A stretch of 59,730 bases of DNA, counting the filler, from Stramenopiles sp. TOSAG23-6 (lineage: Eukaryota): NCBI GenBank assembly GCA_900128565.1. It is 12 parts of 12 records of this genome, joined end to end, with 100 filler letters (N's around TTAATTAATTAA, not from the genome) between each part and the next. Parts side by side here need not be neighbours in the genome. Positions count along the whole stretch, not along the records: positions 9,999 to 14,895 come from LT637021.1; 11 more parts are not named here. The stretch is one strand, 5' to 3'. The position numbers and the translations under genes were made by a program. This document shows positions 1 through 59,730 of the stretch, piece by piece. How positions within the stretch are numbered: position 1 is the first letter of the stretch; every line of letters starts with the position of its first letter. The notes under the pieces were generated by a model. It saw only the letters and a list, made by a program, of their open reading frames with translations. It did not search any database and was not told the origin of the DNA.

Positions 1-2646
1 TCAGAATTATTTTCAGAATTATTTTCAGAATTATTTTCAGAATTATTTTCAGAATCATCTTGAACGAGTGTGCTTCCATACGTCATTTCAGTTTGTTTTC
101 GTGTTTCTTCTTCTTCAATACTACGCTGAAATAACATTGGTGGTAGAGCANCNAAANTTNCNAAANTTTTTTGACGNACGANATGTGATGTATGCATAAG
201 ATTTTCATTTTCAATGGTAATGGTGTAAATGTCACTGCGNAANTTTTCAAGTANTTTTTTTCGCCTANTTTTATCTGACNAANTTTTACTTTGTTCATTA
301 TTCATACTGACATTAATTGTATCAAGTTTATCTACAATTGCTTCAGTAAAAATTGTCATTGCAGTCAACACAGCGATATCATGTGGATGATCACTAAACC
401 AGGAAATTATATTTTCTGAAATATTGTGTACATAACTGTCAATACCACACCACTGACTTCTCGTACACAAACCTGCCAAGGCTTCAGCTGCAATTAATGT
501 TTTACGTTTTTCAACTGACATTTGACTTATATTACAAATAGAAGTATCATTATTAGTATGACTCTTATCATGTAAAGACAAAGTTGTGAAAATATTCACG
601 AGACTTTCGCCAAATAATGATAAGTCATTTAGATCTACAGGTTTTGATTCGTACACAGGAAGTAGTGACGTCATACATCGTAATAAGCTCCATGTTGTAC
701 AGTCATTCTGAANCCCTACACCNAAACCNTTTTTCGTATCNAAANTNCTGNCNAATTCTTTTTTATCACGATTCTTCAATAATAATGCAACTTTTGGTAA
801 TAATTCAAGTGGAACGTTCAAAGACGAAATACTCTTTGTACCTAATTTTGTACCTAATACTTTTGCCTGTGGTAATACAGGTAGAACAAACTCTCGGAGA
901 AATTCAAGTNATNATNAAGANTTTTTTACNTCCACCGAAATAAATCTGGTAACAACTTGAAGTATAATTGGTGCAATAATAGATGCGAATGTCTCAATAG
1001 CTTTTTTCGAATTTTTATGTTGACCTCCCATAGCAGGTATCATACACTCTAAGCTTGATAATACTTCACCTGGTCGAATTGAAAATAAATTAGAAATTCC
1101 AGTTGTAGTTGGAAATAAATTAGAAGAAATTAAAGTCTTCAAAGGATGAACTGTATTAGAATGGACAGAATTATTTTGCAACGCCACAAATGAGGCAGCA
1201 AATAATTCTAATATAGTTTCGTGTAATGCAGTGATAGTAGTATCTAATTCGACAACATGTTTTGTATTTTTCAAGTCATCGTTTTGTTCTGTACTCNTTT
1301 TTTTACTANTTTNCCNTTGTACACATTTTTGGGTAAAGCTTAATAGTTTCGGCAAAACACTTTGTAACGTCTTTCCTTCCTCTTCACAAACCAATTTCCC
1401 CTGATGATGACCGACCCAAAATCGCAATTGTTCGATAAGTTGTGTGATGTATAATAAATCATCGACGTGTAAAGATGAAATATCTTGCTTTATCATATTG
1501 GATAGAATTTTGTCGATGTTACAATGTAGACTTGACCAAATTAAACTACAATTGTATTTTGACGTATAATTTCGCATCAAACTAAATGTCTTATGACATA
1601 TTTCATATATAATAAGCATTTCTTCATTATTTTCCTCATTAGTATTATCATTTTTGTGTTTTGGATGAAACGATTCCAACATCATATTAACTAGTCCTTC
1701 TCCTAAACGAGAATGAAATTGACCTTTAATATTCTTCACAGTTTCAAAGAGTAATCGTGAAATACATGTACTGTGNAAAAATANTTNAAAAAAAAAATTG
1801 TTANGNACAAAATTTCGTACGNAAATNAAAACNAAATTGNAAAAAAAATGNAAACGTACCNTCGTGTACATCCGGATTATTAGCACCAGATCCTGAAGAG
1901 ACGGCATATAAAATACTTCGAATATGTTGACAAGCAGTAGATAAGGAAAGTCTACGTAACATATATGAAAAACAGTCTGCTCCATAGTGACGAATGAAAG
2001 GTTTTTTATGTCCTAATGTAGGACCATAAAATTGTTGTATTGAGGATATATCATTTCGCAATTGTTTTGACATATGTTTCATGATGATCGAAATCGTTTT
2101 AAATAACTGTGCAGACTTCTCTGGACTTGATGGATCTAAGAGTTTCAACAAGCATGACGTCACTTTTGAAAAGTAGGGCCAAATATCTTCTCCCAAGTCA
2201 CGAAATAGAATTCCTGTCAAGACCAATAAGGAATTTCTAGCTGCCGTAATACAACTTCCCTTAACTTCCAAATGTTTGATTAATATCTGAATCACTTTTT
2301 CTAAGTTATGCAATAATAATGGAAGTGATTGTGATAGAGGGGCTACTTCTTTCCAGAAAGCTTTGAAGTGTGGAGAATTATCCAGCTCTTCGTGACGCAG
2401 TCGGAGCTCATCTTGAAAGAACCACTCTCTGTCATCGTCACGTTCGCAAAGTTTACCTCTAGTCAATGCCTTCCGTGCCTCAACAACCTGCGCCTTTTGA
2501 TTACGAAAATGAAATCGCTTTGTACGTTGCTTCTTTGTCAACTGAAGTGTCTCCGGTGGGAGGATACCTGTTGCTGCTGCTTGTCGGAGTCTCTTTCTGT
2601 CCCTTCTATTATGAGCATCCATCATACCTGGAGCAATACCCGGCAT
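1..2646 (-). CDS. UTP20: U3 snoRNP-associated protein UTP20, N-terminal part (exons 2646-1860 and 1765-<1; 3' truncated)
   Basis: N-terminal KRFHFRNQ, PLSQSLPLLLHN, and after intron removal DGISRLLFETVKNIKGQFHS resemble the UTP20 N-terminus; HEAT-like helical composition. Confidence 0.75.
1766..1859 (-). mobile_element. Introner-like non-canonical intron (GT...AT) in UTP20, partly N-masked copy
   Basis: Same element as the clean copy at 46695-46788. Confidence 0.7.
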
Positions 2647-3206
2647 TGTAGTGCAATGTACTATACGATTATACTAATTTATTCAACCCTTATATCAATG
2701 GTATGTGCAATATTTGTTTATACCAGAAAGTACACGTAGATAATCAGAATATTCCTTGTTCTGGTATCCAGCACAATAACTGTTAGTAGTACAGTCAAGA
2801 AAGACACACGGAAGACAAAGCTTCGCTGGCTTCATTATACGATGAGTAGAGGTNAANCNAAGCAGGNTTGTGANTTTTTTTGACTNATCNAATGATNCNT
2901 GNATGGATGGCCATTGGTCTTCTTCGAGAATCTCTTTTGTGTTTGTGTCAAAATAAACAAGAGACATTTTTCACCACTAACTCGTAAGTAATTTCTCTTT
3001 AAGACTTAGATGCAATACCATTCACGTAGATACATTGTAAAGGATACAATACTCTTTGTATTTGAATTGGTTTGATTCTTTGCGTGTCTTTTTGTTTGTA
3101 TCTGTGTAATATCTTATTCTTTTAACTTCAACATTATATGAAACACTCACTGTTCCTCATTTACACCTCTGTATACCACANTTTATAGAACGNAAAAAAC
3201 NTTATN

Positions 3207-3993
3207 ATNGCNACTCCTGATCTTGCTCAGTTGAGTTCAATATGCCCGGTATCAGCTCCATTCTTTGGATTTATGGGTGTAAGTTCTGCACTCGTTTTTT
3301 CTAGTAAGTTATCATCTTATATTCTAACCGCTGTTGACATCTATCCNAAGTTGTGNAACCAACTTNCCCCCCCCCATCACTCANTGTTGGCTCTTTATAC
3401 ACTCTAGCTGCATTGTCCATTTCATATACAATGCAGTCATTTTAGACTAGTATTTCAGTAAAATATATCCGAATGACGTATTTGAAAATATCGTAAAANA
3501 ACTCNTTGTCACTNTTTTTCANTACTATNCNTTTACTANTNTAGACCTAGGAGCTGCGTATGGTACTGCAAAATCTGGTGTTGGAATTGCTTCGATGGGT
3601 GTATTTAATCCAAACGATGTGATGCGTAACATTATCCCAGTTATTATGGCTGGNGTCCTTGGTATATATGGCCTCATCACATCTGTAATTCTTAGCTCAC
3701 AAATTCAGGGTCCAACAAATAAGGACTCTGTTGGCATTCATGGAACATACACTGCCTTTGACGGCTATCGTCACCTCGCATCTGGATTAACATGTGGTCT
3801 CAGTGGTCTTGCAGCAGGTATGGCTATTGGTGTTGTTGGAGATGCTGGGGTGCGTGCTGTAGGACAACAACCTCGTCTTTATGTGCCTTCCGTTCTTGTA
3901 CTAATTTTTTCTGAAGCTTTAGCGTTGTATGGACTTATTGTTGGTATCATCCTCGGAGTTGCTCAAAGTAATGATTCGTGCATAATGAAATAA
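3207..3993 (+). CDS. VMA3: V-type H+-ATPase 16 kDa proteolipid subunit c (exons 3207-3303, 3545-3993)
   Basis: [61 protein letters not shown]. Confidence 0.95.
3304..3544 (+). other. Conventional GT-AG spliceosomal intron (241 nt), not of the repeated family
   Basis: GTAAGT...TATAG; phase 1 join gives FSNLGAAYG. Confidence 0.9.
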
Positions 3994-4211
3994 TAATTGT
4001 TTGTGATGGTGTGAGGAATGTATTTCCTGATATTCTACGTAATGGTGAGGTATCCGCAATGTATGTGTGAAAAAGTTTTTAACCTTGCTATTGAACAGTT
4101 CATTGNGGCACNAATCNAAGACNAATTCANTTTTTTTATTCTNAAAGATGTNAATNTTGATATATTTTCCTATATACNTTTTTANTTTTTTATNTNAANA
4201 ACTATNAAANG

Positions 4212-4899
4212 TTAAACAGCGCCTAATTCACTCATTTCCGCCATAAAAGCAGAAAAATCTCCACTTACTTCTTTTTNAGTTCCGACTGTTGTTGAAGGCT
4301 TTGGAGGNGGCGGTGGAACAACCTTTCTTTTGATTTNTCTCTTTGGTTTTGTCTTTGGTCGCGGACGACGTCGAAGAGATTTTGGTTTCATAAGTAGAAG
4401 ATCCGCTTGAATAGGCANTTTGNCGGTTGTCATTTTTGATTTCGTGTTTTGTGTATAATGATGAAGTTGTTGTTGACTATTTGGATCATATTGATAATTG
4501 TGTTGTTGTTGATTGTAATTCTGTACATTTCCTTCATTGCCAGTGAGACCAAAACGAGCATTATGCCGCAAAATCTCTCCAGGAGATTTTAGATTTTTGG
4601 TTGACTTCATTTTTTTGTCCTGTGGTAGATATCCTGCCTGCTGCTTTGACATTGACGTCATATTATTTGTTCTATTTATACTTTGTTTTATGCTATTAAT
4701 TCTATCTTCTACTACAGGCTGAATGCCCATCTGATTATTCAGATTTTTAGCAGGAGCGTTCATCATCATAGTAGAAGTACTCTTAATCTGATTCAAATTC
4801 ATATGTGGTATGTATTGATTATTTGTTTGTGGTGGCATTCCTGGTGGATATTGATTATTTGTTGGTGGTGGTATTCCTGGNGGATATTGATTATTTGTT
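4212..4899 (-). CDS. C-terminal part of a proline-rich protein, WBP11/ELF5-like (5' truncated)
   Basis: PQTNNQY repeats, LLLMKPKSLRRR, poly-Pro and terminal DFSAFMAEMSELGAV recall WBP11-type C-termini; recognised from memory only. Confidence 0.4.
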
Positions 4900-4999
4900 N
4901 NNNNNNNNNNNNNNNNNNNNNNNNNNNNNNNNNNNNNNNNNNNTTAATTAATTAANNNNNNNNNNNNNNNNNNNNNNNNNNNNNNNNNNNNNNNNNNNN
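4900..4999. other. Artificial contig linker (44N-TTAATTAATTAA-44N), recurring about every 5 kb
   Basis: Identical 100-nt spacer with stops in all six frames at all 11 junctions. Confidence 0.98.
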
Positions 5000-5034
5000 T
5001 TTTAACCCCAACCCTAATTTTTATAAGCATTTAA

Positions 5035-5065
<31 letters not shown>

Positions 5066-5104
5066 AAACAATTATGAAAAAAAAATACTTTTTCCAAAAT
5101 ACAT
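5000..5104 (+). mobile_element. 3' part of family intron, ends ATAC-AT
   Basis: TACTTTTTCCAAAATACAT then exon G TGG AAT GGT. Confidence 0.55.
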
Positions 5105-5827
5105 GTGGAATGGTTTTGATTACTTTTTACACTTACTGAAAATGTATACTACTTCCTATGAAAAAGTTATATTTATCGGGTCTAGTATGGGAGGTACTGC
5201 AGCATTGTTGTTTGCTCATTTAGCCAATGTACGTTTCTTTAGCCCTAACCCTAATCACAAAAAAAATCACAAAAAAAAAATATTTTTTTTTTAAATTTTT
5301 GATTTTGTTGTATACAATATATTTTTTCGTAGTGAATTTTGTACCTAACAAAAATTTAATTTTTTTTTTAATATTTTCTCAAAATGCATAGAGTAATTTC
5401 ATTTGGTCCCAAATATAACATGAAACACGCACATGGCTCATATTTGCCAAATCGTATTATAACAAAATGTACAAAATTAATTAAAAAAAATGTCTCTTTG
5501 GCGATTGATAATGAAACGCAAGTTAACGTTCATATAGGAGCACAAAATTTAGATGATGTTTTACAGGGTAGAAAATATGTTTTTTTTACTACAATTTTTT
5601 TTTTTTTTTTCATAGTAAATTTTGTACCTAATGATTTTTTTTTTGAAACTAAAAAAAAAAAAAAAAAATATTTTTCACAAAATATGTTATTAAATGATGT
5701 TCCAGATGTACAAATAAAGCACCATGAAACATTTCATCATAATATTCCAATGTTTCTCGAGCGAGAAGATAAATTGATAAATTTAGTGAAACGAGAAGTC
5801 ATTGAACTTGCTATCCAAACCAGTTGA
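5105..5827 (+). CDS. Alpha/beta hydrolase-fold protein, C-terminal exons (5105-5228, 5390-~5574, ~5686-5827)
   Basis: Nucleophile elbow FIGSSMGG, joined AHLAN/RVISFGP, late His (HHNIP). Confidence 0.7.
5229..5389 (+). mobile_element. Family intron GT...AT, 161 nt, flanking AT duplicated
   Basis: AAT|GTACG ... TTTTGTACCTAAC ... AAAATGCAT|AGA; joins two ORFs. Confidence 0.75.
5575..5685 (+). mobile_element. Family intron with uncertain 5' end (ATATG at 5575 or GT at 5568)
   Basis: TTTTGTACCTAAT core and TATTTTTCACA terminus; reads as poly-F/poly-K in the ORF. Confidence 0.6.
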
Positions 5828-6002
5828 AAAAATTTAAAAAATAATAAAAAATTAATTTGCTCCAAAACAGTTGAAAAAATTTAAAAAATAATAAAAAATT
5901 AATGAAAACATAATTTGTTTTTTTTAAATTTGTTGAAAACATAATTTACTACAAGAAAAAACTAAATTAAAATACATAAATGCGTTTTTCATGTAGCTCT
6001 TA

Positions 6003-6186
6003 CATAAATAAAGACGTCAAATATTGAGCACATAAATAAAGACATCAAATATTGAGCACATAAATAAAGACATCAAATATTGAGCACATACATAAAGACA
6101 TCAAACATATGTCGTTGAACATGTCAAATATTGAGCACATACATAAAGACATCAAACATATGACGTTGAGCATGTTGATATTTGAG
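6003..6186. repeat. Tandem 28-bp and 51-bp repeats overlapping a stop codon
   Basis: CATAAATAAAGACATCAAATATTGAGCA units; TCAAACATATG at 6101 and 6152. Confidence 0.85.
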
Positions 6187-9100
6187 TCTGTATTTCACCA
6201 ACACTTTCCTCAACATTGTCATTTACACAGGAACATCTGACACACACAAATATAATGGCAAGAGTTGATAAAACAACAACACACAAGAAAATAATTGAAA
6301 CGGCAGATCGAAAACGGAAAAAATCATCGAATAATTTTTTCCTGTCCTCATTTTCTTGTTTTGCTTCTTGTTTTGGTATTGGTGTAGTGTTTGTAACTCT
6401 ATCATTTGTCTGCTCTTTTTCAATTTCACGCTCTCTTTCAATTTCAATTTCGTGCTCAACAAAATGTCTTTCAGGGTCATACTCCCATTCTGGTTTAATG
6501 TCACCACCAAAACTCCGATATGCACCTTCCATTGGAAGCTCGCGTTCTACCCATTCGGGCTCTGGTAAAGCCCGAAAAACACCTTCCTTCGGGTCATAAA
6601 ATTGTCGATTCTCATGAGGTTTCCCTACTTTATCGACTTTGACAAATTTCAATTCAGCATCTCGTTTTTCTTTGGCAGCTTTCAATTCAGCATCTCGTTT
6701 TTCTTTGGCAGCTTTCAATTCAGCATCTTGTTTTTCTTTGGCAGCTTTCAATGCAGCATCTCGTTTTTCTTTGGCAGCTTTCAATTCAGCATCTTGTTTT
6801 TCTTTCGCAGCTTTCAATTCAGCAGCTTTTTCTTCTTTAACTTTCAAATCAGCAGCGGCTTTCACTAAAGCAGCTTGTTTTGCTTTCACAGCTTTCAAAA
6901 TCACTGCAGCAGCGTGTTTGGCAGCTTTTTCATTTTCAGCTTTCAACTCAGCAATATCTTTGCGAGCTTTTTCATTTTTAGCTTTCAACTCAGCAGCATA
7001 TTTAGCGGCTTTCGCTAAAAAGTGTTTGGCAGCTTTTTCATTTTTAGCTTTCAACTCAGCAGCATCTTTGGCAGCTTTTTCTTCTTTGACTTTCAAATCA
7101 GCAGCGTCTTTGGCAGCTTTCACTGCAGCAGCTTTTGCTTCTTTTTCTTCTTTAACTTTCAAATCAGCAGCGGCTTTCACTGCAGCAGCTTGTTTTGCTT
7201 TCGCAGCTTTCACTGCAGCAGCGTGTTTGGCAGCTTTCGCAGCAGCAACTTTTGCTTTCGCAGCTTTCAAAACAGCGGCTTCTTTGGCAGCTTTCACTGC
7301 AGCAGCGTGTTTGGCAGCTTCTTCATTTTGAGCTTTCAACTCAGCAGCATCTTTGGCAGCTTTTTCATTTTTAGCTTTCAACTCAGCAGCGTCTTCAGCG
7401 GCTTTCACTAAAGCAGCTTTTTCTTCTTTAGCTTTTGCGTCTTTAGCTTTCAAATCAGCAGCGTCTTTAGCGGCTTTCTCTAAAGCATTTCTTTCTTCAA
7501 AAGTTCTTAGATTTTCTCTTTTCACATTTACTGATCTACCGCCTCCTTGTAGAACTACTCTGTACCGATCTTTAATTAATATATATCTACCGATTGTACA
7601 ATATGTACCATTTAATGCTGGTTCAGATTGTATACCTGTTAGTTCTACAACTGTGCCTGGTTTTAGTTCATCTTTATGAGATTCGCTTGATTCGGGAAGG
7701 GAAGTTCTTTTACGTCTCTTGCCAGACGAAAGGGAAGGTTTTTCATGTCCATCGCGAGACGGTGTTTGTCCCTTCCTCAAAGGAGGTTCTTTTTGGGAAA
7801 GTGTTCCCTGTATCGCACTAAATACAACGTCTGGTGCATGCTCTAAGTCGTCTGGTGCTTCTCTTAACGCTTCGGCATTTTGGTTAACGATAGTCTTTAC
7901 AAACGCTTTATTTTTACGGAGGGATTCTGATGCATATTTTAAAGCAAAACCAGATTCAGCAGCAAATTGCATGATTACATTAGGATCATTGCGTATCTCA
8001 TATGAGGCAAACTGAAGTGCACCTGCATCTTGTTCAAGCGCAACCATTACAATGTTACGATCAGCACGTTTTGTTTTTGATGCGAATTGAAGAGCTTTCC
8101 CATATTGTTTTACAGCTGCCAAAACAACTTCATCGTCGTTGCGCAACTTTGTACCTGCAATTTCAAATAAAGATCCGTCCACTTTCACAGCTGCCAGTAC
8201 AATGTCCTTAGCACGACAATTCTCTTTTGTTGTAAATTTAAGCGCAGTTGCGTTGTTTTGAACGGCAATTAAGACGATATCATGATCACCACGTAATCGC
8301 TCTGAAGCATATTGAAGTGCCAAGCCATCATTCTTCACAGCTGCTTTTACGTATATTTTGTCATCCCGTAGTCTTTCCGATGCAAATTCAAGCGCTAATC
8401 CATTCTGATTCAAAGCTTTCAATACAACTCCTAATTTATCACGTATTCCGTCTGACGCAAATTGAATCGCTTTCCCATTCTGTTTCACGGCTTCTGAAAC
8501 AATTTTCACGTCTTCACGAAGTGTTTTATCCGCAAATTGAAGCGCGGCACCTCGTGATCTCACTGCTTCCATCACAATCCCACGATCATATAACAATTGA
8601 GGATTTGCATATCTAATTGCTAATCCGTTATTGCGAACGGCAGCTAAGACGACGTCACGGTCTTCACGTAATTCGAATGAAGCAAATTGAAGTGCTTCAC
8701 CATGATTCTTCACAGCTGCTTTTACGAATTTTTTGTTACCCCATAGTCTTTCCGATGCGGATTCAAACGTTAATCCATTCTGATCCAATCTCTTCAATAA
8801 AACTCCAAATTTAGCACGTATCCAGTCTGACGCAAATTGATTCGCTTTCCGATCCTGTCTCACGGCTTCAAGTACAACAACTAAGTCTTCACGAAGTGTT
8901 TTATCCGCAAATTGAAGCGCGGTACCTCGTGATCTCACTGCTTCCATCACAATCCCACGATCATATAACAATTGAGGATTTGCATATCTAATTGCAAATC
9001 CGTTATTGCGAACGGCAGCTAAGACGACATCACGGTCTTTACGTAATTCGAATGAAGCAAATTGAAGTGCTTCACCATCATTCTTCACAGCTTCTAAAAC

Positions 9101-9190
9101 ACTTCCTTTACTTGAAGTCTTATCAATTGTGGCACAAACAATTGTTCCAAGAAGTATCAAATTGAATATTAAACACGTTTTCAGTAGCAT
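6152..9190 (-). CDS. DUF4116-repeat protein with signal peptide, small SH3-like domain, Ala/Lys-rich coil and C-terminal TM helix
   Basis: Repeats AVxxxGxALQFASxxLRxDxxVV; PGTVVELTGIQSEPALNG; KAAKDAAELK repeats; hydrophobic termini. Confidence 0.8.
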   Translation of the reverse strand: MLLKTCLIFNLILLGTIVCATIDKTSSKGSVLEAVKNDGEALQFASFELRKDRDVVLAAVRNNGFAIRYANPQLLYDRGIVMEAVRSRGTALQFADKTLREDLVVVLEAVRQDRKANQFASDWIRAKFGVLLKRLDQNGLTFESASERLWGNKKFVKAAVKNHGEALQFASFELREDRDVVLAAVRNNGLAIRYANPQLLYDRGIVMEAVRSRGAALQFADKTLREDVKIVSEAVKQNGKAIQFASDGIRDKLGVVLKALNQNGLALEFASERLRDDKIYVKAAVKNDGLALQYASERLRGDHDIVLIAVQNNATALKFTTKENCRAKDIVLAAVKVDGSLFEIAGTKLRNDDEVVLAAVKQYGKALQFASKTKRADRNIVMVALEQDAGALQFASYEIRNDPNVIMQFAAESGFALKYASESLRKNKAFVKTIVNQNAEALREAPDDLEHAPDVVFSAIQGTLSQKEPPLRKGQTPSRDGHEKPSLSSGKRRKRTSLPESSESHKDELKPGTVVELTGIQSEPALNGTYCTIGRYILIKDRYRVVLQGGGRSVNVKRENLRTFEERNALEKAAKDAADLKAKDAKAKEEKAALVKAAEDAAELKAKNEKAAKDAAELKAQNEEAAKHAAAVKAAKEAAVLKAAKAKVAAAKAAKHAAAVKAAKAKQAAAVKAAADLKVKEEKEAKAAAVKAAKDAADLKVKEEKAAKDAAELKAKNEKAAKHFLAKAAKYAAELKAKNEKARKDIAELKAENEKAAKHAAAVILKAVKAKQAALVKAAADLKVKEEKAAELKAAKEKQDAELKAAKEKRDAALKAAKEKQDAELKAAKEKRDAELKAAKEKRDAELKFVKVDKVGKPHENRQFYDPKEGVFRALPEPEWVERELPMEGAYRSFGGDIKPEWEYDPERHFVEHEIEIEREREIEKEQTNDRVTNTTPIPKQEAKQENEDRKKLFDDFFRFRSAVSIIFLCVVVLSTLAIIFVCVRCSCVNDNVEESVGEIQTQISTCSTSYV

Positions 9191-9570
9191 ATTCTTGTGT
9201 TCTTTTGTTTCTTTGTCTCTCAAAAGAAGAGAGAAATCTTTGTTTGTGTGGCTACGAGTAAGGGTATAACGCGCGCGATGGCAGATCGAAATAGCAAATT
9301 AAAAAAAAATTGTGATCATAAATTCCGAAATTGATTTCAGATTCAATTTGACAATTTCATTCAGTGAAAATAGAATTTCGATAGATACACGAAATAGTAG
9401 CAATCCTAACCTTGAAGAAAAGAAAAACGGTGTAAGGCTGTGATAATCTATGGAACGTCCACAATTCATATTGTTTTATTTTTTGTAACGAAAATTAAAA
9501 AAAAAGAAGTTCACTATTTCAAACCCCAACCCTAGCTACAACACTTTAAACTTGTTTTATAAAATTAAAT

Positions 9571-9770
9571 TCATTTTTTGTTCTTAATATTTACATCAAC
9601 TGATGTAGGCGATGTCACCCCTGTGCTAGCATGATTAGGGTTAGGGCTATTTCCGTATATATATTCCGTATTAAATGGTACCATAGAACCTTTATATATC
9701 GGATACAAAAAACGCTGAAAACCTGAAATTCGATACCCCTTTTGAAAACCATTAAACCAAGATCGTAAAC
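9571..9770 (-). CDS. Terminal exon of an unidentified gene
   Basis: Open frame directly after a family intron 3' end, ending at TGA. Confidence 0.5.
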
Positions 9771-9898
9771 ATTTATTGTCGGAAAATATGTAAATGCTTT
9801 TTGTTAGGTACAAAATTAACTACGGAAAAAAATTACATGTAAATCTAAAAAAAAAAAAAAAAAAAAAAATCTAAAAAAAAAAAATTGTGAGATGTAGG
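9771..9898 (-). mobile_element. 3' part of family intron, ends ATAA-AT
   Basis: TTTTGTACCTAAC core, TATTTTCCGACAATAAAT; cut by contig end. Confidence 0.6.
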
Positions 9899-10326
9899 NN
9901 NNNNNNNNNNNNNNNNNNNNNNNNNNNNNNNNNNNNNNNNNNTTAATTAATTAANNNNNNNNNNNNNNNNNNNNNNNNNNNNNNNNNNNNNNNNNNNNTG
10001 TAATATATCCTATCATATTTTATGAATTATTGAATTGTACTTGATAATTCATTGAATACGAAAATAAAAGTTTTAAAGTTTTGAAATCAATTTAGAAAAA
10101 AAATTAAATTTGTACGGTTTTGGTACAGAATTTTATTGTTTCTTTTTTAATGAATACTTTCATCATGAGGATCAACAATACCCTCAACATTATCATGAGT
10201 AGTGATCGATACATTAATAGATTCCGTAACAATTTTTTGTACCTAATTTTCAATTTTTTTTTAAGTACGTAGATTTGCCACGGAATCTATTAATACAATG
10301 ATCATAAATCATGAGCATCTTCATTT

Positions 10327-11562
10327 TCATTGATTTGAGTTCGACAAACACTTTGGATATGTATTTGTAGAATCATTAGAAATGGCAGCTACATAACAAA
10401 AGTATAGGGGTACATTTCGACAAAGTTCAGCATGAGTAAGTGAAGTACAAAGTTTGTTGTTGTACAAATACAAAACTGTAAGGTTTGTTAGTTGACCAAT
10501 TTCAGAAGGAATTTCACCAGAGAGTTTGTTAGTGTACAAGTCCAATGTTTCGAGCTTTCTTAGTTGACCGATTTCTTTAGGAATTGGACCAGATAGTTCG
10601 TTGTTATGCAAGTACAATCGTTCAAGACTTGTTAGTTGGCCAATTTCCTTTGGAATTGGACCAGATAGTTTGTTGTTCCACATGCTCAAAAGTGTAAGGT
10701 TTGTTAGTTGACCAATTTCTTTTGGAATTTCACCAGATAGATTGTTTCCTGACAAATCCAACCATCGGAGATTTGATAGCTGACCAATTTCACTAGGTAT
10801 TGGGCCAGATAGGTAGTTATCATTCAATTCCAAAAATTTGAGCTCCGTTAATCGACCAATTTCTGTTGGAATTGGACCAGATAGTTTGCTGCCAAACAAG
10901 TACAATTCTTCGAGATTTGNTAGTTGACCAATTTCCGTNGGAATTGAACCAGATAGGTTGTTGTCATTCAAGATCAATCGTTCGAGATTTGATAGTTGAC
11001 CAATTTCCGTTGGAATTGAACCAGTTAGTTTGTTTCCTGACAAAACCAATCGTTGGATATTACCATTATCATCACACAAGACACCATACCACTTACAAAC
11101 ATTATCATCCGATAACCAACCAGAGTTATTCTCCCAATGTTTTCCATCAGTTGCCTTGTACAGCTGAATTAAAACATCTTTCTCATTGACAATCGACATT
11201 TCGTTGATCGCAGGTGATTCAGTTCGCGTTGTTGAAGTTAAATCATTTGAAGCACCGATAAACACACAGTAAGTGACAGTAAGAATGACAAGACAGTAAG
11301 TGACAGTAAGAATGACAAGACTGAGGAGGATTATTCGGAGCACAAGCAAACAAGAGAAAAGACCCTTTTTAGGGTTGCTGTTTCGATCGAGAAGTACAAT
11401 GTGGTCGTCTGCACACAATTTCGAAGTAGATTTCACGTCTACAAAAGCGCATCCATTATCACCATCCGCAAGAAGCGGCGTTTTGTAATTAGTCTCTTTC
11501 ATTGTATGTATGTTCGAAACATGCGAGTGCACATGTGCACGTAGGTCGTACCCAATTGGCAA
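10327..11562 (-). CDS. Membrane-anchored leucine-rich-repeat protein (plant-type 24-aa LRR); start uncertain
   Basis: TM segment, LYKATDGKHW...CKWYGVLC cap, repeats LSGxIPxEIGQLxNLxxLxL. Confidence 0.9.
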   Translation of the reverse strand: MPIGYDLRAHVHSHVSNIHTMKETNYKTPLLADGDNGCAFVDVKSTSKLCADDHIVLLDRNSNPKKGLFSCLLVLRIILLSLVILTVTYCLVILTVTYCVFIGASNDLTSTTRTESPAINEMSIVNEKDVLIQLYKATDGKHWENNSGWLSDDNVCKWYGVLCDDNGNIQRLVLSGNKLTGSIPTEIGQLSNLERLILNDNNLSGSIXTEIGQLXNLEELYLFGSKLSGPIPTEIGRLTELKFLELNDNYLSGPIPSEIGQLSNLRWLDLSGNNLSGEIPKEIGQLTNLTLLSMWNNKLSGPIPKEIGQLTSLERLYLHNNELSGPIPKEIGQLRKLETLDLYTNKLSGEIPSEIGQLTNLTVLYLYNNKLCTSLTHAELCRNVPLYFCYVAAISNDSTNTYPKCLSNSNQ

Positions 11563-11719
11563 TTTTGACTAACGAGTTTTGTTGCTGTCAAAAAAAAGCG
11601 ACATCGTTTTTTTTTCTTTTTTTTGTTTTGTTTTCGTGTGAAATTTCCGCAAATTTCCAATCTCAAATCCAATCCAATGGAAAACCTTTATTGGTTGCAT
11701 TCATCAATATAATAATAAT

Positions 11720-13054
11720 ATGAATGCTCGTACTACTGGAAAGAGTATAGAGAAAAAGAGTAGTGCATCCCTTAGAGAAAAAGATGATCGCCCACCTGTA
11801 CAGAATGCGGAGCCATTGTCGTATAGAAAACTGTCACCCTTTTTCAGGATTCTTAGTGGTATCGTAAACTCAGTCACATCCCCTGGTACAATAAAAGGGA
11901 AAGCACGCTTCATAACTATTCCGTATAGTCACTATGTTGAACGTGCTCGTTGGGCTCTTGACTTATCTCCACTTAGGGACTCTTATACTGAAGATGGACA
12001 TCCTCCTGGTTTGTCAATATTTGCAGTTCACTCCGTCACTGGAGGGAAATTATCATCTTGCCCAGCTCTACAATTTGCTGATGGACAAGTGATTCACGAT
12101 TCTACTAAAATTCTACATGGTTTGGCAGAGCGTTACCCTAGTAATGAAGATGGTCTTGGTTGGATGTATCCGCCCTCTTTGAAAGAGAGCATAACTCTCT
12201 ATGAAGCAGAACTCGCTGAAAAATTGGGGTCCTTAGTAAGACAAGTTGCCTATACTTTTATTGTTTGTGAGAAGAAAATATGGTCAAAACACNTCGAAGG
12301 TCTATCTAAACATTCAAGTGGGCCTGAAAAATGGTTATTTAGACAAACGTCCATCAATAACCGCATTCGGAGGGGTATCAAGTCTAGTTTGCGATGTCAC
12401 GCAAATCGACTACAAGACGGTATCACTGGAATCGAAAAAATTTTTGAAGACGCAAGTAAACGTCTGAAACAAAACCAAAATGATATAGGTGAGGGATATC
12501 TCTTTGGTTCAACATTTACTGCTGCTGATCTTACATTTTCTGCACTTGCATATCCTTTAGTATTTCCCCCTGAGCACATGCAATTAGACCCATTTACTCT
12601 TTCTGAATCTCCTCAAGGATTTCAGGATTTGGTGAAGAAAATGCGAAAGACTTTAGCAGGGCAGCATGTACTAAAGATGTATAGAAAGCATCGCATATTG
12701 AATTGTAGTATGAAGTCCGTTCCAAAACATAATGTAAATAATTTAAAAAACATTTCAGGTGATAAAACAAAAAAAACAAAAAAAACAAAAAGTTCTAAAG
12801 GTGAAATTTCTGAGTTGTTATATCCTGATGGTTCAAAATTTAGAAAAGTTGTTTTCAAAGGTGGCGGGAAAAGAACTCGTATTCCTTGGGCATTGGTATG
12901 TGTTTTTTTGCATCTTNTGTTGTGTAAATTCACTGGTTCGCAGTTTATGTCTGCATGTGCAACTTGGGAAACCTGGGCGAGTATTGCCGCATTACTAACT
13001 TTTACATTTTGGCTTTGGCAAACAGGAAGGATTAACTTTATAAAATTCACTTAA
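11720..13054 (+). CDS. Glutathione S-transferase-like protein with C-terminal hydrophobic segments
   Basis: SHYVERARWALD, DSTKIL, FTAADLTFSALAYPL. Confidence 0.85.
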   Translation: MNARTTGKSIEKKSSASLREKDDRPPVQNAEPLSYRKLSPFFRILSGIVNSVTSPGTIKGKARFITIPYSHYVERARWALDLSPLRDSYTEDGHPPGLSIFAVHSVTGGKLSSCPALQFADGQVIHDSTKILHGLAERYPSNEDGLGWMYPPSLKESITLYEAELAEKLGSLVRQVAYTFIVCEKKIWSKHXEGLSKHSSGPEKWLFRQTSINNRIRRGIKSSLRCHANRLQDGITGIEKIFEDASKRLKQNQNDIGEGYLFGSTFTAADLTFSALAYPLVFPPEHMQLDPFTLSESPQGFQDLVKKMRKTLAGQHVLKMYRKHRILNCSMKSVPKHNVNNLKNISGDKTKKTKKTKSSKGEISELLYPDGSKFRKVVFKGGGKRTRIPWALVCVFLHLXLCKFTGSQFMSACATWETWASIAALLTFTFWLWQTGRINFIKFT

Positions 13055-13255
13055 ATTTAATTTAAAATTTTTATTCTTTTCTTTCCTTCTTTGAATGACA
13101 ACAATATGCTAATGCTTGATGATGTTCGACTCAATCCTAGTTAGGATAGTTGGTATTGTGCACGGATGGGGCATCAAAATAGGATTTTAAAAGAAATAGT
13201 CACGAAATCCACGAAATCAAGCATTTATTGTCTATTTTATTGCTTCAGTTTAATG

Positions 13256-14830
13256 TCAAGTAGTCAGTTTTCTGTATTTCGTTTTTCGCCCTGATCGAAG
13301 CATTTTTATAACATTAAATTCATTACTATATCCATGCATAAGTATTGTGAAAAAATATTTTAAAGTAAAAAAAATGGTTAGGTATAAAATTTTCGATAAA
13401 AAAATAATTCGAAATTCAAATTTTGAAAACAAACAACATCACGTAAATCACCAAATACATCATAATTAAAATGTGTCACTCTTTCTGAAAATATCTCATT
13501 TGTTTCAAAAGTTTCACGTAATTTTTCACAATAATAATAAATAGATAATTCTGAGTTAATTCTACCAAATTGGTTGTTACTTCTAGCTATTATCTTCCCT
13601 GTCACATCCATGTATTTTGGAAAAATATTTCAAAAAAAATCGTTAGGTACGAAATTTCGTACGAAAAAAAAATCGACTTTGAAAAAAAATAAAACATCCA
13701 TATATGTAACTCCTGGAATCCTTGAAAAGACTGATAGAAATTCATTAATATTTAGAGGTAAAATCTGGACGTTTACATATTGAATTTTCATTTCTAAAGC
13801 AGCAACCGTTCTGTGATGACCATCGGCAATGTAGAAATCCCTAGTAATTATAATACGATCAAAATTATTATGAGGATTTGTAAAAAGATTAAACTCTGTA
13901 CTGCTTGCATTAGGGTTAGGGTCATCATTATGAGAAAAATGGTCTAAAGTATTTGAATAGTCCTGCTTTTTAAAATCTGATATTAATCTTTCAACACCAG
14001 TGCTTGAAACATCCTTCTGTATATATTTTAATAGCCCAACCCTAATTTTTGATAACTTAATGTCTCCATATTCTTTTTCGAATTTTTGTCTCAANGTAAA
14101 GTTCGTCAAGATATCACTAGGTTGCGGCATAAATCTTCTTGATAATTTTGGAGTTTGCGGCATAAATCTTCTTGATAATTTTGGAGTTTGGAGTTTTGAT
14201 GTTTGATCTGTGAAGTTTAACAAATTACTCAGAAAATTTCTTGGGTCATTTTCATCGTATTCTTCAGCTTCATCTTCGTTTGCATCAAATTGATTAGAGT
14301 TCAGTTTAGGAAATGTGAAAAGAAATGGCATGTAATGTGAAAAACATTTAAAAAAAAAATCGTTAGGTACGAAATTTGGTACAAAAACTTTTTTGAAATT
14401 CAATTTTGAAAGCATACATATACACTCCTATAAAACTACCTACAACAGAACTAATTGTTAAAACTGTAGATAAAAATAAAACTCCACGTTTTCGTTGATT
14501 TTCTCTTTTTGTCACTTGATTTTGATTTAGATATTGAAATATATTGTGAAAAAATATTTCAAAAATTCGAAATTCGTCAGGTACAAAATTTCATTGTCAA
14601 AAAACAAATAAATTTCAAATTCATAATGAAAACGTACATATTTGATTTCTAATACTCATAACTGTTTTCAAAAATGCATTCCTTACGTTTAAATTATTCT
14701 GTACATCAGTGCTTTTATTATTCTGAAACAATGTTAATTGCACAGTTTTCATATTCTTTCGGAATATTTCGTTATCCCATTCTACTGTAAAAGGAATCTC
14801 CTGCAATCCTATAAAGTTCCTTGTACCACC
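13256..14830 (-). CDS. Multi-exon protein with TM segment and ParB/sulfiredoxin-like motif (exons ~14830-14638, 14538-14418, 14329-13700, 13609-13435, 13339-13256; 5' truncated)
   Basis: One continuous frame after removing four family introns; IIITRDFYIADGHHRTVAA. Confidence 0.65.
13340..13434 (-). mobile_element. Family intron GT...TT, 95 nt, TT duplicated
   Basis: GTT|GTTTG ... TACCTAAC ... CACAATACTT|ATG. Confidence 0.7.
13610..13699 (-). mobile_element. Family intron, 90 nt, GG...AT in family register
   Basis: AT|GGATG ... TTCGTACGAAATTTCGTACCTAAC ... AAATACAT|G; ATGGATGT direct repeat makes the borders slide. Confidence 0.7.
14330..14417 (-). mobile_element. Family intron GT...AT, 88 nt, AT duplicated
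   Basis: TAT AT|GTATG ... CACATTACAT|G CCA gives GVYMPFLF. Confidence 0.75.
14539..14637 (-). mobile_element. Family intron GT...AT, 99 nt, branch variant CCTGAC
   Basis: ATA T|GTACG ... CACAATATAT|TT CAA gives RNQIFQYL. Confidence 0.75.
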
Positions 14831-14895
14831 AAATATTATGTGAAAAAATATTTCAAAAAAAAATCTAAAAAAATTGTTAGGTACGAAATTTCGTA
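14831..14895 (-). mobile_element. 3' part of family intron (end TT or AT, ambiguous)
   Basis: TACGAAATTTCGTACCTAAC ... TATTTTTTCACATAATATTT; cut by contig end. Confidence 0.6.
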
Positions 14896-14995
14896 NNNNN
14901 NNNNNNNNNNNNNNNNNNNNNNNNNNNNNNNNNNNNNNNTTAATTAATTAANNNNNNNNNNNNNNNNNNNNNNNNNNNNNNNNNNNNNNNNNNNN

Positions 14996-15053
14996 CGAAA
15001 TTTTGTACCTAACAATTTTTTTTTTTTTTTTGAAATATTTTTCCAAAATACAT
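14996..15053 (+). mobile_element. 3' part of family intron, ends ATAC-AT
   Basis: CGAAATTTTGTACCTAAC ... TATTTTTCCAAAATACAT. Confidence 0.7.
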
Positions 15054-15213
15054 GGGTAAAAAAAGAAACTATACTATAAAGGACTCTATAGGAGGCATTT
15101 GGAAAGGATCAACACCAAGAAGAGAAAGAAGTGATGGTTCATACGAGTATAACCCACCTGAAGATGAAGTGGTTATCAATGATAACGTAAGTAATATTAA
15201 TCTCAATAAATAA
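15054..15213 (+). CDS. Terminal exon of an unidentified gene
   Basis: Open frame GKKRNYTIKDSIGGIWKG... to TAA immediately after the intron end. Confidence 0.55.
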
Positions 15214-15420
15214 ATAAATGAAACATGACATTTGGTGATTATATATTTCAAATAATATAGATTTTTTTTGAAGTTTTTTTTTGAAAGGTTTTTTTTTCTC
15301 TTTTGATGGAACAAACCTGATTTGCTGGAATTTCTTAGTCTGTAGAGCCAGCGCACCCACATGCGCTCGCGTTCACACGCAGAGTTGTCTGGTAAAAGAC
15401 AATAAAGGGTGATAGTGGTC

Positions 15421-15999
15421 ATGGTGTCACCAAGTTTCATAGAACTGCAGCGGAAAGCTGCAAATCAAGGCAACAGGATTGCACAGTATAACGTTGGTTT
15501 ATTTTATATAAAGGGTACTGGTGTCACTAAATGCAATAAAACTGCTGCTGAATGGTTTACAAAAGCTGCGAAACAAGGCCACATGGACGCACAGTATAGT
15601 CTTGGTTTATGTTATTTGAAGGGTAGAGGTGTCACAACATGTTATAAAACTGCTGTTGAATGGTATGCAAAAGCTGCAAAACAAGGCCACTTGGGTGCAC
15701 AGTTTAATCTTCGTGCATGTTATTTCAATGGTGTAGGCGTCACTAAATGTTTGAAAACTGCAGCAAAATGGAACAGAAAAGCAGCAAAGCAGATGAAAGA
15801 CATACATCAGGATGAGTTCAGAGAAATCATAATGGAACAGAGTAAATCAAAATGTTTTACTTGTGGTTTAGAGGGTGAACATAAAAAAATGCTTCTTTGT
15901 AGTCGTTGCAAGGCTGTGTCATATTGTTCAAAGGAGTGTCAGAAAATACATTGGAAGAGTTCACATAAAAAAGAGTGTTTGAAGAAGACAACAAATTGA
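15421..15999 (+). CDS. Sel1-like repeat protein with C-terminal MYND zinc finger
   Basis: AQYxLGxxYxxGxGV...A.EW..KAAKQG repeats; CFTC...CSRCKAVSYCSKECQKIHWKSSHKKEC. Confidence 0.9.
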   Translation: MVSPSFIELQRKAANQGNRIAQYNVGLFYIKGTGVTKCNKTAAEWFTKAAKQGHMDAQYSLGLCYLKGRGVTTCYKTAVEWYAKAAKQGHLGAQFNLRACYFNGVGVTKCLKTAAKWNRKAAKQMKDIHQDEFREIIMEQSKSKCFTCGLEGEHKKMLLCSRCKAVSYCSKECQKIHWKSSHKKECLKKTTN

Positions 16000-16453
16000 A
16001 ATATATGTCTCGTATTTTTAATTTTTTGAATATAAAAAATATCTTACAAAATATGAAATATTTATTTTTTAGTACACTTTTTAGTGAAATTCAAAAATAC
16101 AAATATGAATTTTATACATTTTTTTTCTTTACAAAAGAAGTAGTAGAATGACTACTGCCGTCTATGAATATTTTTGTTGATAAATTGAAAGATTTGGAAT
16201 TAGTAATTTACTGAAACAATAAAATAAATTAAAAAAAAATAGATTTCGTGTAGTAAACAATACCTCCGAAATTTACGTTAAAAAATTGTTCACCGGATCA
16301 TCTAACTAAGATCTAGATCGAGATCATCGTACTACACTCACCCGCGTATTCTGAATACGCATTACGAGACCACACGTAAAACTGCTGGGCTTTGATAATA
16401 TTAGAATACATATAAGTGCAGCAATTGATAGATTGTGTGCTGTGAAGAAGATT

Positions 16454-19400
16454 ATGAAAGACGCCGAAAGAGTAAAACGTCAGCTGCAACGTCGTGCGAT
16501 GGTTGATTCAAATAGAACACGTATAAACGAAGTCCAATTGTTTCTAGATGAGGCCAAAAGAAAAGACGAGATGCATACTACAGAGATTGCTGATCTCAAG
16601 AGAAAACATCGCGTGGAAGTTGCATTTCTCCAACAAACGATTAATAAGCTTAAAGATATAATTAAAACTCACAATATAAGTTCAAATCTAAAAAATTCTT
16701 CTGATGAACCAATACTAAACTTTGCTGCAGCAATGAATCGGCACTTACTTGTCGATTCACAACAGATGAATGATAATATTGCAATGAAATTGACGGCGGC
16801 ACAAGCTAAACATGCAGACTTTCTAGTTTTTCATGAAAAATCGCATAGAGAAAAAGATAACGCACATCGATTTGAGCTTGCAAAGTGTGACATTAGACAC
16901 AAAGCAGAAATTCAACAGTTAAAAGAAGACATAAGTTTAGATCATCAGAGAGCTTTAGAAGATATGGCTGAACATCATAATTTAGAAATACAGAAAGTTG
17001 AAAACGCGCTAGCTCTGGCAAATCTTACTGGGTCACATCATGAAAAGGTGGCTAAACTCGAAAAAGAGCAAAATTTAAGTAAGAAACTTGCTATAGAAAA
17101 AATGGTTGAAAAGCACAGCAATGAAATTTCAGTTGCTGAACAAGATATGCATATTTTAAAAGAAAAATATGAAAATAAAAGAATAGAATGTGATAATCAT
17201 AGATTACGATATTCAGCATTAATGGACGAAAAAGGAGTGCATGTACGTTTTCATCATGAATTTCGAATTTATTTTCTTTTTCATACGACATTTTGTACCT
17301 AACAAATTTCGAATTTGACATATTTTTTCAAAATACATGCAATCGCACTAAAGGAAATAAGTGAAAAATATTCGAACGCTTTAGATAATCTTGTCAAGAC
17401 TCACGAAAAGGAATTGGCAGACACAATAGAAGAATTGAAAAATCAGCACGATCGAAAGATGAAACTGGCAAATATTAAAATGAATGAAATGAATGTTAGT
17501 ATGAATATACTTAGAACGGATATTGTTTCAACAAGTGATACACATGAGGTAATAGTGAAAGAAATGACCGATAAATACGCGAATGAATTAAAGATGCTGG
17601 CGGAAAGTCATCAAGGGGATAAAGAAGAAGCACTCCAGGAACTTCAAAAACGACATAATGATGAAATAAAAACAGCCGAAAACAAATTAAATGATATGAA
17701 AACAAAATACTCTGATTTTGTTGCGCATCATGAAATTTCCCAAACCAAAAAAAAAGCTATACATGAAGCTGCATTAAATGAACTAAGTTTGCAACACAAA
17801 TCTGAAATGAAACGACTCATAAAAGCAGAAGATGGAAATCGAAAGAATGCACTAGAAGACTTAGCAAGTGAACATAATTCAGAGATACGTCAAATGGAAA
17901 GAAAACTTTTAGAAAAGACAAAGGCTCACGATGCGAAAGAACGAGCAAATGAAATAGCAGCAGCTTCGATTTTATCTGATCATAAATATAAAATTTTAGA
18001 GTTGGAAGAAAAACATCAAAATGAATTAAATTACCATAAAAAATTAAGTAATGATAAAAATGAAGAGTTACTTTTGCTGAGGAAGAAACATAAAATGGCT
18101 TCAGATGCACATGAAGAATCCCTAAACGAATTATCTAATAAGTACAAAACCGAATTAAATGCTCTGACAGAAAGTCACCATGGTGATAAATTAGATGCTT
18201 TAGAAGAACTACGAAATCGCCATGCTGAGGAACTCCGACTATCAGAAAATGAATTAAGTAAATTTAAGACAGAATATGCTAATTTTGTTTCACACCTTGA
18301 ATTGTCACACAAGGAAAAGGATGATATTCATAACACTGCTCTAGAAAATATCGCTGCCAAACATGAAACAGAAATGAAGCGCTGTTTAGAAGAATTCGAT
18401 GGCAATAGAAAAGTTGCAATGCAAAATTTGGCACAAAAACACCAATCAGAATTATTTAGTTTACAGACAAAAATTTCAGAGCACGAAGAAGAAAAAAAAG
18501 CCACTGTAAAGGCGCATGAACTTGCTTTATCAAGACTTGCAAATGATTATGAGAGTGAGCTTGCTGAATTACAAAGAGAGCACTCTAATAGTAAAACAGA
18601 AGCTCTTGAAATACTTGCCAAAAAACATAGCGCGGAACTTGCGATATCTGAGAAAAACATTTCCCATTGGAAACAAAGCTATGATGAAATGACGGAAAAA
18701 TATAAAAGAGATCTCAATGAACTTGGGAATGACCATGAAAAAACACTAAAAGATTTACATACCCAACATACAGAGAAAATCAAAGTACATCATGATAAAA
18801 TGAAGAATTTGGAATTGAGACATGCTAATATAATGGAAAAAAAAATACAAGAAAAAAGTATAATACATGAAAAGGCGATAGCGAAAATGGCAAACGAACA
18901 TAAATTAGAGATGCAACGATACTTGAAAGAAGCTGACAACAATAAAAATATTGCACTTGATAATTTAGCTCGACATCACAAAGACGAAATCGAGCGATGG
19001 GAAAAAGAGCTTCTTGAAGATTCTGGTACACCAATAAAATACTGGCAAAACAAATACTATAATATGGAGCAAAAACACAAAGAGCAAACTAATGAAAATT
19101 TAAAATTAAATGGAACACTGCAACACCAGAAAAAGAAGTTGATAGTTAAACAAAGGAGTTTAGAGGAGCAACAAGAAGCATTAATGAAATTAGAATCTTC
19201 ATACAAAATTTATGAACGCGACTTCAATAAATCTCTTGAAGATAGAGATGCCGCACTTGAGCATGCTGAAAAGGAACATTTAAATACCAAAACGGAGCAT
19301 GCGAAAACATTGAAACAACTTAAATTAGATCATGAAGACAATATTGCAAAGCTAAAAGAAGAGCACACATACTTAAAAGAAAAGGCATTGAATCTGATGT

Positions 19401-19889
19401 CTCATAGATATACTAAACAGCTCGATGTAGCTGAAGATGAACTAGTCCATTGGGAAAAAACACACAAAAAACTTCAAGAGGAAAAGTCAAAAAATGATAT
19501 AGAATTAAATAGATTGAATTCGAATGCTAAATCAATGATGGAAACGCACGAATCCGTTATGAATGATATGAAGAGTAAATATTCAAATGAGCTAAAGGAA
19601 CTTCAAAATATCATTGGTGAGAAAGCAAGTGCTCTACGAGAATTCAAAGATCGCCACAAGAATGAAATTGAATCAGCAGAGGATGAACTTAACAAATTAA
19701 ACACAAAATTGAAGGATTATTTAAAAGATCACAAACTGTCACAAAAAGAAAAAGATGCAATACACAAAAGTGCCCTAGAAAAAATGGCAAAACAACACGA
19801 AGCTGAATTGAAAACTTGTTTAGATAAAGCAGATGGTGGTAGAAAGAATGCTCTTGAAGATTTGGCGCGTCAACACAGATCTGAACTAC
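16454..19889 (+). CDS. Large His/Glu/Lys-rich coiled-coil protein (exons 16454-17242, 17339->19889)
   Basis: Two ORFs joined by removing a family intron; ALEELxxxHxxE repeats. Confidence 0.8.
17243..17338 (+). mobile_element. Family intron GT...AT, 96 nt, AT duplicated
   Basis: CAT|GTACG ... TTTTGTACCTAAC ... AAAATACAT|GCA; contains an in-frame stop. Confidence 0.75.
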
Positions 19890-19989
19890 NNNNNNNNNNN
19901 NNNNNNNNNNNNNNNNNNNNNNNNNNNNNNNNNTTAATTAATTAANNNNNNNNNNNNNNNNNNNNNNNNNNNNNNNNNNNNNNNNNNNN

Positions 19990-21018
19990 TTCAATAAAGC
20001 AGAAGCACGAGGGGATCTCAAACCTGGTAGCGTAGTTGTTGCAGCGTCATCAGGAAATACTGGAGCTGCAACTGCTATGTTGGCTGCAATGCGTGGATAC
20101 CACGCAATCATAACGACATCACCGAAGTGCAGCAAAGAAAAGATGGCTGCGATAAAAGCATACGGTGCCGAACTTTTGATAAGTAATCCAGGTTTAACGG
20201 CGTCTGATTCAGGGCATTACATGAATCATGCTAATACAATTGTTAATACTGAAAATAATAAAATACGCGAAAATAAAACGAAAAACAAAACGTTTTGGTT
20301 CAACGTGAGTCAGTATGACAATCCAAATAATCCTGAGGCACATGCGACTACTTTGGGTCCTGAAATATGGAAACAAACATGTGCAGCAAACATTCCAGTG
20401 ACACATTTTGTTGCTGCAGGGAGTACTGGGGGGACAATTTCTGGCACAAGTTCTTTTTTGAAGCAAAAGGATCCTTCCATCTTGACTACATTAGCTGACC
20501 CTGTGGGATCTATTTTTACAGAGCACTTTATGAAGCTTAAAAAACAAAAATATTCTAGTGATTCAAGTAAGAATGATAGCAACACTGACGTATGTTATTA
20601 TCAATTCATTCCAATTTCGAATTTTTGTTTTTTTTACCAAATTTTGTACCTAACAAAAAAATAAAATTTTACGTATTGTTTTACTATACATAATGATGAG
20701 AAGGTTAAACGCCAGAAGTTTTTAGTTGAAGGTGTTGGAAAAACTGTTATACCTGGTTGTATAAATTTTGATGTTATAGATGATGTACTACCAATCGATG
20801 ATTCTGAGGCTTTTAAAATGTGTCACAAATTATCATCTGAGATGGGAATTTTGGTGGGTGGCTCATCCGGTTTAAATGTAGCAGCTGCATTGCGTATTGC
20901 AAATAGACAAGAGGGACCTGCAACAATTGTCACAATCTTATGCGATTCTGGTGTGAAATATTTATCCAAGATTTATGATGACACGTGGCTTCGTGAGAAC
21001 AATCTTCCTTCTTTATAG
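19990..21018 (+). CDS. Cysteine synthase / cystathionine beta-synthase family PLP enzyme (exons <19990-20589, 20692-21018)
   Basis: SSGNTG, QYDNPNN, GSTGGT, EGVG, GGSSG, TILCDSGVKYLSK. Confidence 0.9.
20590..20691 (+). mobile_element. Family intron GT...AT, 102 nt
   Basis: GAC|GTATG ... TTTTGTACCTAAC ... CTATACAT|AAT; internal stop; restores the frame to EGVG. Confidence 0.7.
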
Positions 21019-21133
21019 AAATGGTGTATTCAGCCATTATTAAATTATCAGTGAATAGCAACATAGGAATAAAATAATTTCACCTAAACATATTGAGTTC
21101 TATAATGATTTATTTTATTTTTGAAAAACATAA

Positions 21134-22066
21134 TCACAACAGTGGTTGAGACGTTTTACATGGTTGAAGTAATGCATATTTCGTGTCCCAAAACTCAGCA
21201 AAACTATAATGGTGAAATAGTACATTTGTGAATACAAATAGCCACTCACAGGATGCAAACATAGAATACATGTATGGTATACATACTGAATTATGAATGG
21301 CATAAGCAATAATAGCCAAAATCCCCAATATCGAATTCAGCACAACCATTCGCAAACGCTTTCGATAACACCAAGTATGAATATTCTTATGTTTGTCCCC
21401 TCTATTTGACTTACAACAAATACGATGTAAATACAGCCATAACCACATATGTATAATAGATGACATAAAAAATATAGCGAAGCCAATTTGGTGGAGAAAT
21501 AGGTCTTCCGTAGATGAGATAAATGTAAGAAGAACCAGCCCTCCGATTTCAAACTGAAATGACCAAAAACACGCAGAGTTTAGCAAGTTAAACGTTCGCA
21601 TTGTGAAATAATTTTTCGAATTATTTAATTGATGCCATCGCTTCCGAAAGAATGCTTCATATATGAAAGCTTGGCTCATATGCTGTGGGACCATCATTGC
21701 AATACTAATGCGCCATACATATACTTGGGGTGTATGTTCCCCAATGCATGCACTTATTGAAGGTACAACGTTTGGAACTCTACAATGTGTGTTCGTTACA
21801 CTTTCATAATTATTGTATAACGACAATATAAATGTGGATATTAGACCTGTACATGATGACCACATATTCACAAATATCCAATTTTTAAATGGAAAAGAAA
21901 CTACAACTTGGCGTGCCTGATATGTTGAATTCTGCTTAGGCTGTCGGTATTCATTACGCTGTTTCTGTACAAAAGTACCTATTGGTAAGACAAATCCATA
22001 ATACACAACGCCTGCAGTAATTACAGTTGTAACAATAACAATTATAAATTCTATACTAATGACCAT
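21134..22066 (-). CDS. PGAP2: Frag1/DRAM/Sfk1 family membrane protein, PGAP2-like
   Basis: THCRVPNVVPSISACIG, PQVYVWR, HNSVCIPYMYSMFASCEW, NVLFH. Confidence 0.8.
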   Translation of the reverse strand: MVISIEFIIVIVTTVITAGVVYYGFVLPIGTFVQKQRNEYRQPKQNSTYQARQVVVSFPFKNWIFVNMWSSCTGLISTFILSLYNNYESVTNTHCRVPNVVPSISACIGEHTPQVYVWRISIAMMVPQHMSQAFIYEAFFRKRWHQLNNSKNYFTMRTFNLLNSACFWSFQFEIGGLVLLTFISSTEDLFLHQIGFAIFFMSSIIHMWLWLYLHRICCKSNRGDKHKNIHTWCYRKRLRMVVLNSILGILAIIAYAIHNSVCIPYMYSMFASCEWLFVFTNVLFHHYSFAEFWDTKYALLQPCKTSQPLL

Positions 22067-22404
22067 TTTACTGCAAATGTACCACAAAATATAGGTGAAT
22101 TCTTCTCTTCTGGAGGATGATGAATAGTGGTGGTGAATATGATTAGCCCTAACGTTTAAACTCGATGTGACCCGGGCCCGGGGATGGCCAACAAAAATTG
22201 ACACAACAACAACACAAAAATCAAATCAAAACATTCCAGGTCTTATAGATAACGCTAACAAATTATTTTGTATGTTACATGTGGCTGATCTGCTATATAC
22301 GGACAGTGTAAATAAAATAAATACTAGCTATCTATATCTAGAAATTATTATTTCTATTATTCAAAGATCAATATTCTTCAAAGCAACAACTATTATTTTA
22401 TTAT

Positions 22405-24586
22405 TCAAAGATCAATATTCTTCAAAGCAGCAACTTCTGCAGCTCTTTTTTTAGCCCGCTTGAGAGCACTCAACTTCTTCTTCTTTTTCTTTTTCCGTTT
22501 TGGTTGTCCGTTTGAAATGTTTTTTTTCAACAAATCCCAATTTGATTTCGGAATTCCGGATTTTTTTCTATTACTGCTATCCGTTTTATTTTTTTTCATT
22601 GTCGCAGACTTCTTGATTGGTGTACCACATGCAACACCCATAATATTATTCTCTATTCTTACTATACCATCTTGAAGTGTTGCCGGAGGTTCTACAGGAG
22701 GTGGTGAAGTTCTTTCAGGTAAGGGCCAACCAAATAATGGATATGCTAAAGCTTCTAGTTGCGACATTCGAACCCCTTTTTGTTTTTGAAATACATGTAG
22801 TAATGCAGATCTTGCTCGAGAATTCACTTTTAGCTCATCTGCAGTTGGGCGCGACACATCTTCCATTACATATCCCCATGTATTGTGAAAAACATGTCAA
22901 ATTTGAAATCTATTAGGTACAGAATTTAGTACGAAAAAAAACCATTAAAATGAATGATGAAAACGTACATGCTTTAGGTATCTTTCTGGACTGCATTATT
23001 TCTTTTGCTCCATTTGCTAATAAAAGAGTTTCACCTTGTAATTTTGGTACAAAATGTTTTTCAGGTGCTTTTAATTCACCAGTGTTGCTACTCACAGAAT
23101 CATCATTTTTAAAAGTGATACATTCTGGTAATAATGATTCATCATTATTTTTGAGAGCTTTCTGAGCTGATTGATACCAACTTAATAAAGGATTTTCCTG
23201 TCTTGCATTTTCTAACCAACGAAAGTAATCAACAACAATGTTACATTCAGAATGCTTCCATGTAATAATACCAACTTTCCCTCCTTCTCGCATTACTTTC
23301 AAAGCTGAAACCAAACCACGTTTTAGTTCATCAAACTCCCGATTAATATGAATTCGAAGAGCCTGGAAAGTCATTTTTGCGGAATGCATCGCTTGGTATT
23401 CTTTGCCTTTTGCTGCCACAACCAAAGCAGCAAATTCACGAGTACGTTTTGGAAGACCTCCTGGCCATAGGCCTTCACGTGCCATAAGGATAGCATCTGC
23501 AATACGTCTAGAGGCTTGAATATTTTCACCACCGTAATCCACAATGATTTGAATCAATTTTTCACGAGTGCAGGTTTGAAGCCAATCCCAAGCAGATAAG
23601 CCATGATCTTGATCGAAACGTAAATCTAGAGGACCATCCATCTCTGGTCGAAATCCTCTGCCACCATGTACTGTGAAAAAATATTTCTAAAAAATTCGTT
23701 AGGCATATAACTACTATAAAACTAAATAAATTTGAAATTAATGATGACAATGTACATCCAACTGAGGTGATGATATTCCGATATCAAGTAGAACTCCTGC
23801 AGGCTGAACACCAAGTGTGCCAAGTTCCTCAGCCATATCACCGAACCAACGTTGATGAATCGTAAAACGAGAATCTTCTTCCATAAGTTTTTTACCTACA
23901 GCAATGGCTTCATCATCAACGTCAAAAGCATGTAATCGACCTTTAGGTGAAAGCTTCTCCAAAATTGCTCGGCTATGTCCGCCTCTACCAAATGTACCAT
24001 CAACGTATATACCATCCGGATTATGAATTAGTCTTTTCAGAACTTCTGCTAGTAGGGCAGGTGTATGGGTACCTTCAGCCTGCATTGTACCTGTTGTAGT
24101 TGCACGTGTCACTGATATATTGCGATTTCCAAAGCGAGATAAATCTTTTGCTAGTGCCTTGCGCATACCTTCAGCAGTCTCGAATGTAACAAATCCACGA
24201 ATGACGTTTCCTGTTGTATTATTATACATTAAACGGACTTCTCCTGCAATTGGACCACACTTACTGAAGAACTCATATACTTCACCTTGGGTACACTTTG
24301 GAGGTAAGTACTTGATGTATATTTCTAAACCTGCATGAGTTTTTTCGGCGACAGATAATGGTACACTTTGAGCTGCACCACCACGAGTGACTTCACGAGT
24401 TGTCCAGTGACTTTTACTCTGTCTACTTGAAAAACTACCAGAAACTCCACCTCTACCACGACCACGTCCTCGACCTCTACCTCGTCCAGAACTTCGGCCT
24501 GATTTGCCACGACCCCATTTACTTTTCGATGCTCCAATCCATGCTTCAGATGCCTTACGCTTTACCCCTGCCACCGATGGCGACAT
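22405..24586 (-). CDS. rsmH: RsmH/METTL15-family rRNA m4C methyltransferase with N-terminal RG-rich tract and RRM (exons 24586-23756, 23665-22969, 22877-22405)
   Basis: HTPALL, DGTFGRGGHS, DIGISSPQLD/GGRGF, DGPLDLRF, TFQALRIHINRE, NSRARSA; RRM RGFVTF. Confidence 0.9.
22878..22968 (-). mobile_element. Family intron GT...AT, 91 nt, AT duplicated
   Basis: GCA T|GTACG ... CACAATACAT|GG GGA gives PKAWGYVM. Confidence 0.75.
23666..23755 (-). mobile_element. Family intron GT...AT, 90 nt, AT duplicated
   Basis: GAT|GTACA ... CCTAAC ... CACAGTACAT|GGT restores SSPQLDGGRGF. Confidence 0.8.
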
Positions 24587-24813
24587 ATTATATTCTCTAT
24601 AGAATTATATTTTCTATATAATAATAACGAAACTTGACTTGATGCTATTGTATACTACTACGATGATCGATGCGCTGACTCGGTGTTACCGGGTATCATG
24701 CATGTCATTTCGAAGGCCACGCGCTGTTCTTGTCATCAATTGGCCATTCGTTCTTTCTTTTACTTCTTTGGGTACCGTCAAAAAATTCTCTTTTTCCAAT
24801 GCATTCATATCCG

Positions 24814-24882
24814 ATGAAAGCAGTTTTTCTTTTTCTCCTTGCAGTTGCGAATGTCGCTGTCACTGAAGGAGTTTTATCCACT
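24814..24882 (+). CDS. 5' end of a gene for a probable secreted protein (truncated)
   Basis: MKAVFLFLLAVANVAVTEG signal-peptide-like, divergent from rsmH. Confidence 0.45.
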
Positions 24883-24982
24883 NNNNNNNNNNNNNNNNNN
24901 NNNNNNNNNNNNNNNNNNNNNNNNNNTTAATTAATTAANNNNNNNNNNNNNNNNNNNNNNNNNNNNNNNNNNNNNNNNNNNN

Positions 24983-25046
24983 AAAATCGTTAGGTACAAA
25001 ATTTCGTATGAAAAAAAATTAAATTAGAAATTCATATAAAACGTAC
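24983..25046 (-). mobile_element. 5' part of family intron
   Basis: AT|GTACGTTTT ... CATACGAAATTTTGTACCTAACG; cut by contig start. Confidence 0.7.
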
Positions 25047-25597
25047 ATTTTGAGTCGTTTCATATGAAATGTGAAATATCTACGAATTTGTTCTACATTC
25101 TTTCTTTTGGATAATGTGTTCGATGTCTCTATGCTATTATCATTTCTATTCATTTCGATTTCCTCAGCTTCAATCGCTTTTTTTAGTGAGGTATTAGCAA
25201 AGTGATGTAACTGTTCGTCTTCTACTTTTAGAATTTGAATATCATACTGCTTTTTCAGTAATTTTTGTCGCATTTTCAAATATGCGCTGCATGGAAGTCC
25301 AAATTTTGTGCGAATTTCTTCTGGGTACTTCAAAAGTCCTGCGCGTAAAAGAGCGTAACGTTTCTGCAAGTATTCGATTGGTTCAGGTAACACCACGCTG
25401 GGGTGATTTTTGTATTGCTCTTGAATGCAGTGAAGGAAAGCTTCATCTAGCCATTGTGCTTTTTGAAGCATAGAAGGTGGAGTAATATCACGCTTATACT
25501 TGCTCTCTGTATTACGTGATGAATCAAGAGAGCCCCGTTTGGCGCGCTGTTCCAACTCCTTCAAAGTATCTAGTCCTGGAACACTCATTAAATGCAC
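25047..25597 (-). CDS. First exon of a hypothetical protein
   Basis: About 180 codons open, ending at a family intron donor. Confidence 0.6.
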
Positions 25598-26161
25598 GAC
25601 GAAACGAATTCGCCAAAATTCAATGAATGATTATTATTTCTATCGTCACGTGATAAATATGATTCCTGTCTCTTATTATTTTGTCTATAACTTGTATGGT
25701 GCCCAATGATAATTCAAAACTGCATCGATACGAGTGAATGTATTTTGTTGATATCAATTATTGATATTTAATTTTTGTGATTTTCGAGATTCAAATAGAT
25801 CGAGATCATCATCGCGCGGTCATTCTGGAGATTCTTTTCGCACGAAAAATCGAAAAAAATAACTCGATTCATGATTTTTCCGTACTAAGTTTTTATAGTT
25901 AAAGTACTAGGCTAGGGTTAGGGTTTGGGTTTGGGAGTGGACTGTGGTTACAAAAACAAGTACAGTAGCTAATCACAAAACCAAGTAGCTAAATCTATCA
26001 ACTGTTCGCTTTTCTCTATTAAATCTGGGAGTTATTTGAAACATTCTATCCTGATTTTCAGTGTATTATTAGTTTAAATACTCTATAGACCTACTATACT
26101 TTTTGCTGAACGTTTTGTAGCTGTTTATCAATTGTTTTACATCAACAACAGTTTTGGAGTC

Positions 26162-27355
26162 ATGAGTAAAGCTAGAAAAGCTAAAGCAGGCACAGCTGTG
26201 AAGTCTCCGAAGTCTTTGAATGGTTCAAAGACGATGCCACCACCCCAAATAATTAAAATCACAGGAGTCTTGAACGTTATAACTGAACCTGAGACTACAT
26301 TCTTCAAAGATGAGGGGGGGAAGAATCATTGTATGACCTGTGTTGTCAAACTTAACAAGTTGAAAGTTGCCAATGCCGAAGAAGCCTCTTTCGAAAAATG
26401 GCTTCCCACACTTCCTCTGCGCGTGAGTTTGTACTATGAATCGGGATTGAAAGTGGAAGAGCGCGACCAAGAAATTCTCAAGATACTTGGTAGTGACTTT
26501 GAATGTCTTGCAATCTCCCCACAAGAACTTACATGTTCTATAAGATATAGAATTGAAAAAGTATCCCGACGCAAAGATGGTCAACTTTTTAAAATATTTG
26601 TTCAAGCTGACCCTGATCAGTGTAGCCCTTTTGATGTAAGTGGTATTGCTGCTTGTTTTTCAGCTGCCGTTTGTGTACGATCTAAACGAAAAGCTAGCAA
26701 AGCGAGTCGCGCTCTAGCGGCCGCTCTAGCGAATAGTTTATCTGGAAATAGTCAGTCTTCGGTATCATCTGCAGATGGGAGAAGGAATAGTATAGGTAGT
26801 GATGATAGGCCAACTAAACGCGCACGGCGGTCATCTATAGGTAGAGGTGGTAATATGGTACCACTAGATTCACTCATTCTTCAACTGAATAAGAGGGTAT
26901 CCACCTTAAGTAGCAAAGTGGACGAAATGATGGACATTTTGAGAAACCAGCAAGTGTATATTAATTCTCTTGATGCTGCTGTACGTGGGGCGAGTCATAT
27001 GGGTCGTGTTTCAGGACATTTGTCCCGGCTAAACTCCACAGATTCTGAAAAATATAATTTAACATTCTCACCTATGAACCACTATAAAACTCCAGCCAAT
27101 ATGAATTCGCCTGCAAAACGTCCTTCGTCTTCCCCAAACGGTACCGGGAACACCAATATGAAAACATCCATAACTACTGGTGGCACGAATGCATTACGTA
27201 GAAGTATAAGTAATAATAGTCTTTCGGGGGGTGGAATACGCTCACAACCTTTGGCTTTAAAGAGACTAAGGTCGGGGGATATGCAATTTGATTTTGGTCG
27301 TCCAACGTTACCCCCTGGGTCTATTAATTTTGCTACAAAATCAGAAACATTTTAA
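26162..27355 (+). CDS. Hypothetical protein, possible beta-sandwich DNA-binding domain plus coiled coil
   Basis: Long ORF; YRIEKVSRRKDGQLFKIFV ... VCVRSKRK, then Ser-rich and heptad region; function inferred. Confidence 0.6.
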   Translation: MSKARKAKAGTAVKSPKSLNGSKTMPPPQIIKITGVLNVITEPETTFFKDEGGKNHCMTCVVKLNKLKVANAEEASFEKWLPTLPLRVSLYYESGLKVEERDQEILKILGSDFECLAISPQELTCSIRYRIEKVSRRKDGQLFKIFVQADPDQCSPFDVSGIAACFSAAVCVRSKRKASKASRALAAALANSLSGNSQSSVSSADGRRNSIGSDDRPTKRARRSSIGRGGNMVPLDSLILQLNKRVSTLSSKVDEMMDILRNQQVYINSLDAAVRGASHMGRVSGHLSRLNSTDSEKYNLTFSPMNHYKTPANMNSPAKRPSSSPNGTGNTNMKTSITTGGTNALRRSISNNSLSGGGIRSQPLALKRLRSGDMQFDFGRPTLPPGSINFATKSETF

Positions 27356-27713
27356 ATGGTGTTTTGGATATTTAGATATTTTTGAATATGGGCTATTATC
27401 GTTAGAATATCGAGTTTTAATACGATTGAGCCTATATGTGAGCTATTATATACTTTATTTAATATTTAATAACTTCATGAGCGAGGATTAGGGTTAGGGT
27501 ATCTGTCATAATTATGTAAGAAAAAATAATTTACTTCTAAAAGGATTTATATTTTTGAATTCTTTTACTTTGACATGTATTTATCAACTTGGACATGTAT
27601 TTGGGACATGTATTTATCAATTATTTAATAAATTCTCGCATTTTTTGGACATGTATTTATCAACTATTTAATAAATTCTCGCATTCATACAACTATTTAA
27701 TAAATTCTCGCAT

Positions 27714-29874
27714 TCATACACCTTGTAAATTGTTTTGCAACTGATTTAAACCAGGTACACTAATTGACGCATTCATAAACCTCGGAGGTCGTCCTTCAAC
27801 CAAGACTTGTACTATGATTGGGTAAACACGAGGTTGTAATGCTTCACTCTTTGTTTGAGTTATCGTAACAATATTATTGACTGGATGTTTTTGTGATGTT
27901 TCATTTATTGTTTGAGTTATCTGAACAACACCATTGACTGGATCTTTTTGAGCTGCTTTTTTATTATATTGCACTTGTTGATGATTTTGTTTGTAGTCAT
28001 TGTTGTTCTGTTTTTGTTTTAGTTGCTGCGGTTGATCATGTTGCCTTTGTTGTTGTTCCAGTTGTTGTAGTTGTTGCAGTTGTTGTTGCAGCTGTTTTTG
28101 TTGTTGTTGCAGTTGTTGTTCTTGTCGTTTTACTTTACGCGCTAAACAATATTGTTTATTTTGTTCTGTTCGTTTCTGTCTTAACTTCAAATCTGTTGTA
28201 CTTGATATTGAAGTAGAGGCATCTAAGGATTCATCCGTCGTTCCCACGGGATCTAAAAGGATGAGAAAATCAAAGCCGACTGGTTCTTTTTTTGTTTTTC
28301 GTCGAATTTTAACATTTATCGAATCATTATAATTTGAAAAGCGAAGAGGACATCCAAGTATTGTGGAAAAACATTTCAAATTAGAAATTCATTAGGTACA
28401 AAATTTTCTTAGTAAAAAAATAAATCTGAAATTTAATTGGAAAATTTTGGTAGAAAATTCATAAAAAGAAAAAATCACAAACTTAGTATCTTCAGATTTC
28501 GTGTAGAATACGTACAAGCTCCTTTGCCATTTGTTCTTGAACAACTCGAGAAATTCTTTTCGTACATGTTCGTGCTTTATACTTCATACGTAAAGCAAAG
28601 AATTTTACTGCAATGTTCCAAAGAGTATCATCAGATGTTAGTTTGCATGTGTTGTGAAAAAGTCAAATTTTGATATTCATTAGGTACGAAATTTCGTAGG
28701 AAAAAAAAATAAATTTGAAATTCATTATGAAAATATACATTCCGGCCATAAATTTAAGAAGACTTCGGGCGGTTTACCAATTTCATCATCTTCATCACTT
28801 GAAAATAATTTTACATTATTGGCAGTGCCAAGTATTGTGAAAAAATATTTCAACAAAAATCTAAAAAAAAATGTTAGGTACGAAATTTCGTATGAAAAAA
28901 AAATTAAATTAGAAATTCATATAAAACGTACAACGCCATGACTTGTTACTGTATCAGTATCAGCAACTAGAAGATGTTGACTTGATAAAATAAAGTTTCT
29001 TCGGAGCTCTTTAGGGTTAGGGTTTTCATTACTTGTAAATATATCGCGTTTTGCAGCTTTATCACTTGTTTTATTACTTGTTTTATTACTTGTAAATCTT
29101 GGAAGAATAACTAATATTTGCTGACTTATCCACTGTTTAAATTGTTCTAATGAATTTTTACTTAATTTCAACTTTGCTTCTAATAAAATGCGTACTTTTC
29201 TTGGCTACATTATATAGAAATATGTCACACAAAATAAGTAGTACGTATTAGGTATGGAATTTTCATCGTTTATAAAAATATCTAATTGATGAAACAAAAA
29301 AAAAACTTTTAGGTACAAAATTTTCTATGAAAAACAAAATTACATTTTTTTTTGTTAGGTACAAAATTAACTACAAAAAAAAAAAAAAACCTACAGTCAT
29401 TTTGTTCATATCTGCATTTCTAAGAATATTTGATATTTCATGAACAATTTGTTGAGCTGTGAAACCAAACGTAGAAAAATCAGGTCTATTTGTTGTGTCA
29501 ATTTCCATGCTAGGGTTAGGGTTTTCATCGATTTTTTGTTCATCACTATTTTCATTTGTTGTGTCAATTTCCATGCTAGGGTTAGGGTTTTCATCGATTT
29601 TTACATCATCACTTTCATTCGTTTTATCAACCTTTTTTGTAGGGTTAGGGAATTTTACATCATCATTTTCATTCGTTGTATCAATCTTTTTTGTAGGGGA
29701 CAAGATCGTGTTTTTTTTTGTACCAAATTCATTTGAAAAAATTATTTTACGATTGTTTTTGATCATGTGACCTTTCTTTTCTATTTCTAGTGTTTCATTT
29801 TGTTTTTGAGGTATTTCAACAACATTATTGATTAATTGTTTTTCTAGTGTTTCAGTTGTTTTTTGAGGTATCTC
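27714..29874 (-). CDS. Multi-exon protein with DEK-C-like domain and poly-Q tail (exons to 29395, 29204-28932, 28829-28739, 28646-28516, 28355-27714; 5' truncated)
   Basis: ISNILRNADMNKMT/PRKVRILLEAKL; one continuous frame after removing four introns. Confidence 0.65.
28356..28515 (-). mobile_element. Family intron GT...TT, 160 nt, TT duplicated
   Basis: CTT|GTACG ... TTTTGTACCTAAT ... CACAATACTT|GGA. Confidence 0.7.
28647..28738 (-). mobile_element. Family intron GT...AT, 92 nt, AT duplicated
   Basis: GAA T|GTATA ... CACAACACAT|GC AAA. Confidence 0.7.
28830..28931 (-). mobile_element. Family intron GT...TT, 102 nt, TT duplicated
   Basis: GTT|GTACG ... TTCGTACCTAAC ... CACAATACTT|GGC. Confidence 0.75.
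29205..29394 (-). mobile_element. GT-AG intron (190 nt) carrying three copies of the family core motif
   Basis: ACT|GTAGG ... 3x TACCTAA ... ATGTAG|CCA restores KMTPRKVR. Confidence 0.65.
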
Positions 29875-29974
29875 NNNNNNNNNNNNNNNNNNNNNNNNNN
29901 NNNNNNNNNNNNNNNNNNTTAATTAATTAANNNNNNNNNNNNNNNNNNNNNNNNNNNNNNNNNNNNNNNNNNNN

Positions 29975-30103
29975 TTTTTCTATGAAAATTTTGTATTTTC
30001 ATTAGGTACAAAATTTCGTACGAAAAAAAAAATTATTTTTTTTTTCTATGAAAATTTTGTATTTTCATTNGGNACAAAANTTNCGTACGAAAAAAAAACG
30101 TAC
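29975..30103 (-). mobile_element. 5' part of family intron with duplicated core
   Basis: TT|GTACG, then two CGTACGAAATTTTGTACCTAAT units; cut by contig start. Confidence 0.7.
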
Positions 30104-31607
30104 AATCCAACGAGGGTCGAGTTTTTCTTTATGTAATCGAATCATTGACGTATGATCATATGCTGTATTTCTCATATAATTATTTGATTCCAAATATTTA
30201 AACATTTTTTTTAATCCATCTGAAGATTTTGCCATTTCTACTATATTGTGAAAAATATTTTTTTTTTTTTTGAAAATTTTTGAAAATGTTTTATTTTTTT
30301 ATGTTAGGTACAAAATTTCGTACGAAAAAAAAAACAATTTGTAAAAAAAAAAAAAATGTACATGCACGAGTTAAAATTTGTGTTCGAGTGATTCGCATTT
30401 CGTGTCGTAATCGAACACTTGATCGACGACGGACATTTTGTCTAGGGTTAGGGTTTTTTGTAGGGTTAGGGTTTTGTGTCACATTTTGTATATTATTCAT
30501 ATTTGTATTGTTTTTGTTATTTACAATATTATTTTCAATAGTATTGTTATTTTTGTCGATTTCATTTTGTTTAGATGAAAACTCAAACAAATATTTTTGT
30601 TTTGGTATTGAGGACGTAAATGTTGGATTAGGGTTAGGGTTTTGTGTGAATGTTGAATACTCAACATCTTTAATGTTATCATCATCGTGATCATATATTT
30701 TGAAAAAATATTTCAAAAAAAAAAAAAAAAAAATTTTAGGTACAAAATTTCGTACGAAAACCAAAAAAAAAAAAAAAAAAAATGTTAGGTACAAAATTTC
30801 GTACGAAAACCAAAAAAAAAAAATTCTAAAAAAAAACATTAAAATAAAACGTACTCGTGCTAATCCAAAATCGCATATTTTTAGAGTACAATCTTCATTC
30901 AAAAGAATATTTGCTGGTTTTAAATCACGATGTATGCAACGTCTAGAATGAATGTATGATACTCCACAAAGTAATTGATAACAAAAGCTTTGTACGTGTG
31001 GTAGTGTGAGAAATTGAGGTGATAGAATTAGTTTGTACAAATCCGTATCCAAAAATTCAAAGACAATATACAAATCTTTAAACGTTTCTCTTTTGGGTGG
31101 AAGGATTATATCAACTAATTTACATACATGTTTGCTTCTCATTCGTCGGAGAATAAAAATTTCTCTATAGACACGTAACGCATCAAGTTGGTCTTGAACA
31201 ATATCTGGCATTCTTTTTATGGCTACACGAGCTCCCGTTTTTCGATCTACTGCTTCTCCTACCTCACCATAGGATCCCCGACCTAAGAGTTTAACAATAT
31301 TGTACCGACGTCCAACGATCCAGTGTGAGAACTCACTGACTGGTTGAAAAGGAATTGTATAAGAAGAACTCCCAGCAGAGCTTGGAGGGGAGTTTTCTAC
31401 ATGAGTCTTTTTTTGTTTTTTGTTGAAAACTTGTCTTGGTGATACAGAGTTTGCACTATCAGGACCGGACACATCCGTTAAAAGTGGCGTTTGCTTCTTA
31501 GATGACACCTTACGACGTTGCTGGGGTTGTATCGCATCATCTTCAGTCCAAGCTACGTTTTTACTGCGTTTCCTTCGTCTTGCTTTTACAACGGATGGTG
31601 CTGACAT
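30104..31607 (-). CDS. MAP kinase (CMGC), N-terminal part (exons 31607-30855, 30692-30362, 30240-30104; truncated)
   Basis: GRGSYGEV, VAIK, REIFILR, HRDLKPANILLNEDCTLKICDFGLAR. Confidence 0.9.
30241..30361 (-). mobile_element. Family intron GT...AG, 121 nt (AG in the family register)
   Basis: GCA T|GTACA ... CACAATATAG|TA GAA gives TRALEM. Confidence 0.75.
30693..30854 (-). mobile_element. Family intron GT...AT, 162 nt, two core copies, in frame
   Basis: CGA|GTACG ... AAAATATAT|GAT; would otherwise read as poly-Phe right after DFGLAR. Confidence 0.75.
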
Positions 31608-32104
31608 TACTACAATTGTTTATTGAGTTTTTGGATGAATGAGCGACGGGTTATTGTCTTGTGTAAGAGAGATATCAAAAGTGAATTGAATCGATGGATC
31701 AATAATAGTATTGGACTTTTTTCTAACGTCTTTGAATCAATATGAAGTGTAATCAAACACAATTACCAGTAGATATCAATAACAAGCAGTATAGTATGGA
31801 GATATATAATGGCAAGGTTAGGGTTGTGTGCGCAGGGGAAAGATCTCACCAAAGAAGAAGATCTCTCTCTCTCTCTCTCCAAAGTTGTCTCCGTTGGGTT
31901 CCTCCACAAAATCAATTTGCTACCCCTAACCCTAGCCTAGCACACGCACGTTGTAAGGGTACCCGGTATCCCACCATCCCGGTTCGAACTTCAAAGAGAG
32001 AAATTATTTTAGAATTTTTTTTTTTTGAATTTTTTTTTCCATTTTTCTACAACAACAAAAAACGGTCTCAAATTAGTTTTTAGTACACCAGTGTTACATA
32101 TAGA

Positions 32105-33054
32105 ATGTGTGGATATCGACATTTCCCCCTTTTACTTTGCTATGTTATTATACCTGGAATATATTGTATTAGTACACATTCAGTAAATGGTGTGTTGGAG
32201 GCATTTGATGGACAAAAAGTGACTCGCAAAAACTCGTTTGGTACACCAATGGTAAACGCAGGAGACACGAATAGTTCTTCAGATATATTGTCATCATGTG
32301 AAGAATCTCTGCCATGTCATACATGTATACAACGAAAAGGTTGTGGGATGTGTACGATACGTATACTAGTTGATGAAAATGTAAGGTTTATGACCAACGA
32401 AAAGTTTATACGCCATTCATTCTGTAGGAAACTTGAAACGGAAGAGGAAAAAAGGAATGAAAACAATTCGTTCAATTGCTTTTCATGGAACAATAATCAA
32501 TGTTATTGTATGAATGACTGTTCAGGACATGGAAAATGTATCAGTAGTAATACGTATATGAATCATGCTGAATGCAAGTGTGTTCAAGGTTTTAGTGGGA
32601 TTGATTGTAGGTATGTTTTTTTTTCAATTTGGATTTTTTTTTTTTTTTCAAAAAATTTCGTACCTAACAAATTGTACAAAAAAAATATGTTTCACCATGT
32701 ACTCTGAATTCTTTGAATTCTTTGGATTCTTTGAATTCTTTGAATTCTTTTGAAAGACATTCACATCAAAAATATAGTATTAAAAAATACAACTTCATAG
32801 AAAATATACCAGAAAGAAGAAGTAGTACACATTCAAGGAAAGTGTCTCTTCTTTTATCATTTGCGTTTATATGCTCCTTACTATTGGTTGGATCTGTCGT
32901 ATATGTCCAAGTTACTAATGGATCATGTGCCAAAGGCTCAAAAAGTTCAAAAAGTTCAAAAAGTTCGAAACAACAAAAGTTTGAGTCGAATGAGTATGTC
33001 AAATGTACAAGTCTAAGATCTCCAAATATGAATGATCCCACACATCAAATATAA
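32105..33054 (+). CDS. Single-pass membrane protein with PSI-like and EGF-like domains (exons 32105-32610, 32703-33054)
   Basis: Signal peptide, CHTCIQRKGCGMC, CMNDCSGHGKC...CKCVQGFSGIDC, TM helix in exon 2. Confidence 0.75.
32611..32702 (+). mobile_element. Family intron GT...AC, 92 nt
   Basis: AG|GTATG ... TTCGTACCTAAC ... TTTCACCATGTAC|T CTG restores CSLNSLNS. Confidence 0.65.
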
Positions 33055-33171
33055 TTAATATCAGATAATAAGTAAATAAATGTATTTATTGTATTACAAA
33101 TGAAAGTTGTACTCTACTGAGAACGTTTCAACTTGAATGAATTATTATGAATTATTATGAATTATTCTGAA

Positions 33172-34810
33172 TTATTCTGAATTTGTACATTTTGAATTTT
33201 GAAGACATTTCATTGTTGACAAAAATTGTTCTGTTTTCTGAACAGCATCCTTAAAAACTTTATCTTTACAGAGAATGATCCAATGACTTATAATTAACCT
33301 ATCTAATTCTAAAATTTGCAATGTGGAAACACAATTAAAGTAACTGTTTTTATCTTCACTTTTATAAGTTGTACTCTTTTGATTAGGGTTAGGGTGTTTT
33401 TGATTAGGGTTAGGGTGTTTTTGATTAGGGTTGGGGTGTTTTTCACTATTATTTTTTCTTTGGATTTTCATTGTACAAGGTATAACATGTGATTCTATAC
33501 ATGATGGATTGTTTATTTTGAGATTATCTTGAGAATTTTTCATTATTCGAATTTTTTCTACGTCTATTGATTGAACAATTGTCGAATACAACATTTCATA
33601 GTTTTTTTGAAGCAGGTTTGTACGTATACCTCTCATATTTAACCAAACATGACAAGCTTTATTTTTTTGACCGATTCGCCATAATAGTAATGTATAATTA
33701 AATACAATTTGTTCTTTCTGTTTTTGATGTTGTATTGATTGTATAGAATTTCTTATTTCGTGTACATTTTTTGCATTAGGGTTAGGGTCATTTGGATTAG
33801 GGTTAGGGTCATTTGGATTCGTATCCACTTCAACATGAACCAAGAGAGGTTTATTATTATTATCTATAGTCAACAAAAGTTCTTCAAAAATATTAATTGC
33901 GTCGTCATATTCTTCATTGCAACATAATAATAAAGCTTTATTGTTCATTATTTGATAAAACAATTTTGGATTATTCGATGGAGACAATGTAGAAGTCTGT
34001 ATAAGTTGATTAAGAATGATAATGCCATGAGCTACTTTACCTAATGAGACTAAAGCATCGACTTTATATAATAAAACAGGAACGTGAGAAGGAATTTTCA
34101 ATAATATATCATTACACAACGTTAGAGCTTGTTCGTACTCATTTGCTTGTAAATAAGCAAAAATCAATCGAGTTGCTACATTAGTTTTAAATAGTGATGA
34201 GTTTTGTTTTTTTTGTTTTTTTTGTTTTTTTTGTTTTTTTTGTTTTTTTTGTTTTTCAATGAAATCTTCATTTTGTGTTGTTTTCTTGTTGTTTTTCGTG
34301 TTTTCAATTAAATCCATCATTTCTATATAAAATTCCGTAGCTTTTGTCCAATTGTGATGTTCTTCATGGTACTGAGTAAGTAATAAAAGAATATTAAATT
34401 TTTCTGTCAAAATAGAAAAATCTGTATTTTGTTTTTTTTGTATAGTTTTTTTTTGTTCTTTTTGTGTATGTTGAAGAATTGTTGAAAGAGGTATATATTC
34501 ATTTTCTATGGATTTCGTGTGTTTTATAATTATCATGGAATTCAGTAATTGTCTCATGTACGAAATAATTTTATAATATTCATCTGAATATGACAATTTA
34601 TCATATATATATGCAATACTATGTAAAGAATGTATATAAACTTGACATTCAATTTGTGTAATATATTTTAAACAATTTTCATGTTGTATACCATATATAT
34701 TTTTTTCAGATATTTCGTGTTTTTGAGATATTTCGTGACTAAGAAGAGTATCAATACCTTGCAATACAACACGCACGCCTTGCTCATTCATAGATAAGCC
34801 AAACATCGCC
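33172..34810 (-). CDS. TPR-repeat protein, terminal exon
   Basis: AYLQANEYEQALTLCNDIL, KALLLCCNEEYDDAINIFEELL, FNYTLLLWRIGQKNKA. Confidence 0.7.
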
Positions 34811-34864
34811 ATGTATTTTGGAAAAATATTTCAAAAAAAAAAAAAAAAATCGTTAGGTACAAAA
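34811..34864 (-). mobile_element. 3' part of family intron, ends ATAC-AT
   Basis: TTTTGTACCTAACG ... TATTTTTCCAAAATACAT; cut by contig end. Confidence 0.7.
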
Positions 34865-34964
34865 NNNNNNNNNNNNNNNNNNNNNNNNNNNNNNNNNNNN
34901 NNNNNNNNTTAATTAATTAANNNNNNNNNNNNNNNNNNNNNNNNNNNNNNNNNNNNNNNNNNNN

Positions 34965-37900
34965 AAAATCTTCGGAAAAAATTGCTTACAGATTTACAAC
35001 CAAAGATGATTCGTGGTAGCGCTGTTACTGGTTCTGGTTTCATAACACTATTGCGTTCTTATGTTAATGCGATAAATAATGGTGGGGTTCCAGTTGTTGA
35101 TTCTGCGTGGGTGTCTTTAATGCGCCGTGAGTGTGATTTAGCAATGTCAATGTCGACTGAAATTCATGAGGAAAATATAAAGAGGGCAAACTCAAATTTA
35201 CCGGTTGATGGAGTAGTATTAATGGAATTAGAGGGGAAAGATACTAATATTGTCTTGCAAGCGTTTGATCAAAGAGTAGGTACAAAGAGTGCTTTAAGTA
35301 AGGAGAAACGTATAGAATTGCAAAATACAATTTCTTCTTCGTGGAATGAAGTGAATAATTCTAATAAAAAAATCTCTGAGATAGAATGCGATTCAATCCT
35401 ACGGAGATGTTTTTCTTTGGAAATTGAAAAGAAGTTAGATACGAATGACACGAAATCTTCATTAGGAGAAGGTAAAGTAGGAGGTAAGTCAATTTTAGAA
35501 AGTAAAACAAAAGTACATTTAAATGGGGATACTATTTGGCATACGTATGATACTGCTGTCAAAAAATACATGACGAGTGCTGCTGGTCCAGCTAAGATGA
35601 AAATATTACAAAAAGTTGGCATTCAGAAGTTACGACATTTAGTTAATTCGCAAATTCGTGCTAATGTTTCAGTAGTAAGTGACTTACAGAGACAAATTCT
35701 AATAAATAAGTCTCGTATTAAAGATTATGAAATTGATATAGATGACTTTAAGAAAATGGCTGCTGTTGAAATAGAAAAGAGAGAAAGAATGGAGTCACAA
35801 TACAAATTACTCAAAACAAAAAATCGAGAAGATGACACCCGAATTAATAAATTTGTTGGCATGATTGCAGAAAAGGATAAGAAGGAAATCTCGCAGAAAA
35901 CAGAAATTTCTTTTCTTAAAAACAAAGTGAAAAAATATGAAGATATAATTGCAAAATGTAAATCAAAAACGGAAATGAATAATGATACAATTACAAAATT
36001 GAAAGCAACTGCAGAAGCGAATGATGCTAAGAGGCTAACTGAAGCAGAAAATAAAAGAATAGAAATCGAAAATTATAAGAAAGAAATTGAACTTTGGAAA
36101 GTAAAATGTGCAGAAATGGCAAAAGAGAAATCTTTGATGAAACTGAACATCAAAAAAACAAATGAAAAATGTGTACAATTAGAAAATGTTTTATCACAAA
36201 CAAAAAATACTCATAATGAAAAAAAACGACAATTAGAAAATCGATTGTTATTGTCGCGAGAAAGAATTGAAGCTTTGGAATCGAATTCTACTAGCAATGA
36301 TGATGCGTTCTTTGTAGCAGTACCAAAAACAGAACCAAAACGTCCCGCACGAAATACTGGCCCAAAGTCTTGGAAAAGGCAACAAAAGGAGAAACAACTT
36401 TCGAAGTCGATTACACCAGTGCCAACAGTAATGTCTTTGGTGAATGTTGAAGAAGATGGTTCATTTAGTGTTAATGAAGAGAGTGCCTCTATACTTTCTA
36501 AAATTAGCAAAAAAATTGCTATTGTAGTTGTGACTGGAATTTACCGATCTGGGAAATCGTTTCTAATGAACGCGTTACTAGGTGGTCATGTTGGTGGATC
36601 TAATGCATTTACTATTGGTCACTCGATAAAGTCATGTACCAAGGGTATTGTATGATTTATTTTTTTTCAAGTTTTTATATAATTGTGTTTTCGTACGAAA
36701 CTTTGTACCTAACAAATTTTACAAAAAAAATATTTTTTCACAATACTTTGGTGTTGTACGTCTCCAATAATTGTTGAAGATCAATTACGATTGCCAAAAG
36801 ATGTTTGTGTCATTCTACTAGATAGTGAAGGATTAGCTGCCGCTGGACAAGGCGAACGTGGACAAAACTATGATGATAAGATATTTACTTTAGCGATGCT
36901 TCTTGCCTCTAAAATTGTGTATAATGGAATGGGTACAATTACTGAAGCAAATATTCAACAATTAAGTTTTATTGGAAATATGTGCCGTAAAGTTGTTGAA
37001 AATAGCAAATTAGTACAATTTCCTTCATTCACGTGGGTTCTTAGAGATTTTTCATTGGCACTGCGCGATGCTTCTGGACATGATATATCTCCGACAGAAT
37101 ATATGGAAGAAACACTACGCAGTAAAGATGAAGTTGATGAAATCACAAAATCTCGTAATAAAGTTTGTGGAATGTTGAAAACGTTTTTTCCGGAAAGGGA
37201 CTGTGTCACTTTAGTACGACCTGCAGAAGATGAAAATGTATTACAAGATATTCAATCAAATTTAGATAAACTCCGTCCAGAGTTCATTGCTCAAGTCGAA
37301 AATCTTCGGAAAAAATTGCTTACAGATTTACAACCAAAGATGATTCGTGGTAGTGCTGTTACTGGTCCAGGATTCATATCACTTTTACGTTCTTATGTTA
37401 ATGCGATAAATAATGGTGCAGTACCAAGTGTACAAGGAGCATGGGAAAATGCATTACGACATCAGTGTTCCGACGCAATGGATGCAGCAACAGATTCGTT
37501 CAAGAAGGCCACTGAAGAGCTCAGTAAAGAATTTCCTGTGGATTCTGATGATTTGCCGGGTATGTTTAATACTTGTACTGTCGGATCTTTATCTTTGTTT
37601 GATCGTCGTGTTGGTACTAGAAATAAATCAACAGAAATTCATAGGAAAGAACTTATTAAAAATATGCAAGATTCTTGGAATGATTTGTTGCATCTTAATA
37701 AAAAAACGTCATTTAATGAGTGCGAAAAGATACTGAGAAAATATTTTGCAGAAGCTAAAATAGAAAACAAACTCCCTATCGAAGAATTTTGGGGGAAATA
37801 TTCAGAAGTAGTAAAAAAATATATGTCGGATGCTTTAGGTCCAGCTAAACTTGAAGTATTACAGTCTATAGGAACACAAAAACTTCAGAATATTTTTAAT

Positions 37901-39849
37901 GGACTGATGCGCGACAATAATTCAAAAGTTCGAGATATGTTTCGAAAGATCCAAAAGTCGGAAGGACATGCAGAAGAAAATCGAATTGAAGCCGAAAGAC
38001 ACCGAAAGGAAAATGAATTGCTCAGGAAAGGACACGACGAAGCTTTAGCTAAACTTGCAAATAGACACAAATCTGAGATGGATCGTCTCACAGATGAACA
38101 TCATGGTAATAGAGCAGAAGCTCTTGAGGAACTTGGAAGTGCTCATGCAGCCGATCTTTTGAAAATGGGTCGTGCAATTGCAATGAAGGCTAAAGCGCAC
38201 GATGAAGCAATGGATGAACTTGCAAATAATCACAAATCTGAGATCGATCGTATTACAAAAGAACATCATGGCAATAGAGAAGAAGCTCTTGAGGAATTAG
38301 CAAATGCTCATAAATCTGAATTGAAAAAAATGGAAAATGAAATTGAATTAAAGACGAAAGCACACGATGAAGCAATGAATGAACTTGCAAATAATCACAA
38401 ATCTGAAATTGATCGTATTACAAAAGAGCATCATGGTAATAGAGAAGAAGCTCTCGAGGAATTAGCAAATGCTCATAAAGCTGAATTGAAAAAAATGGAG
38501 AAAGAAATTGAAAAAACTCTTGGCGAGGAGTTGGACGAACTTGCAAATAATCATAAATCTGAGATGGATCGTCTCATCCTTGAACATCATGGCAATAGAG
38601 AAGAAGCTCTTGAGGAATTAGCAAATGCTCATAGAGCTGAATTGAAAAAAATGGAGAATGGAATTGAATTGAAAATCAAAGCGCACGATGAAGCAATGAA
38701 TGAACTTGCAAATAATCATAAATCTGAAATTGATCGTATTACAGAAGAACTTCATGGTAATAGAGAAGAAGCTCTCGAGGAATTAGCAACTGCTCATAGA
38801 GCTGAACTATCTCAACTTGAAAAACGATTAGCCGAGAAACATACTCTCTTTCATTCAAAGGCATTGAAAGATTTGGAAACAAATCATAAAGCTGAAGTTT
38901 TGCGAATGACGGAGGAACTTCATGGCAATAGAGAAGAAGCTCTTGAGAAATTAGCGAATGCTCATAAAGCTGAATTGAAAAAAAAGGAAAATGAAATTGA
39001 ATTAAAAACTAAAGCACACGATGAAGCAATGAATGAACTTGCAAATAATCACAAATCCGAAATTGATCGTATTACAAAAGATCATCATGGTAATAGAGAA
39101 GAAGCGATTGAGGAATTAGCAACTGCTCATAAAGCTGAATTAAAAAAAATGGAAAATGAAATTGAATTAAAGACGAAAGCGCACGATGAAGCAATGGATG
39201 AACTTGCTTACAAGCACAAATCTGAAATTGATCGAATCACAGATGAACATCATGGTAATAGAAAAGAAGCTCTCGAGGAATTAGCAAATGAGCACAAAGC
39301 TGAATTGAAAAAAATGGAAAATGAAATTGAATTAAAGACGAAAGCACACGATGAAGCAATGAATGAACTTGCAAATAATCACAAATCTGAAATTGGTCGC
39401 ATCACTGCGGAATTTGATGGTAATAGAGAAGAAGCGATTGAGGAATTAGCAAATGCTCATAAATCTGAATTGAAAAAAATGGAGAAGGAAATTGAATTAA
39501 AAACTAAAGCACACGATGAAGCAATGAATGAACTTGCAAATAATCACAAATCCGAAATTGATCGTATTACAAAAGATCATCATGGTAATAGAGAAGAAGC
39601 GATTGAGGAATTAGCAACTGCTCATAAAGCTGAATTAAAAAAAATGGAAAATGAAATTGAATTAAAGACGAAAGCGCACGATGAAGCAATGGATGAACTT
39701 GCTTACAAGCACAAATCTGAAATTGATCGAATCACAGATGAACATCATGGTAATAGAAAAGAAGCTCTCGAGGAATTAGCAAATGAGCACAAAGCTGAAT
39801 TGAAAAAAATGGAAAATGAAATTGAATTAAAGACGAAAGCACACGATGA
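34965..39849 (+). CDS. Giant guanylate-binding protein (GBP/atlastin family) with tandem GBP modules and long repeat coil (exons <34965-36649, 36749->39849)
   Basis: G1 GIYRSGKS, SCTKGI/W, G3 LLDSEG, WVLRDF; tail of an earlier GBP module at the contig start. Confidence 0.88.
36650..36748 (+). mobile_element. Family intron GT...TT, 99 nt, TT duplicated
   Basis: GGT ATT|GTATG ... TTTCGTACGAAACTTTGTACCTAAC ... CACAATACTT|TGG restores SCTKGIW. Confidence 0.85.
38030..39849 (+). repeat. 165-bp (55-aa) coding tandem repeat
   Basis: KAHDEAM.ELA.NHKSEIDRIT..HHGNREEA.EELA units recurring every 165 nt. Confidence 0.9.
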
Positions 39850-39949
39850 NNNNNNNNNNNNNNNNNNNNNNNNNNNNNNNNNNNNNNNNNNNNTTAATTA
39901 ATTAANNNNNNNNNNNNNNNNNNNNNNNNNNNNNNNNNNNNNNNNNNNN

Positions 39950-41329
39950 ACCAATACTAGTCACACTATTTGGAATTGTTATAGAATTTAATGATTTACA
40001 TCCATAGAAAGCAAACTCATGAATACTAGTTACACTATTTGGAATTGTTATAGAATTTAATGATTTACATCCAGAGAAAGCATAAATACCAATACTAGTC
40101 ACACTATTTGGAATTGTTGTAGAATATAATGATTCGCAGTCACGAAAAGCATCATTACCAATACTAGTCACACTATTTGGAATTGTTATAGAATTTAATG
40201 ATTTACATCTATGGAAAGCATTATCAACAATACTAGTCCAACTATTTGGAATTGTTATAGAATCTAATGATTCACAGCCACAAAAAGCATCATTACCAAT
40301 ACTAGTCACACTATTTGGAATTTTTATAGAATTTAGTGATTTACATCCATGAAAAGCACCATTACCAATACTAGTCACACTATTTGGAATTGTTATAGAA
40401 TTTAGTGATTCACATCCAGAGAAAGCACCACCACCAATACTAGTCACACTATTTGGAATTTTTATAGAATTTAGTGATTTACATCTATGGAAAGCATTAT
40501 CACCAATACTAGTCACACTATTTGGAATTGTTATAGAATTTAGTGATTCACATCCAGAGAAAGCACCATTACCAATACTAGTCACACTATTTGGAATTTT
40601 TATAGAATGTAATGATACAAATTTTAAAAAAGCATACTCACCAATACTAGTTACACTATTTGGAATTGTTATAGAATTCAGTGATTCACAAAGAGAGAAA
40701 GCACCATTACCAATACTAGTCACACTATTTGGAATTGTTATAGAATTTAATGAATAACATCCATGGAAAGCAAAATTACCAATACTAGTTACACTATTTG
40801 GAATTGTTATAGAATTTAATGATTTACATTGATAGAAAGCATACTCACCAATACTAGTTACACTATTTGGAATTGTTATAGACTTTAGTGATTTGCAGTC
40901 ACGAAAAGCATTCTTACCAATACTACTCACACTATTTGGAATTGTTATAGAATCTAATGATTTACATCTACAGAAAGCATAACTACCAATAATAGTCACA
41001 CTATTCGGGATTATAATTGATTTTAGTGACATGCCTATGAAGGCTTCCTTTTCAAGATAAGTCACAACTTCTGACAAAAATGATTTGATATTACGCCATA
41101 CATCATCACCTCCATCCCAATACATCTTTCTCCTGGCTTCAGCATCTCTGACAATCTGGGTCACCTTTTGTTTTTTTTTGGTGTCCTGATTGTTTGTTTC
41201 TCCACGAGAGCAGCAAAGTAGCATCCTCATTTGCAGTCTTGAATCTTCCACCACAAACGTAGTTTCAAGGTCCATCAACTTATCTTTATCAATTGGAATA
41301 CCATTTTTCAATGTAACAATTGTAGTCAT
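39950..41329 (-). CDS. BspA-like (TpLRR) leucine-rich repeat protein, 3' truncated
   Basis: About 16 23-aa units [23 protein letters not shown] (69-bp tandem repeat). Confidence 0.92.
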
Positions 41330-41715
41330 CCTTGATATTAATACAATAAATTTTGTCAGCACTCTGTATCCACTACTAAGCCGAATACAACTAGCTATAG
41401 GTACAATGTAATATTTTTAGTGTCACGAGTGACACTCCATTTAAAAAAAAACACGAAATATCCTAAATTTTGACACAGGATCGAATGACACACAAGCTTT
41501 TTAATTAATTTCAAATTTCAAAAAGTGTTTGTATATCTCAACTAGATCGATATTTCATTCAAAAGCAGGACAAACGATGACTTTATGGACAAATATCATG
41601 ATGTACATTTCATTGCTGCAATGTATGCCTCAAACTCTGTTCTCCATTTCTATAAATAGTCCCCCCCCGCCCACATAATTTAAGACCAACATCCACCTGG
41701 GGTTCAAACCTAGCT

Positions 41716-43494
41716 ATGGAGTATATATCATCACGTCTACCCCTAGGTGAACCGATAATACCAGTTTCAATTGATAGTAATGGGTTCAAAGTACCAAAGA
41801 TACAAATATTCATGGATTTACGAAACCAACTTGAAGTTCTAAAGGAACAGATAAGAAAAAAAATGTTATTGGAAGGTACTCCTTTTCAACGAAATGGCCT
41901 CCGAATTTATTTTAATCATTCTACGTTCTGGAACACAGTAGAAAAACAAACGATAAGAGAATCATTGAATAAACTTACAAATAAAAGTATGCTGACATGC
42001 ATTTGTTCGAAAAAAATACCGGGCATCTCAATGACTAAAATGTCTGATATTCTGGGGCAAACAAACTGTGAATGTGCTGATGTAAATTCAAGTAATACAA
42101 CTAGTACACAATTAAATAATACAACTAGTACACAATTAAATAATACAACTAGTACACAACTAAATAATACAACTAGTACACAACTAAATTATACTGAAGC
42201 ATACAAGCCATATACAACATCTCTTAAAGTTCTCGGACAAATCGCTGAGCAACTTGATTATAATGCTGTACAAAGTGGTGAGAAGACCCAGGTTCTTTCA
42301 GTAGCAGGAAACCTCGCAACTGCGTTTAACACAACTACAGCATCAAATAAAACGTCTGTAGTAGGAAACTTCACACCTGCATCTAACACAACAAAACCAT
42401 CAAATGAAACATTACCATTAAACACACTAAACCAAACAACGGCAGCATTGGATAAAATGACGCCAACATCAAACAACATAACGTCAGCATTGGATAAAAT
42501 AATGCCAACACTTAACAAAACAACGTCAGCATTAAGTGAAATAATTCCAACACTGAATAATACATCCTCATCACTAAATGACACATCATCATTCAATAGA
42601 ACAATGACAGCACTAAATAACACAACTTTATTCAATATGACAATGGCAGCGCTAAATGAAACCATGTCAGCCACAGCTTTATTCAATAAAACAATGTCAG
42701 CCACAGCTTTATTCAATAAAACATTGTCAACGCTGAATGAAACAGATTCTCAAACGATATCTCTTTATAATGAAACTTCGAAAGCAGCATCCATACTCAA
42801 CAAGTTATTGCCAGGAAAGGAATTGCCAATGCCTCAAGAAATTTTGAATAAAACATTATCTCAAGAAATTTTTCATAAAACATTATCAGCGCTGAATAAG
42901 ACGATACGATCTGCTAATACACTAGATGAAAAAAAATCGCAAGCCTCACTTCGTAAAACAATCTTGTCACTAGCAGCGCTTCATAAAATGGTTGATCATG
43001 ATGTACGTTTTCATTTCAATCTTGAAGTTTTTTTCGTACGAAATTTTGTACCTAACGATTCTTTTTTTAAATATTTTTTCATAATCAATGATCAATCCGT
43101 ATCAGAAAAGGATTCAAATAATTTCTCGGTTATTATGCAGTTTCCAGTTGAATATGATAAGACTGCTGTGTATACAGGCCTGTCGTCTTTTCTTCACAAC
43201 ACGTTTATTCATCGTGAAGAGAAATTACCACAAAATCAGTTCAGAAAAGAAAATGGTATTTTAAATGTCCTTGACGAAAATCCAGCAGAAAATCAAATAA
43301 AATACACCCCACAAGAAAATAATAACAATTACCTTCAGGCAACATTTCAGATTCCAGCAAATGCAAACGATACTCTAATAGAAAAGGAAAATGAAATGAA
43401 AAAGTTGGGAAACAGTGTACACTTCCCTGGAGAATTTGATAAATTTCGACCAATGATTACTGTATTAGATAAAAGGAACAGTACCAAATTTTAG
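41716..43494 (+). CDS. Thr/Asn/Ser-rich low-complexity protein (exons 41716-43002, 43090-43494); start uncertain
   Basis: Long ORF, NNTTSTQL repeats, many N-x-T/S sequons. Confidence 0.65.
   Translation: MEYISSRLPLGEPIIPVSIDSNGFKVPKIQIFMDLRNQLEVLKEQIRKKMLLEGTPFQRNGLRIYFNHSTFWNTVEKQTIRESLNKLTNKSMLTCICSKKIPGISMTKMSDILGQTNCECADVNSSNTTSTQLNNTTSTQLNNTTSTQLNNTTSTQLNYTEAYKPYTTSLKVLGQIAEQLDYNAVQSGEKTQVLSVAGNLATAFNTTTASNKTSVVGNFTPASNTTKPSNETLPLNTLNQTTAALDKMTPTSNNITSALDKIMPTLNKTTSALSEIIPTLNNTSSSLNDTSSFNRTMTALNNTTLFNMTMAALNETMSATALFNKTMSATALFNKTLSTLNETDSQTISLYNETSKAASILNKLLPGKELPMPQEILNKTLSQEIFHKTLSALNKTIRSANTLDEKKSQASLRKTILSLAALHKMVDHDVRFHFNLEVFFVRNFVPNDSFFKYFFIINDQSVSEKDSNNFSVIMQFPVEYDKTAVYTGLSSFLHNTFIHREEKLPQNQFRKENGILNVLDENPAENQIKYTPQENNNNYLQATFQIPANANDTLIEKENEMKKLGNSVHFPGEFDKFRPMITVLDKRNSTKF
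43003..43089 (+). mobile_element. Family intron GT...AT, 87 nt, AT duplicated, in frame
   Basis: GAT|GTACG ... TTTCGTACGAAATTTTGTACCTAACG ... TTTCATAATCAAT|GAT. Confidence 0.7.
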
Positions 43495-43649
43495 AAAATA
43501 TAAACTAAATTTTGAACATTTTGAAAATGCCCTTTTTTTTTGTTATTTGTTGTAATTCGCTATATTTTATTAGAAAAAATAAAACCTCACCATAAGCAAA
43601 TATTCCATGGACGATGTTTGGCCCATCTTGTATTATACAAAATACGTAA

Positions 43650-44760
43650 TTACTTGTCATAAGTACATACACCAACGCCAGAAATTGCCTTACATGATGC
43701 GTTCACGCCGCATTGTGCGTCACCAGCACGCAGAGACGATTCATCGACACTAGGAGAGCAAATCAAAGCACAATATTTCGACCCACCTGGTGCACTGAGC
43801 GCACATGTTGGAGTGGCAGTGACTCCTGATGGTGTATCCGTTGGACAAGTTGCCGAACTACATGAAGGTGCACACATGTCACCAGTAACGCCTTGAATTC
43901 GAAGAGCTTTTTCACCTGCTTGGCAACCATTAGGCATAGGATCTTCGTAATGTGGTGTCGCTTCAGTGTCATCATCAACTGGTAATATATTCGCACCAAC
44001 AAATGTGACAATTGTTGGCTTCATTGGAACAGGTTCAAGAAGAATTTTGAGAACACTTGCGATAGCTTCACCAGCAGCTTCATAGTTCTTGGCTTCAAAG
44101 GTAGTGTAAATCTCTTTACAATCTTTTGTGATTTCCTTGCGATTCTTAAATATCGCGACAGCTTCACCTTCAGCGACAATTAACCATCCTCCAGGTTTAG
44201 AAAGAGATTTCACTAATGACTTCACATCAGTTTCAAGTTTCTCCATTGCCATACCACAATTGAATGCAATCTGTCCAACATCGGCAACAACATCTGACAA
44301 CATCATAAAAGCATATTTTACAGCTGACATTCGCTTTGTCGGTTTAACTTTGAATGCCGCTTTGAAGCCATCAACTGCTTTTTTCATATCATCCCACGCA
44401 TACAATGCCTCAGTTTTGCATTCCTTGGTATTACCTCCATAGTCACCTACAAGGCCAGAAACAATTCCATCAAAAAGTTGCAGAGCATCTTCAGCATCAT
44501 CAGAAACTGAAGAAGTTAAGTTATTCACAGTGACATTTTTTTTTTCATTTGAAGACGTGAAAGATTTACCTTGAGTGAAAATTTCCATCATTGCAAGCGC
44601 ATTTTCTGGCTGATCACGAGGAACCATATGCCCAGCTTGGTACACCTGTAAAAATGTGAAGTTTTTCACATTTCTGACTTTTCCAGCTGGTTTTCCGGCG
44701 ACACTCCACAACTCATCTTGAGCTCTCGCAAATTCATCACTCCCAGACCAGGGAAGTTGT
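43650..44760 (-). CDS. Serine carboxypeptidase S10 C-terminus fused to a helical domain and a Cys-rich domain (terminal exon)
   Basis: LPWSGSDEF, NFTFLQVYQAGHMVPRDQPENALAM; HYEDP...C-rich tail. Confidence 0.85.
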
Positions 44761-44829
44761 ATATATTTTGGAAAAATATTTAAAAAAAAAAACTAAAATT
44801 TGTTAGGTACAAAATTTCGTACGAAAAAA
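44761..44829 (-). mobile_element. 3' part of family intron, ends ATAT-AT
   Basis: TTTCGTACGAAATTTTGTACCTAAC ... CCAAAATATAT; cut by contig end. Confidence 0.7.
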
Positions 44830-44929
44830 NNNNNNNNNNNNNNNNNNNNNNNNNNNNNNNNNNNNNNNNNNNNTTAATTAATTAANNNNNNNNNNNNNNN
44901 NNNNNNNNNNNNNNNNNNNNNNNNNNNNN

Positions 44930-47575
44930 TCAGAATTATTTTCAGAATTATTTTCAGAATTATTTTCAGAATTATTTTCAGAATCATCTTGAACGAGTGT
45001 GCTTCCATACGTCATTTCAGTTTGTTTTCGTGTTTCTTCTTCTTCAATACTACGCTGAAATAACATTGGTGGTAGAGCAGCCAAAATTTCCAAACTTTTT
45101 TGACGAACGATATGTGATGTATGCATAAGATTTTCATTTTCAATGGTAATGGTGTAAATGTCACTGCGTAACTTTTCAAGTATTTTTTTTCGCCTATTTT
45201 TATCTGACAAAGTTTTACTTTGTTCATTATTCATACTGACATTAATTGTATCAAGTTTATCTACAATTGCTTCAGTAAAAATTGTCATTGCAGTCAACAC
45301 AGCGATATCATGTGGATGATCACTAAACCAGGAAATTATATTTTCTGAAATATTGTGTACATAACTGTCAATACCACACCACTGACTTCTCGTACACAAA
45401 CCTGCCAAGGCTTCAGCTGCAATTAATGTTTTACGTTTTTCAACTGACATTTGACTTATATTACAAATAGAAGTATCATTATTAGTATGACTCTTATCAT
45501 GTAAAGACAAAGTTGTGAAAATATTCACGAGACTTTCGCCAAATAATGATAAGTCATTTAGATCTACAGGTTTTGATTCGTACACAGGAAGTAGTGACGT
45601 CATACATCGTAATAAGCTCCATGTTGTACAGTCATTCTGAAACCCTACACCAAAACCTTTTTTCGTATCAAAATTCCTGCCTAATTCTTTTTTATCACGA
45701 TTCTTCAATAATAATGCAACTTTTGGTAATAATTCAAGTGGAACGTTCAAAGACGAAATACTCTTTGTACCTAATTTTGTACCTAATACTTTTGCCTGTG
45801 GTAATACAGGTAGAACAAACTCTCGGAGAAATTCAAGTAATAATAAAGATTTTTTTACTTCCACCGAAATAAATCTGGTAACAACTTGAAGTATAATTGG
45901 TGCAATAATAGATGCGAATGTCTCAATAGCTTTTTTCGAATTTTTATGTTGACCTCCCATAGCAGGTATCATACACTCTAAGCTTGATAATACTTCACCT
46001 GGTCGAATTGAAAATAAATTAGAAATTCCAGTTGTAGTTGGAAATAAATTAGAAGAAATTAAAGTCTTCAAAGGATGAACTGTATTAGAATGGACAGAAT
46101 TATTTTGCAACGCCACAAATGAGGCAGCAAATAATTCTAATATAGTTTCGTGTAATGCAGTGATAGTAGTATCTAATTCGACAACATGTTTTGTATTTTT
46201 CAAGTCATCGTTTTGTTCTGTACTCTTTTTTTTACTACTTTTCCATTGTACACATTTTTGGGTAAAGCTTAATAGTTTCGGCAAAACACTTTGTAACGTC
46301 TTTCCTTCCTCTTCACAAACCAATTTCCCCTGATGATGACCGACCCAAAATCGCAATTGTTCGATAAGTTGTGTGATGTATAATAAATCATCGACGTGTA
46401 AAGATGAAATATCTTGCTTTATCATATTGGATAGAATTTTGTCGATGTTACAATGTAGACTTGACCAAATTAAACTACAATTGTATTTTGACGTATAATT
46501 TCGCATCAAACTAAATGTCTTATGACATATTTCATATATAATAAGCATTTCTTCATTATTTTCCTCATTAGTATTATCATTTTTGTGTTTTGGATGAAAC
46601 GATTCCAACATCATATTAACTAGTCCTTCTCCTAAACGAGAATGAAATTGACCTTTAATATTCTTCACAGTTTCAAAGAGTAATCGTGAAATACATGTAC
46701 TGTGAAAAAATATTTAAAAAAAAAAATTGTTAGGTACAAAATTTCGTACGAAAATAAAAACAAAATTGAAAAAAAAATGAAAACGTACCATCGTGTACAT
46801 CCGGATTATTAGCACCAGATCCTGAAGAGACGGCATATAAAATACTTCGAATATGTTGACAAGCAGTAGATAAGGAAAGTCTACGTAACATATATGAAAA
46901 ACAGTCTGCTCCATAGTGACGAATGAAAGGTTTTTTATGTCCTAATGTAGGACCATAAAATTGTTGTATTGAGGATATATCATTTCGCAATTGTTTTGAC
47001 ATATGTTTCATGATGATCGAAATCGTTTTAAATAACTGTGCAGACTTCTCTGGACTTGATGGATCTAAGAGTTTCAACAAGCATGACGTCACTTTTGAAA
47101 AGTAGGGCCAAATATCTTCTCCCAAGTCACGAAATAGAATTCCTGTCAAGACCAATAAGGAATTTCTAGCTGCCGTAATACAACTTCCCTTAACTTCCAA
47201 ATGTTTGATTAATATCTGAATCACTTTTTCTAAGTTATGCAATAATAATGGAAGTGATTGTGATAGAGGGGCTACTTCTTTCCAGAAAGCTTTGAAGTGT
47301 GGAGAATTATCCAGCTCTTCGTGACGCAGTCGGAGCTCATCTTGAAAGAACCACTCTCTGTCATCGTCACGTTCGCAAAGTTTACCTCTAGTCAATGCCT
47401 TCCGTGCCTCAACAACCTGCGCCTTTTGATTACGAAAATGAAATCGCTTTGTACGTTGCTTCTTTGTCAACTGAAGTGTCTCCGGTGGGAGGATACCTGT
47501 TGCTGCTGCTTGTCGGAGTCTCTTTCTGTCCCTTCTATTATGAGCATCCATCATACCTGGAGCAATACCCGGCAT
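44930..47575 (-). CDS. UTP20: UTP20 N-terminal part, copy 2
   Basis: Same as 1-2646, unmasked. Confidence 0.75.
46695..46788 (-). mobile_element. Family intron GT...AT, 94 nt, in UTP20 (also 51662-51755, 56629-56722)
   Basis: GAT G|GTACG ... TTTCGTACGAAATTTTGTACCTAAC ... CACAGTACAT|GT ATT gives HDGISRLLFE. Confidence 0.8.
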
Positions 47576-48135
47576 TGTAGTGCAATGTACTATACGATTA
47601 TACTAATTTATTCAACCCTTATATCAATGGTATGTGCAATATTTGTTTATACCAGAAAGTACACGTAGATAATCAGAATATTCCTTGTTCTGGTATCCAG
47701 CACAATAACTGTTAGTAGTACAGTCAAGAAAGACACACGGAAGACAAAGCTTCGCTGGCTTCATTATACGATGAGTAGAGGTTAAGCCAAGCAGGTTTGT
47801 GATTTTTTTTGACTAATCAAATGATCCTTGAATGGATGGCCATTGGTCTTCTTCGAGAATCTCTTTTGTGTTTGTGTCAAAATAAACAAGAGACATTTTT
47901 CACCACTAACTCGTAAGTAATTTCTCTTTAAGACTTAGATGCAATACCATTCACGTAGATACATTGTAAAGGATACAATACTCTTTGTATTTGAATTGGT
48001 TTGATTCTTTGCGTGTCTTTTTGTTTGTATCTGTGTAATATCTTATTCTTTTAACTTCAACATTATATGAAACACTCACTGTTCCTCATTTACACCTCTG
48101 TATACCACACTTTATAGAACGAAAAAAACTTTATA

Positions 48136-48922
48136 ATGGCGACTCCTGATCTTGCTCAGTTGAGTTCAATATGCCCGGTATCAGCTCCATTCTTTGGATT
48201 TATGGGTGTAAGTTCTGCACTCGTTTTTTCTAGTAAGTTATCATCTTATATTCTAACCGCTGTTGACATCTATCCAAAGTTGTGAAACCAANTNCCCCCC
48301 CCCCATCACTCACTGTTGGCTCTTTATACACTCTAGCTGCATTGTCCATTTCATATACAATGCAGTCATTTTAGACTAGTATTTCAGTAAAATATATCCG
48401 AATGACGTATTTGAAAATATCGTAAAATAACTCATTGTCACTGTTTTTCATTACTATCCTTTTACTATTATAGACCTAGGAGCTGCGTATGGTACTGCAA
48501 AATCTGGTGTTGGAATTGCTTCGATGGGTGTATTTAATCCAAACGATGTGATGCGTAACATTATCCCAGTTATTATGGCTGGNGTCCTTGGTATATATGG
48601 CCTCATCACATCTGTAATTCTTAGCTCACAAATTCAGGGTCCAACAAATAAGGACTCTGTTGGCATTCATGGAACATACACTGCCTTTGACGGCTATCGT
48701 CACCTCGCATCTGGATTAACATGTGGTCTCAGTGGTCTTGCAGCAGGTATGGCTATTGGTGTTGTTGGAGATGCTGGGGTGCGTGCTGTAGGACAACAAC
48801 CTCGTCTTTATGTGCCTTCCGTTCTTGTACTAATTTTTTCTGAAGCTTTAGCGTTGTATGGACTTATTGTTGGTATCATCCTCGGAGTTGCTCAAAGTAA
48901 TGATTCGTGCATAATGAAATAA
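48136..48922 (+). CDS. VMA3: V-ATPase subunit c, copy 2 (intron 48233-48473)
   Basis: Same as 3207-3993. Confidence 0.95.
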
Positions 48923-49140
48923 TAATTGTTTGTGATGGTGTGAGGAATGTATTTCCTGATATTCTACGTAATGGTGAGGTATCCGCAATGTATGTGTGAA
49001 AAAGTTTTTAACCTTGCTATTGAACAGTTCATTGAGGCACAAATCAAAGACAAATTCATTTTTTTTATTCTAAAAGATGTAAATGTTGATATATTTTCCT
49101 ATATACTTTTTTATTTTTTTATATTAATAACTATGAAACG

Positions 49141-49796
49141 TTAAACAGCGCCTAATTCACTCATTTCCGCCATAAAAGCAGAAAAATCTCCACTTACTTC
49201 TTTTTCAGTTCCGACTGTTGTTGAAGGCTTTGGAGGTGGCGGTGGAACAACCTTTCTTTTGATTTGTCTCTTTGGTTTTGTCTTTGGTCGCGGACGACGT
49301 CGAAGAGATTTTGGTTTCATAAGTAGAAGATCCGCTTGAATAGGCACTTTGACGGTTGTCATTTTTGATTTCGTGTTTTGTGTATAATGATGAAGTTGTT
49401 GTTGACTATTTGGATCATATTGATAATTGTGTTGTTGTTGATTGTAATTCTGTACATTTCCTTCATTGCCAGTGAGACCAAAACGAGCATTATGCCGCAA
49501 AATCTCTCCAGGAGATTTTAGATTTTTGGTTGACTTCATTTTTTTGTCCTGTGGTAGATATCCTGCCTGCTGCTTTGACATTGACGTCATATTATTTGTT
49601 CTATTTATACTTTGTTTTATGCTATTAATTCTATCTTCTACTACAGGCTGAATGCCCATCTGATTATTCAGATTTTTAGCAGGAGCGTTCATCATCATAG
49701 TAGAAGTACTCTTAATCTGATTCAAATTCATATGTGGTATGTATTGATTATTTGTTTGTGGTGGCATTCCTGGTGGATATTGATTATTTGTTGGTG
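49141..49796 (-). CDS. WBP11-like C-terminus, copy 2
   Basis: Same as 4212-4867. Confidence 0.4.
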
Positions 49797-49896
49797 NNNN
49801 NNNNNNNNNNNNNNNNNNNNNNNNNNNNNNNNNNNNNNNNTTAATTAATTAANNNNNNNNNNNNNNNNNNNNNNNNNNNNNNNNNNNNNNNNNNNN

Positions 49897-52542
49897 TCAG
49901 AATTATTTTCAGAATTATTTTCAGAATTATTTTCAGAATTATTTTCAGAATCATCTTGAACGAGTGTGCTTCCATACGTCATTTCAGTTTGTTTTCGTGT
50001 TTCTTCTTCTTCAATACTACGCTGAAATAACATTGGTGGTAGAGCAGCCAAAATTTCCAAACTTTTTTGACGAACGATATGTGATGTATGCATAAGATTT
50101 TCATTTTCAATGGTAATGGTGTAAATGTCACTGCGTAACTTTTCAAGTATTTTTTTTCGCCTATTTTTATCTGACAAAGTTTTACTTTGTTCATTATTCA
50201 TACTGACATTAATTGTATCAAGTTTATCTACAATTGCTTCAGTAAAAATTGTCATTGCAGTCAACACAGCGATATCATGTGGATGATCACTAAACCAGGA
50301 AATTATATTTTCTGAAATATTGTGTACATAACTGTCAATACCACACCACTGACTTCTCGTACACAAACCTGCCAAGGCTTCAGCTGCAATTAATGTTTTA
50401 CGTTTTTCAACTGACATTTGACTTATATTACAAATAGAAGTATCATTATTAGTATGACTCTTATCATGTAAAGACAAAGTTGTGAAAATATTCACGAGAC
50501 TTTCGCCAAATAATGATAAGTCATTTAGATCTACAGGTTTTGATTCGTACACAGGAAGTAGTGACGTCATACATCGTAATAAGCTCCATGTTGTACAGTC
50601 ATTCTGAAACCCTACACCAAAACCTTTTTTCGTATCAAAATTCCTGCCTAATTCTTTTTTATCACGATTCTTCAATAATAATGCAACTTTTGGTAATAAT
50701 TCAAGTGGAACGTTCAAAGACGAAATACTCTTTGTACCTAATTTTGTACCTAATACTTTTGCCTGTGGTAATACAGGTAGAACAAACTCTCGGAGAAATT
50801 CAAGTAATAATAAAGATTTTTTTACTTCCACCGAAATAAATCTGGTAACAACTTGAAGTATAATTGGTGCAATAATAGATGCGAATGTCTCAATAGCTTT
50901 TTTCGAATTTTTATGTTGACCTCCCATAGCAGGTATCATACACTCTAAGCTTGATAATACTTCACCTGGTCGAATTGAAAATAAATTAGAAATTCCAGTT
51001 GTAGTTGGAAATAAATTAGAAGAAATTAAAGTCTTCAAAGGATGAACTGTATTAGAATGGACAGAATTATTTTGCAACGCCACAAATGAGGCAGCAAATA
51101 ATTCTAATATAGTTTCGTGTAATGCAGTGATAGTAGTATCTAATTCGACAACATGTTTTGTATTTTTCAAGTCATCGTTTTGTTCTGTACTCTTTTTTTT
51201 ACTACTTTTCCATTGTACACATTTTTGGGTAAAGCTTAATAGTTTCGGCAAAACACTTTGTAACGTCTTTCCTTCCTCTTCACAAACCAATTTCCCCTGA
51301 TGATGACCGACCCAAAATCGCAATTGTTCGATAAGTTGTGTGATGTATAATAAATCATCGACGTGTAAAGATGAAATATCTTGCTTTATCATATTGGATA
51401 GAATTTTGTCGATGTTACAATGTAGACTTGACCAAATTAAACTACAATTGTATTTTGACGTATAATTTCGCATCAAACTAAATGTCTTATGACATATTTC
51501 ATATATAATAAGCATTTCTTCATTATTTTCCTCATTAGTATTATCATTTTTGTGTTTTGGATGAAACGATTCCAACATCATATTAACTAGTCCTTCTCCT
51601 AAACGAGAATGAAATTGACCTTTAATATTCTTCACAGTTTCAAAGAGTAATCGTGAAATACATGTACTGTGAAAAAATATTTAAAAAAAAAAATTGTTAG
51701 GTACAAAATTTCGTACGAAAATAAAAACAAAATTGAAAAAAAAATGAAAACGTACCATCGTGTACATCCGGATTATTAGCACCAGATCCTGAAGAGACGG
51801 CATATAAAATACTTCGAATATGTTGACAAGCAGTAGATAAGGAAAGTCTACGTAACATATATGAAAAACAGTCTGCTCCATAGTGACGAATGAAAGGTTT
51901 TTTATGTCCTAATGTAGGACCATAAAATTGTTGTATTGAGGATATATCATTTCGCAATTGTTTTGACATATGTTTCATGATGATCGAAATCGTTTTAAAT
52001 AACTGTGCAGACTTCTCTGGACTTGATGGATCTAAGAGTTTCAACAAGCATGACGTCACTTTTGAAAAGTAGGGCCAAATATCTTCTCCCAAGTCACGAA
52101 ATAGAATTCCTGTCAAGACCAATAAGGAATTTCTAGCTGCCGTAATACAACTTCCCTTAACTTCCAAATGTTTGATTAATATCTGAATCACTTTTTCTAA
52201 GTTATGCAATAATAATGGAAGTGATTGTGATAGAGGGGCTACTTCTTTCCAGAAAGCTTTGAAGTGTGGAGAATTATCCAGCTCTTCGTGACGCAGTCGG
52301 AGCTCATCTTGAAAGAACCACTCTCTGTCATCGTCACGTTCGCAAAGTTTACCTCTAGTCAATGCCTTCCGTGCCTCAACAACCTGCGCCTTTTGATTAC
52401 GAAAATGAAATCGCTTTGTACGTTGCTTCTTTGTCAACTGAAGTGTCTCCGGTGGGAGGATACCTGTTGCTGCTGCTTGTCGGAGTCTCTTTCTGTCCCT
52501 TCTATTATGAGCATCCATCATACCTGGAGCAATACCCGGCAT
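49897..52542 (-). CDS. UTP20: UTP20 N-terminal part, copy 3
   Basis: Identical repeat. Confidence 0.75.
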
Positions 52543-53102
52543 TGTAGTGCAATGTACTATACGATTATACTAATTTATTCAACCCTTATATCAATGGTAT
52601 GTGCAATATTTGTTTATACCAGAAAGTACACGTAGATAATCAGAATATTCCTTGTTCTGGTATCCAGCACAATAACTGTTAGTAGTACAGTCAAGAAAGA
52701 CACACGGAAGACAAAGCTTCGCTGGCTTCATTATACGATGAGTAGAGGTTAAGCCAAGCAGGTTTGTGATTTTTTTTGACTAATCAAATGATCCTTGAAT
52801 GGATGGCCATTGGTCTTCTTCGAGAATCTCTTTTGTGTTTGTGTCAAAATAAACAAGAGACATTTTTCACCACTAACTCGTAAGTAATTTCTCTTTAAGA
52901 CTTAGATGCAATACCATTCACGTAGATACATTGTAAAGGATACAATACTCTTTGTATTTGAATTGGTTTGATTCTTTGCGTGTCTTTTTGTTTGTATCTG
53001 TGTAATATCTTATTCTTTTAACTTCAACATTATATGAAACACTCACTGTTCCTCATTTACACCTCTGTATACCACACTTTATAGAACGAAAAAAACTTTA
53101 TA

Positions 53103-53889
53103 ATGGCGACTCCTGATCTTGCTCAGTTGAGTTCAATATGCCCGGTATCAGCTCCATTCTTTGGATTTATGGGTGTAAGTTCTGCACTCGTTTTTTCTAG
53201 TAAGTTATCATCTTATATTCTAACCGCTGTTGACATCTATCCAAAGTTGTNAANCNAACTNCCCCCCCCCCATCACTCACTGTTGGCTCTTTATACACTC
53301 TAGCTGCATTGTCCATTTCATATACAATGCAGTCATTTTAGACTAGTATTTCAGTAAAATATATCCGAATGACGTATTTGAAAATATCGTAAAATAACTC
53401 ATTGTCACTGTTTTTCATTACTATCCTTTTACTATTATAGACCTAGGAGCTGCGTATGGTACTGCAAAATCTGGTGTTGGAATTGCTTCGATGGGTGTAT
53501 TTAATCCAAACGATGTGATGCGTAACATTATCCCAGTTATTATGGCTGGNGTCCTTGGTATATATGGCCTCATCACATCTGTAATTCTTAGCTCACAAAT
53601 TCAGGGTCCAACAAATAAGGACTCTGTTGGCATTCATGGAACATACACTGCCTTTGACGGCTATCGTCACCTCGCATCTGGATTAACATGTGGTCTCAGT
53701 GGTCTTGCAGCAGGTATGGCTATTGGTGTTGTTGGAGATGCTGGGGTGCGTGCTGTAGGACAACAACCTCGTCTTTATGTGCCTTCCGTTCTTGTACTAA
53801 TTTTTTCTGAAGCTTTAGCGTTGTATGGACTTATTGTTGGTATCATCCTCGGAGTTGCTCAAAGTAATGATTCGTGCATAATGAAATAA
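53103..53889 (+). CDS. VMA3: V-ATPase subunit c, copy 3
   Basis: Identical repeat. Confidence 0.95.
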
Positions 53890-54107
53890 TAATTGTTTGT
53901 GATGGTGTGAGGAATGTATTTCCTGATATTCTACGTAATGGTGAGGTATCCGCAATGTATGTGTGAAAAAGTTTTTAACCTTGCTATTGAACAGTTCATT
54001 GAGGCACAAATCAAAGACAAATTCATTTTTTTTATTCTAAAAGATGTAAATGTTGATATATTTTCCTATATACTTTTTTATTTTTTTATATTAATAACTA
54101 TGAAACG

Positions 54108-54763
54108 TTAAACAGCGCCTAATTCACTCATTTCCGCCATAAAAGCAGAAAAATCTCCACTTACTTCTTTTTCAGTTCCGACTGTTGTTGAAGGCTTTGG
54201 AGGTGGCGGTGGAACAACCTTTCTTTTGATTTGTCTCTTTGGTTTTGTCTTTGGTCGCGGACGACGTCGAAGAGATTTTGGTTTCATAAGTAGAAGATCC
54301 GCTTGAATAGGCACTTTGACGGTTGTCATTTTTGATTTCGTGTTTTGTGTATAATGATGAAGTTGTTGTTGACTATTTGGATCATATTGATAATTGTGTT
54401 GTTGTTGATTGTAATTCTGTACATTTCCTTCATTGCCAGTGAGACCAAAACGAGCATTATGCCGCAAAATCTCTCCAGGAGATTTTAGATTTTTGGTTGA
54501 CTTCATTTTTTTGTCCTGTGGTAGATATCCTGCCTGCTGCTTTGACATTGACGTCATATTATTTGTTCTATTTATACTTTGTTTTATGCTATTAATTCTA
54601 TCTTCTACTACAGGCTGAATGCCCATCTGATTATTCAGATTTTTAGCAGGAGCGTTCATCATCATAGTAGAAGTACTCTTAATCTGATTCAAATTCATAT
54701 GTGGTATGTATTGATTATTTGTTTGTGGTGGCATTCCTGGTGGATATTGATTATTTGTTGGTG
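54108..54763 (-). CDS. WBP11-like C-terminus, copy 3
   Basis: Identical repeat. Confidence 0.4.
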
Positions 54764-54863
54764 NNNNNNNNNNNNNNNNNNNNNNNNNNNNNNNNNNNNN
54801 NNNNNNNTTAATTAATTAANNNNNNNNNNNNNNNNNNNNNNNNNNNNNNNNNNNNNNNNNNNN

Positions 54864-57509
54864 TCAGAATTATTTTCAGAATTATTTTCAGAATTATTTT
54901 CAGAATTATTTTCAGAATCATCTTGAACGAGTGTGCTTCCATACGTCATTTCAGTTTGTTTTCGTGTTTCTTCTTCTTCAATACTACGCTGAAATAACAT
55001 TGGTGGTAGAGCAGCCAAAATTTCCAAACTTTTTTGACGAACGATATGTGATGTATGCATAAGATTTTCATTTTCAATGGTAATGGTGTAAATGTCACTG
55101 CGTAACTTTTCAAGTATTTTTTTTCGCCTATTTTTATCTGACAAAGTTTTACTTTGTTCATTATTCATACTGACATTAATTGTATCAAGTTTATCTACAA
55201 TTGCTTCAGTAAAAATTGTCATTGCAGTCAACACAGCGATATCATGTGGATGATCACTAAACCAGGAAATTATATTTTCTGAAATATTGTGTACATAACT
55301 GTCAATACCACACCACTGACTTCTCGTACACAAACCTGCCAAGGCTTCAGCTGCAATTAATGTTTTACGTTTTTCAACTGACATTTGACTTATATTACAA
55401 ATAGAAGTATCATTATTAGTATGACTCTTATCATGTAAAGACAAAGTTGTGAAAATATTCACGAGACTTTCGCCAAATAATGATAAGTCATTTAGATCTA
55501 CAGGTTTTGATTCGTACACAGGAAGTAGTGACGTCATACATCGTAATAAGCTCCATGTTGTACAGTCATTCTGAAACCCTACACCAAAACCTTTTTTCGT
55601 ATCAAAATTCCTGCCTAATTCTTTTTTATCACGATTCTTCAATAATAATGCAACTTTTGGTAATAATTCAAGTGGAACGTTCAAAGACGAAATACTCTTT
55701 GTACCTAATTTTGTACCTAATACTTTTGCCTGTGGTAATACAGGTAGAACAAACTCTCGGAGAAATTCAAGTAATAATAAAGATTTTTTTACTTCCACCG
55801 AAATAAATCTGGTAACAACTTGAAGTATAATTGGTGCAATAATAGATGCGAATGTCTCAATAGCTTTTTTCGAATTTTTATGTTGACCTCCCATAGCAGG
55901 TATCATACACTCTAAGCTTGATAATACTTCACCTGGTCGAATTGAAAATAAATTAGAAATTCCAGTTGTAGTTGGAAATAAATTAGAAGAAATTAAAGTC
56001 TTCAAAGGATGAACTGTATTAGAATGGACAGAATTATTTTGCAACGCCACAAATGAGGCAGCAAATAATTCTAATATAGTTTCGTGTAATGCAGTGATAG
56101 TAGTATCTAATTCGACAACATGTTTTGTATTTTTCAAGTCATCGTTTTGTTCTGTACTCTTTTTTTTACTACTTTTCCATTGTACACATTTTTGGGTAAA
56201 GCTTAATAGTTTCGGCAAAACACTTTGTAACGTCTTTCCTTCCTCTTCACAAACCAATTTCCCCTGATGATGACCGACCCAAAATCGCAATTGTTCGATA
56301 AGTTGTGTGATGTATAATAAATCATCGACGTGTAAAGATGAAATATCTTGCTTTATCATATTGGATAGAATTTTGTCGATGTTACAATGTAGACTTGACC
56401 AAATTAAACTACAATTGTATTTTGACGTATAATTTCGCATCAAACTAAATGTCTTATGACATATTTCATATATAATAAGCATTTCTTCATTATTTTCCTC
56501 ATTAGTATTATCATTTTTGTGTTTTGGATGAAACGATTCCAACATCATATTAACTAGTCCTTCTCCTAAACGAGAATGAAATTGACCTTTAATATTCTTC
56601 ACAGTTTCAAAGAGTAATCGTGAAATACATGTACTGTGAAAAAATATTTAAAAAAAAAAATTGTTAGGTACAAAATTTCGTACGAAAATAAAAACAAAAT
56701 TGAAAAAAAAATGAAAACGTACCATCGTGTACATCCGGATTATTAGCACCAGATCCTGAAGAGACGGCATATAAAATACTTCGAATATGTTGACAAGCAG
56801 TAGATAAGGAAAGTCTACGTAACATATATGAAAAACAGTCTGCTCCATAGTGACGAATGAAAGGTTTTTTATGTCCTAATGTAGGACCATAAAATTGTTG
56901 TATTGAGGATATATCATTTCGCAATTGTTTTGACATATGTTTCATGATGATCGAAATCGTTTTAAATAACTGTGCAGACTTCTCTGGACTTGATGGATCT
57001 AAGAGTTTCAACAAGCATGACGTCACTTTTGAAAAGTAGGGCCAAATATCTTCTCCCAAGTCACGAAATAGAATTCCTGTCAAGACCAATAAGGAATTTC
57101 TAGCTGCCGTAATACAACTTCCCTTAACTTCCAAATGTTTGATTAATATCTGAATCACTTTTTCTAAGTTATGCAATAATAATGGAAGTGATTGTGATAG
57201 AGGGGCTACTTCTTTCCAGAAAGCTTTGAAGTGTGGAGAATTATCCAGCTCTTCGTGACGCAGTCGGAGCTCATCTTGAAAGAACCACTCTCTGTCATCG
57301 TCACGTTCGCAAAGTTTACCTCTAGTCAATGCCTTCCGTGCCTCAACAACCTGCGCCTTTTGATTACGAAAATGAAATCGCTTTGTACGTTGCTTCTTTG
57401 TCAACTGAAGTGTCTCCGGTGGGAGGATACCTGTTGCTGCTGCTTGTCGGAGTCTCTTTCTGTCCCTTCTATTATGAGCATCCATCATACCTGGAGCAAT
57501 ACCCGGCAT
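54864..57509 (-). CDS. UTP20: UTP20 N-terminal part, copy 4
   Basis: Identical repeat. Confidence 0.75.
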
Positions 57510-58069
57510 TGTAGTGCAATGTACTATACGATTATACTAATTTATTCAACCCTTATATCAATGGTATGTGCAATATTTGTTTATACCAGAAAGTACACGT
57601 AGATAATCAGAATATTCCTTGTTCTGGTATCCAGCACAATAACTGTTAGTAGTACAGTCAAGAAAGACACACGGAAGACAAAGCTTCGCTGGCTTCATTA
57701 TACGATGAGTAGAGGTTAAGCCAAGCAGGTTTGTGATTTTTTTTGACTAATCAAATGATCCTTGAATGGATGGCCATTGGTCTTCTTCGAGAATCTCTTT
57801 TGTGTTTGTGTCAAAATAAACAAGAGACATTTTTCACCACTAACTCGTAAGTAATTTCTCTTTAAGACTTAGATGCAATACCATTCACGTAGATACATTG
57901 TAAAGGATACAATACTCTTTGTATTTGAATTGGTTTGATTCTTTGCGTGTCTTTTTGTTTGTATCTGTGTAATATCTTATTCTTTTAACTTCAACATTAT
58001 ATGAAACACTCACTGTTCCTCATTTACACCTCTGTATACCACACTTTATAGAACGAAAAAAACTTTATA

Positions 58070-58856
58070 ATGGCGACTCCTGATCTTGCTCAGTTGAGTT
58101 CAATATGCCCGGTATCAGCTCCATTCTTTGGATTTATGGGTGTAAGTTCTGCACTCGTTTTTTCTAGTAAGTTATCATCTTATATTCTAACCGCTGTTGA
58201 CATCTATCCAAAGTTGTNAANCNAACTNCCCCCCCCCCATCACTCACTGTTGGCTCTTTATACACTCTAGCTGCATTGTCCATTTCATATACAATGCAGT
58301 CATTTTAGACTAGTATTTCAGTAAAATATATCCGAATGACGTATTTGAAAATATCGTAAAATAACTCATTGTCACTGTTTTTCATTACTATCCTTTTACT
58401 ATTATAGACCTAGGAGCTGCGTATGGTACTGCAAAATCTGGTGTTGGAATTGCTTCGATGGGTGTATTTAATCCAAACGATGTGATGCGTAACATTATCC
58501 CAGTTATTATGGCTGGNGTCCTTGGTATATATGGCCTCATCACATCTGTAATTCTTAGCTCACAAATTCAGGGTCCAACAAATAAGGACTCTGTTGGCAT
58601 TCATGGAACATACACTGCCTTTGACGGCTATCGTCACCTCGCATCTGGATTAACATGTGGTCTCAGTGGTCTTGCAGCAGGTATGGCTATTGGTGTTGTT
58701 GGAGATGCTGGGGTGCGTGCTGTAGGACAACAACCTCGTCTTTATGTGCCTTCCGTTCTTGTACTAATTTTTTCTGAAGCTTTAGCGTTGTATGGACTTA
58801 TTGTTGGTATCATCCTCGGAGTTGCTCAAAGTAATGATTCGTGCATAATGAAATAA
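58070..58856 (+). CDS. VMA3: V-ATPase subunit c, copy 4
   Basis: Identical repeat. Confidence 0.95.
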
Positions 58857-59074
58857 TAATTGTTTGTGATGGTGTGAGGAATGTATTTCCTGATATTCTA
58901 CGTAATGGTGAGGTATCCGCAATGTATGTGTGAAAAAGTTTTTAACCTTGCTATTGAACAGTTCATTGAGGCACAAATCAAAGACAAATTCATTTTTTTT
59001 ATTCTAAAAGATGTAAATGTTGATATATTTTCCTATATACTTTTTTATTTTTTTATATTAATAACTATGAAACG

Positions 59075-59730
59075 TTAAACAGCGCCTAATTCACTCATTT
59101 CCGCCATAAAAGCAGAAAAATCTCCACTTACTTCTTTTTCAGTTCCGACTGTTGTTGAAGGCTTTGGAGGTGGCGGTGGAACAACCTTTCTTTTGATTTG
59201 TCTCTTTGGTTTTGTCTTTGGTCGCGGACGACGTCGAAGAGATTTTGGTTTCATAAGTAGAAGATCCGCTTGAATAGGCACTTTGACGGTTGTCATTTTT
59301 GATTTCGTGTTTTGTGTATAATGATGAAGTTGTTGTTGACTATTTGGATCATATTGATAATTGTGTTGTTGTTGATTGTAATTCTGTACATTTCCTTCAT
59401 TGCCAGTGAGACCAAAACGAGCATTATGCCGCAAAATCTCTCCAGGAGATTTTAGATTTTTGGTTGACTTCATTTTTTTGTCCTGTGGTAGATATCCTGC
59501 CTGCTGCTTTGACATTGACGTCATATTATTTGTTCTATTTATACTTTGTTTTATGCTATTAATTCTATCTTCTACTACAGGCTGAATGCCCATCTGATTA
59601 TTCAGATTTTTAGCAGGAGCGTTCATCATCATAGTAGAAGTACTCTTAATCTGATTCAAATTCATATGTGGTATGTATTGATTATTTGTTTGTGGTGGCA
59701 TTCCTGGTGGATATTGATTATTTGTTGGTG
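59075..59730 (-). CDS. WBP11-like C-terminus, copy 4
   Basis: Identical repeat. Confidence 0.4.
   Translation of the reverse strand, partial: PTNNQYPPGMPPQTNNQYIPHMNLNQIKSTSTMMMNAPAKNLNNQMGIQPVVEDRINSIKQSINRTNNMTSMSKQQAGYLPQDKKMKSTKNLKSPGEILRHNARFGLTGNEGNVQNYNQQQHNYQYDPNSQQQLHHYTQNTKSKMTTVKVPIQADLLLMKPKSLRRRPRPKTKPKRQIKRKVVPPPPPKPSTTVGTEKEVSGDFSAFMAEMSELGAV

Follow-up and report, generated by a model that had tools for sequence, protein, structure and literature searches.

The window, a stretch of 59,730 nucleotides, consists of 12 short contigs that were artificially strung together with N linkers between them. Segments 1, 10, 11 and 12 are one sequence (the same contig four times), so that the inserts at 1766-1859, 51662-51755 and 56629-56722 duplicate that at 46695-46788; nine contigs are unique, and copies of the intron family were counted on these nine only. 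To judge from the named hits of its V-ATPase c gene, the source organism is a stramenopile; it is uncultured and marine, and uses the standard genetic code. The contigs (~45 kb in all) are prone to break at the intron-family repeat itself. Neither snRNA nor splicing-factor genes were seen within the window. The features are listed below, the excision rule being removal from the GT to two bases past RTAC.

5229-5389, plus strand: complete copy, 161 nt, GT..AT, flank AT/AT, containing the CCCTAACCCTAA stretch, in an unnamed host gene; in frame (phase 0/0).
5579-5685, plus strand: degenerate copy, 107 nt, donor GTTTTT, long A/T runs, 10-nt direct repeat at the borders; not in frame under the rule, host ORF open straight through.
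13340-13437, minus strand: complete copy, 98 nt, weak donor GTTGTT, TT end; in frame (0/0).
13610-13699, minus strand: complete copy, 90 nt, donor altered to GG, 8-nt direct repeat at the borders; in frame (2/2).
14330-14417, minus strand: complete copy, 88 nt, GTATG..TTACAT; in frame (2/2).
14539-14637, minus strand: complete copy, 99 nt, GTACG..ATATAT; in frame (1/1).
14833-14895, minus strand: 3' part cut by the contig end, AT end, in the gene that holds the copies at 13340-14637; profile match, 3' end read by hand.
14996-15053, plus strand: 3' part at a contig start, end ATACAT, placed from the profile-match offset.
17243-17338, plus strand: complete copy, 96 nt, no internal AG, flanked by open frames of 296 and 851 codons; in frame (0/0).
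20590-20691, plus strand: complete copy, 102 nt, in a PALP (cysteine-synthase-like) gene, flank AC and end AT; Pfam PALP profile positions 51-205 upstream and 209-295 downstream.
22878-22968, minus strand: complete copy, 91 nt, in the RRM-RsmH gene, W codon rebuilt from T and GG; gapless, W in 5/7 homologues.
23666-23755, minus strand: complete copy, 90 nt, separating SSPQLD from GGRGF in the RRM-RsmH gene; in frame, one residue short against 8/8 homologues.
24983-25046, minus strand: 5' part cut by a contig start, upstream flank AT before GTACG; profile match.
28356-28515, minus strand: complete copy, 160 nt, GT..TT, flank TT/TT; in frame (0/0).
28647-28738, minus strand: complete copy, 92 nt, GTATA..ACACAT; in frame (1/1).
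28830-28931, minus strand: complete copy, 102 nt, GT..TT, flank TT/TT; in frame (0/0).
29975-30103, minus strand: 5' part with doubled core, cut by a contig start, in the MAPK gene; read from the sequence.
30241-30361, minus strand: complete copy, 121 nt, the sole complete copy with an AG end; in frame (1/1).
30693-30854, minus strand: complete copy, 162 nt, core duplicated in tandem, inserted just past the DFGLAR codons of a MAPK-like kinase, flank GA and end AT; exon end at DFGLAR as in homologues.
32611-32704, plus strand: copy following an EGF-like exon; the rule does not hold here, and the frames fit if the end is 32702 (GT..AC), the downstream frame being of low complexity and possibly non-coding.
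34811-34864, minus strand: 3' part at a contig end, end ATACAT placed from the profile-match offset, sense to a downstream 552-codon frame.
36650-36748, plus strand: complete copy, 99 nt, GT..TT, flank TT/TT, within the GTPase domain of a GBP-like gene; junction between TKGI and W.
43003-43089, plus strand: complete copy, 87 nt, divergent 3' motif ATCAAT, no stop if retained; in frame (0/0).
44761-44829, minus strand: 3' part at a contig end, sense to a serine-carboxypeptidase exon; end placed from the profile-match offset.
46695-46788, minus strand: complete copy, 94 nt, flank TG and end AT, recurring at the three duplicate positions given above; in frame (1/1).
48233-48473, plus strand: comparison feature outside the family, a canonical GTAAGT..TATAG intron in the V-ATPase c gene; gapless junction in 5/5 homologues.

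The inserts form one family of ~90 nt, obtained directly from the sequence and shared by unrelated genes well beyond the splice signals, as is expected of introners. There are 47 occurrences of the core motif TTTTGTACCTAAC, with up to 2 mismatches allowed, against 3.16 expected, and a profile built from 8 copies, a scan proposed in the initial annotation, gave ~31 matches across the unique contigs (lowest E-value 5e-20), which bears out the related insertions in unrelated genes reported there. Pairwise identity is 0.67 at the median and at most 0.85 between copies located in different genes. Delimitation on the nine unique contigs yielded 19 complete and 7 cut copies; the 28 insertions (20 complete) counted earlier stand as a family. 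The four consecutive introns noted before are present at 13340-13437, 13610-13699, 14330-14417 and 14539-14637, with a cut fifth at 14833-14895, and so are the three at 28356-28931. Orientation was equally direct to read: all 25 copies with a readable host frame (19 complete and 6 cut) are sense to the host gene, as had been stated for every copy. The complete copies begin with GT in 18 cases and GG in one, and end in AT (13), TT (4), AG (1) or TC (1). Cut copies with a visible 3' end terminate in AT in 5/5 cases, giving 18 AT, 4 TT and 1 AG (plus 1 TC) over complete and cut copies, close to the earlier tally of 18 AT, 4 TT and 2 AG.

With the excision rule applied, the best frame on the upstream side continues into the best one downstream in 17 of the 19 complete copies, where chance would give one in three; such a score under one rule cannot be attained by chance, and the claim that a single rule restores the frame in unrelated genes holds. 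The two copies that break the rule are 5579-5685 and 32611-32704. An independent metagenome copy (L002) is also in frame under it, whereas retention would bring a stop codon into 16/19 complete copies. AG is scarce within the inserts (21 observed vs 49.7 expected).

Conserved motifs are rebuilt across the junctions, and this continuity was again read directly. In the GBP-like gene, solved GBP chains can be aligned with the upstream exon as far as TKGI, after which the next codon encodes W. The second RsmH junction (22878-22968) recreates, without a gap, a W codon split between T and GG, and W stands there in 5/7 homologues. The exon of the MAPK-like kinase stops precisely with DFGLAR, in agreement with homologues, and this pins the 5' cut to the GT although the flank is GA and not AT. 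The first RsmH junction (23666-23755) is in frame, yet the protein is one residue short compared with the 8/8 homologues covering the junction, and the exact cut there is therefore insecure.

Three metatranscriptome runs were examined, a check that the initial annotation had suggested, and they contained no junction-spanning RNA contigs for 20590-20691, 22878-22968 or 23666-23755. One RNA-run contig continues 5 nt into the intron at 20590-20691, and another run holds a family copy beside exon-like sequence. A DNA contig from another sample retains both RsmH introns. Since no RNA contig bridges the junctions, we infer splicing, that is, removal at the RNA level, from the DNA. The two RNA observations would also suit an imprecise removal of the inserts, either in disrupted or decaying genes or with the mRNA joined at the first AG farther downstream. 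In-frame downstream AGs do exist for 7/19 copies, and those pointed out earlier at 17243, 20590 and 22968 are real. We regard imprecise removal as highly improbable, because splicing at the first downstream AG is in frame in those 7/19 copies only, which is the chance level, while one rule accounts for 17/19; in addition, long open frames lie on both sides of the inserts, such as those of 562 and 1034 codons around 36650-36748, and conserved motifs are rebuilt.

The splice signals are mostly those of the major spliceosome. The donor consensus is GTAYGT, of U1 type, with GT in 18/19. In 14/19 copies the 3' end is preceded at 32-37 nt by a CTAAC-type branch motif (at 32-43 nt in 17/19), and a T tract follows this motif, as in U2-type introns, where CTRAY is found ~18-40 nt before the end together with a pyrimidine tract. 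The U2-like donor and branch point proposed previously are supported by the sequence. The exception is the terminal AG expected by this machinery, which is seen in 1/19 complete copies; a canonical GT-AG intron coexists in the V-ATPase c gene of the host. AG recognition in the second catalytic step is generally regarded as all but universal. As for the AG-independent acceptor put forward in the initial annotation, frames are indeed restored by removal up to a non-AG end in 17/19 copies; splicing to that end is probable, and the exact cut sites and the manner of choosing the 3' site are putative.

Branch sites of U12-type introns usually lie ~10-15 nt from the 3' end. Removal of the family by the minor (U12-type) spliceosome, with the 3' cut set by the distance from the branch site and GT-AT ends tolerated, would explain a cut that ignores AG, and CCTAAC is one base off the U12 consensus CCTTAAC. 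We nevertheless consider it unlikely, because the donor GTACGT (the inserts show GTACGTTTT) is devoid of the TATCC core that defines the U12-type donor RTATCCTT, CCTAAC is 32-43 nt off the end in 17/19 copies and not near it like the U12-type branch site TTCCTTRAC, and a T tract of such length is characteristic of U2-type introns. GT-AT introns are a known rare class of minor-spliceosome introns, which, in the accessible part of the source, share with the inserts the terminal dinucleotides and an AG-independent 3' cut (10.1101/2020.10.12.336362); the donor and the branch-to-end distance of the family here do not fit that type.

The borders of the inserts carry short direct repeats, mostly 3-4 nt in total, which were also observed directly. 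In 13/19 copies vs 8.9 expected (permutation p=0.009), the dinucleotide immediately upstream of the GT is identical to the one that ends the insert, a match that rests on few TT cases (3/4 TT ends have the matching upstream dinucleotide) and fails in 6/19 flanks. This agreement gives the family the look of target-site duplication and of an introner-like family. The flank repeat may point to a transposon-type (introner-like) origin, the target-site copy supplying the last two bases of the intron. The terminal inverted repeats are only 3-4 nt long (GTA..TAC), and no transposase was seen in Pfam scans.

Where the flanks match, cuts shifted by up to the repeat length give the same mRNA, and the true termini are therefore unreadable from DNA. 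Cuts two bases upstream at both ends would turn the inserts into AT..AC (NN..AC) introns, a known compatible A-first/C-last pair: the shift yields the same mRNA in 13/19 copies, AC stands just before the last two bases in 11/19, and AT-AC introns with WCTAAC branch sites occur in some marine mirusviruses, according to the accessible part of PMC12768974. We judge this reading quite unlikely, since the shifted cut in the MAPK-like gene destroys the R codon of DFGLAR, which is kept in the 18/18 homologues looked at, and the 6 unmatched copies would begin with AC, GA, AG, TG or AT, whereas GT occupies the rule position in 18/19. Moreover, ATGTAC is not a donor of the AT-AC type.

Removal without a spliceosome, either from RNA, as in euglenids and diplonemids, or from DNA, as for the eliminated sequences of ciliates, would agree with the short direct repeats, the 3' ends other than AG and the capacity of the ends to pair (GUA with UAC). 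It appears very unlikely given a donor and branch motif of spliceosomal type and a folding no better than that of shuffles (z from +0.09 to -2.05 in 10/10 copies). A ciliate-type internal eliminated sequence was rejected, as the copies are sense-only and not bounded by TA, an independent DNA sample keeps the inserts, and the host has the standard code and a normal GT-AG intron.

Taken together, these results suggest a transposon-born intron family removed without the usual AG end signal. On balance we favour a short non-autonomous mobile element acting as an intron (introner-like) and most likely removed by the major spliceosome without AG. Each copy would supply its own GTAYGT donor, CTAAC-type branch site and T-rich tract ending in CACA-RTAC, and insertion would duplicate 2-3 target bases, mostly AT(G) and sometimes TT(G). 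Excision from the RNA would begin at the donor G and extend through base two of the downstream target copy, taking out the element plus one target copy and re-establishing the reading frame. Because removal would end within the downstream target copy, the last two bases of the intron would be host-derived AT or TT and not AG. With the major (U2-type) spliceosome as the most likely remover, the 3' cut would be set by distance or context, ~35 nt after the branch motif and 2 nt after RTAC, and not by AG. More tentatively, this spliceosome might ligate exons without reading AG at all, by a branch-site ruler or GUA/UAC pairing 2 bases before the cut, the mobile element exploiting this to seed introns at AT/TT(G) targets; we hold this to be possible and rather doubtful. 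If true, AG recognition would be dispensable in a free-living lineage still keeping ordinary GT-AG introns.

No published description of such a non-AG family was found, and the tables of introner surveys might include one. Non-canonical introns of Fritillaria borealis were reportedly described by Henriet in 2019. The following comparisons cover the accessible parts of the sources cited. Introners are transposon-derived intron families of Micromonas, Aureococcus, Chrysochromulina, Symbiodinium and others (PMC9860276, PMC12130899), and some bring a single splice site of their own and draw the second from the target copy (PMC9860276). The family resembles them in its many closely similar short introns in unrelated genes, short flanking direct repeats, sense orientation and frame restored on removal (17/19, L002 and rebuilt motifs), in an element that would bring some splice signals and take the rest from the target copy, and in an aquatic protist host, Aureococcus itself being a stramenopile. 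The introners of PMC9860276 show rare GC and GA 5' sites and GY/AG core nucleotides; unlike them, the target copy here gives AT or TT, and terminal AG is absent in 18/19 copies.

The introns of Amoebophrya A25/A120, again from a marine protist, are likewise repeated, have non-GT-AG termini, 3-5 nt direct repeats over the exon/intron borders and a suspected MITE origin, but their elements have 8-20 nt inverted repeats pairing both ends and no preferred terminal dinucleotides (PMC7789003). The family here has the direct repeats, GT in 18/19, end pairing of 3-4 nt and folding not above shuffles. Nonconventional introns of euglenids and hemistasiid diplonemids share short border direct repeats, non-AG ends and a suggested transposon origin; they are without U1 complementarity and conserved borders and depend on strong pairing of G/C-rich ends (PMC12621601, PMC6221363), whereas the inserts keep GT, a U1-type donor, the CTAAC branch motif and the T tract. 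The introns of Fritillaria borealis are comparable in the bulk replacement of the AG end, probable use of the major spliceosome and MITE origin (PMC13326754); in that species neither end is canonical, and the new 3' ends are recognised by U2AF subunits that have been duplicated, whereas in the stramenopile family only the 3' end deviates.

The insertion family lacking a terminal AG that the initial annotation had described is confirmed: in the 19 complete copies, which were delimited by hand, the last two bases are AT (13), TT (4), AG (1) or TC (1). This set leaves out three duplicates, seven copies truncated at contig ends and the weak or doubtful profile matches at 9773, 10235, 29300, 29352 and 45759. 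The 5'-to-3' consensus opens with GTAYGTTTT... and continues through A/T-rich sequence to the palindrome TTTCGTACGAAA and TTTTGTACCTAAC; a T tract follows, and CACA-RTAC with two further bases closes the copy. Median pairwise identity is 0.67, and the highest value, 0.85, is reached between copies in different genes. The 13-base core of the family occurs 47 times (3.16 expected), and the profile scan suggested earlier, with a profile built from eight copies, returned about 31 matches on the unique contigs.

The window consists of 12 contigs of 4,867-4,899 bases each, sorted by length and linked by N44, a 12-base stop-codon spacer and N44; its overall G+C is about 0.27-0.39. Identical open frames on segments 1, 10, 11 and 12 (1-4899, 44930-49796, 49897-54763 and 54864-59730) indicate one contig present four times, differing only by scattered Ns, so that features on these segments are counted up to four times. 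The unique sequence is about 45 kb, in nine contigs. Since six contig ends lie inside a family copy (14895/14996, 24983, 29975, 34864, 44829), the assembly seems to break at the family repeat, which probably fragments it and biases which contigs carry copies.

Excision from GT to two bases past RTAC was evaluated by joining the longest open frames on the two sides of each copy. This single rule, proposed earlier to restore the frame across unrelated genes, did so in 17 of the 19 complete copies, where chance would give one in three, and retention of the copy led to a stop codon in 16 of 19. The two misfits are 5579-5685, a degenerate, homopolymer-rich copy whose host frame is open straight across, and 32611-32704, whose downstream frame is of low complexity and for which GT..AC ends would fit. 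Every one of the 19 copies runs in the sense direction of its host gene, as do the six cut copies for which the host frame is readable. A metagenome scan recovered two further loci, L001, left out because it has no 3' end, and L002, a copy on an unrelated contig which also obeys the rule; scans of viral and of prokaryote genomes returned no copies. A canonical-looking donor, CCAAG/GTAAGT, lies about 70 nt downstream of the L002 copy (2400-2410, minus strand), so that here, too, a single gene appears to hold both the family and the canonical type of intron.

Because the frame fixes the removed length only modulo three, the cuts were examined at conserved motifs. One of the junctions (36650-36748) lies in a GBP-like gene:

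34967-39847, plus strand: two tandem GBP modules (GBP_C, then GBP N-terminal GTPase and GBP_C), one frame of 1,590 codons.

The exon upstream of this junction aligns with solved GBP chains through ...TKGI and the first downstream codon gives TKGIW, this W being read from the sequence, outside the alignment; the downstream alignment to solved chains begins at residue 20, and the junction splits the Pfam GBP profile into 2-61 and 72-258. At the second junction of the RsmH gene (22878-22968), the split codon T/GG encodes a W found in the same column in five of seven homologues, without gaps. In the MAPK-like gene (30693-30854), the exon terminates exactly at the R codon of DFGLAR, which fixes the 5' cut at GT despite a flank, the two bases before GT, that reads GA versus an AT end. 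DFGL(A/S)R is present in all 18 homologues of at least 200 residues, the alignment running past the junction in 10 and stopping there in 8. An ancestral intron after this motif was rejected, none of 117 homologues ending within 12 residues of it. The first RsmH junction (23666-23755), SSPQLD/GGRGF, is one residue short relative to all eight covering homologues, with Pfam positions 109-111 opposite two residues only, and nearby alternative cuts gave no better match. In our reading, the missing residue is a single-codon change linked to the insertion, such as excerpts of PMC9860276 describe for some introners; it lowers the certainty on exact cuts. The closest environmental RsmH relative (P0004, 69% identity, on a 10,320-base contig) matches through ...NWGYG, four residues into the exon downstream of 22878-22968, and then continues as unrelated sequence, which may reflect an intron placed close by in the gene of a related organism.

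Eighteen of the 19 copies have a GT donor, and the donor matches the U1 5' end at five of six intron positions. The distance from a CT[AG]A[CTA] motif to the 3' end is 32-37 nt in 14 of the 19 copies and ranges from 24 to 62 nt overall. In the MAPK-like copies at 30693-30854 and 29975-30103, the core comprising the palindrome and this branch motif is tandemly duplicated, giving two candidate branch sites. Joining at a downstream AG, the outcome which the initial annotation had set against its own reading, is not borne out: with the AG nearest downstream of the branch motif taken as acceptor, only 7 of 19 copies keep the frame. AG dinucleotides are also depleted inside the copies (21 versus 49.7 expected from base composition). 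Taken together, the AG depletion, the first-AG misfit and the AT/TT ends indicate that no AG serves as acceptor at the rule position or close to it. When ten copies were folded as RNA, none stood above shuffles (z +0.09 to -2.05), the only recurrent structural feature being that the first three bases could pair with the UAC preceding the last two; Rfam gave no RNA family within the window.

Four RNA runs share small fractions of sequence words with the stretch. The RNA mapping suggested earlier was carried out on 19990-24882 only, with reads from three metatranscriptome runs and one DNA run. It yielded short, thinly covered pieces of PALP and RsmH exons, and no contig from the three metatranscriptome runs bridged any of the three introns of this segment. 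A putative AG-independent acceptor, as read in the initial annotation, is the best-supported interpretation. One RNA-run contig stops 5 nt inside intron 20590, in the PALP gene. The joints listed for this segment skip 690-3023 nt and connect different repeat copies, and other copies account for the high read depth over the elements. Both RsmH introns are retained in a DNA contig of a different sample that covers 22400-24882. Protein searches returned no near-identical protein spanning a family junction; the only 100% match, P0001, ends within the intron and lies on a contig of 4347 bases, a length shared with the contig of the DNA run mapped on 19990-24882.

The borders of the copies point to how the family may have spread. 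The flank dinucleotide equals the end dinucleotide in 13 of 19 copies (permutation mean 8.9, p=0.009), TT stands upstream in three of the four TT-ending copies, and the exon base after the copy is G in 12 of 19. Going beyond the initial annotation, the family looks introner-like, its last two bases being apparent copies of the target site. Insertion would duplicate 2-3 bp of target, yielding the border repeats seen, and the excised unit would be the element plus one target copy, whose removal would explain why a single rule restores the frame. Counted in full, the border repeat spans 3-4 nt in most copies, but 8 nt at 13610-13699 and 10 nt at 5579-5685. These longer repeats go with degraded donors (GG and GTTTTT, respectively), possible causes being a 5' end rebuilt from downstream exon sequence or a target duplication of variable length. 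Inverted repeats at the termini amount to no more than GTA..TAC, and the open frames scanned contained no transposase.

Bursts of intron gain are at present best explained by introners, which likewise form families with border repeats and splice-site borrowing. As far as excerpts of PMC9860276 go, they use rare GC and GA 5' splice sites, have GY/AG core nucleotides and rely on GY-AG ends, whereas the present family ends mostly in AT or TT. Mass non-AG introns are described, in the available portions of the respective reports, from Amoebophrya (PMC7789003), Fritillaria (PMC13326754), and euglenids and hemistasiid diplonemids (PMC12621601, PMC6221363), in each case with the donor consensus lost or with strong end pairing; in contrast, the donor, branch and T-tract signals of the present family are of the standard kind, and only its last two bases are changed. 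GT-AT introns are a recognised minor-spliceosome class in the relevant part of 10.1101/2020.10.12.336362, but the donor and branch distance of the family do not fit minor-spliceosome introns. No published description of the family was found in the literature, although supplementary introner tables, outside this coverage, could bear on its novelty. If RNA data confirm it, the family would isolate 3'-site choice without AG in nature, with hundreds of nearly identical copies as test cases, and standard gene finders that demand AG would mis-annotate many genes of an abundant, uncultured marine lineage.

The stretch is present in seawater metagenomes and one small 2015 data set (DNA runs). In protein searches, the nearest named relatives of V-ATPase c are stramenopiles at 62-69% identity (Chattonella, Phaeomonas, Aphanomyces, Tribonema, Heterosigma, Rhizochromulina, Triparma, Phytophthora, Ectocarpus and others), environmental proteins reaching 79-81%. 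This gene is split by an ordinary GTAAGT...TATAG intron of 241 nt (48233-48473), whose junction is gapless in the five homologues examined of 120 listed. The contigs also carry DUF4116 repeats, BspA-type and plant-type LRRs and Sel1+MYND genes, a content which we take to be consistent with, and weak evidence for, a stramenopile lineage. For the RRM-RsmH gene, the nearest proteins come from dinoflagellates, haptophytes and green algae, as might be expected of an organelle-related gene. A protein atlas search gave no hint of the lineage. Judging from these comparisons, we conclude that the host is an uncultured marine stramenopile; its genetic code is standard. A diplonemid origin, considered in view of reports on nonconventional introns, was set aside on account of the stramenopile V-ATPase c matches and the U1/U2-like signals. 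Ciliate-type eliminated sequence was likewise rejected: the copies are sense-only, not TA-bounded and kept in an independent DNA sample, and the organism has the standard code and a normal GT-AG intron.

Two further features were noted in the window:

6618-7411, plus strand: antisense open frames of 237 and 130 codons, low complexity, opposite the DUF4116 gene at 6155-9298 (minus strand).
5244, 9635, 13910, 27488, 29011, 30628, 33383, 33404, 33776 and 33797, mostly coding strand, within exons: the 11-mer CCTAACCCTAA.

The DUF4116 gene is repeat-rich, and the antisense frames are most likely a by-product of repeat composition. The 11-mer, with 10 occurrences versus 0.00 expected, corresponds to two telomere-type units, usually CCCTAACCCTAAT, and translates in exons as PNPN. 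One copy lies inside the family intron 5229-5389, and the family branch motif likewise contains CCTAAC.

What the first reader, a model, noticed from the sequence alone, without database searches (positions are those of the whole stretch)
13340..14637. 2-bp target-site duplication and 4-bp inverted termini: an introner/MITE signature
Seen: the last two intron bases equal the last two bases of the upstream exon in 13 of 20 complete copies, and they co-vary. TT/TT at 13340, 28356, 28830, 36650; AT/AT at 5229, 13610, 14330, 14539, 17243, 22878, 23666, 28647, 43003. Inside the duplication the ends read GTAY...RTAC. The next exon base is often G, so the preferred target may be WTG. Known: introners can be non-autonomous DNA transposons whose TSD supplies a splice site. 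Inference: insertion plus excision of one TSD copy is scarless, and here the TSD need not be AG.
Basis: partly seen in the sequence, partly recalled or inferred. Interest (0 to 1): 0.85.

Follow-up and report, generated by a model that had tools for sequence, protein, structure and literature searches.

The report
Repeated short introns with duplicated flanks
A roughly 90-base repeated element has invaded the genes of an uncultured marine protist and behaves as an intron whose last two bases copy the end of the preceding exon, as a transposon footprint would, so it appears to be spliced without the usual AG signal.

Summary
The window is 12 short contigs joined by N linkers. It carries 18 unique complete copies, plus about 10 partial ones, of an 85-160 nt AT-rich element. 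All 18 lie in the sense orientation of an interrupted ORF.

Read on the gene strand, each copy runs: exon..WT|GTAYGT..CGTACGAAATTTYGTACCTAAC..T-run..TTTTTCACARTAC|WT|G..exon.

- Removing the element plus 2 nt restores the reading frame in 17 of 18 copies.
- Two junctions in an RsmH-like gene are confirmed to the residue by orthologues.
- The last two intron bases equal the last two exon bases in 13 of 18 copies (AT nine times, TT four times). Shifted controls give 1-3 of 18. A permutation that keeps the marginals gives P=0.001.

Best reading: an introner family, meaning transposon-derived spliceosomal introns. It has a canonical 5' splice site and a CTAAC branch site. Its 3' splice site is the 2-bp target-site duplication (AT, TT, once AG), and upstream AGs are skipped.

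Still unshown: splicing in RNA (no read coverage), empty sites and a transposase. The inverted termini are only 3-4 bp, so the MITE label is weak.

The concept is known from Micromonas, Fritillaria and Amoebophrya. This signature in a probable stramenopile looks like a new variant.

The parts
13340..13434 (-). Intron e13342 (element 13342-13434 plus TT at 13340-13341), the last intron of a gene of unknown function. The 5' end reads GTTTGT.
   Evidence: exon last 2 = intron last 2 = TT. Frame support is weak on the downstream side, with 27 codons open against 10 in the next-best frame.
13610..13699 (-). Intron e13612 (90 nt). The 5' end is degenerate (GGATGT), and a 6-nt repeat ATGGAT flanks the first GT.
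   Evidence: removing 90 nt keeps the ORF open (242 codons upstream, 76 downstream). The AT/AT repeat is present.
14330..14417 (-). Intron e14332 (88 nt), GTATGC..CACATTAC+AT.
   Evidence: frame restored (57 and 232 codons open). AT/AT repeat.
14539..14637 (-). Intron e14541 (99 nt), GTACGT..CACAATAT+AT.
   Evidence: frame restored (86 and 57 codons open). AT/AT repeat.
14837..14895 (-). The 3' part of a further copy, cut by the contig end.
   Evidence: nhmmer E=3.5e-7. The contig breaks inside the repeat.
5229..5389 (+). Intron e5229 in an alpha/beta-hydrolase-like gene. It carries CCCTAA telomere-like repeats inside.
   Evidence: frame restored. AT/AT repeat.
17243..17338 (+). Intron e17243 in a long coiled-coil gene.
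   Evidence: 296 and 850 codons open. AT/AT repeat.
20590..20691 (+). Intron e20590. The frame rule holds but the exon ends AC, not AT.
   Evidence: GAC and GAT both encode Asp, so a single synonymous change would explain the mismatch (inference).
22878..22968 (-). Intron e22880 in an RRM+RsmH-like gene. It splits a TGG (Trp) codon.
   Evidence: the spliced product reads IPKA|WGYVMEDVSR. This matches P0156 (LPRGWGYSMEDVSR) and P0124 (LPKNWGYG), which both read through this position.
23666..23755 (-). Intron e23668 in the same gene. Two AGs lie between the branch site and the 3' end and are not used.
   Evidence: the exons abut at residues 144 and 148 of PDB 3tka. P0139 has SSPQLDGGRGF, identical to the spliced product; the AGs lie 21 and 5 nt from the end.
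28356..28478 (-). Intron e28358. The 5' end reads GTGATT.
   Evidence: TT/TT repeat. Upstream frame support is weak (35 codons against 32).
28647..28738 (-). Intron e28649.
   Evidence: AT/AT repeat, frame restored.
28830..28931 (-). Intron e28832.
   Evidence: TT/TT repeat, frame restored.
30241..30361 (-). Intron e30243 in a kinase gene. It is the same element but ends AG, a canonical GT-AG version. The exon ends AT.
30693..30854 (-). Intron e30695, a copy with its core duplicated (two GTACCTAA motifs). The exon ends GA and the intron ends AT.
   Evidence: the Pkinase match stops exactly at the 5' end of the element, and the frame is restored.
32611..32702 (+). Copy e32611. This is the one copy that breaks the +2 rule, and its 3' end is uncertain.
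   Evidence: extra length mod 3 is 0, and there is no repeat.
36650..36748 (+). Intron e36650.
   Evidence: 562 and 1034 codons open. TT/TT repeat.
43003..43089 (+). Intron e43003. The 3' end is degenerate (ATCA), and a 5-nt repeat ATGAT flanks it.
   Evidence: The 87 nt also stay open if read through, so the frame test says little here.
46695..46788 (-). Intron e46697. Duplicates lie at 1766-1859, 51662-51755 and 56629-56722. The exon ends TG and the intron ends AT. An AG 5 nt upstream is not used.
   Evidence: 271 and 588 codons are open only if 94 nt are removed.
48233..48473 (+). An ordinary GT-AG intron (GTAAGT..TATAG) in the V-ATPase subunit c gene. It has no element and serves as a comparison.
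   Evidence: the exons join to give ..[17 protein letters not shown], as in P0002-P0005.

Best explanation
These are introners. A non-autonomous mobile element of about 90 nt has inserted into many genes of a marine protist, probably a stramenopile, and persists only where it can be spliced out.

On the gene strand the element carries:
- its own strong 5' splice site (GTAYGT);
- a branch site (GTACCTAAC, the most conserved stretch);
- a T-rich tract;
- a conserved 3' motif (TTTTTCACARTAC).

Insertion duplicated a 2-bp target, AT or TT, usually followed by G. The spliceosome cuts at GT and again 2 nt past RTAC. The excised unit is therefore the element plus one copy of the duplication, and the mRNA is restored without a scar. 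The 3' splice site is thus the duplicated target, not AG.

Shown here: the repeat family, the intron position and length, the orientation, and the co-varying direct repeat.
Inferred: that removal is by the spliceosome, that the repeat is a target-site duplication made by a transposase, and that the 3' cut is set by the element's motif and position.
For: 1. Repeat family.
- 46 matches to the 16-nt core motif against 0.94 expected.
- nhmmer hits down to E=4e-17.
- Pairwise identity of 59% (5' half), 77% (core) and 71% (3' part) against 34% by chance.
- Five contigs end inside copies.
- Element bins reach a depth of 94,920 against about 4 for unique flanks in an independent seawater DNA run.

2. 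Intron behaviour.
- Removing the element plus 2 nt joins the long open frames in 17 of 18 copies. P is about 1e-7 at a chance rate of 1/3.
- The same holds for a 19th copy in metagenome contig L002, where the ORF grows from 181 to 225 aa.
- In the RsmH-like gene both junctions match orthologues to the residue.

3. Spliceosomal signals.
- 17 of 18 copies start with GT.
- CTAAC/CTAAT/CTGAC is present in 18 of 18. It lies 33-44 nt from the 3' end in 14 of 18.
- All 18 are in the gene's sense orientation.

4. Direct repeat.
- 13 of 18 match, against 1-3 of 18 at shifted offsets.
- Co-variation of AT with AT (9) and TT with TT (4), with no crosses. Permutation P=0.001 and Fisher p=0.0014.
- TT..TT is a direct repeat, not an inverted one, so RNA pairing of the ends does not explain it.

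5. AG independence.
- e23668 and e46697 have an AG 5 nt before the inferred 3' end. Using it would break the frame, and for e23668 it would destroy the conserved RGF motif.

6. Recent gain.
- The e22880 position is read through without interruption in two relatives at 69% and 73% identity, P0124 and P0156. Both proteins come from contigs of about 10 kb.

7. No DNA-level removal.
- Seawater DNA contigs bridge the exon-element junctions at 13342, 13612, 14637 and 14839 at the same depth as the exons.
Against: - No RNA evidence of splicing. In one search the three polyA metatranscriptome runs covered only the neighbouring LRR and GST-like genes, so no joint could be seen.
- RNA-library contigs do contain whole or partial element copies with other flanks (tables 7 and 8). 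Unspliced copies therefore exist in those libraries, as pre-mRNA, retained introns or carried-over DNA.
- Five of 18 copies lack the repeat. Three of them (e30695, e46697, e32611) need two or more changes to explain the mismatch. In e46697 the abutting repeat is 3 nt (ATG), but the frame demands removal of only 2 nt.
- The inverted termini are only 3-4 bp and coincide with the 5' splice-site consensus.
- No transposase-like ORF was found in the window. 20 ORFs were scanned against Pfam.
- No empty site appeared among the 15 joints shown; 131 joints were not shown.
- The sample is 18 copies from 45 kb. No genome was available.
Confidence: 0.6

Rival explanations
1. There is no duplication. The terminal AT (or TT) belongs to the element, and insertion is directed to a matching dinucleotide by microhomology. 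Alternatively, the exon end and the intron end are each held at WT by the splicing machinery, in the way canonical introns show AG|GT..AG|G.
For: - The frame rule (element plus 2 nt) holds in 4 copies whose exon end does not match (e20590, e30243, e30695, e46697). The 2 nt therefore behave as part of the intron whether or not they are repeated.
- The target is asymmetric. G follows in 11 of 18, but no base is preferred at exon position -3.
- Only TT is seen on the sense strand, never AA. That points to selection by splicing.
Against: - Independent constraints do not predict co-variation (9,0,0,4; p=0.0014).
- If the element carried both copies, a 2-nt insertion would remain in the mRNA.
- One mismatch (e20590, AC against AT) is a single synonymous change, and another (e30243, AT against AG) is a single change in the intron's last base. 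That is what decay of a duplication would give.
Confidence: 0.2
2. The family spreads as RNA. Excised introns reverse-splice into other transcripts at WT|G sites and are copied back into the genome.
For: - All 18 complete copies are in the sense orientation and lie inside transcribed ORFs. Reverse splicing gives this automatically.
- The mobile unit would equal the spliced unit.
- There is no TIR beyond 3-4 bp and no transposase.
Against: - Reverse splicing gives no reason for the intron's last two bases to co-vary with the exon's last two.
- One copy has its core duplicated in tandem (e30695), and several tandem partial copies lie at 29247-29400 and 29975-30100. These look like DNA-level events.
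- Sense-only survival is also expected for a DNA element under selection in a gene-dense genome.
Confidence: 0.1
3. The elements are removed from DNA, like ciliate IES flanked by a 2-bp repeat, or from RNA by a non-spliceosomal route, like euglenid nonconventional introns.
For: - They are short AT-rich elements that interrupt ORFs, with one copy of a 2-bp repeat retained.
- The 3' end is non-AG.
- The AT class can pair its ends (AUGUAC..GUACAU).
Against: - The 5' splice site and branch-site motifs are the best conserved parts, and orientation is strict.
- No significant RNA structure: z-scores from -1.7 to +0.5 in 6 folds, and 0 consensus pairs.
- Seawater DNA contigs carry the exon-element junctions at exon depth.
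- The standard genetic code leaves ORFs of up to 1062 aa open.
Confidence: 0.04
4. These are ordinary old introns that look alike only because the organism has strong splice signals.
For: The most conserved stretches are splice-signal-like.
Against: - Similarity extends through stretches with no signal role. Six copies share 47-92% identity in the 5' half.
- The element has enormous depth in metagenomic DNA, and the assembly breaks at it.
- The one non-element intron found, in the V-ATPase c gene, has different signals and length.
- The e22880 position is absent in two relatives.
Confidence: 0.03

Closest known systems
Introner elements of Micromonas pusilla and Aureococcus anophagefferens. 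I read these as described in the review PMC11282704 (sections 5-6) and in passages of PMC7789003.
   Same: - Short multi-copy elements that occupy intron positions.
- Flanked by a short target-site duplication.
- The element brings one splice site and the duplication supplies the other.
- Spliced by the normal spliceosome.
   Different: - There the TSD is 3 nt or longer and the borders are canonical (GT/GC-AG), with TIRs of constant length.
- Here the repeat is 2 nt, the 3' end is AT or TT in 16 of 18 (AG once, one uncertain), and the inverted termini are only 3-4 bp.
Non-canonical, MITE-derived introns of Fritillaria borealis. Henriet et al. 2019 is not held, so I read it only as cited. I read sections 4 and 21 of Soo et al. 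2026 (PMC13326754) and section 6 of PMC11282704.
   Same: - A duplicated exon triplet (TAC/YAY) forms a non-AG 3' splice site.
- 3' AT and AC ends are common.
- Removal is by a U2-type spliceosome.
- Positions are lineage-specific.
- Here the last three intron bases are YAY in 11 of 18 copies.
   Different: - The Fritillaria 5' ends are mostly AG, not GT. Here 17 of 18 start GT with a GTAYGT consensus and a strong CTAAC branch site.
- The repeat is 2 nt, not 3. A YAY triplet precedes the 5' site in only 6 of 18.
- The host is a protist whose V-ATPase c groups with stramenopiles, not a tunicate.
- Whether U2AF is duplicated here is unknown.
Amoebophrya introners (PMC7789003, passages read).
   Same: - A marine protist.
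- Repeated non-canonical introns with direct repeats that overlap the exon/intron borders.
- No transposase inside.
   Different: - There the direct repeats are 3-5 nt and variable, 8-20 nt inverted repeats form hairpins, and U1 appears to be missing.
- Here there is one family with a fixed 2-nt repeat, no hairpin, and a U1-like 5' site.
Nonconventional introns of euglenids and hemistasiid diplonemids (PMC12621601 sections 3 and 11; PMC11282704 section 6).
   Same: - Short direct repeats at the junctions.
- Non-GT-AG borders.
- A suspected MITE origin.
   Different: - Those lack U1 complementarity and a pyrimidine tract, and they rely on extensive pairing of the intron ends.
- Here the signals are spliceosomal and no structure stands out.

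Membership tests
Introner (transposon-derived spliceosomal intron) | Many similar copies at intron positions in unrelated genes | tested here: met
   18 unique complete copies in at least 10 genes. nhmmer E down to 4e-17. Pairwise identity 59-77% against 34% by chance.
Introner (transposon-derived spliceosomal intron) | Removed from the transcript by splicing | tested here: inconclusive
   There is no RNA cover of the intron-bearing gene. Indirect support: the frame is restored in 17 of 18, and 2 junctions match orthologues.
Introner (transposon-derived spliceosomal intron) | Target-site duplication at the borders | tested here: met
   A 2-nt repeat in 13 of 18, against 1-3 of 18 at shifted offsets. 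It co-varies, P=0.001. That it arose by duplication is inferred.
Introner (transposon-derived spliceosomal intron) | Lineage-specific or polymorphic positions | tested here: inconclusive
   Only 1 of 18 positions could be examined. The e22880 site is uninterrupted in P0124 and P0156. No empty site was seen among the 15 of 146 joints shown.
Introner (transposon-derived spliceosomal intron) | Autonomous partner or recognisable transposon hallmarks | not testable with these tools
   No genome is held. No transposase domain appeared in 20 ORFs of the window.
MITE | Terminal inverted repeats of about 10 bp or more | tested here: not met
   Only positions 1-3, sometimes 4, are complementary between the two ends in the 18 copies.
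MITE | Small, AT-rich, high copy number, with a TSD | tested here: met
   85-160 nt and 78% A+T. About one copy per 1.8 kb of unique window. Element depth of 94,920 against about 4 (a summed depth, not a copy number).
Fritillaria-type non-canonical introns | Non-GT 5' ends (AG/AC, AG/AT classes) | tested here: not met
   17 of 18 start GT, and none starts AG.
Fritillaria-type non-canonical introns | A YAY triplet before the 5' site and as the last three intron bases | tested here: inconclusive
   The last three bases are YAY in 11 of 18. The triplet before the 5' site is YAY in 6 of 18 (counted).
U12-type (minor) introns | A 5' RTATCCTT motif and a TCCTTRAC branch site 10-20 nt from the 3' end (motifs recalled, not from a call) | tested here: not met
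   0 of 18 copies have ATCC at the 5' end. The branch-like motif lies 33-44 nt from the end in 14 of 18.
Ciliate TA-bounded IES | TA borders and an element-free DNA form | tested here: not met
   The borders are AT or TT. Seawater DNA contigs carry the junctions at exon depth. The standard genetic code applies.
Euglenid-type nonconventional introns | Stable pairing that brings the intron ends together, with no U1-type 5' site | tested here: not met
   z-scores from -1.68 to +0.48 in 6 folds, and RNAalifold finds 0 pairs. The GTAYGT 5' site is present.

The most novel reading that the evidence does not exclude
The element carries a portable, AG-independent 3' splice-site determinant. The cut falls 2 nt beyond its TTTTTCACARTAC end whatever those 2 nt are (AT, TT or AG), and it skips AGs only 5 nt upstream. 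Any 2-bp duplication made at insertion is therefore removed with the element. This would be a transposon that encodes its own scarless RNA-level excision, in a protist that also keeps ordinary GT-AG introns. It implies a second mode of 3' site recognition working alongside the canonical one.
Probability: 0.3. Interest if true: 0.8.

Novelty: new variant of a known kind. Interest (0 to 1): 0.62.

Why it matters
Introners are the best-supported source of mass intron gain, and most known families borrow canonical GT and AG signals. Here a family with a textbook 5' site and branch site appears to be spliced at AT or TT. It occurs about once per 2 kb of gene-dense sequence, in an organism that also has normal GT-AG introns.

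If confirmed, three things follow:
- It gives a natural system for asking how a spliceosome picks a 3' site without AG. That question is so far approachable mainly in Fritillaria.
- It shows that tolerance of non-AG ends evolved more than once.
- Gene predictors that insist on GT-AG will mis-annotate most genes of this lineage.

Tried and rejected
- **RNA reads:** the one search and the one laying allowed gave no RNA cover of the gene at 13320-14837. No splice joints could be seen, and nothing follows about splicing.
- **More copies from public collections:**
  - Metagenome contigs gave 2 loci. L001 is chimeric with adaptor sequence. L002 holds one good copy.
  - Viral contigs gave 0 and then 1. 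The one, L003, is a chance match inside a giant-virus zinc-finger ORF.
  - Prokaryote genome contigs gave 0.
- **Homologues for other junctions:**
  - The largest exon of the gene in the finding has only one weak relative (E=9.7e-4) among 1.84 billion representatives.
  - The e46697 gene has none. The cut phase at a copy without a repeat could therefore not be settled.
- **RNA families and tRNAs:** none in the window, so no snRNA could be checked.
- **Helitron-like insertion between A|T or T|T** (read in bioRxiv 10.1101/2022.12.15.520654): rejected, because it would require the element's last base to co-vary with the host base.
- **First AG downstream as the true 3' site:** rejected for e23668 and e46697 by frame and by orthologues.
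- **Henriet et al. 2019:** not held.
- **Supplements:** paper supplements are closed. Dataset S2 of PMC12130899, which lists TSD lengths per introner family, may already hold a 2-bp case.
- **Prior description:** five literature searches found no description of this family.
Full report
**What the window is.**
The 59,730 bases are not one locus. They are 12 contigs of 4,867-4,899 bp, in falling order of length, joined by N44-TTAATTAATTAA-N44 linkers. Contigs 10, 11 and 12 are identical. Contig 1 is a 95% copy of them with many single Ns. About 45 kb is therefore unique, and neighbouring contigs need not be neighbours in the genome.

ORFs of up to 1,062 aa are open under the standard code. The V-ATPase subunit c encoded at 48138-48922 has its best organism-named relatives almost all among stramenopiles: oomycetes, brown algae, raphidophytes and pelagophytes. 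This is a listing, not a phylogeny. The DNA is also held by seawater metagenomes and, in small shares, by polyA metatranscriptomes.

**The element.**
A 16-nt core motif occurs 46 times against 0.94 expected. A profile built from the four copies in the finding finds 37 hits. Five contig ends fall inside copies, which is what an assembler does at a high-copy repeat. In an independent seawater DNA run, unique flanks lie at a depth of about 4. The bin holding the most consensus-like copy reaches 94,920. That is a summed depth, not a copy number.

Pairwise identity among 18 aligned copies is 59% in the 5' half, 77% in the core and 71% in the 3' part, against 34% by chance. This is common descent, not a coincidence of short signals.

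**Anatomy on the gene strand.**
Turned to the strand of the interrupted ORF, the copies align as follows:

exon..WT | GTAYGTTTTCATYATGAATTTC .. TTTTTCGTACGAAATTTYGTACCTAAC .. T-rich .. GAAATATTTTTTCACARTAC | WT | G..exon

- The most conserved stretch is GTACCTAAC. It contains a branch-site consensus, CTAAC.
- That motif lies 33-44 nt from the 3' end in 14 of 18 copies.
- The start, GTAYGT, is a standard U1-type 5' site.
- A 16-nt palindrome (GTACGAAATTTCGTAC) sits in the middle.
- No RNA structure stands out. Six folds give z-scores from -1.68 to +0.48, and RNAalifold finds no consensus pair.

**They behave as introns.**
For 18 unique complete copies I took the longest open frame on each side and asked what length must be removed to join them. 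Element plus 2 nt is the answer in 17 of 18, which has P of about 1e-7 at a chance rate of 1/3.

- The exception is e32611, whose 3' end is degenerate.
- Two cases rest on weak frames: e13342 (27 codons downstream against 10 in the next frame) and e28358 (35 upstream against 32).
- e43003 is uninformative, because its 87 nt also stay open if read through.
- For e13612 I set the 5' border at GGATGT by alignment to the consensus. Taking the first GT instead gives a 6-nt repeat and the same product.

The four copies of the finding, removed together, leave one continuous minus-strand frame through most of 13000-14837. That call cut 97 nt rather than 95 at e13342. This alters only the short tail after the last intron, where frame support is weak. 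A 19th copy in metagenome contig L002 obeys the same rule.

In the RRM+RsmH-like gene the junctions can be checked against relatives:
- Exon 1 ends at D144 and exon 2 resumes at R148 of E. coli RsmH (PDB 3tka).
- The spliced product SSPQLD|GGRGF is identical to P0139.
- The next intron splits a Trp codon. The product IPKA|WGYVMEDVSR matches P0156 and P0124.

Those two proteins come from contigs of about 10 kb and read straight through this position. This intron is therefore absent from relatives at 69-73% identity.

**The direct repeat.**
The last two intron bases equal the last two exon bases in 13 of 18 copies: AT nine times and TT four times.

- Against exon dinucleotides 2-10 nt further upstream, the match is 3, 1, 1, 1 and 2 of 18.
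- Because the exon end and the intron end could each prefer AT for their own reasons, I also shuffled the pairing with both marginals kept. The mean is 7.6, and 13 is reached with P=0.001. The AT/TT table (9,0,0,4) gives p=0.0014.
- TT with TT is a direct repeat, not an inverted one, so pairing of the RNA ends does not explain it.

The five mismatches are:
- e20590 (AC against AT), where GAC and GAT are both Asp, so one synonymous change suffices;
- e30243 (AT against AG), one change that makes a canonical GT-AG version;
- e30695 (GA against AT);
- e46697 (TG against AT);
- e32611.

In e46697 a 3-nt repeat (ATG) abuts the element, yet the frames (271 and 588 codons) demand removal of only 2 nt.

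**The 3' end is not AG.**
It is AT in 12 copies, TT in 4, AG in 1 and uncertain in 1 of 18. AG is scarce between the branch site and the 3' end. Where it occurs 5 nt upstream (e23668, e46697), using it would break the frame. In e23668 it would also destroy the conserved RGF motif.

The organism does have ordinary introns. The V-ATPase c gene has a 241-nt GTAAGT..TATAG intron at 48233-48473, with no element. I inferred it from the join ALVFS|NLGAAYG seen in P0002-P0005.

**What is not shown.**
- *Splicing in RNA.* The one laying allowed gave RNA contigs only on the LRR and GST-like genes. RNA-library contigs also hold element copies with other flanks, so unspliced copies or carried-over DNA are present.
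- *Empty sites.* Seawater DNA contigs carry the same insertions at exon depth, and no precise deletion is among the 15 of 146 joints shown.
- *A transposase.* None was found in 20 ORFs scanned.
- *A real TIR.* Only GTA(Y) is inverted.

Public collections gave only one further usable copy. Homologue searches for two other genes found nothing useful.

**Reading.**
The best account is an introner family. The element supplies the 5' site, the branch site, the pyrimidine tract and a 3' motif. A 2-bp duplication of a WT target, usually followed by G, becomes the 3' splice site. Removing the element plus one copy of the duplication then restores the mRNA.

Three observations fit selection by splicing acting on a larger set of insertions:
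- only TT appears on the sense strand, never AA;
- G follows the junction in 11 of 18;
- no base is preferred at exon position -3.

The main rival is that the terminal dinucleotide belongs to the element and insertion is guided by microhomology or by splicing constraints. Reverse splicing would explain the strict sense orientation but not the co-variation. DNA-level or non-spliceosomal removal, and ordinary old introns, fit poorly.

**Comparison with known systems.**
The principle that a transposon's duplication supplies a splice site is established for Micromonas and Aureococcus (review PMC11282704, sections 5-6). That the duplication can give a non-AG 3' site is described for Fritillaria borealis, where an exon TAC precedes AG/AC and AG/AT introns (PMC11282704 section 6; PMC13326754 sections 4 and 21). 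Amoebophrya has variable 3-5 nt repeats with hairpins (PMC7789003, passages).

This family differs in three ways:
- it keeps a canonical GT 5' site and a strong branch site;
- its repeat is 2 nt;
- its host is a probable stramenopile that also has normal introns.

Five literature searches found no description of it. Henriet et al. 2019 and all supplements could not be read. I rate it a new variant of a known kind.

Noticed in passing
whole window; linkers at 4900-4999, 9899-9998, 14896-14995 and so on: The window is 12 contigs of about 4.9 kb, sorted by length and joined by N44-TTAATTAATTAA-N44. Contigs 10-12 (44930-59730) are three identical copies. Contig 1 is a 95% copy with many single Ns. 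Adjacency across linkers means nothing.
   Followed up: yes
48233-48473 (+): A canonical GT-AG intron (GTAAGT..TATAG, 241 nt) with no element in the V-ATPase subunit c gene. The organism therefore has two kinds of intron.
   Followed up: yes
5000-5020 and 5243-5257: Telomere-like CCCTAA repeats lie at the start of contig 2 and again inside intron e5229.
   Followed up: no
30693-30854 (-), also 29247-29400 and 29975-30100: One intron holds a tandem duplication of the element core, with two GTACCTAA motifs 49 nt apart. Near two contig ends there are runs of partial cores. This points to DNA-level rearrangement within copies.
   Followed up: partly
5583-5679 (+): A degenerate copy in the hydrolase-like gene starts ATGTTT (the GT is missing) and ends ..AAAATAT+GT. 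Its length still keeps the frame. It may be a case of shifted borders.
   Followed up: partly
22405-24604 (-): The RsmH-like rRNA methyltransferase carries an N-terminal RRM domain. The same fusion is seen in P0130 and P0132.
   Followed up: partly
38042-39820, 39881-41146, 10379-11098, 6604-6867: Long in-frame tandem repeats lie inside large ORFs: 165-nt units eight times, 69-nt units fifteen times, 72-nt LRR-like units, and 33-nt units.
   Followed up: no
14127-14190 (-): A 32-nt direct duplication inside the exon of the gene in the finding gives the peptide TPKLSRRFMPQ twice.
   Followed up: no
L001 1020-1076: Metagenome contig L001 ends in sequencing-adaptor-like sequence and joins half an element to unrelated DNA. 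It is probably chimeric.
   Followed up: no

What the first reader, a model, noticed from the sequence alone, without database searches (positions are those of the whole stretch)
23666..23755. A perfect-looking CAG acceptor is apparently skipped in rsmH and UTP20
Seen: both this intron and 46695-46788 end TTTTTTCACAG-TACAT. Splicing at the CAG frameshifts the gene. Splicing 5 nt later gives SSPQLD-GGRGF (RsmH) and HDG-ISRLLFE (UTP20). Inference: the 3' site is chosen by position or by the terminal motif rather than by scanning to the first AG, which points to a changed step-2 mechanism.
Basis: partly seen in the sequence, partly recalled or inferred. Interest (0 to 1): 0.8.

Follow-up and report, generated by a model that had tools for sequence, protein, structure and literature searches.

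The report
Repeated introns that end without AG
The two introns belong to a much-copied, transposon-like intron family of an uncultured marine protist whose members seem to be cut out two bases past a fixed end motif, not at an AG, so the tempting CAG is a chance variant left unused.

Summary
Both introns lie on the minus strand, start GTAC(A/G)T and end TTTTTTCACAGTACAT. Cutting at the CAG from the GT donor breaks the frame; cutting 5 nt later restores it.

Relatives back the later cut. A related organism's uninterrupted RsmH reads SSPQLDGGRGF, exactly the predicted join. Three UTP20 homologues align without a gap across HDG|ISRLLFE.

The CAG is not special. The window is 12 short contigs joined by linkers, and the UTP20 contig occurs four times. 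It holds about 20 copies of one ~90-nt intron family:
- The consensus end is TTTTTTCACAATACAT, with no AG. Of 17 independent ends, 13 end AT and 4 end TT.
- Removing each copy from its first G (GT in 14 of 15) to 2 nt past ..ATAC restores the frame in 15 of 15.
- The last two intron bases repeat the last two exon bases in 12 of 16 (permutation P 0.006).

Best reading: introner-type spliceosomal introns with an ordinary donor, branch site and T-tract. Their 3' cut is set by position, behind a 2-nt target-site duplication.

No RNA contig bridged either junction, so splicing and any changed step 2 remain inferred. Closest known cases are Fritillaria, Amoebophrya and euglenid non-canonical introns. 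I rate it a new variant of a known kind.

The parts
23666..23755 (-). rsmH intron 1, the finding: family copy GTACAT...TTTTTTCACAGTACAT, 90 nt
   Evidence: nhmmer E 2.3e-12, model 1-95; frames 283 and 250 codons joined. The join QLD|GGRGF equals the relative P0114.
23671..23673 (-). the unused CAG; G at intron position -6, where the family consensus has A
   Evidence: Among 17 independent 3' ends this position is G in 2, A in 13 and T in 2.
46695..46788 (-). UTP20 intron: GTACGT...TTTTTTCACAGTACAT, 94 nt; exon end (TG) and intron end (AT) do not repeat
   Evidence: HDG|ISRLLFE aligns without a gap to P0123, P0124 and P0125.
51662..51755 (-). the same UTP20 intron on a duplicate contig (also 56629-56722, and 1766-1859 with Ns)
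   Evidence: pieces 11 and 12 are identical, piece 10 differs only in Ns, and piece 1 has 2 non-N mismatches over 4867 positions.
23756..24604 (-). rsmH exon: RRM plus the N-terminal part of the MraW/RsmH domain, ending SSPQLD
   Evidence: RRM_1 and Methyltransf_5, profile positions 3-108.
22969..23665 (-). rsmH exon starting GGRGF
   Evidence: Methyltransf_5, profile 111-261.
22878..22968 (-). rsmH intron 2: family copy ending CACAATACAT, with no AG
   Evidence: The join PKA|WGY matches the relatives P0005 (LPKNWGY, BLAST runs across the join) and P0037 (LPRGWGYSMEDVSR). W is kept in P0003, P0007, P0010 and P0012.
22408..22877 (-). rsmH last exon
44932..46694 (-). UTP20 exon downstream of the intron
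46789..47602 (-). UTP20 exon upstream of the intron
   Evidence: the alignment to P0123 runs through both exons.
36650..36748 (+). family copy in a GBP-like GTPase gene, ending ATACTT; the exon before it ends TT
30693..30854 (-). family copy with a doubled core in a MAP kinase gene, directly behind DFGLAR
30241..30361 (-). family copy whose last two bases at the family position are AG
17243..17338 (+). best-scoring family copy (CAT|GTACGT...CAAAATACAT|G)
   Evidence: (E 2e-18).
13340..14637 (-). four family copies in one gene: 13340-13434, 13610-13699, 14330-14417, 14539-14637
28647..28931 (-). two family copies: 28647-28738 and 28830-28931
20590..20691 (+). diverged family copy in a PLP-dependent (cysteine-synthase-like) gene
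43003..43089 (+). family copy ending CATAATCAAT

Best explanation
Both introns are copies of one short (~90 nt), highly repeated, transposon-like intron family (an 'introner') in the nuclear genome of an uncultured marine protist.

Each copy carries three ordinary-looking spliceosomal signals:
- a donor GTAYGT
- a branch-site-like (TAC)CTAAC
- a T-rich tract

Its 3' end is the fixed motif TTTTTYCA(C/A)AATAC followed by two more bases. Those two bases repeat the last two bases of the upstream exon, mostly AT, sometimes TT. This is what a 2-nt target-site duplication made at insertion would leave.

The unit removed is the element plus the downstream duplicate. So the 3' cut falls at a fixed distance behind the end motif, whatever the last dinucleotide is, and the coding sequence is restored exactly.

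In the rsmH and UTP20 copies an A-to-G variant at position -6 happens to spell TTTTTTCACAG. That CAG is not the productive acceptor.

Shown here: family membership, frame restoration, the direct repeat, absence of these introns in relatives, and joins that equal the relatives' sequence. Inferred: that removal is spliceosomal, and that the 3' site is measured from the end motif without needing AG.
For: Family:
- 22 sites match the 3' 16-mer within 3 mismatches, against 2.8 expected.
- nhmmer with a model built from 10 copies finds about 20 strong copies.
- Contigs of the assembly often break inside copies.
- 637 contig pieces from run X1 and 508 from X3 pile up on the element stretches of one 4.9-kb contig.

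Frame: removing each copy from its first base (GT in 14 of 15, GG at 13699) to 2 nt past ..ATAC joins the longest upstream and downstream frames in 15 of 15 complete window copies. All 15 lie in the sense orientation of their gene.

Ends: of 17 independent 3' ends, 13 are AT and 4 are TT, none AG. The next base is G in 13 of 17.

Exact joins:
- rsmH intron 1 gives SSPQLDGGRGF, identical to the uninterrupted relative P0114. BLAST needs 2 fewer gaps than with the TA..AG alternative.
- rsmH intron 2, which has no AG, gives PKA|WGY. This matches P0005 and P0037.
- UTP20 gives HDG|ISRLLFE, against EDGISNLVFE, REGIAMLTFE and LDGAARLFFA.

Donor position: in the two copies without a repeat that can be tested, shifting the boundaries by -1 or -2 destroys the conserved DG of UTP20 or the R of the kinase motif DFGLAR.

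Direct repeat: the exon-end dinucleotide equals the intron-end dinucleotide in 12 of 16 copies (permutation mean 8.06, P 0.006). All 3 TT ends pair with TT exons.

The boundary tracks the end motif, not the branch site. The branch-motif-to-end distance is 33-44 nt in 13 copies and 63 and 92 nt in two long copies.

The elements are in genomic DNA of a wild population. One metagenome contig from X3 spans 22400-24882 with both rsmH introns in place.
Against: No RNA evidence. The two metatranscriptome runs gave only short exon contigs, and none bridges 23666-23755. One RNA contig (20432-20594) even runs 5 nt into a family intron, so it may come from unspliced RNA or DNA. The UTP20 contig was never laid.

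A canonical in-frame alternative exists in both CAG copies: GT at +7 with the CAG in rsmH (adds VHLH), and GT at +4 with the CAG in UTP20 (adds TTC).

The UTP20 homologues are only about 30% identical.

The Pfam profile has 3 positions between the D of QLD and the R of RGF, while the proposed join gives 2. P0114 and P0016 also have 2.

The repeat count depends on one boundary choice. With the alternative GT at 13437 it is 11 of 16.

Terminal inverted repeats are only 3-4 nt (GTA..TAC), and RNAalifold predicted no consensus pairing, so the transposon class is unknown.

Restoring the frame by removing an insertion plus its duplication would also hold for an unspliced recent insertion.
Confidence: 0.65

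Rival explanations
1. Ordinary GT-AG splicing with a different donor. In the two CAG copies the spliceosome uses the CAG together with a downstream GT: GTAC|GTTTTC in UTP20, and GTACATT|GTCATC in rsmH. This leaves 9 or 12 extra nucleotides (3 or 4 extra residues) in the mRNA.
For: Both combinations are in frame and free of stops (local products ...HDGTTCISRLLFE and ...QLDVHLHGGRGF). TTTTTTCACAG is a textbook-looking acceptor. For any copy with GTACGT and CACAG, the pair +4/-5 always keeps the frame.
Against: The uninterrupted relative P0114 has no extra residues in QLDGGRGF. Three UTP20 homologues show no gap at DG|IS. The rsmH donor would be GTCATC, unlike the family's GTAYGT. Of 17 family ends, 15 have no AG at this position and none ends in AG. 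rsmH intron 2, which has none, still joins exactly as in the relatives. So removal without AG is needed in any case.
Confidence: 0.12
2. Same mature mRNA, but different true cut sites. Because of the 2-nt repeat the intron could equally be written AT..AC (both cuts 2 nt upstream), as in AT-AC introns, or TG..CA. The real chemistry may happen there.
For: For copies with a perfect repeat, such as rsmH, the products are identical, so no mRNA sequence can tell them apart. In that register the 3' end would be AC in most copies, and AT-AC termini are a known compatible pair (established knowledge; review text read in passages, PMC11282704).
Against: In that register the 5' end would vary (AT, TT, TG, GA, AC), while in the GT register it is GT in 14 of 15 copies. 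Where the repeat is imperfect, the shifted registers give HDC or HEC instead of the conserved DG in UTP20, and A-H instead of the R of DFGLAR in the kinase. The donor does not resemble the U12-type consensus (recalled), and the branch motif lies 33 nt or more from the end.
Confidence: 0.1
3. Removal that is not spliceosomal. It could work as proposed for euglenid nonconventional introns, with boundaries measured from an internal motif, pyrimidine|purine junctions, direct repeats at the borders and circular products. Or it could be DNA-level excision between the two TA dinucleotides, as for ciliate eliminated sequences.
For: Both junctions read T|G in most copies, and short direct repeats flank the intron, as described for euglenids (PMC11282704, passages). 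The Euglena code places the 3' cut 5-6 nt behind a C-H-G triplet and before a purine (PMC12501133, abstract), and CAG+5|G looks similar. TA-to-TA excision is also in frame in both genes.
Against: Positions +4 to +6 are CGT, CAT or TGT, not C-D-G, and they cannot pair with CAA or CAG at -8 to -6. RNAalifold predicted no consensus pairing. A strong GTAYGT donor, a CTAAC motif and a T-tract are present, which euglenid nonconventional introns lack. TA-to-TA excision adds VH, TC or CT, which the relatives lack. DNA contigs from a single-cell-sized run and from a later metagenome keep the elements.
Confidence: 0.08
4. The copies are unspliced insertions: dead or dying genes hit by a miniature transposon, or an assembly artefact.
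For: Removing an insertion plus its duplication restores the frame whether or not it is spliced. No spliced RNA was seen.
Against: All 15 of 15 copies are in sense orientation. There are up to four per gene, in conserved genes with long open exons. Seven of 15 lengths are not multiples of three, so read-through fails. The same two insertions sit in an independent metagenome contig nine years later at about 99% identity. The donor and branch signals are conserved across copies.
Confidence: 0.05

Closest known systems
Introner elements of Micromonas, Aureococcus and other, mostly aquatic, eukaryotes (Huff et al. 2016, recalled; Gozashti et al. 2022 seen only in the search listing; the 2025 paper PMC12130899 read in passages; review PMC11282704, passages)
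   Same: Many near-identical short copies inside genes, in sense orientation. A short target-site duplication at the borders. One splice site is carried by the element and the other lies in or beside the duplication. Positions are species-specific.
   Different: Described introners use GT/GC..AG, with the AG taken from the duplication or the element. Here the duplicated bases are AT or TT and no AG stands at the cut. Terminal inverted repeats are almost absent here (3-4 nt).
Non-canonical introns of the tunicate Fritillaria borealis (Henriet et al. 2019, known to me only through the review PMC11282704)
   Same: Transposon-derived introns whose 3' splice site is formed by the duplicated exon bases rather than by AG. 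They are reported to be removed by a U2-type spliceosome that tolerates them.
   Different: Fritillaria introns mostly begin AG and end AC or AT behind an exonic TAC. Here the 5' end is a canonical GTAYGT and only the 3' end is odd. The organism here is an AT-rich protist, not an animal, judging by its genes.
Introner elements among the non-canonical introns of Amoebophrya (PMC7789003, passages)
   Same: Marine protist; repeated introns with direct repeats of a few nt overlapping the exon/intron borders; non-GT-AG ends.
   Different: Amoebophrya elements have 8-20 nt inverted repeats that form hairpins and show no consensus end dinucleotides. This family has a conserved donor and end motif and no predicted hairpin.
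Nonconventional and 'intermediate' introns of euglenids and hemistasiid diplonemids (PMC4770533 abstract; PMC12501133 abstract; PMC12621601 abstract and passages)
   Same: Borders set by position rather than by GT-AG. Direct repeats at the junctions. Pyrimidine|purine at both junctions. Some have a GT 5' end only.
   Different: Those depend on a CAG/CTG (or G/C-rich) helix joining the ends and lack a pyrimidine tract. That helix is absent here, while a donor, a branch motif and a T-tract are present.
U12-type / AT-AC introns
   Same: If the boundaries are shifted by 2 nt, most copies read AT..AC.
   Different: There is no U12-type donor and no branch site close to the 3' end. The shifted register is contradicted at the UTP20 and kinase copies.

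Membership tests
Introner (transposon-derived, repeated spliceosomal intron) | Many similar copies spread over unrelated genes of one genome | tested here: met
   About 20 strong nhmmer hits on 9 different contigs. 22 sites match the end motif against 2.8 expected. Hundreds of contig pieces from X1 and X3 map on the element stretches.
Introner (transposon-derived, repeated spliceosomal intron) | Copies sit in coding sequence in sense orientation, and their removal restores the reading frame | tested here: met
   15 of 15 complete copies. Three joins were checked against homologues.
Introner (transposon-derived, repeated spliceosomal intron) | Target-site duplication at the borders | tested here: met
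   A 2-nt repeat in 12 of 16 copies (P 0.006 by permutation); 11 of 16 with the other boundary choice at 13434/13437. A trinucleotide repeat is not significant (4 of 16, P 0.23).
Introner (transposon-derived, repeated spliceosomal intron) | Terminal inverted repeats or another mark of a known transposon class | tested here: inconclusive
   Only GTA..TAC (3-4 nt) at the ends. There is an internal perfect palindrome GTACGAAATTTCGTAC. No transposase was found, and no own genome is held to look for one.
Introner (transposon-derived, repeated spliceosomal intron) | Positions not shared with related species (recent gain) | tested here: met
   The relatives' open frames run through both rsmH positions: P0114 at intron 1, and P0005 and P0037 at intron 2.
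Introner (transposon-derived, repeated spliceosomal intron) | Precise removal from mRNA by the spliceosome | not testable with these tools
Canonical U2-type GT-AG intron | AG as the last two intron bases at the productive junction | tested here: not met
   The productive junctions inferred from homologues end AT (rsmH 1 and 2, UTP20). None of the 17 family ends ends AG. One further copy (30241) ends AG at that position.
Canonical U2-type GT-AG intron | GT donor with an extended consensus, a branch-site motif and a pyrimidine tract | tested here: met
   GT in 14 of 15 copies (GG in one). A CTAA[CT] or CTGAC motif is found in all 15. A T-run precedes the end.
U12-type AT-AC intron | U12-type donor and a branch site close to the 3' end (consensus recalled) | tested here: not met
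   The donor region is (A/T)T|GTAYGT. The branch-like motif lies 33 nt or more from the end.
Euglenid nonconventional intron | C-D-G at +4..+6 pairing with C-H-G 5-6 nt before the 3' border, with a purine after the border (PMC12501133 abstract) | tested here: not met
   Positions +4..+6 are CGT, CAT or TGT, and -8..-6 are CAA or CAG, which are not complementary. RNAalifold predicted no pairs. Only the purine after the border fits (G in 13 of 17).
RsmH / MraW 16S rRNA m4C methyltransferase (host gene) | Pfam Methyltransf_5 domain with the SSPQLD..RGF motif | tested here: met
   profile 3-108 and 111-261 on the two exons; alignment.
UTP20 (host gene) | Homology to proteins carrying UTP20_N, UTP20 and UTP20_C domains | tested here: met
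   The exons themselves get no Pfam hit. They align over about 480 residues with P0123 (2e-69 pairwise) and with P0125, and both of those carry UTP20_N. The window covers only the N-terminal part.

The most novel reading that the evidence does not exclude
This protist removes thousands of recently gained introns with an ordinary donor, branch site and T-tract, yet performs the second cut at a site that lacks AG. The site is fixed by a ruler from the element's end motif, passes over AGs including a perfect TTTTTTCACAG, and ends on whatever two bases the insertion duplicated. That would be a natural, genome-wide case of AG-independent 3' splice-site choice by an otherwise conventional-looking spliceosome. 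It would imply altered 3'-site recognition, for example in U2AF-like or step-2 factors.
Probability: 0.35. Interest if true: 0.85.

Novelty: new variant of a known kind. Interest (0 to 1): 0.6.

Why it matters
How the spliceosome picks the 3' splice site, and how far it can drift from AG, is usually studied with mutants. This family offers many natural copies. Everything upstream looks canonical, the last two bases vary with the insertion site, and a perfect CAG 5 nt upstream appears to be ignored. If RNA confirms the joins, the family is a ready-made test set for position-based 3' site choice. It would also show how a transposon can spread as an intron without carrying or creating an AG.

It matters in practice too. 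Gene finders that insist on GT-AG will frameshift most genes of this organism. Surveys of introners that start from annotated introns would miss such families (method passage in PMC12130899).

Tried and rejected
RNA test:
- The look-up of sequencing runs gave two metatranscriptome runs with small shares (0.16 and 0.09).
- On contig 5 alone the RNA contigs covered only exon pieces. The listed joints came from cross-mapping between element copies and were also present in DNA runs. So there is no junction evidence either way.
- No cover over the intron in RNA is not counted as evidence.

Own genome: none is held.

More copies from public collections:
- The JGI metagenome scan for the core motif found only 2 loci. 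One (L002) is a complete copy with ACAT|GT...ACAT|G. The other has a degenerate end.
- One IMG/VR scan found nothing. The other gave 15 loci with no element by nhmmer, so they are chance matches.

Protein searches for UTP20 with the word-index tool found nothing at near or longer lengths. The full HMMER library gave 4 hits, one of them (P0122) an unrelated repeat protein.

Consensus RNA structure: RNAalifold predicted no pairs.

GBP gene as an exact test of the join:
- The loop after TKGI varies in length (Pfam positions 62-71 against 16 residues).
- PDB alignments do not reach the first exon-2 residue.
- That W follows TKGI in human GBPs is my recollection only, so this copy counts for frame alone.

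Organism: the Atlas look-up gave only a generic PLP-enzyme family, and Rfam and tRNA scans found nothing. The nearest named RsmH homologues are Symbiodinium pilosum (54%), Tisochrysis and Polarella, so the lineage stays open.

Considered and rejected:
- U12-type introns.
- The Euglena code.
- Ciliate-like TA-to-TA DNA excision. It is in frame but adds residues absent in relatives, and the genes read as long open frames under the standard code.

Earlier notes of this scan: none for this genome, sequence or topic.

Literature:
- Searches found no description of a GT..AT/TT introner family.
- The 2016 Current Biology paper on single-cell genomes of marine diplonemids, which predicted non-canonical introns without RNA (as summarised in PMC12621601), is not held. 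Supplements are closed.
- Either could bear on novelty. I have no evidence that the window comes from such an organism.
Full report
**What the window is**

The 59,730 bases are not one locus. They are 12 pieces of 4,867-4,899 nt, sorted by falling length. The pieces are joined by 100-nt linkers of 44 N, TTAATTAATTAA and 44 N. Pieces 11 and 12 are identical. Piece 10 differs from them only in Ns. Piece 1 is the same sequence sprinkled with 92 Ns, with 2 non-N mismatches over 4,867 positions. GC content is about 27-39%. The genes read as long open frames under the standard code.

DNA of contig 5 is held by two very small runs of 2015 labelled 'organism A', and by three seawater metagenomes of 2024. 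Two seawater metatranscriptome runs hold small shares of it. So this is a fragmentary assembly of an uncultured marine eukaryote. No whole genome is held for it.

**The observation**

Both introns are on the minus strand.
- rsmH: ...CCTCAGTTGGAT|GTACATTGTC...TTAGAAATATTTTTTCACAGTACAT|GGTGGCAGAGGATTT, window 23755 down to 23666, 90 nt.
- UTP20: ...GTACACGATG|GTACGTTTTC...AAATATTTTTTCACAGTACAT|GTATTTCACGA, 46788 down to 46695, 94 nt.

From the GT donor, the CAG leaves 5 extra bases and shifts the frame. The cut 5 nt later joins open frames of 283 and 250 codons in rsmH, and 271 and 587 codons in UTP20.

The gene names hold. Pfam Methyltransf_5 covers profile positions 3-108 on the upstream exon and 111-261 on the downstream exon, with an RRM domain in front. 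The second gene has no Pfam hit of its own. However, it aligns over about 480 residues with P0123 and with P0125, and both of those carry UTP20_N.

The other three exact copies of the 16-mer (1766 with an N, 51662, 56629) are the duplicated UTP20 contig. There are therefore two independent CAG copies, not five.

**What the introns are**

The 16-mer is the end of a repeated element.
- With up to 3 mismatches it matches 22 sites, against 2.8 expected.
- The 120 nt upstream of these sites align with each other.
- The consensus is (A/T)T|GTACGTTTTCAT..AATTTC.AATTTATTTTTTTTCGTACGAAATTT(T/C)GTACCTAAC..T-rich..GAAATATTTTTTCACAATACAT|G.
- A profile built from ten copies finds about 20 strong copies on nine different contigs.
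- Several contigs begin or end inside a copy (14838-14895, 14996-15053, 24983-25035, 34811-34864, 44763-44829), as expected when an assembler breaks at repeats.
- When public contigs were laid on contig 5, 637 pieces from X1 and 508 from X3 mapped, mostly at 90-95% likeness and piled on the element stretches. The tool warns that this is not a copy number, but the family is clearly very abundant.

Of the 22 hits, I set aside 3 duplicates and 2 hits that are internal to elements (5605 and 13672). That leaves 17 independent 3' ends.
- At the position that makes the CAG: G in 2, A in 13, T in 2.
- Last two bases: AT in 13, TT in 4, AG in none.
- Following base: G in 13, T in 3, A in 1.

The 'perfect CAG' is thus a variant of a consensus CACAATAC that contains no AG.

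**Where the cut must be**

I call the unit from the first G of the copy (GT in 14 of 15, GG at 13699) to 2 nt past ..ATAC 'rule A'. After I corrected several boundary slips made, rule A joins the longest upstream and downstream open frames in 15 of 15 complete copies. All 15 are in the sense orientation of their gene. Seven of the 15 lengths are not multiples of three, so read-through is not an option.

Frame alone cannot separate rule A from boundaries that differ by 3n. One such case is TA..(C)A(A/G), with the donor moved +1 and the acceptor moved -5, which I call rule B. Homologues can separate them.

*rsmH intron 1.* P0114 is a 297-residue open frame from a related organism. It is 71% identical over 262 aligned residues and has the same RRM-RsmH fusion. 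It reads ...LLDIGISSPQLDGGRGFRPEMDGPLDLRFD... with no interruption, exactly the rule A join. Rule B adds VH and costs two more gaps in BLAST. The Pfam profile has three positions between the D and the R. Both P0114 and P0016 have two.

*rsmH intron 2* (22968 to 22878, ending CACAATACAT, no AG). Rule A gives ...RKIPKA|WGYVMEDVSRP. The relative P0005 reads NKLPKNWGY, and BLAST runs through the join. Under rule B the alignment stops before the join. P0037 reads RRLPRGWGYSMEDVSR. The W is kept in P0003, P0007, P0010 and P0012.

*UTP20.* Rule A gives ...NNPDVHDG|ISRLLFETVKN. This aligns without a gap to P0124 (...FMEDGISNLVFETLRN), P0123 (...DLREGIAMLTFETIKN) and P0125 (...HVLDGAARLFFAIMKN).

UTP20 is also the informative copy for the register of the cut, because its exon end (TG) and its intron end (AT) differ. 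Moving both cuts by -1 or -2 gives HDC or HEC and loses the conserved DG. Rule B inserts TC.

*MAP-kinase copy* (30854 to 30693). This one also lacks the repeat. The GT register keeps ...ICDFGLAR, as in the best PDB matches. The -2 register would replace the R.

*GBP-like copy* (36650-36748, ending ATACTT). It is in frame, but the loop there varies in length and the PDB alignments do not reach the join. I count it for frame only.

In short, four comparisons place the 5' cut before GT. Three of them also place the 3' cut two bases past ..TAC.

**The direct repeat**

The last two exon bases equal the last two intron bases in 12 of 16 copies: the 15 window copies plus L002 from a metagenome. The permutation mean is 8.06 and P is 0.006. 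All three TT intron ends follow TT exon ends. A trinucleotide repeat is not significant (4 of 16).

One boundary choice matters. With the GT at 13437 instead of 13434, the count is 11 of 16.

A 2-nt repeat flanking an inserted element is what a target-site duplication looks like. The relatives' genes lack both rsmH introns and have other introns elsewhere, since their frames end at different points. That fits recent, lineage-specific gain.

The repeat also makes the boundaries ambiguous in most copies: GT..AT, TG..CA and AT..AC give the same mRNA. RNA-seq on such copies could never fix the register. Only the imperfect copies can.

**How it most likely works**

Each copy carries three features that match the textbook U2-type signals:
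- a GTAYGT donor
- a CTAAC-like motif, found in all 15
- a T-run

So I take removal to be spliceosomal. This is an inference.

The 3' boundary does not follow the branch motif at a fixed distance. The distance is 33-44 nt in 13 copies, and 63 and 92 nt in two long ones. The boundary always lies 8 nt behind TTCA of the end motif. AGs between the branch motif and the end are passed over in 4 of 15 copies, and rsmH has two of them. RNAalifold predicted no consensus pairing. The only end-to-end pairing is the short palindrome ATGTA/TACAT, which TT-type copies lack.

My best account is therefore a position-based, AG-independent choice of the 3' site, measured from the end motif and landing behind the duplicated dinucleotide. 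This removes the element plus one duplicate and restores the gene exactly. How the machinery does this is not shown. It could be a U2AF-like reader of TTTTTYCAMAATAC, relaxed step-2 proofreading, or something else.

**What speaks against it**

There is no RNA proof. The metatranscriptome contigs cover only exon pieces: 20432-20594, 20931-21081, 22459-22724, 23131-23281 and 24311-24650. One of them runs 5 nt into a family intron, so it may be unspliced RNA or DNA. All listed joints are cross-mappings between element copies that also occur in DNA runs.

Both CAG copies do have an in-frame GT..CAG alternative: +7/-5 in rsmH, adding VHLH, and +4/-5 in UTP20, adding TTC. The homologue comparisons argue against these, but the UTP20 homologues are distant.

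**Comparison with what is known**

The closest kinds, with what I actually saw of each paper:
- Introner elements: short repeated introns with target-site duplications that supply one splice site, so far described with GT/GC-AG ends (review PMC11282704, passages; PMC12130899, passages).
- Fritillaria borealis introns: transposon-derived, mostly AG-AC and AG-AT, with the 3' site formed from a duplicated exonic TAC (same review).
- Amoebophrya introner elements: 3-5 nt direct repeats and 8-20 nt inverted repeats, with no consensus ends (PMC7789003, passages).
- Euglenid and hemistasiid nonconventional introns: borders are set by a helix-based ruler (PMC12501133 and PMC4770533, abstracts; PMC12621601, abstract and passages).

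This family shares the logic of the first two. It fails the defining helix of the euglenid code and the U12 signals. It differs from all of them in combining a fully conventional 5' half with a non-AG, duplication-derived 3' end.

My five literature searches found no description of such a family. The 2016 paper on single-cell genomes of marine diplonemids is not held, and supplements are closed. I do not know the organism. The nearest named RsmH homologues are dinoflagellate and haptophyte proteins, at 52-54% identity.

**Verdict**

The claim of a changed step-2 mechanism is open. The better frame is a transposon-derived intron family with a position-defined, AG-less 3' end: a new variant of a known kind, worth an RNA test.

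Noticed in passing
window 4900-4999 and every ~4,990 nt thereafter: The window is 12 contigs of 4,867-4,899 nt joined by linkers of 44 N, TTAATTAATTAA and 44 N. Contigs 10, 11 and 12 are the same sequence, and contig 1 is that sequence again with 92 single Ns.
   Followed up: yes
window 14838-14895, 14996-15053, 24983-25035, 29999-30032, 34811-34864, 44763-44829: Contig ends fall inside copies of the intron family, so the assembly seems to break at this repeat. Gene models from this assembly will often be cut at introns.
   Followed up: partly
window 30693-30854 (-): The intron behind DFGLAR of a MAP kinase carries the family core (TTTTCGTACGAAATTTTGTACCTAA) twice in tandem. It is 162 nt long and open in frame, so the stop-to-stop ORF reads straight through it.
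   Followed up: partly
family core, e.g. window 28877-28892 and 46733-46749: Many copies contain a perfect 16-nt palindrome, GTACGAAATTTCGTAC, just before the CTAAC motif. nhmmer also finds it on the opposite strand. Its role is unknown.
   Followed up: no
window 13610-13699 (-): This copy lacks the GTACGT start. At the family position it begins GG. An 8-nt direct repeat ATGGATGT flanks it, so a GT 4 nt further in gives the same product.
   Followed up: partly
window 30241-30361 (-): One family copy ends ...CACAATATAG, which puts AG at the family's usual cut position while the exon before it ends AT. It may be a copy that has drifted to a canonical acceptor.
   Followed up: no
window 22408-24604 (-): RsmH is fused to an N-terminal Gly/Arg-rich region and an RRM domain. 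The same RRM-RsmH architecture occurs in P0011, P0013 and P0114 from other public contigs.
   Followed up: partly
window 30420-30690 (-): The MAP kinase has a long Asn-rich insert behind DFGLAR. It includes AACCCTAACCCTAA-like stretches that encode NPNPNP and look like telomere repeats at the DNA level.
   Followed up: no
window 34967-39847 (+): A very long GBP-like gene. A GBP C-terminal helical domain is followed by a second GBP GTPase domain and another C-terminal domain, as if two units were in tandem.
   Followed up: no
window 6155-9298 (-) and 39950-41416 (-): A 1,048-residue open frame made of DUF4116 repeats (E 4e-125) and a BspA-type leucine-rich-repeat protein (E 2e-148). Both are without family introns.
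   Followed up: no
L002 2475-2578 (metagenome contig): A complete family copy in a public marine metagenome contig, with a 4-nt repeat ACAT|GTATGT...CACAATACAT|GG. L001 holds a copy with a degenerate 3' end.
   Followed up: partly
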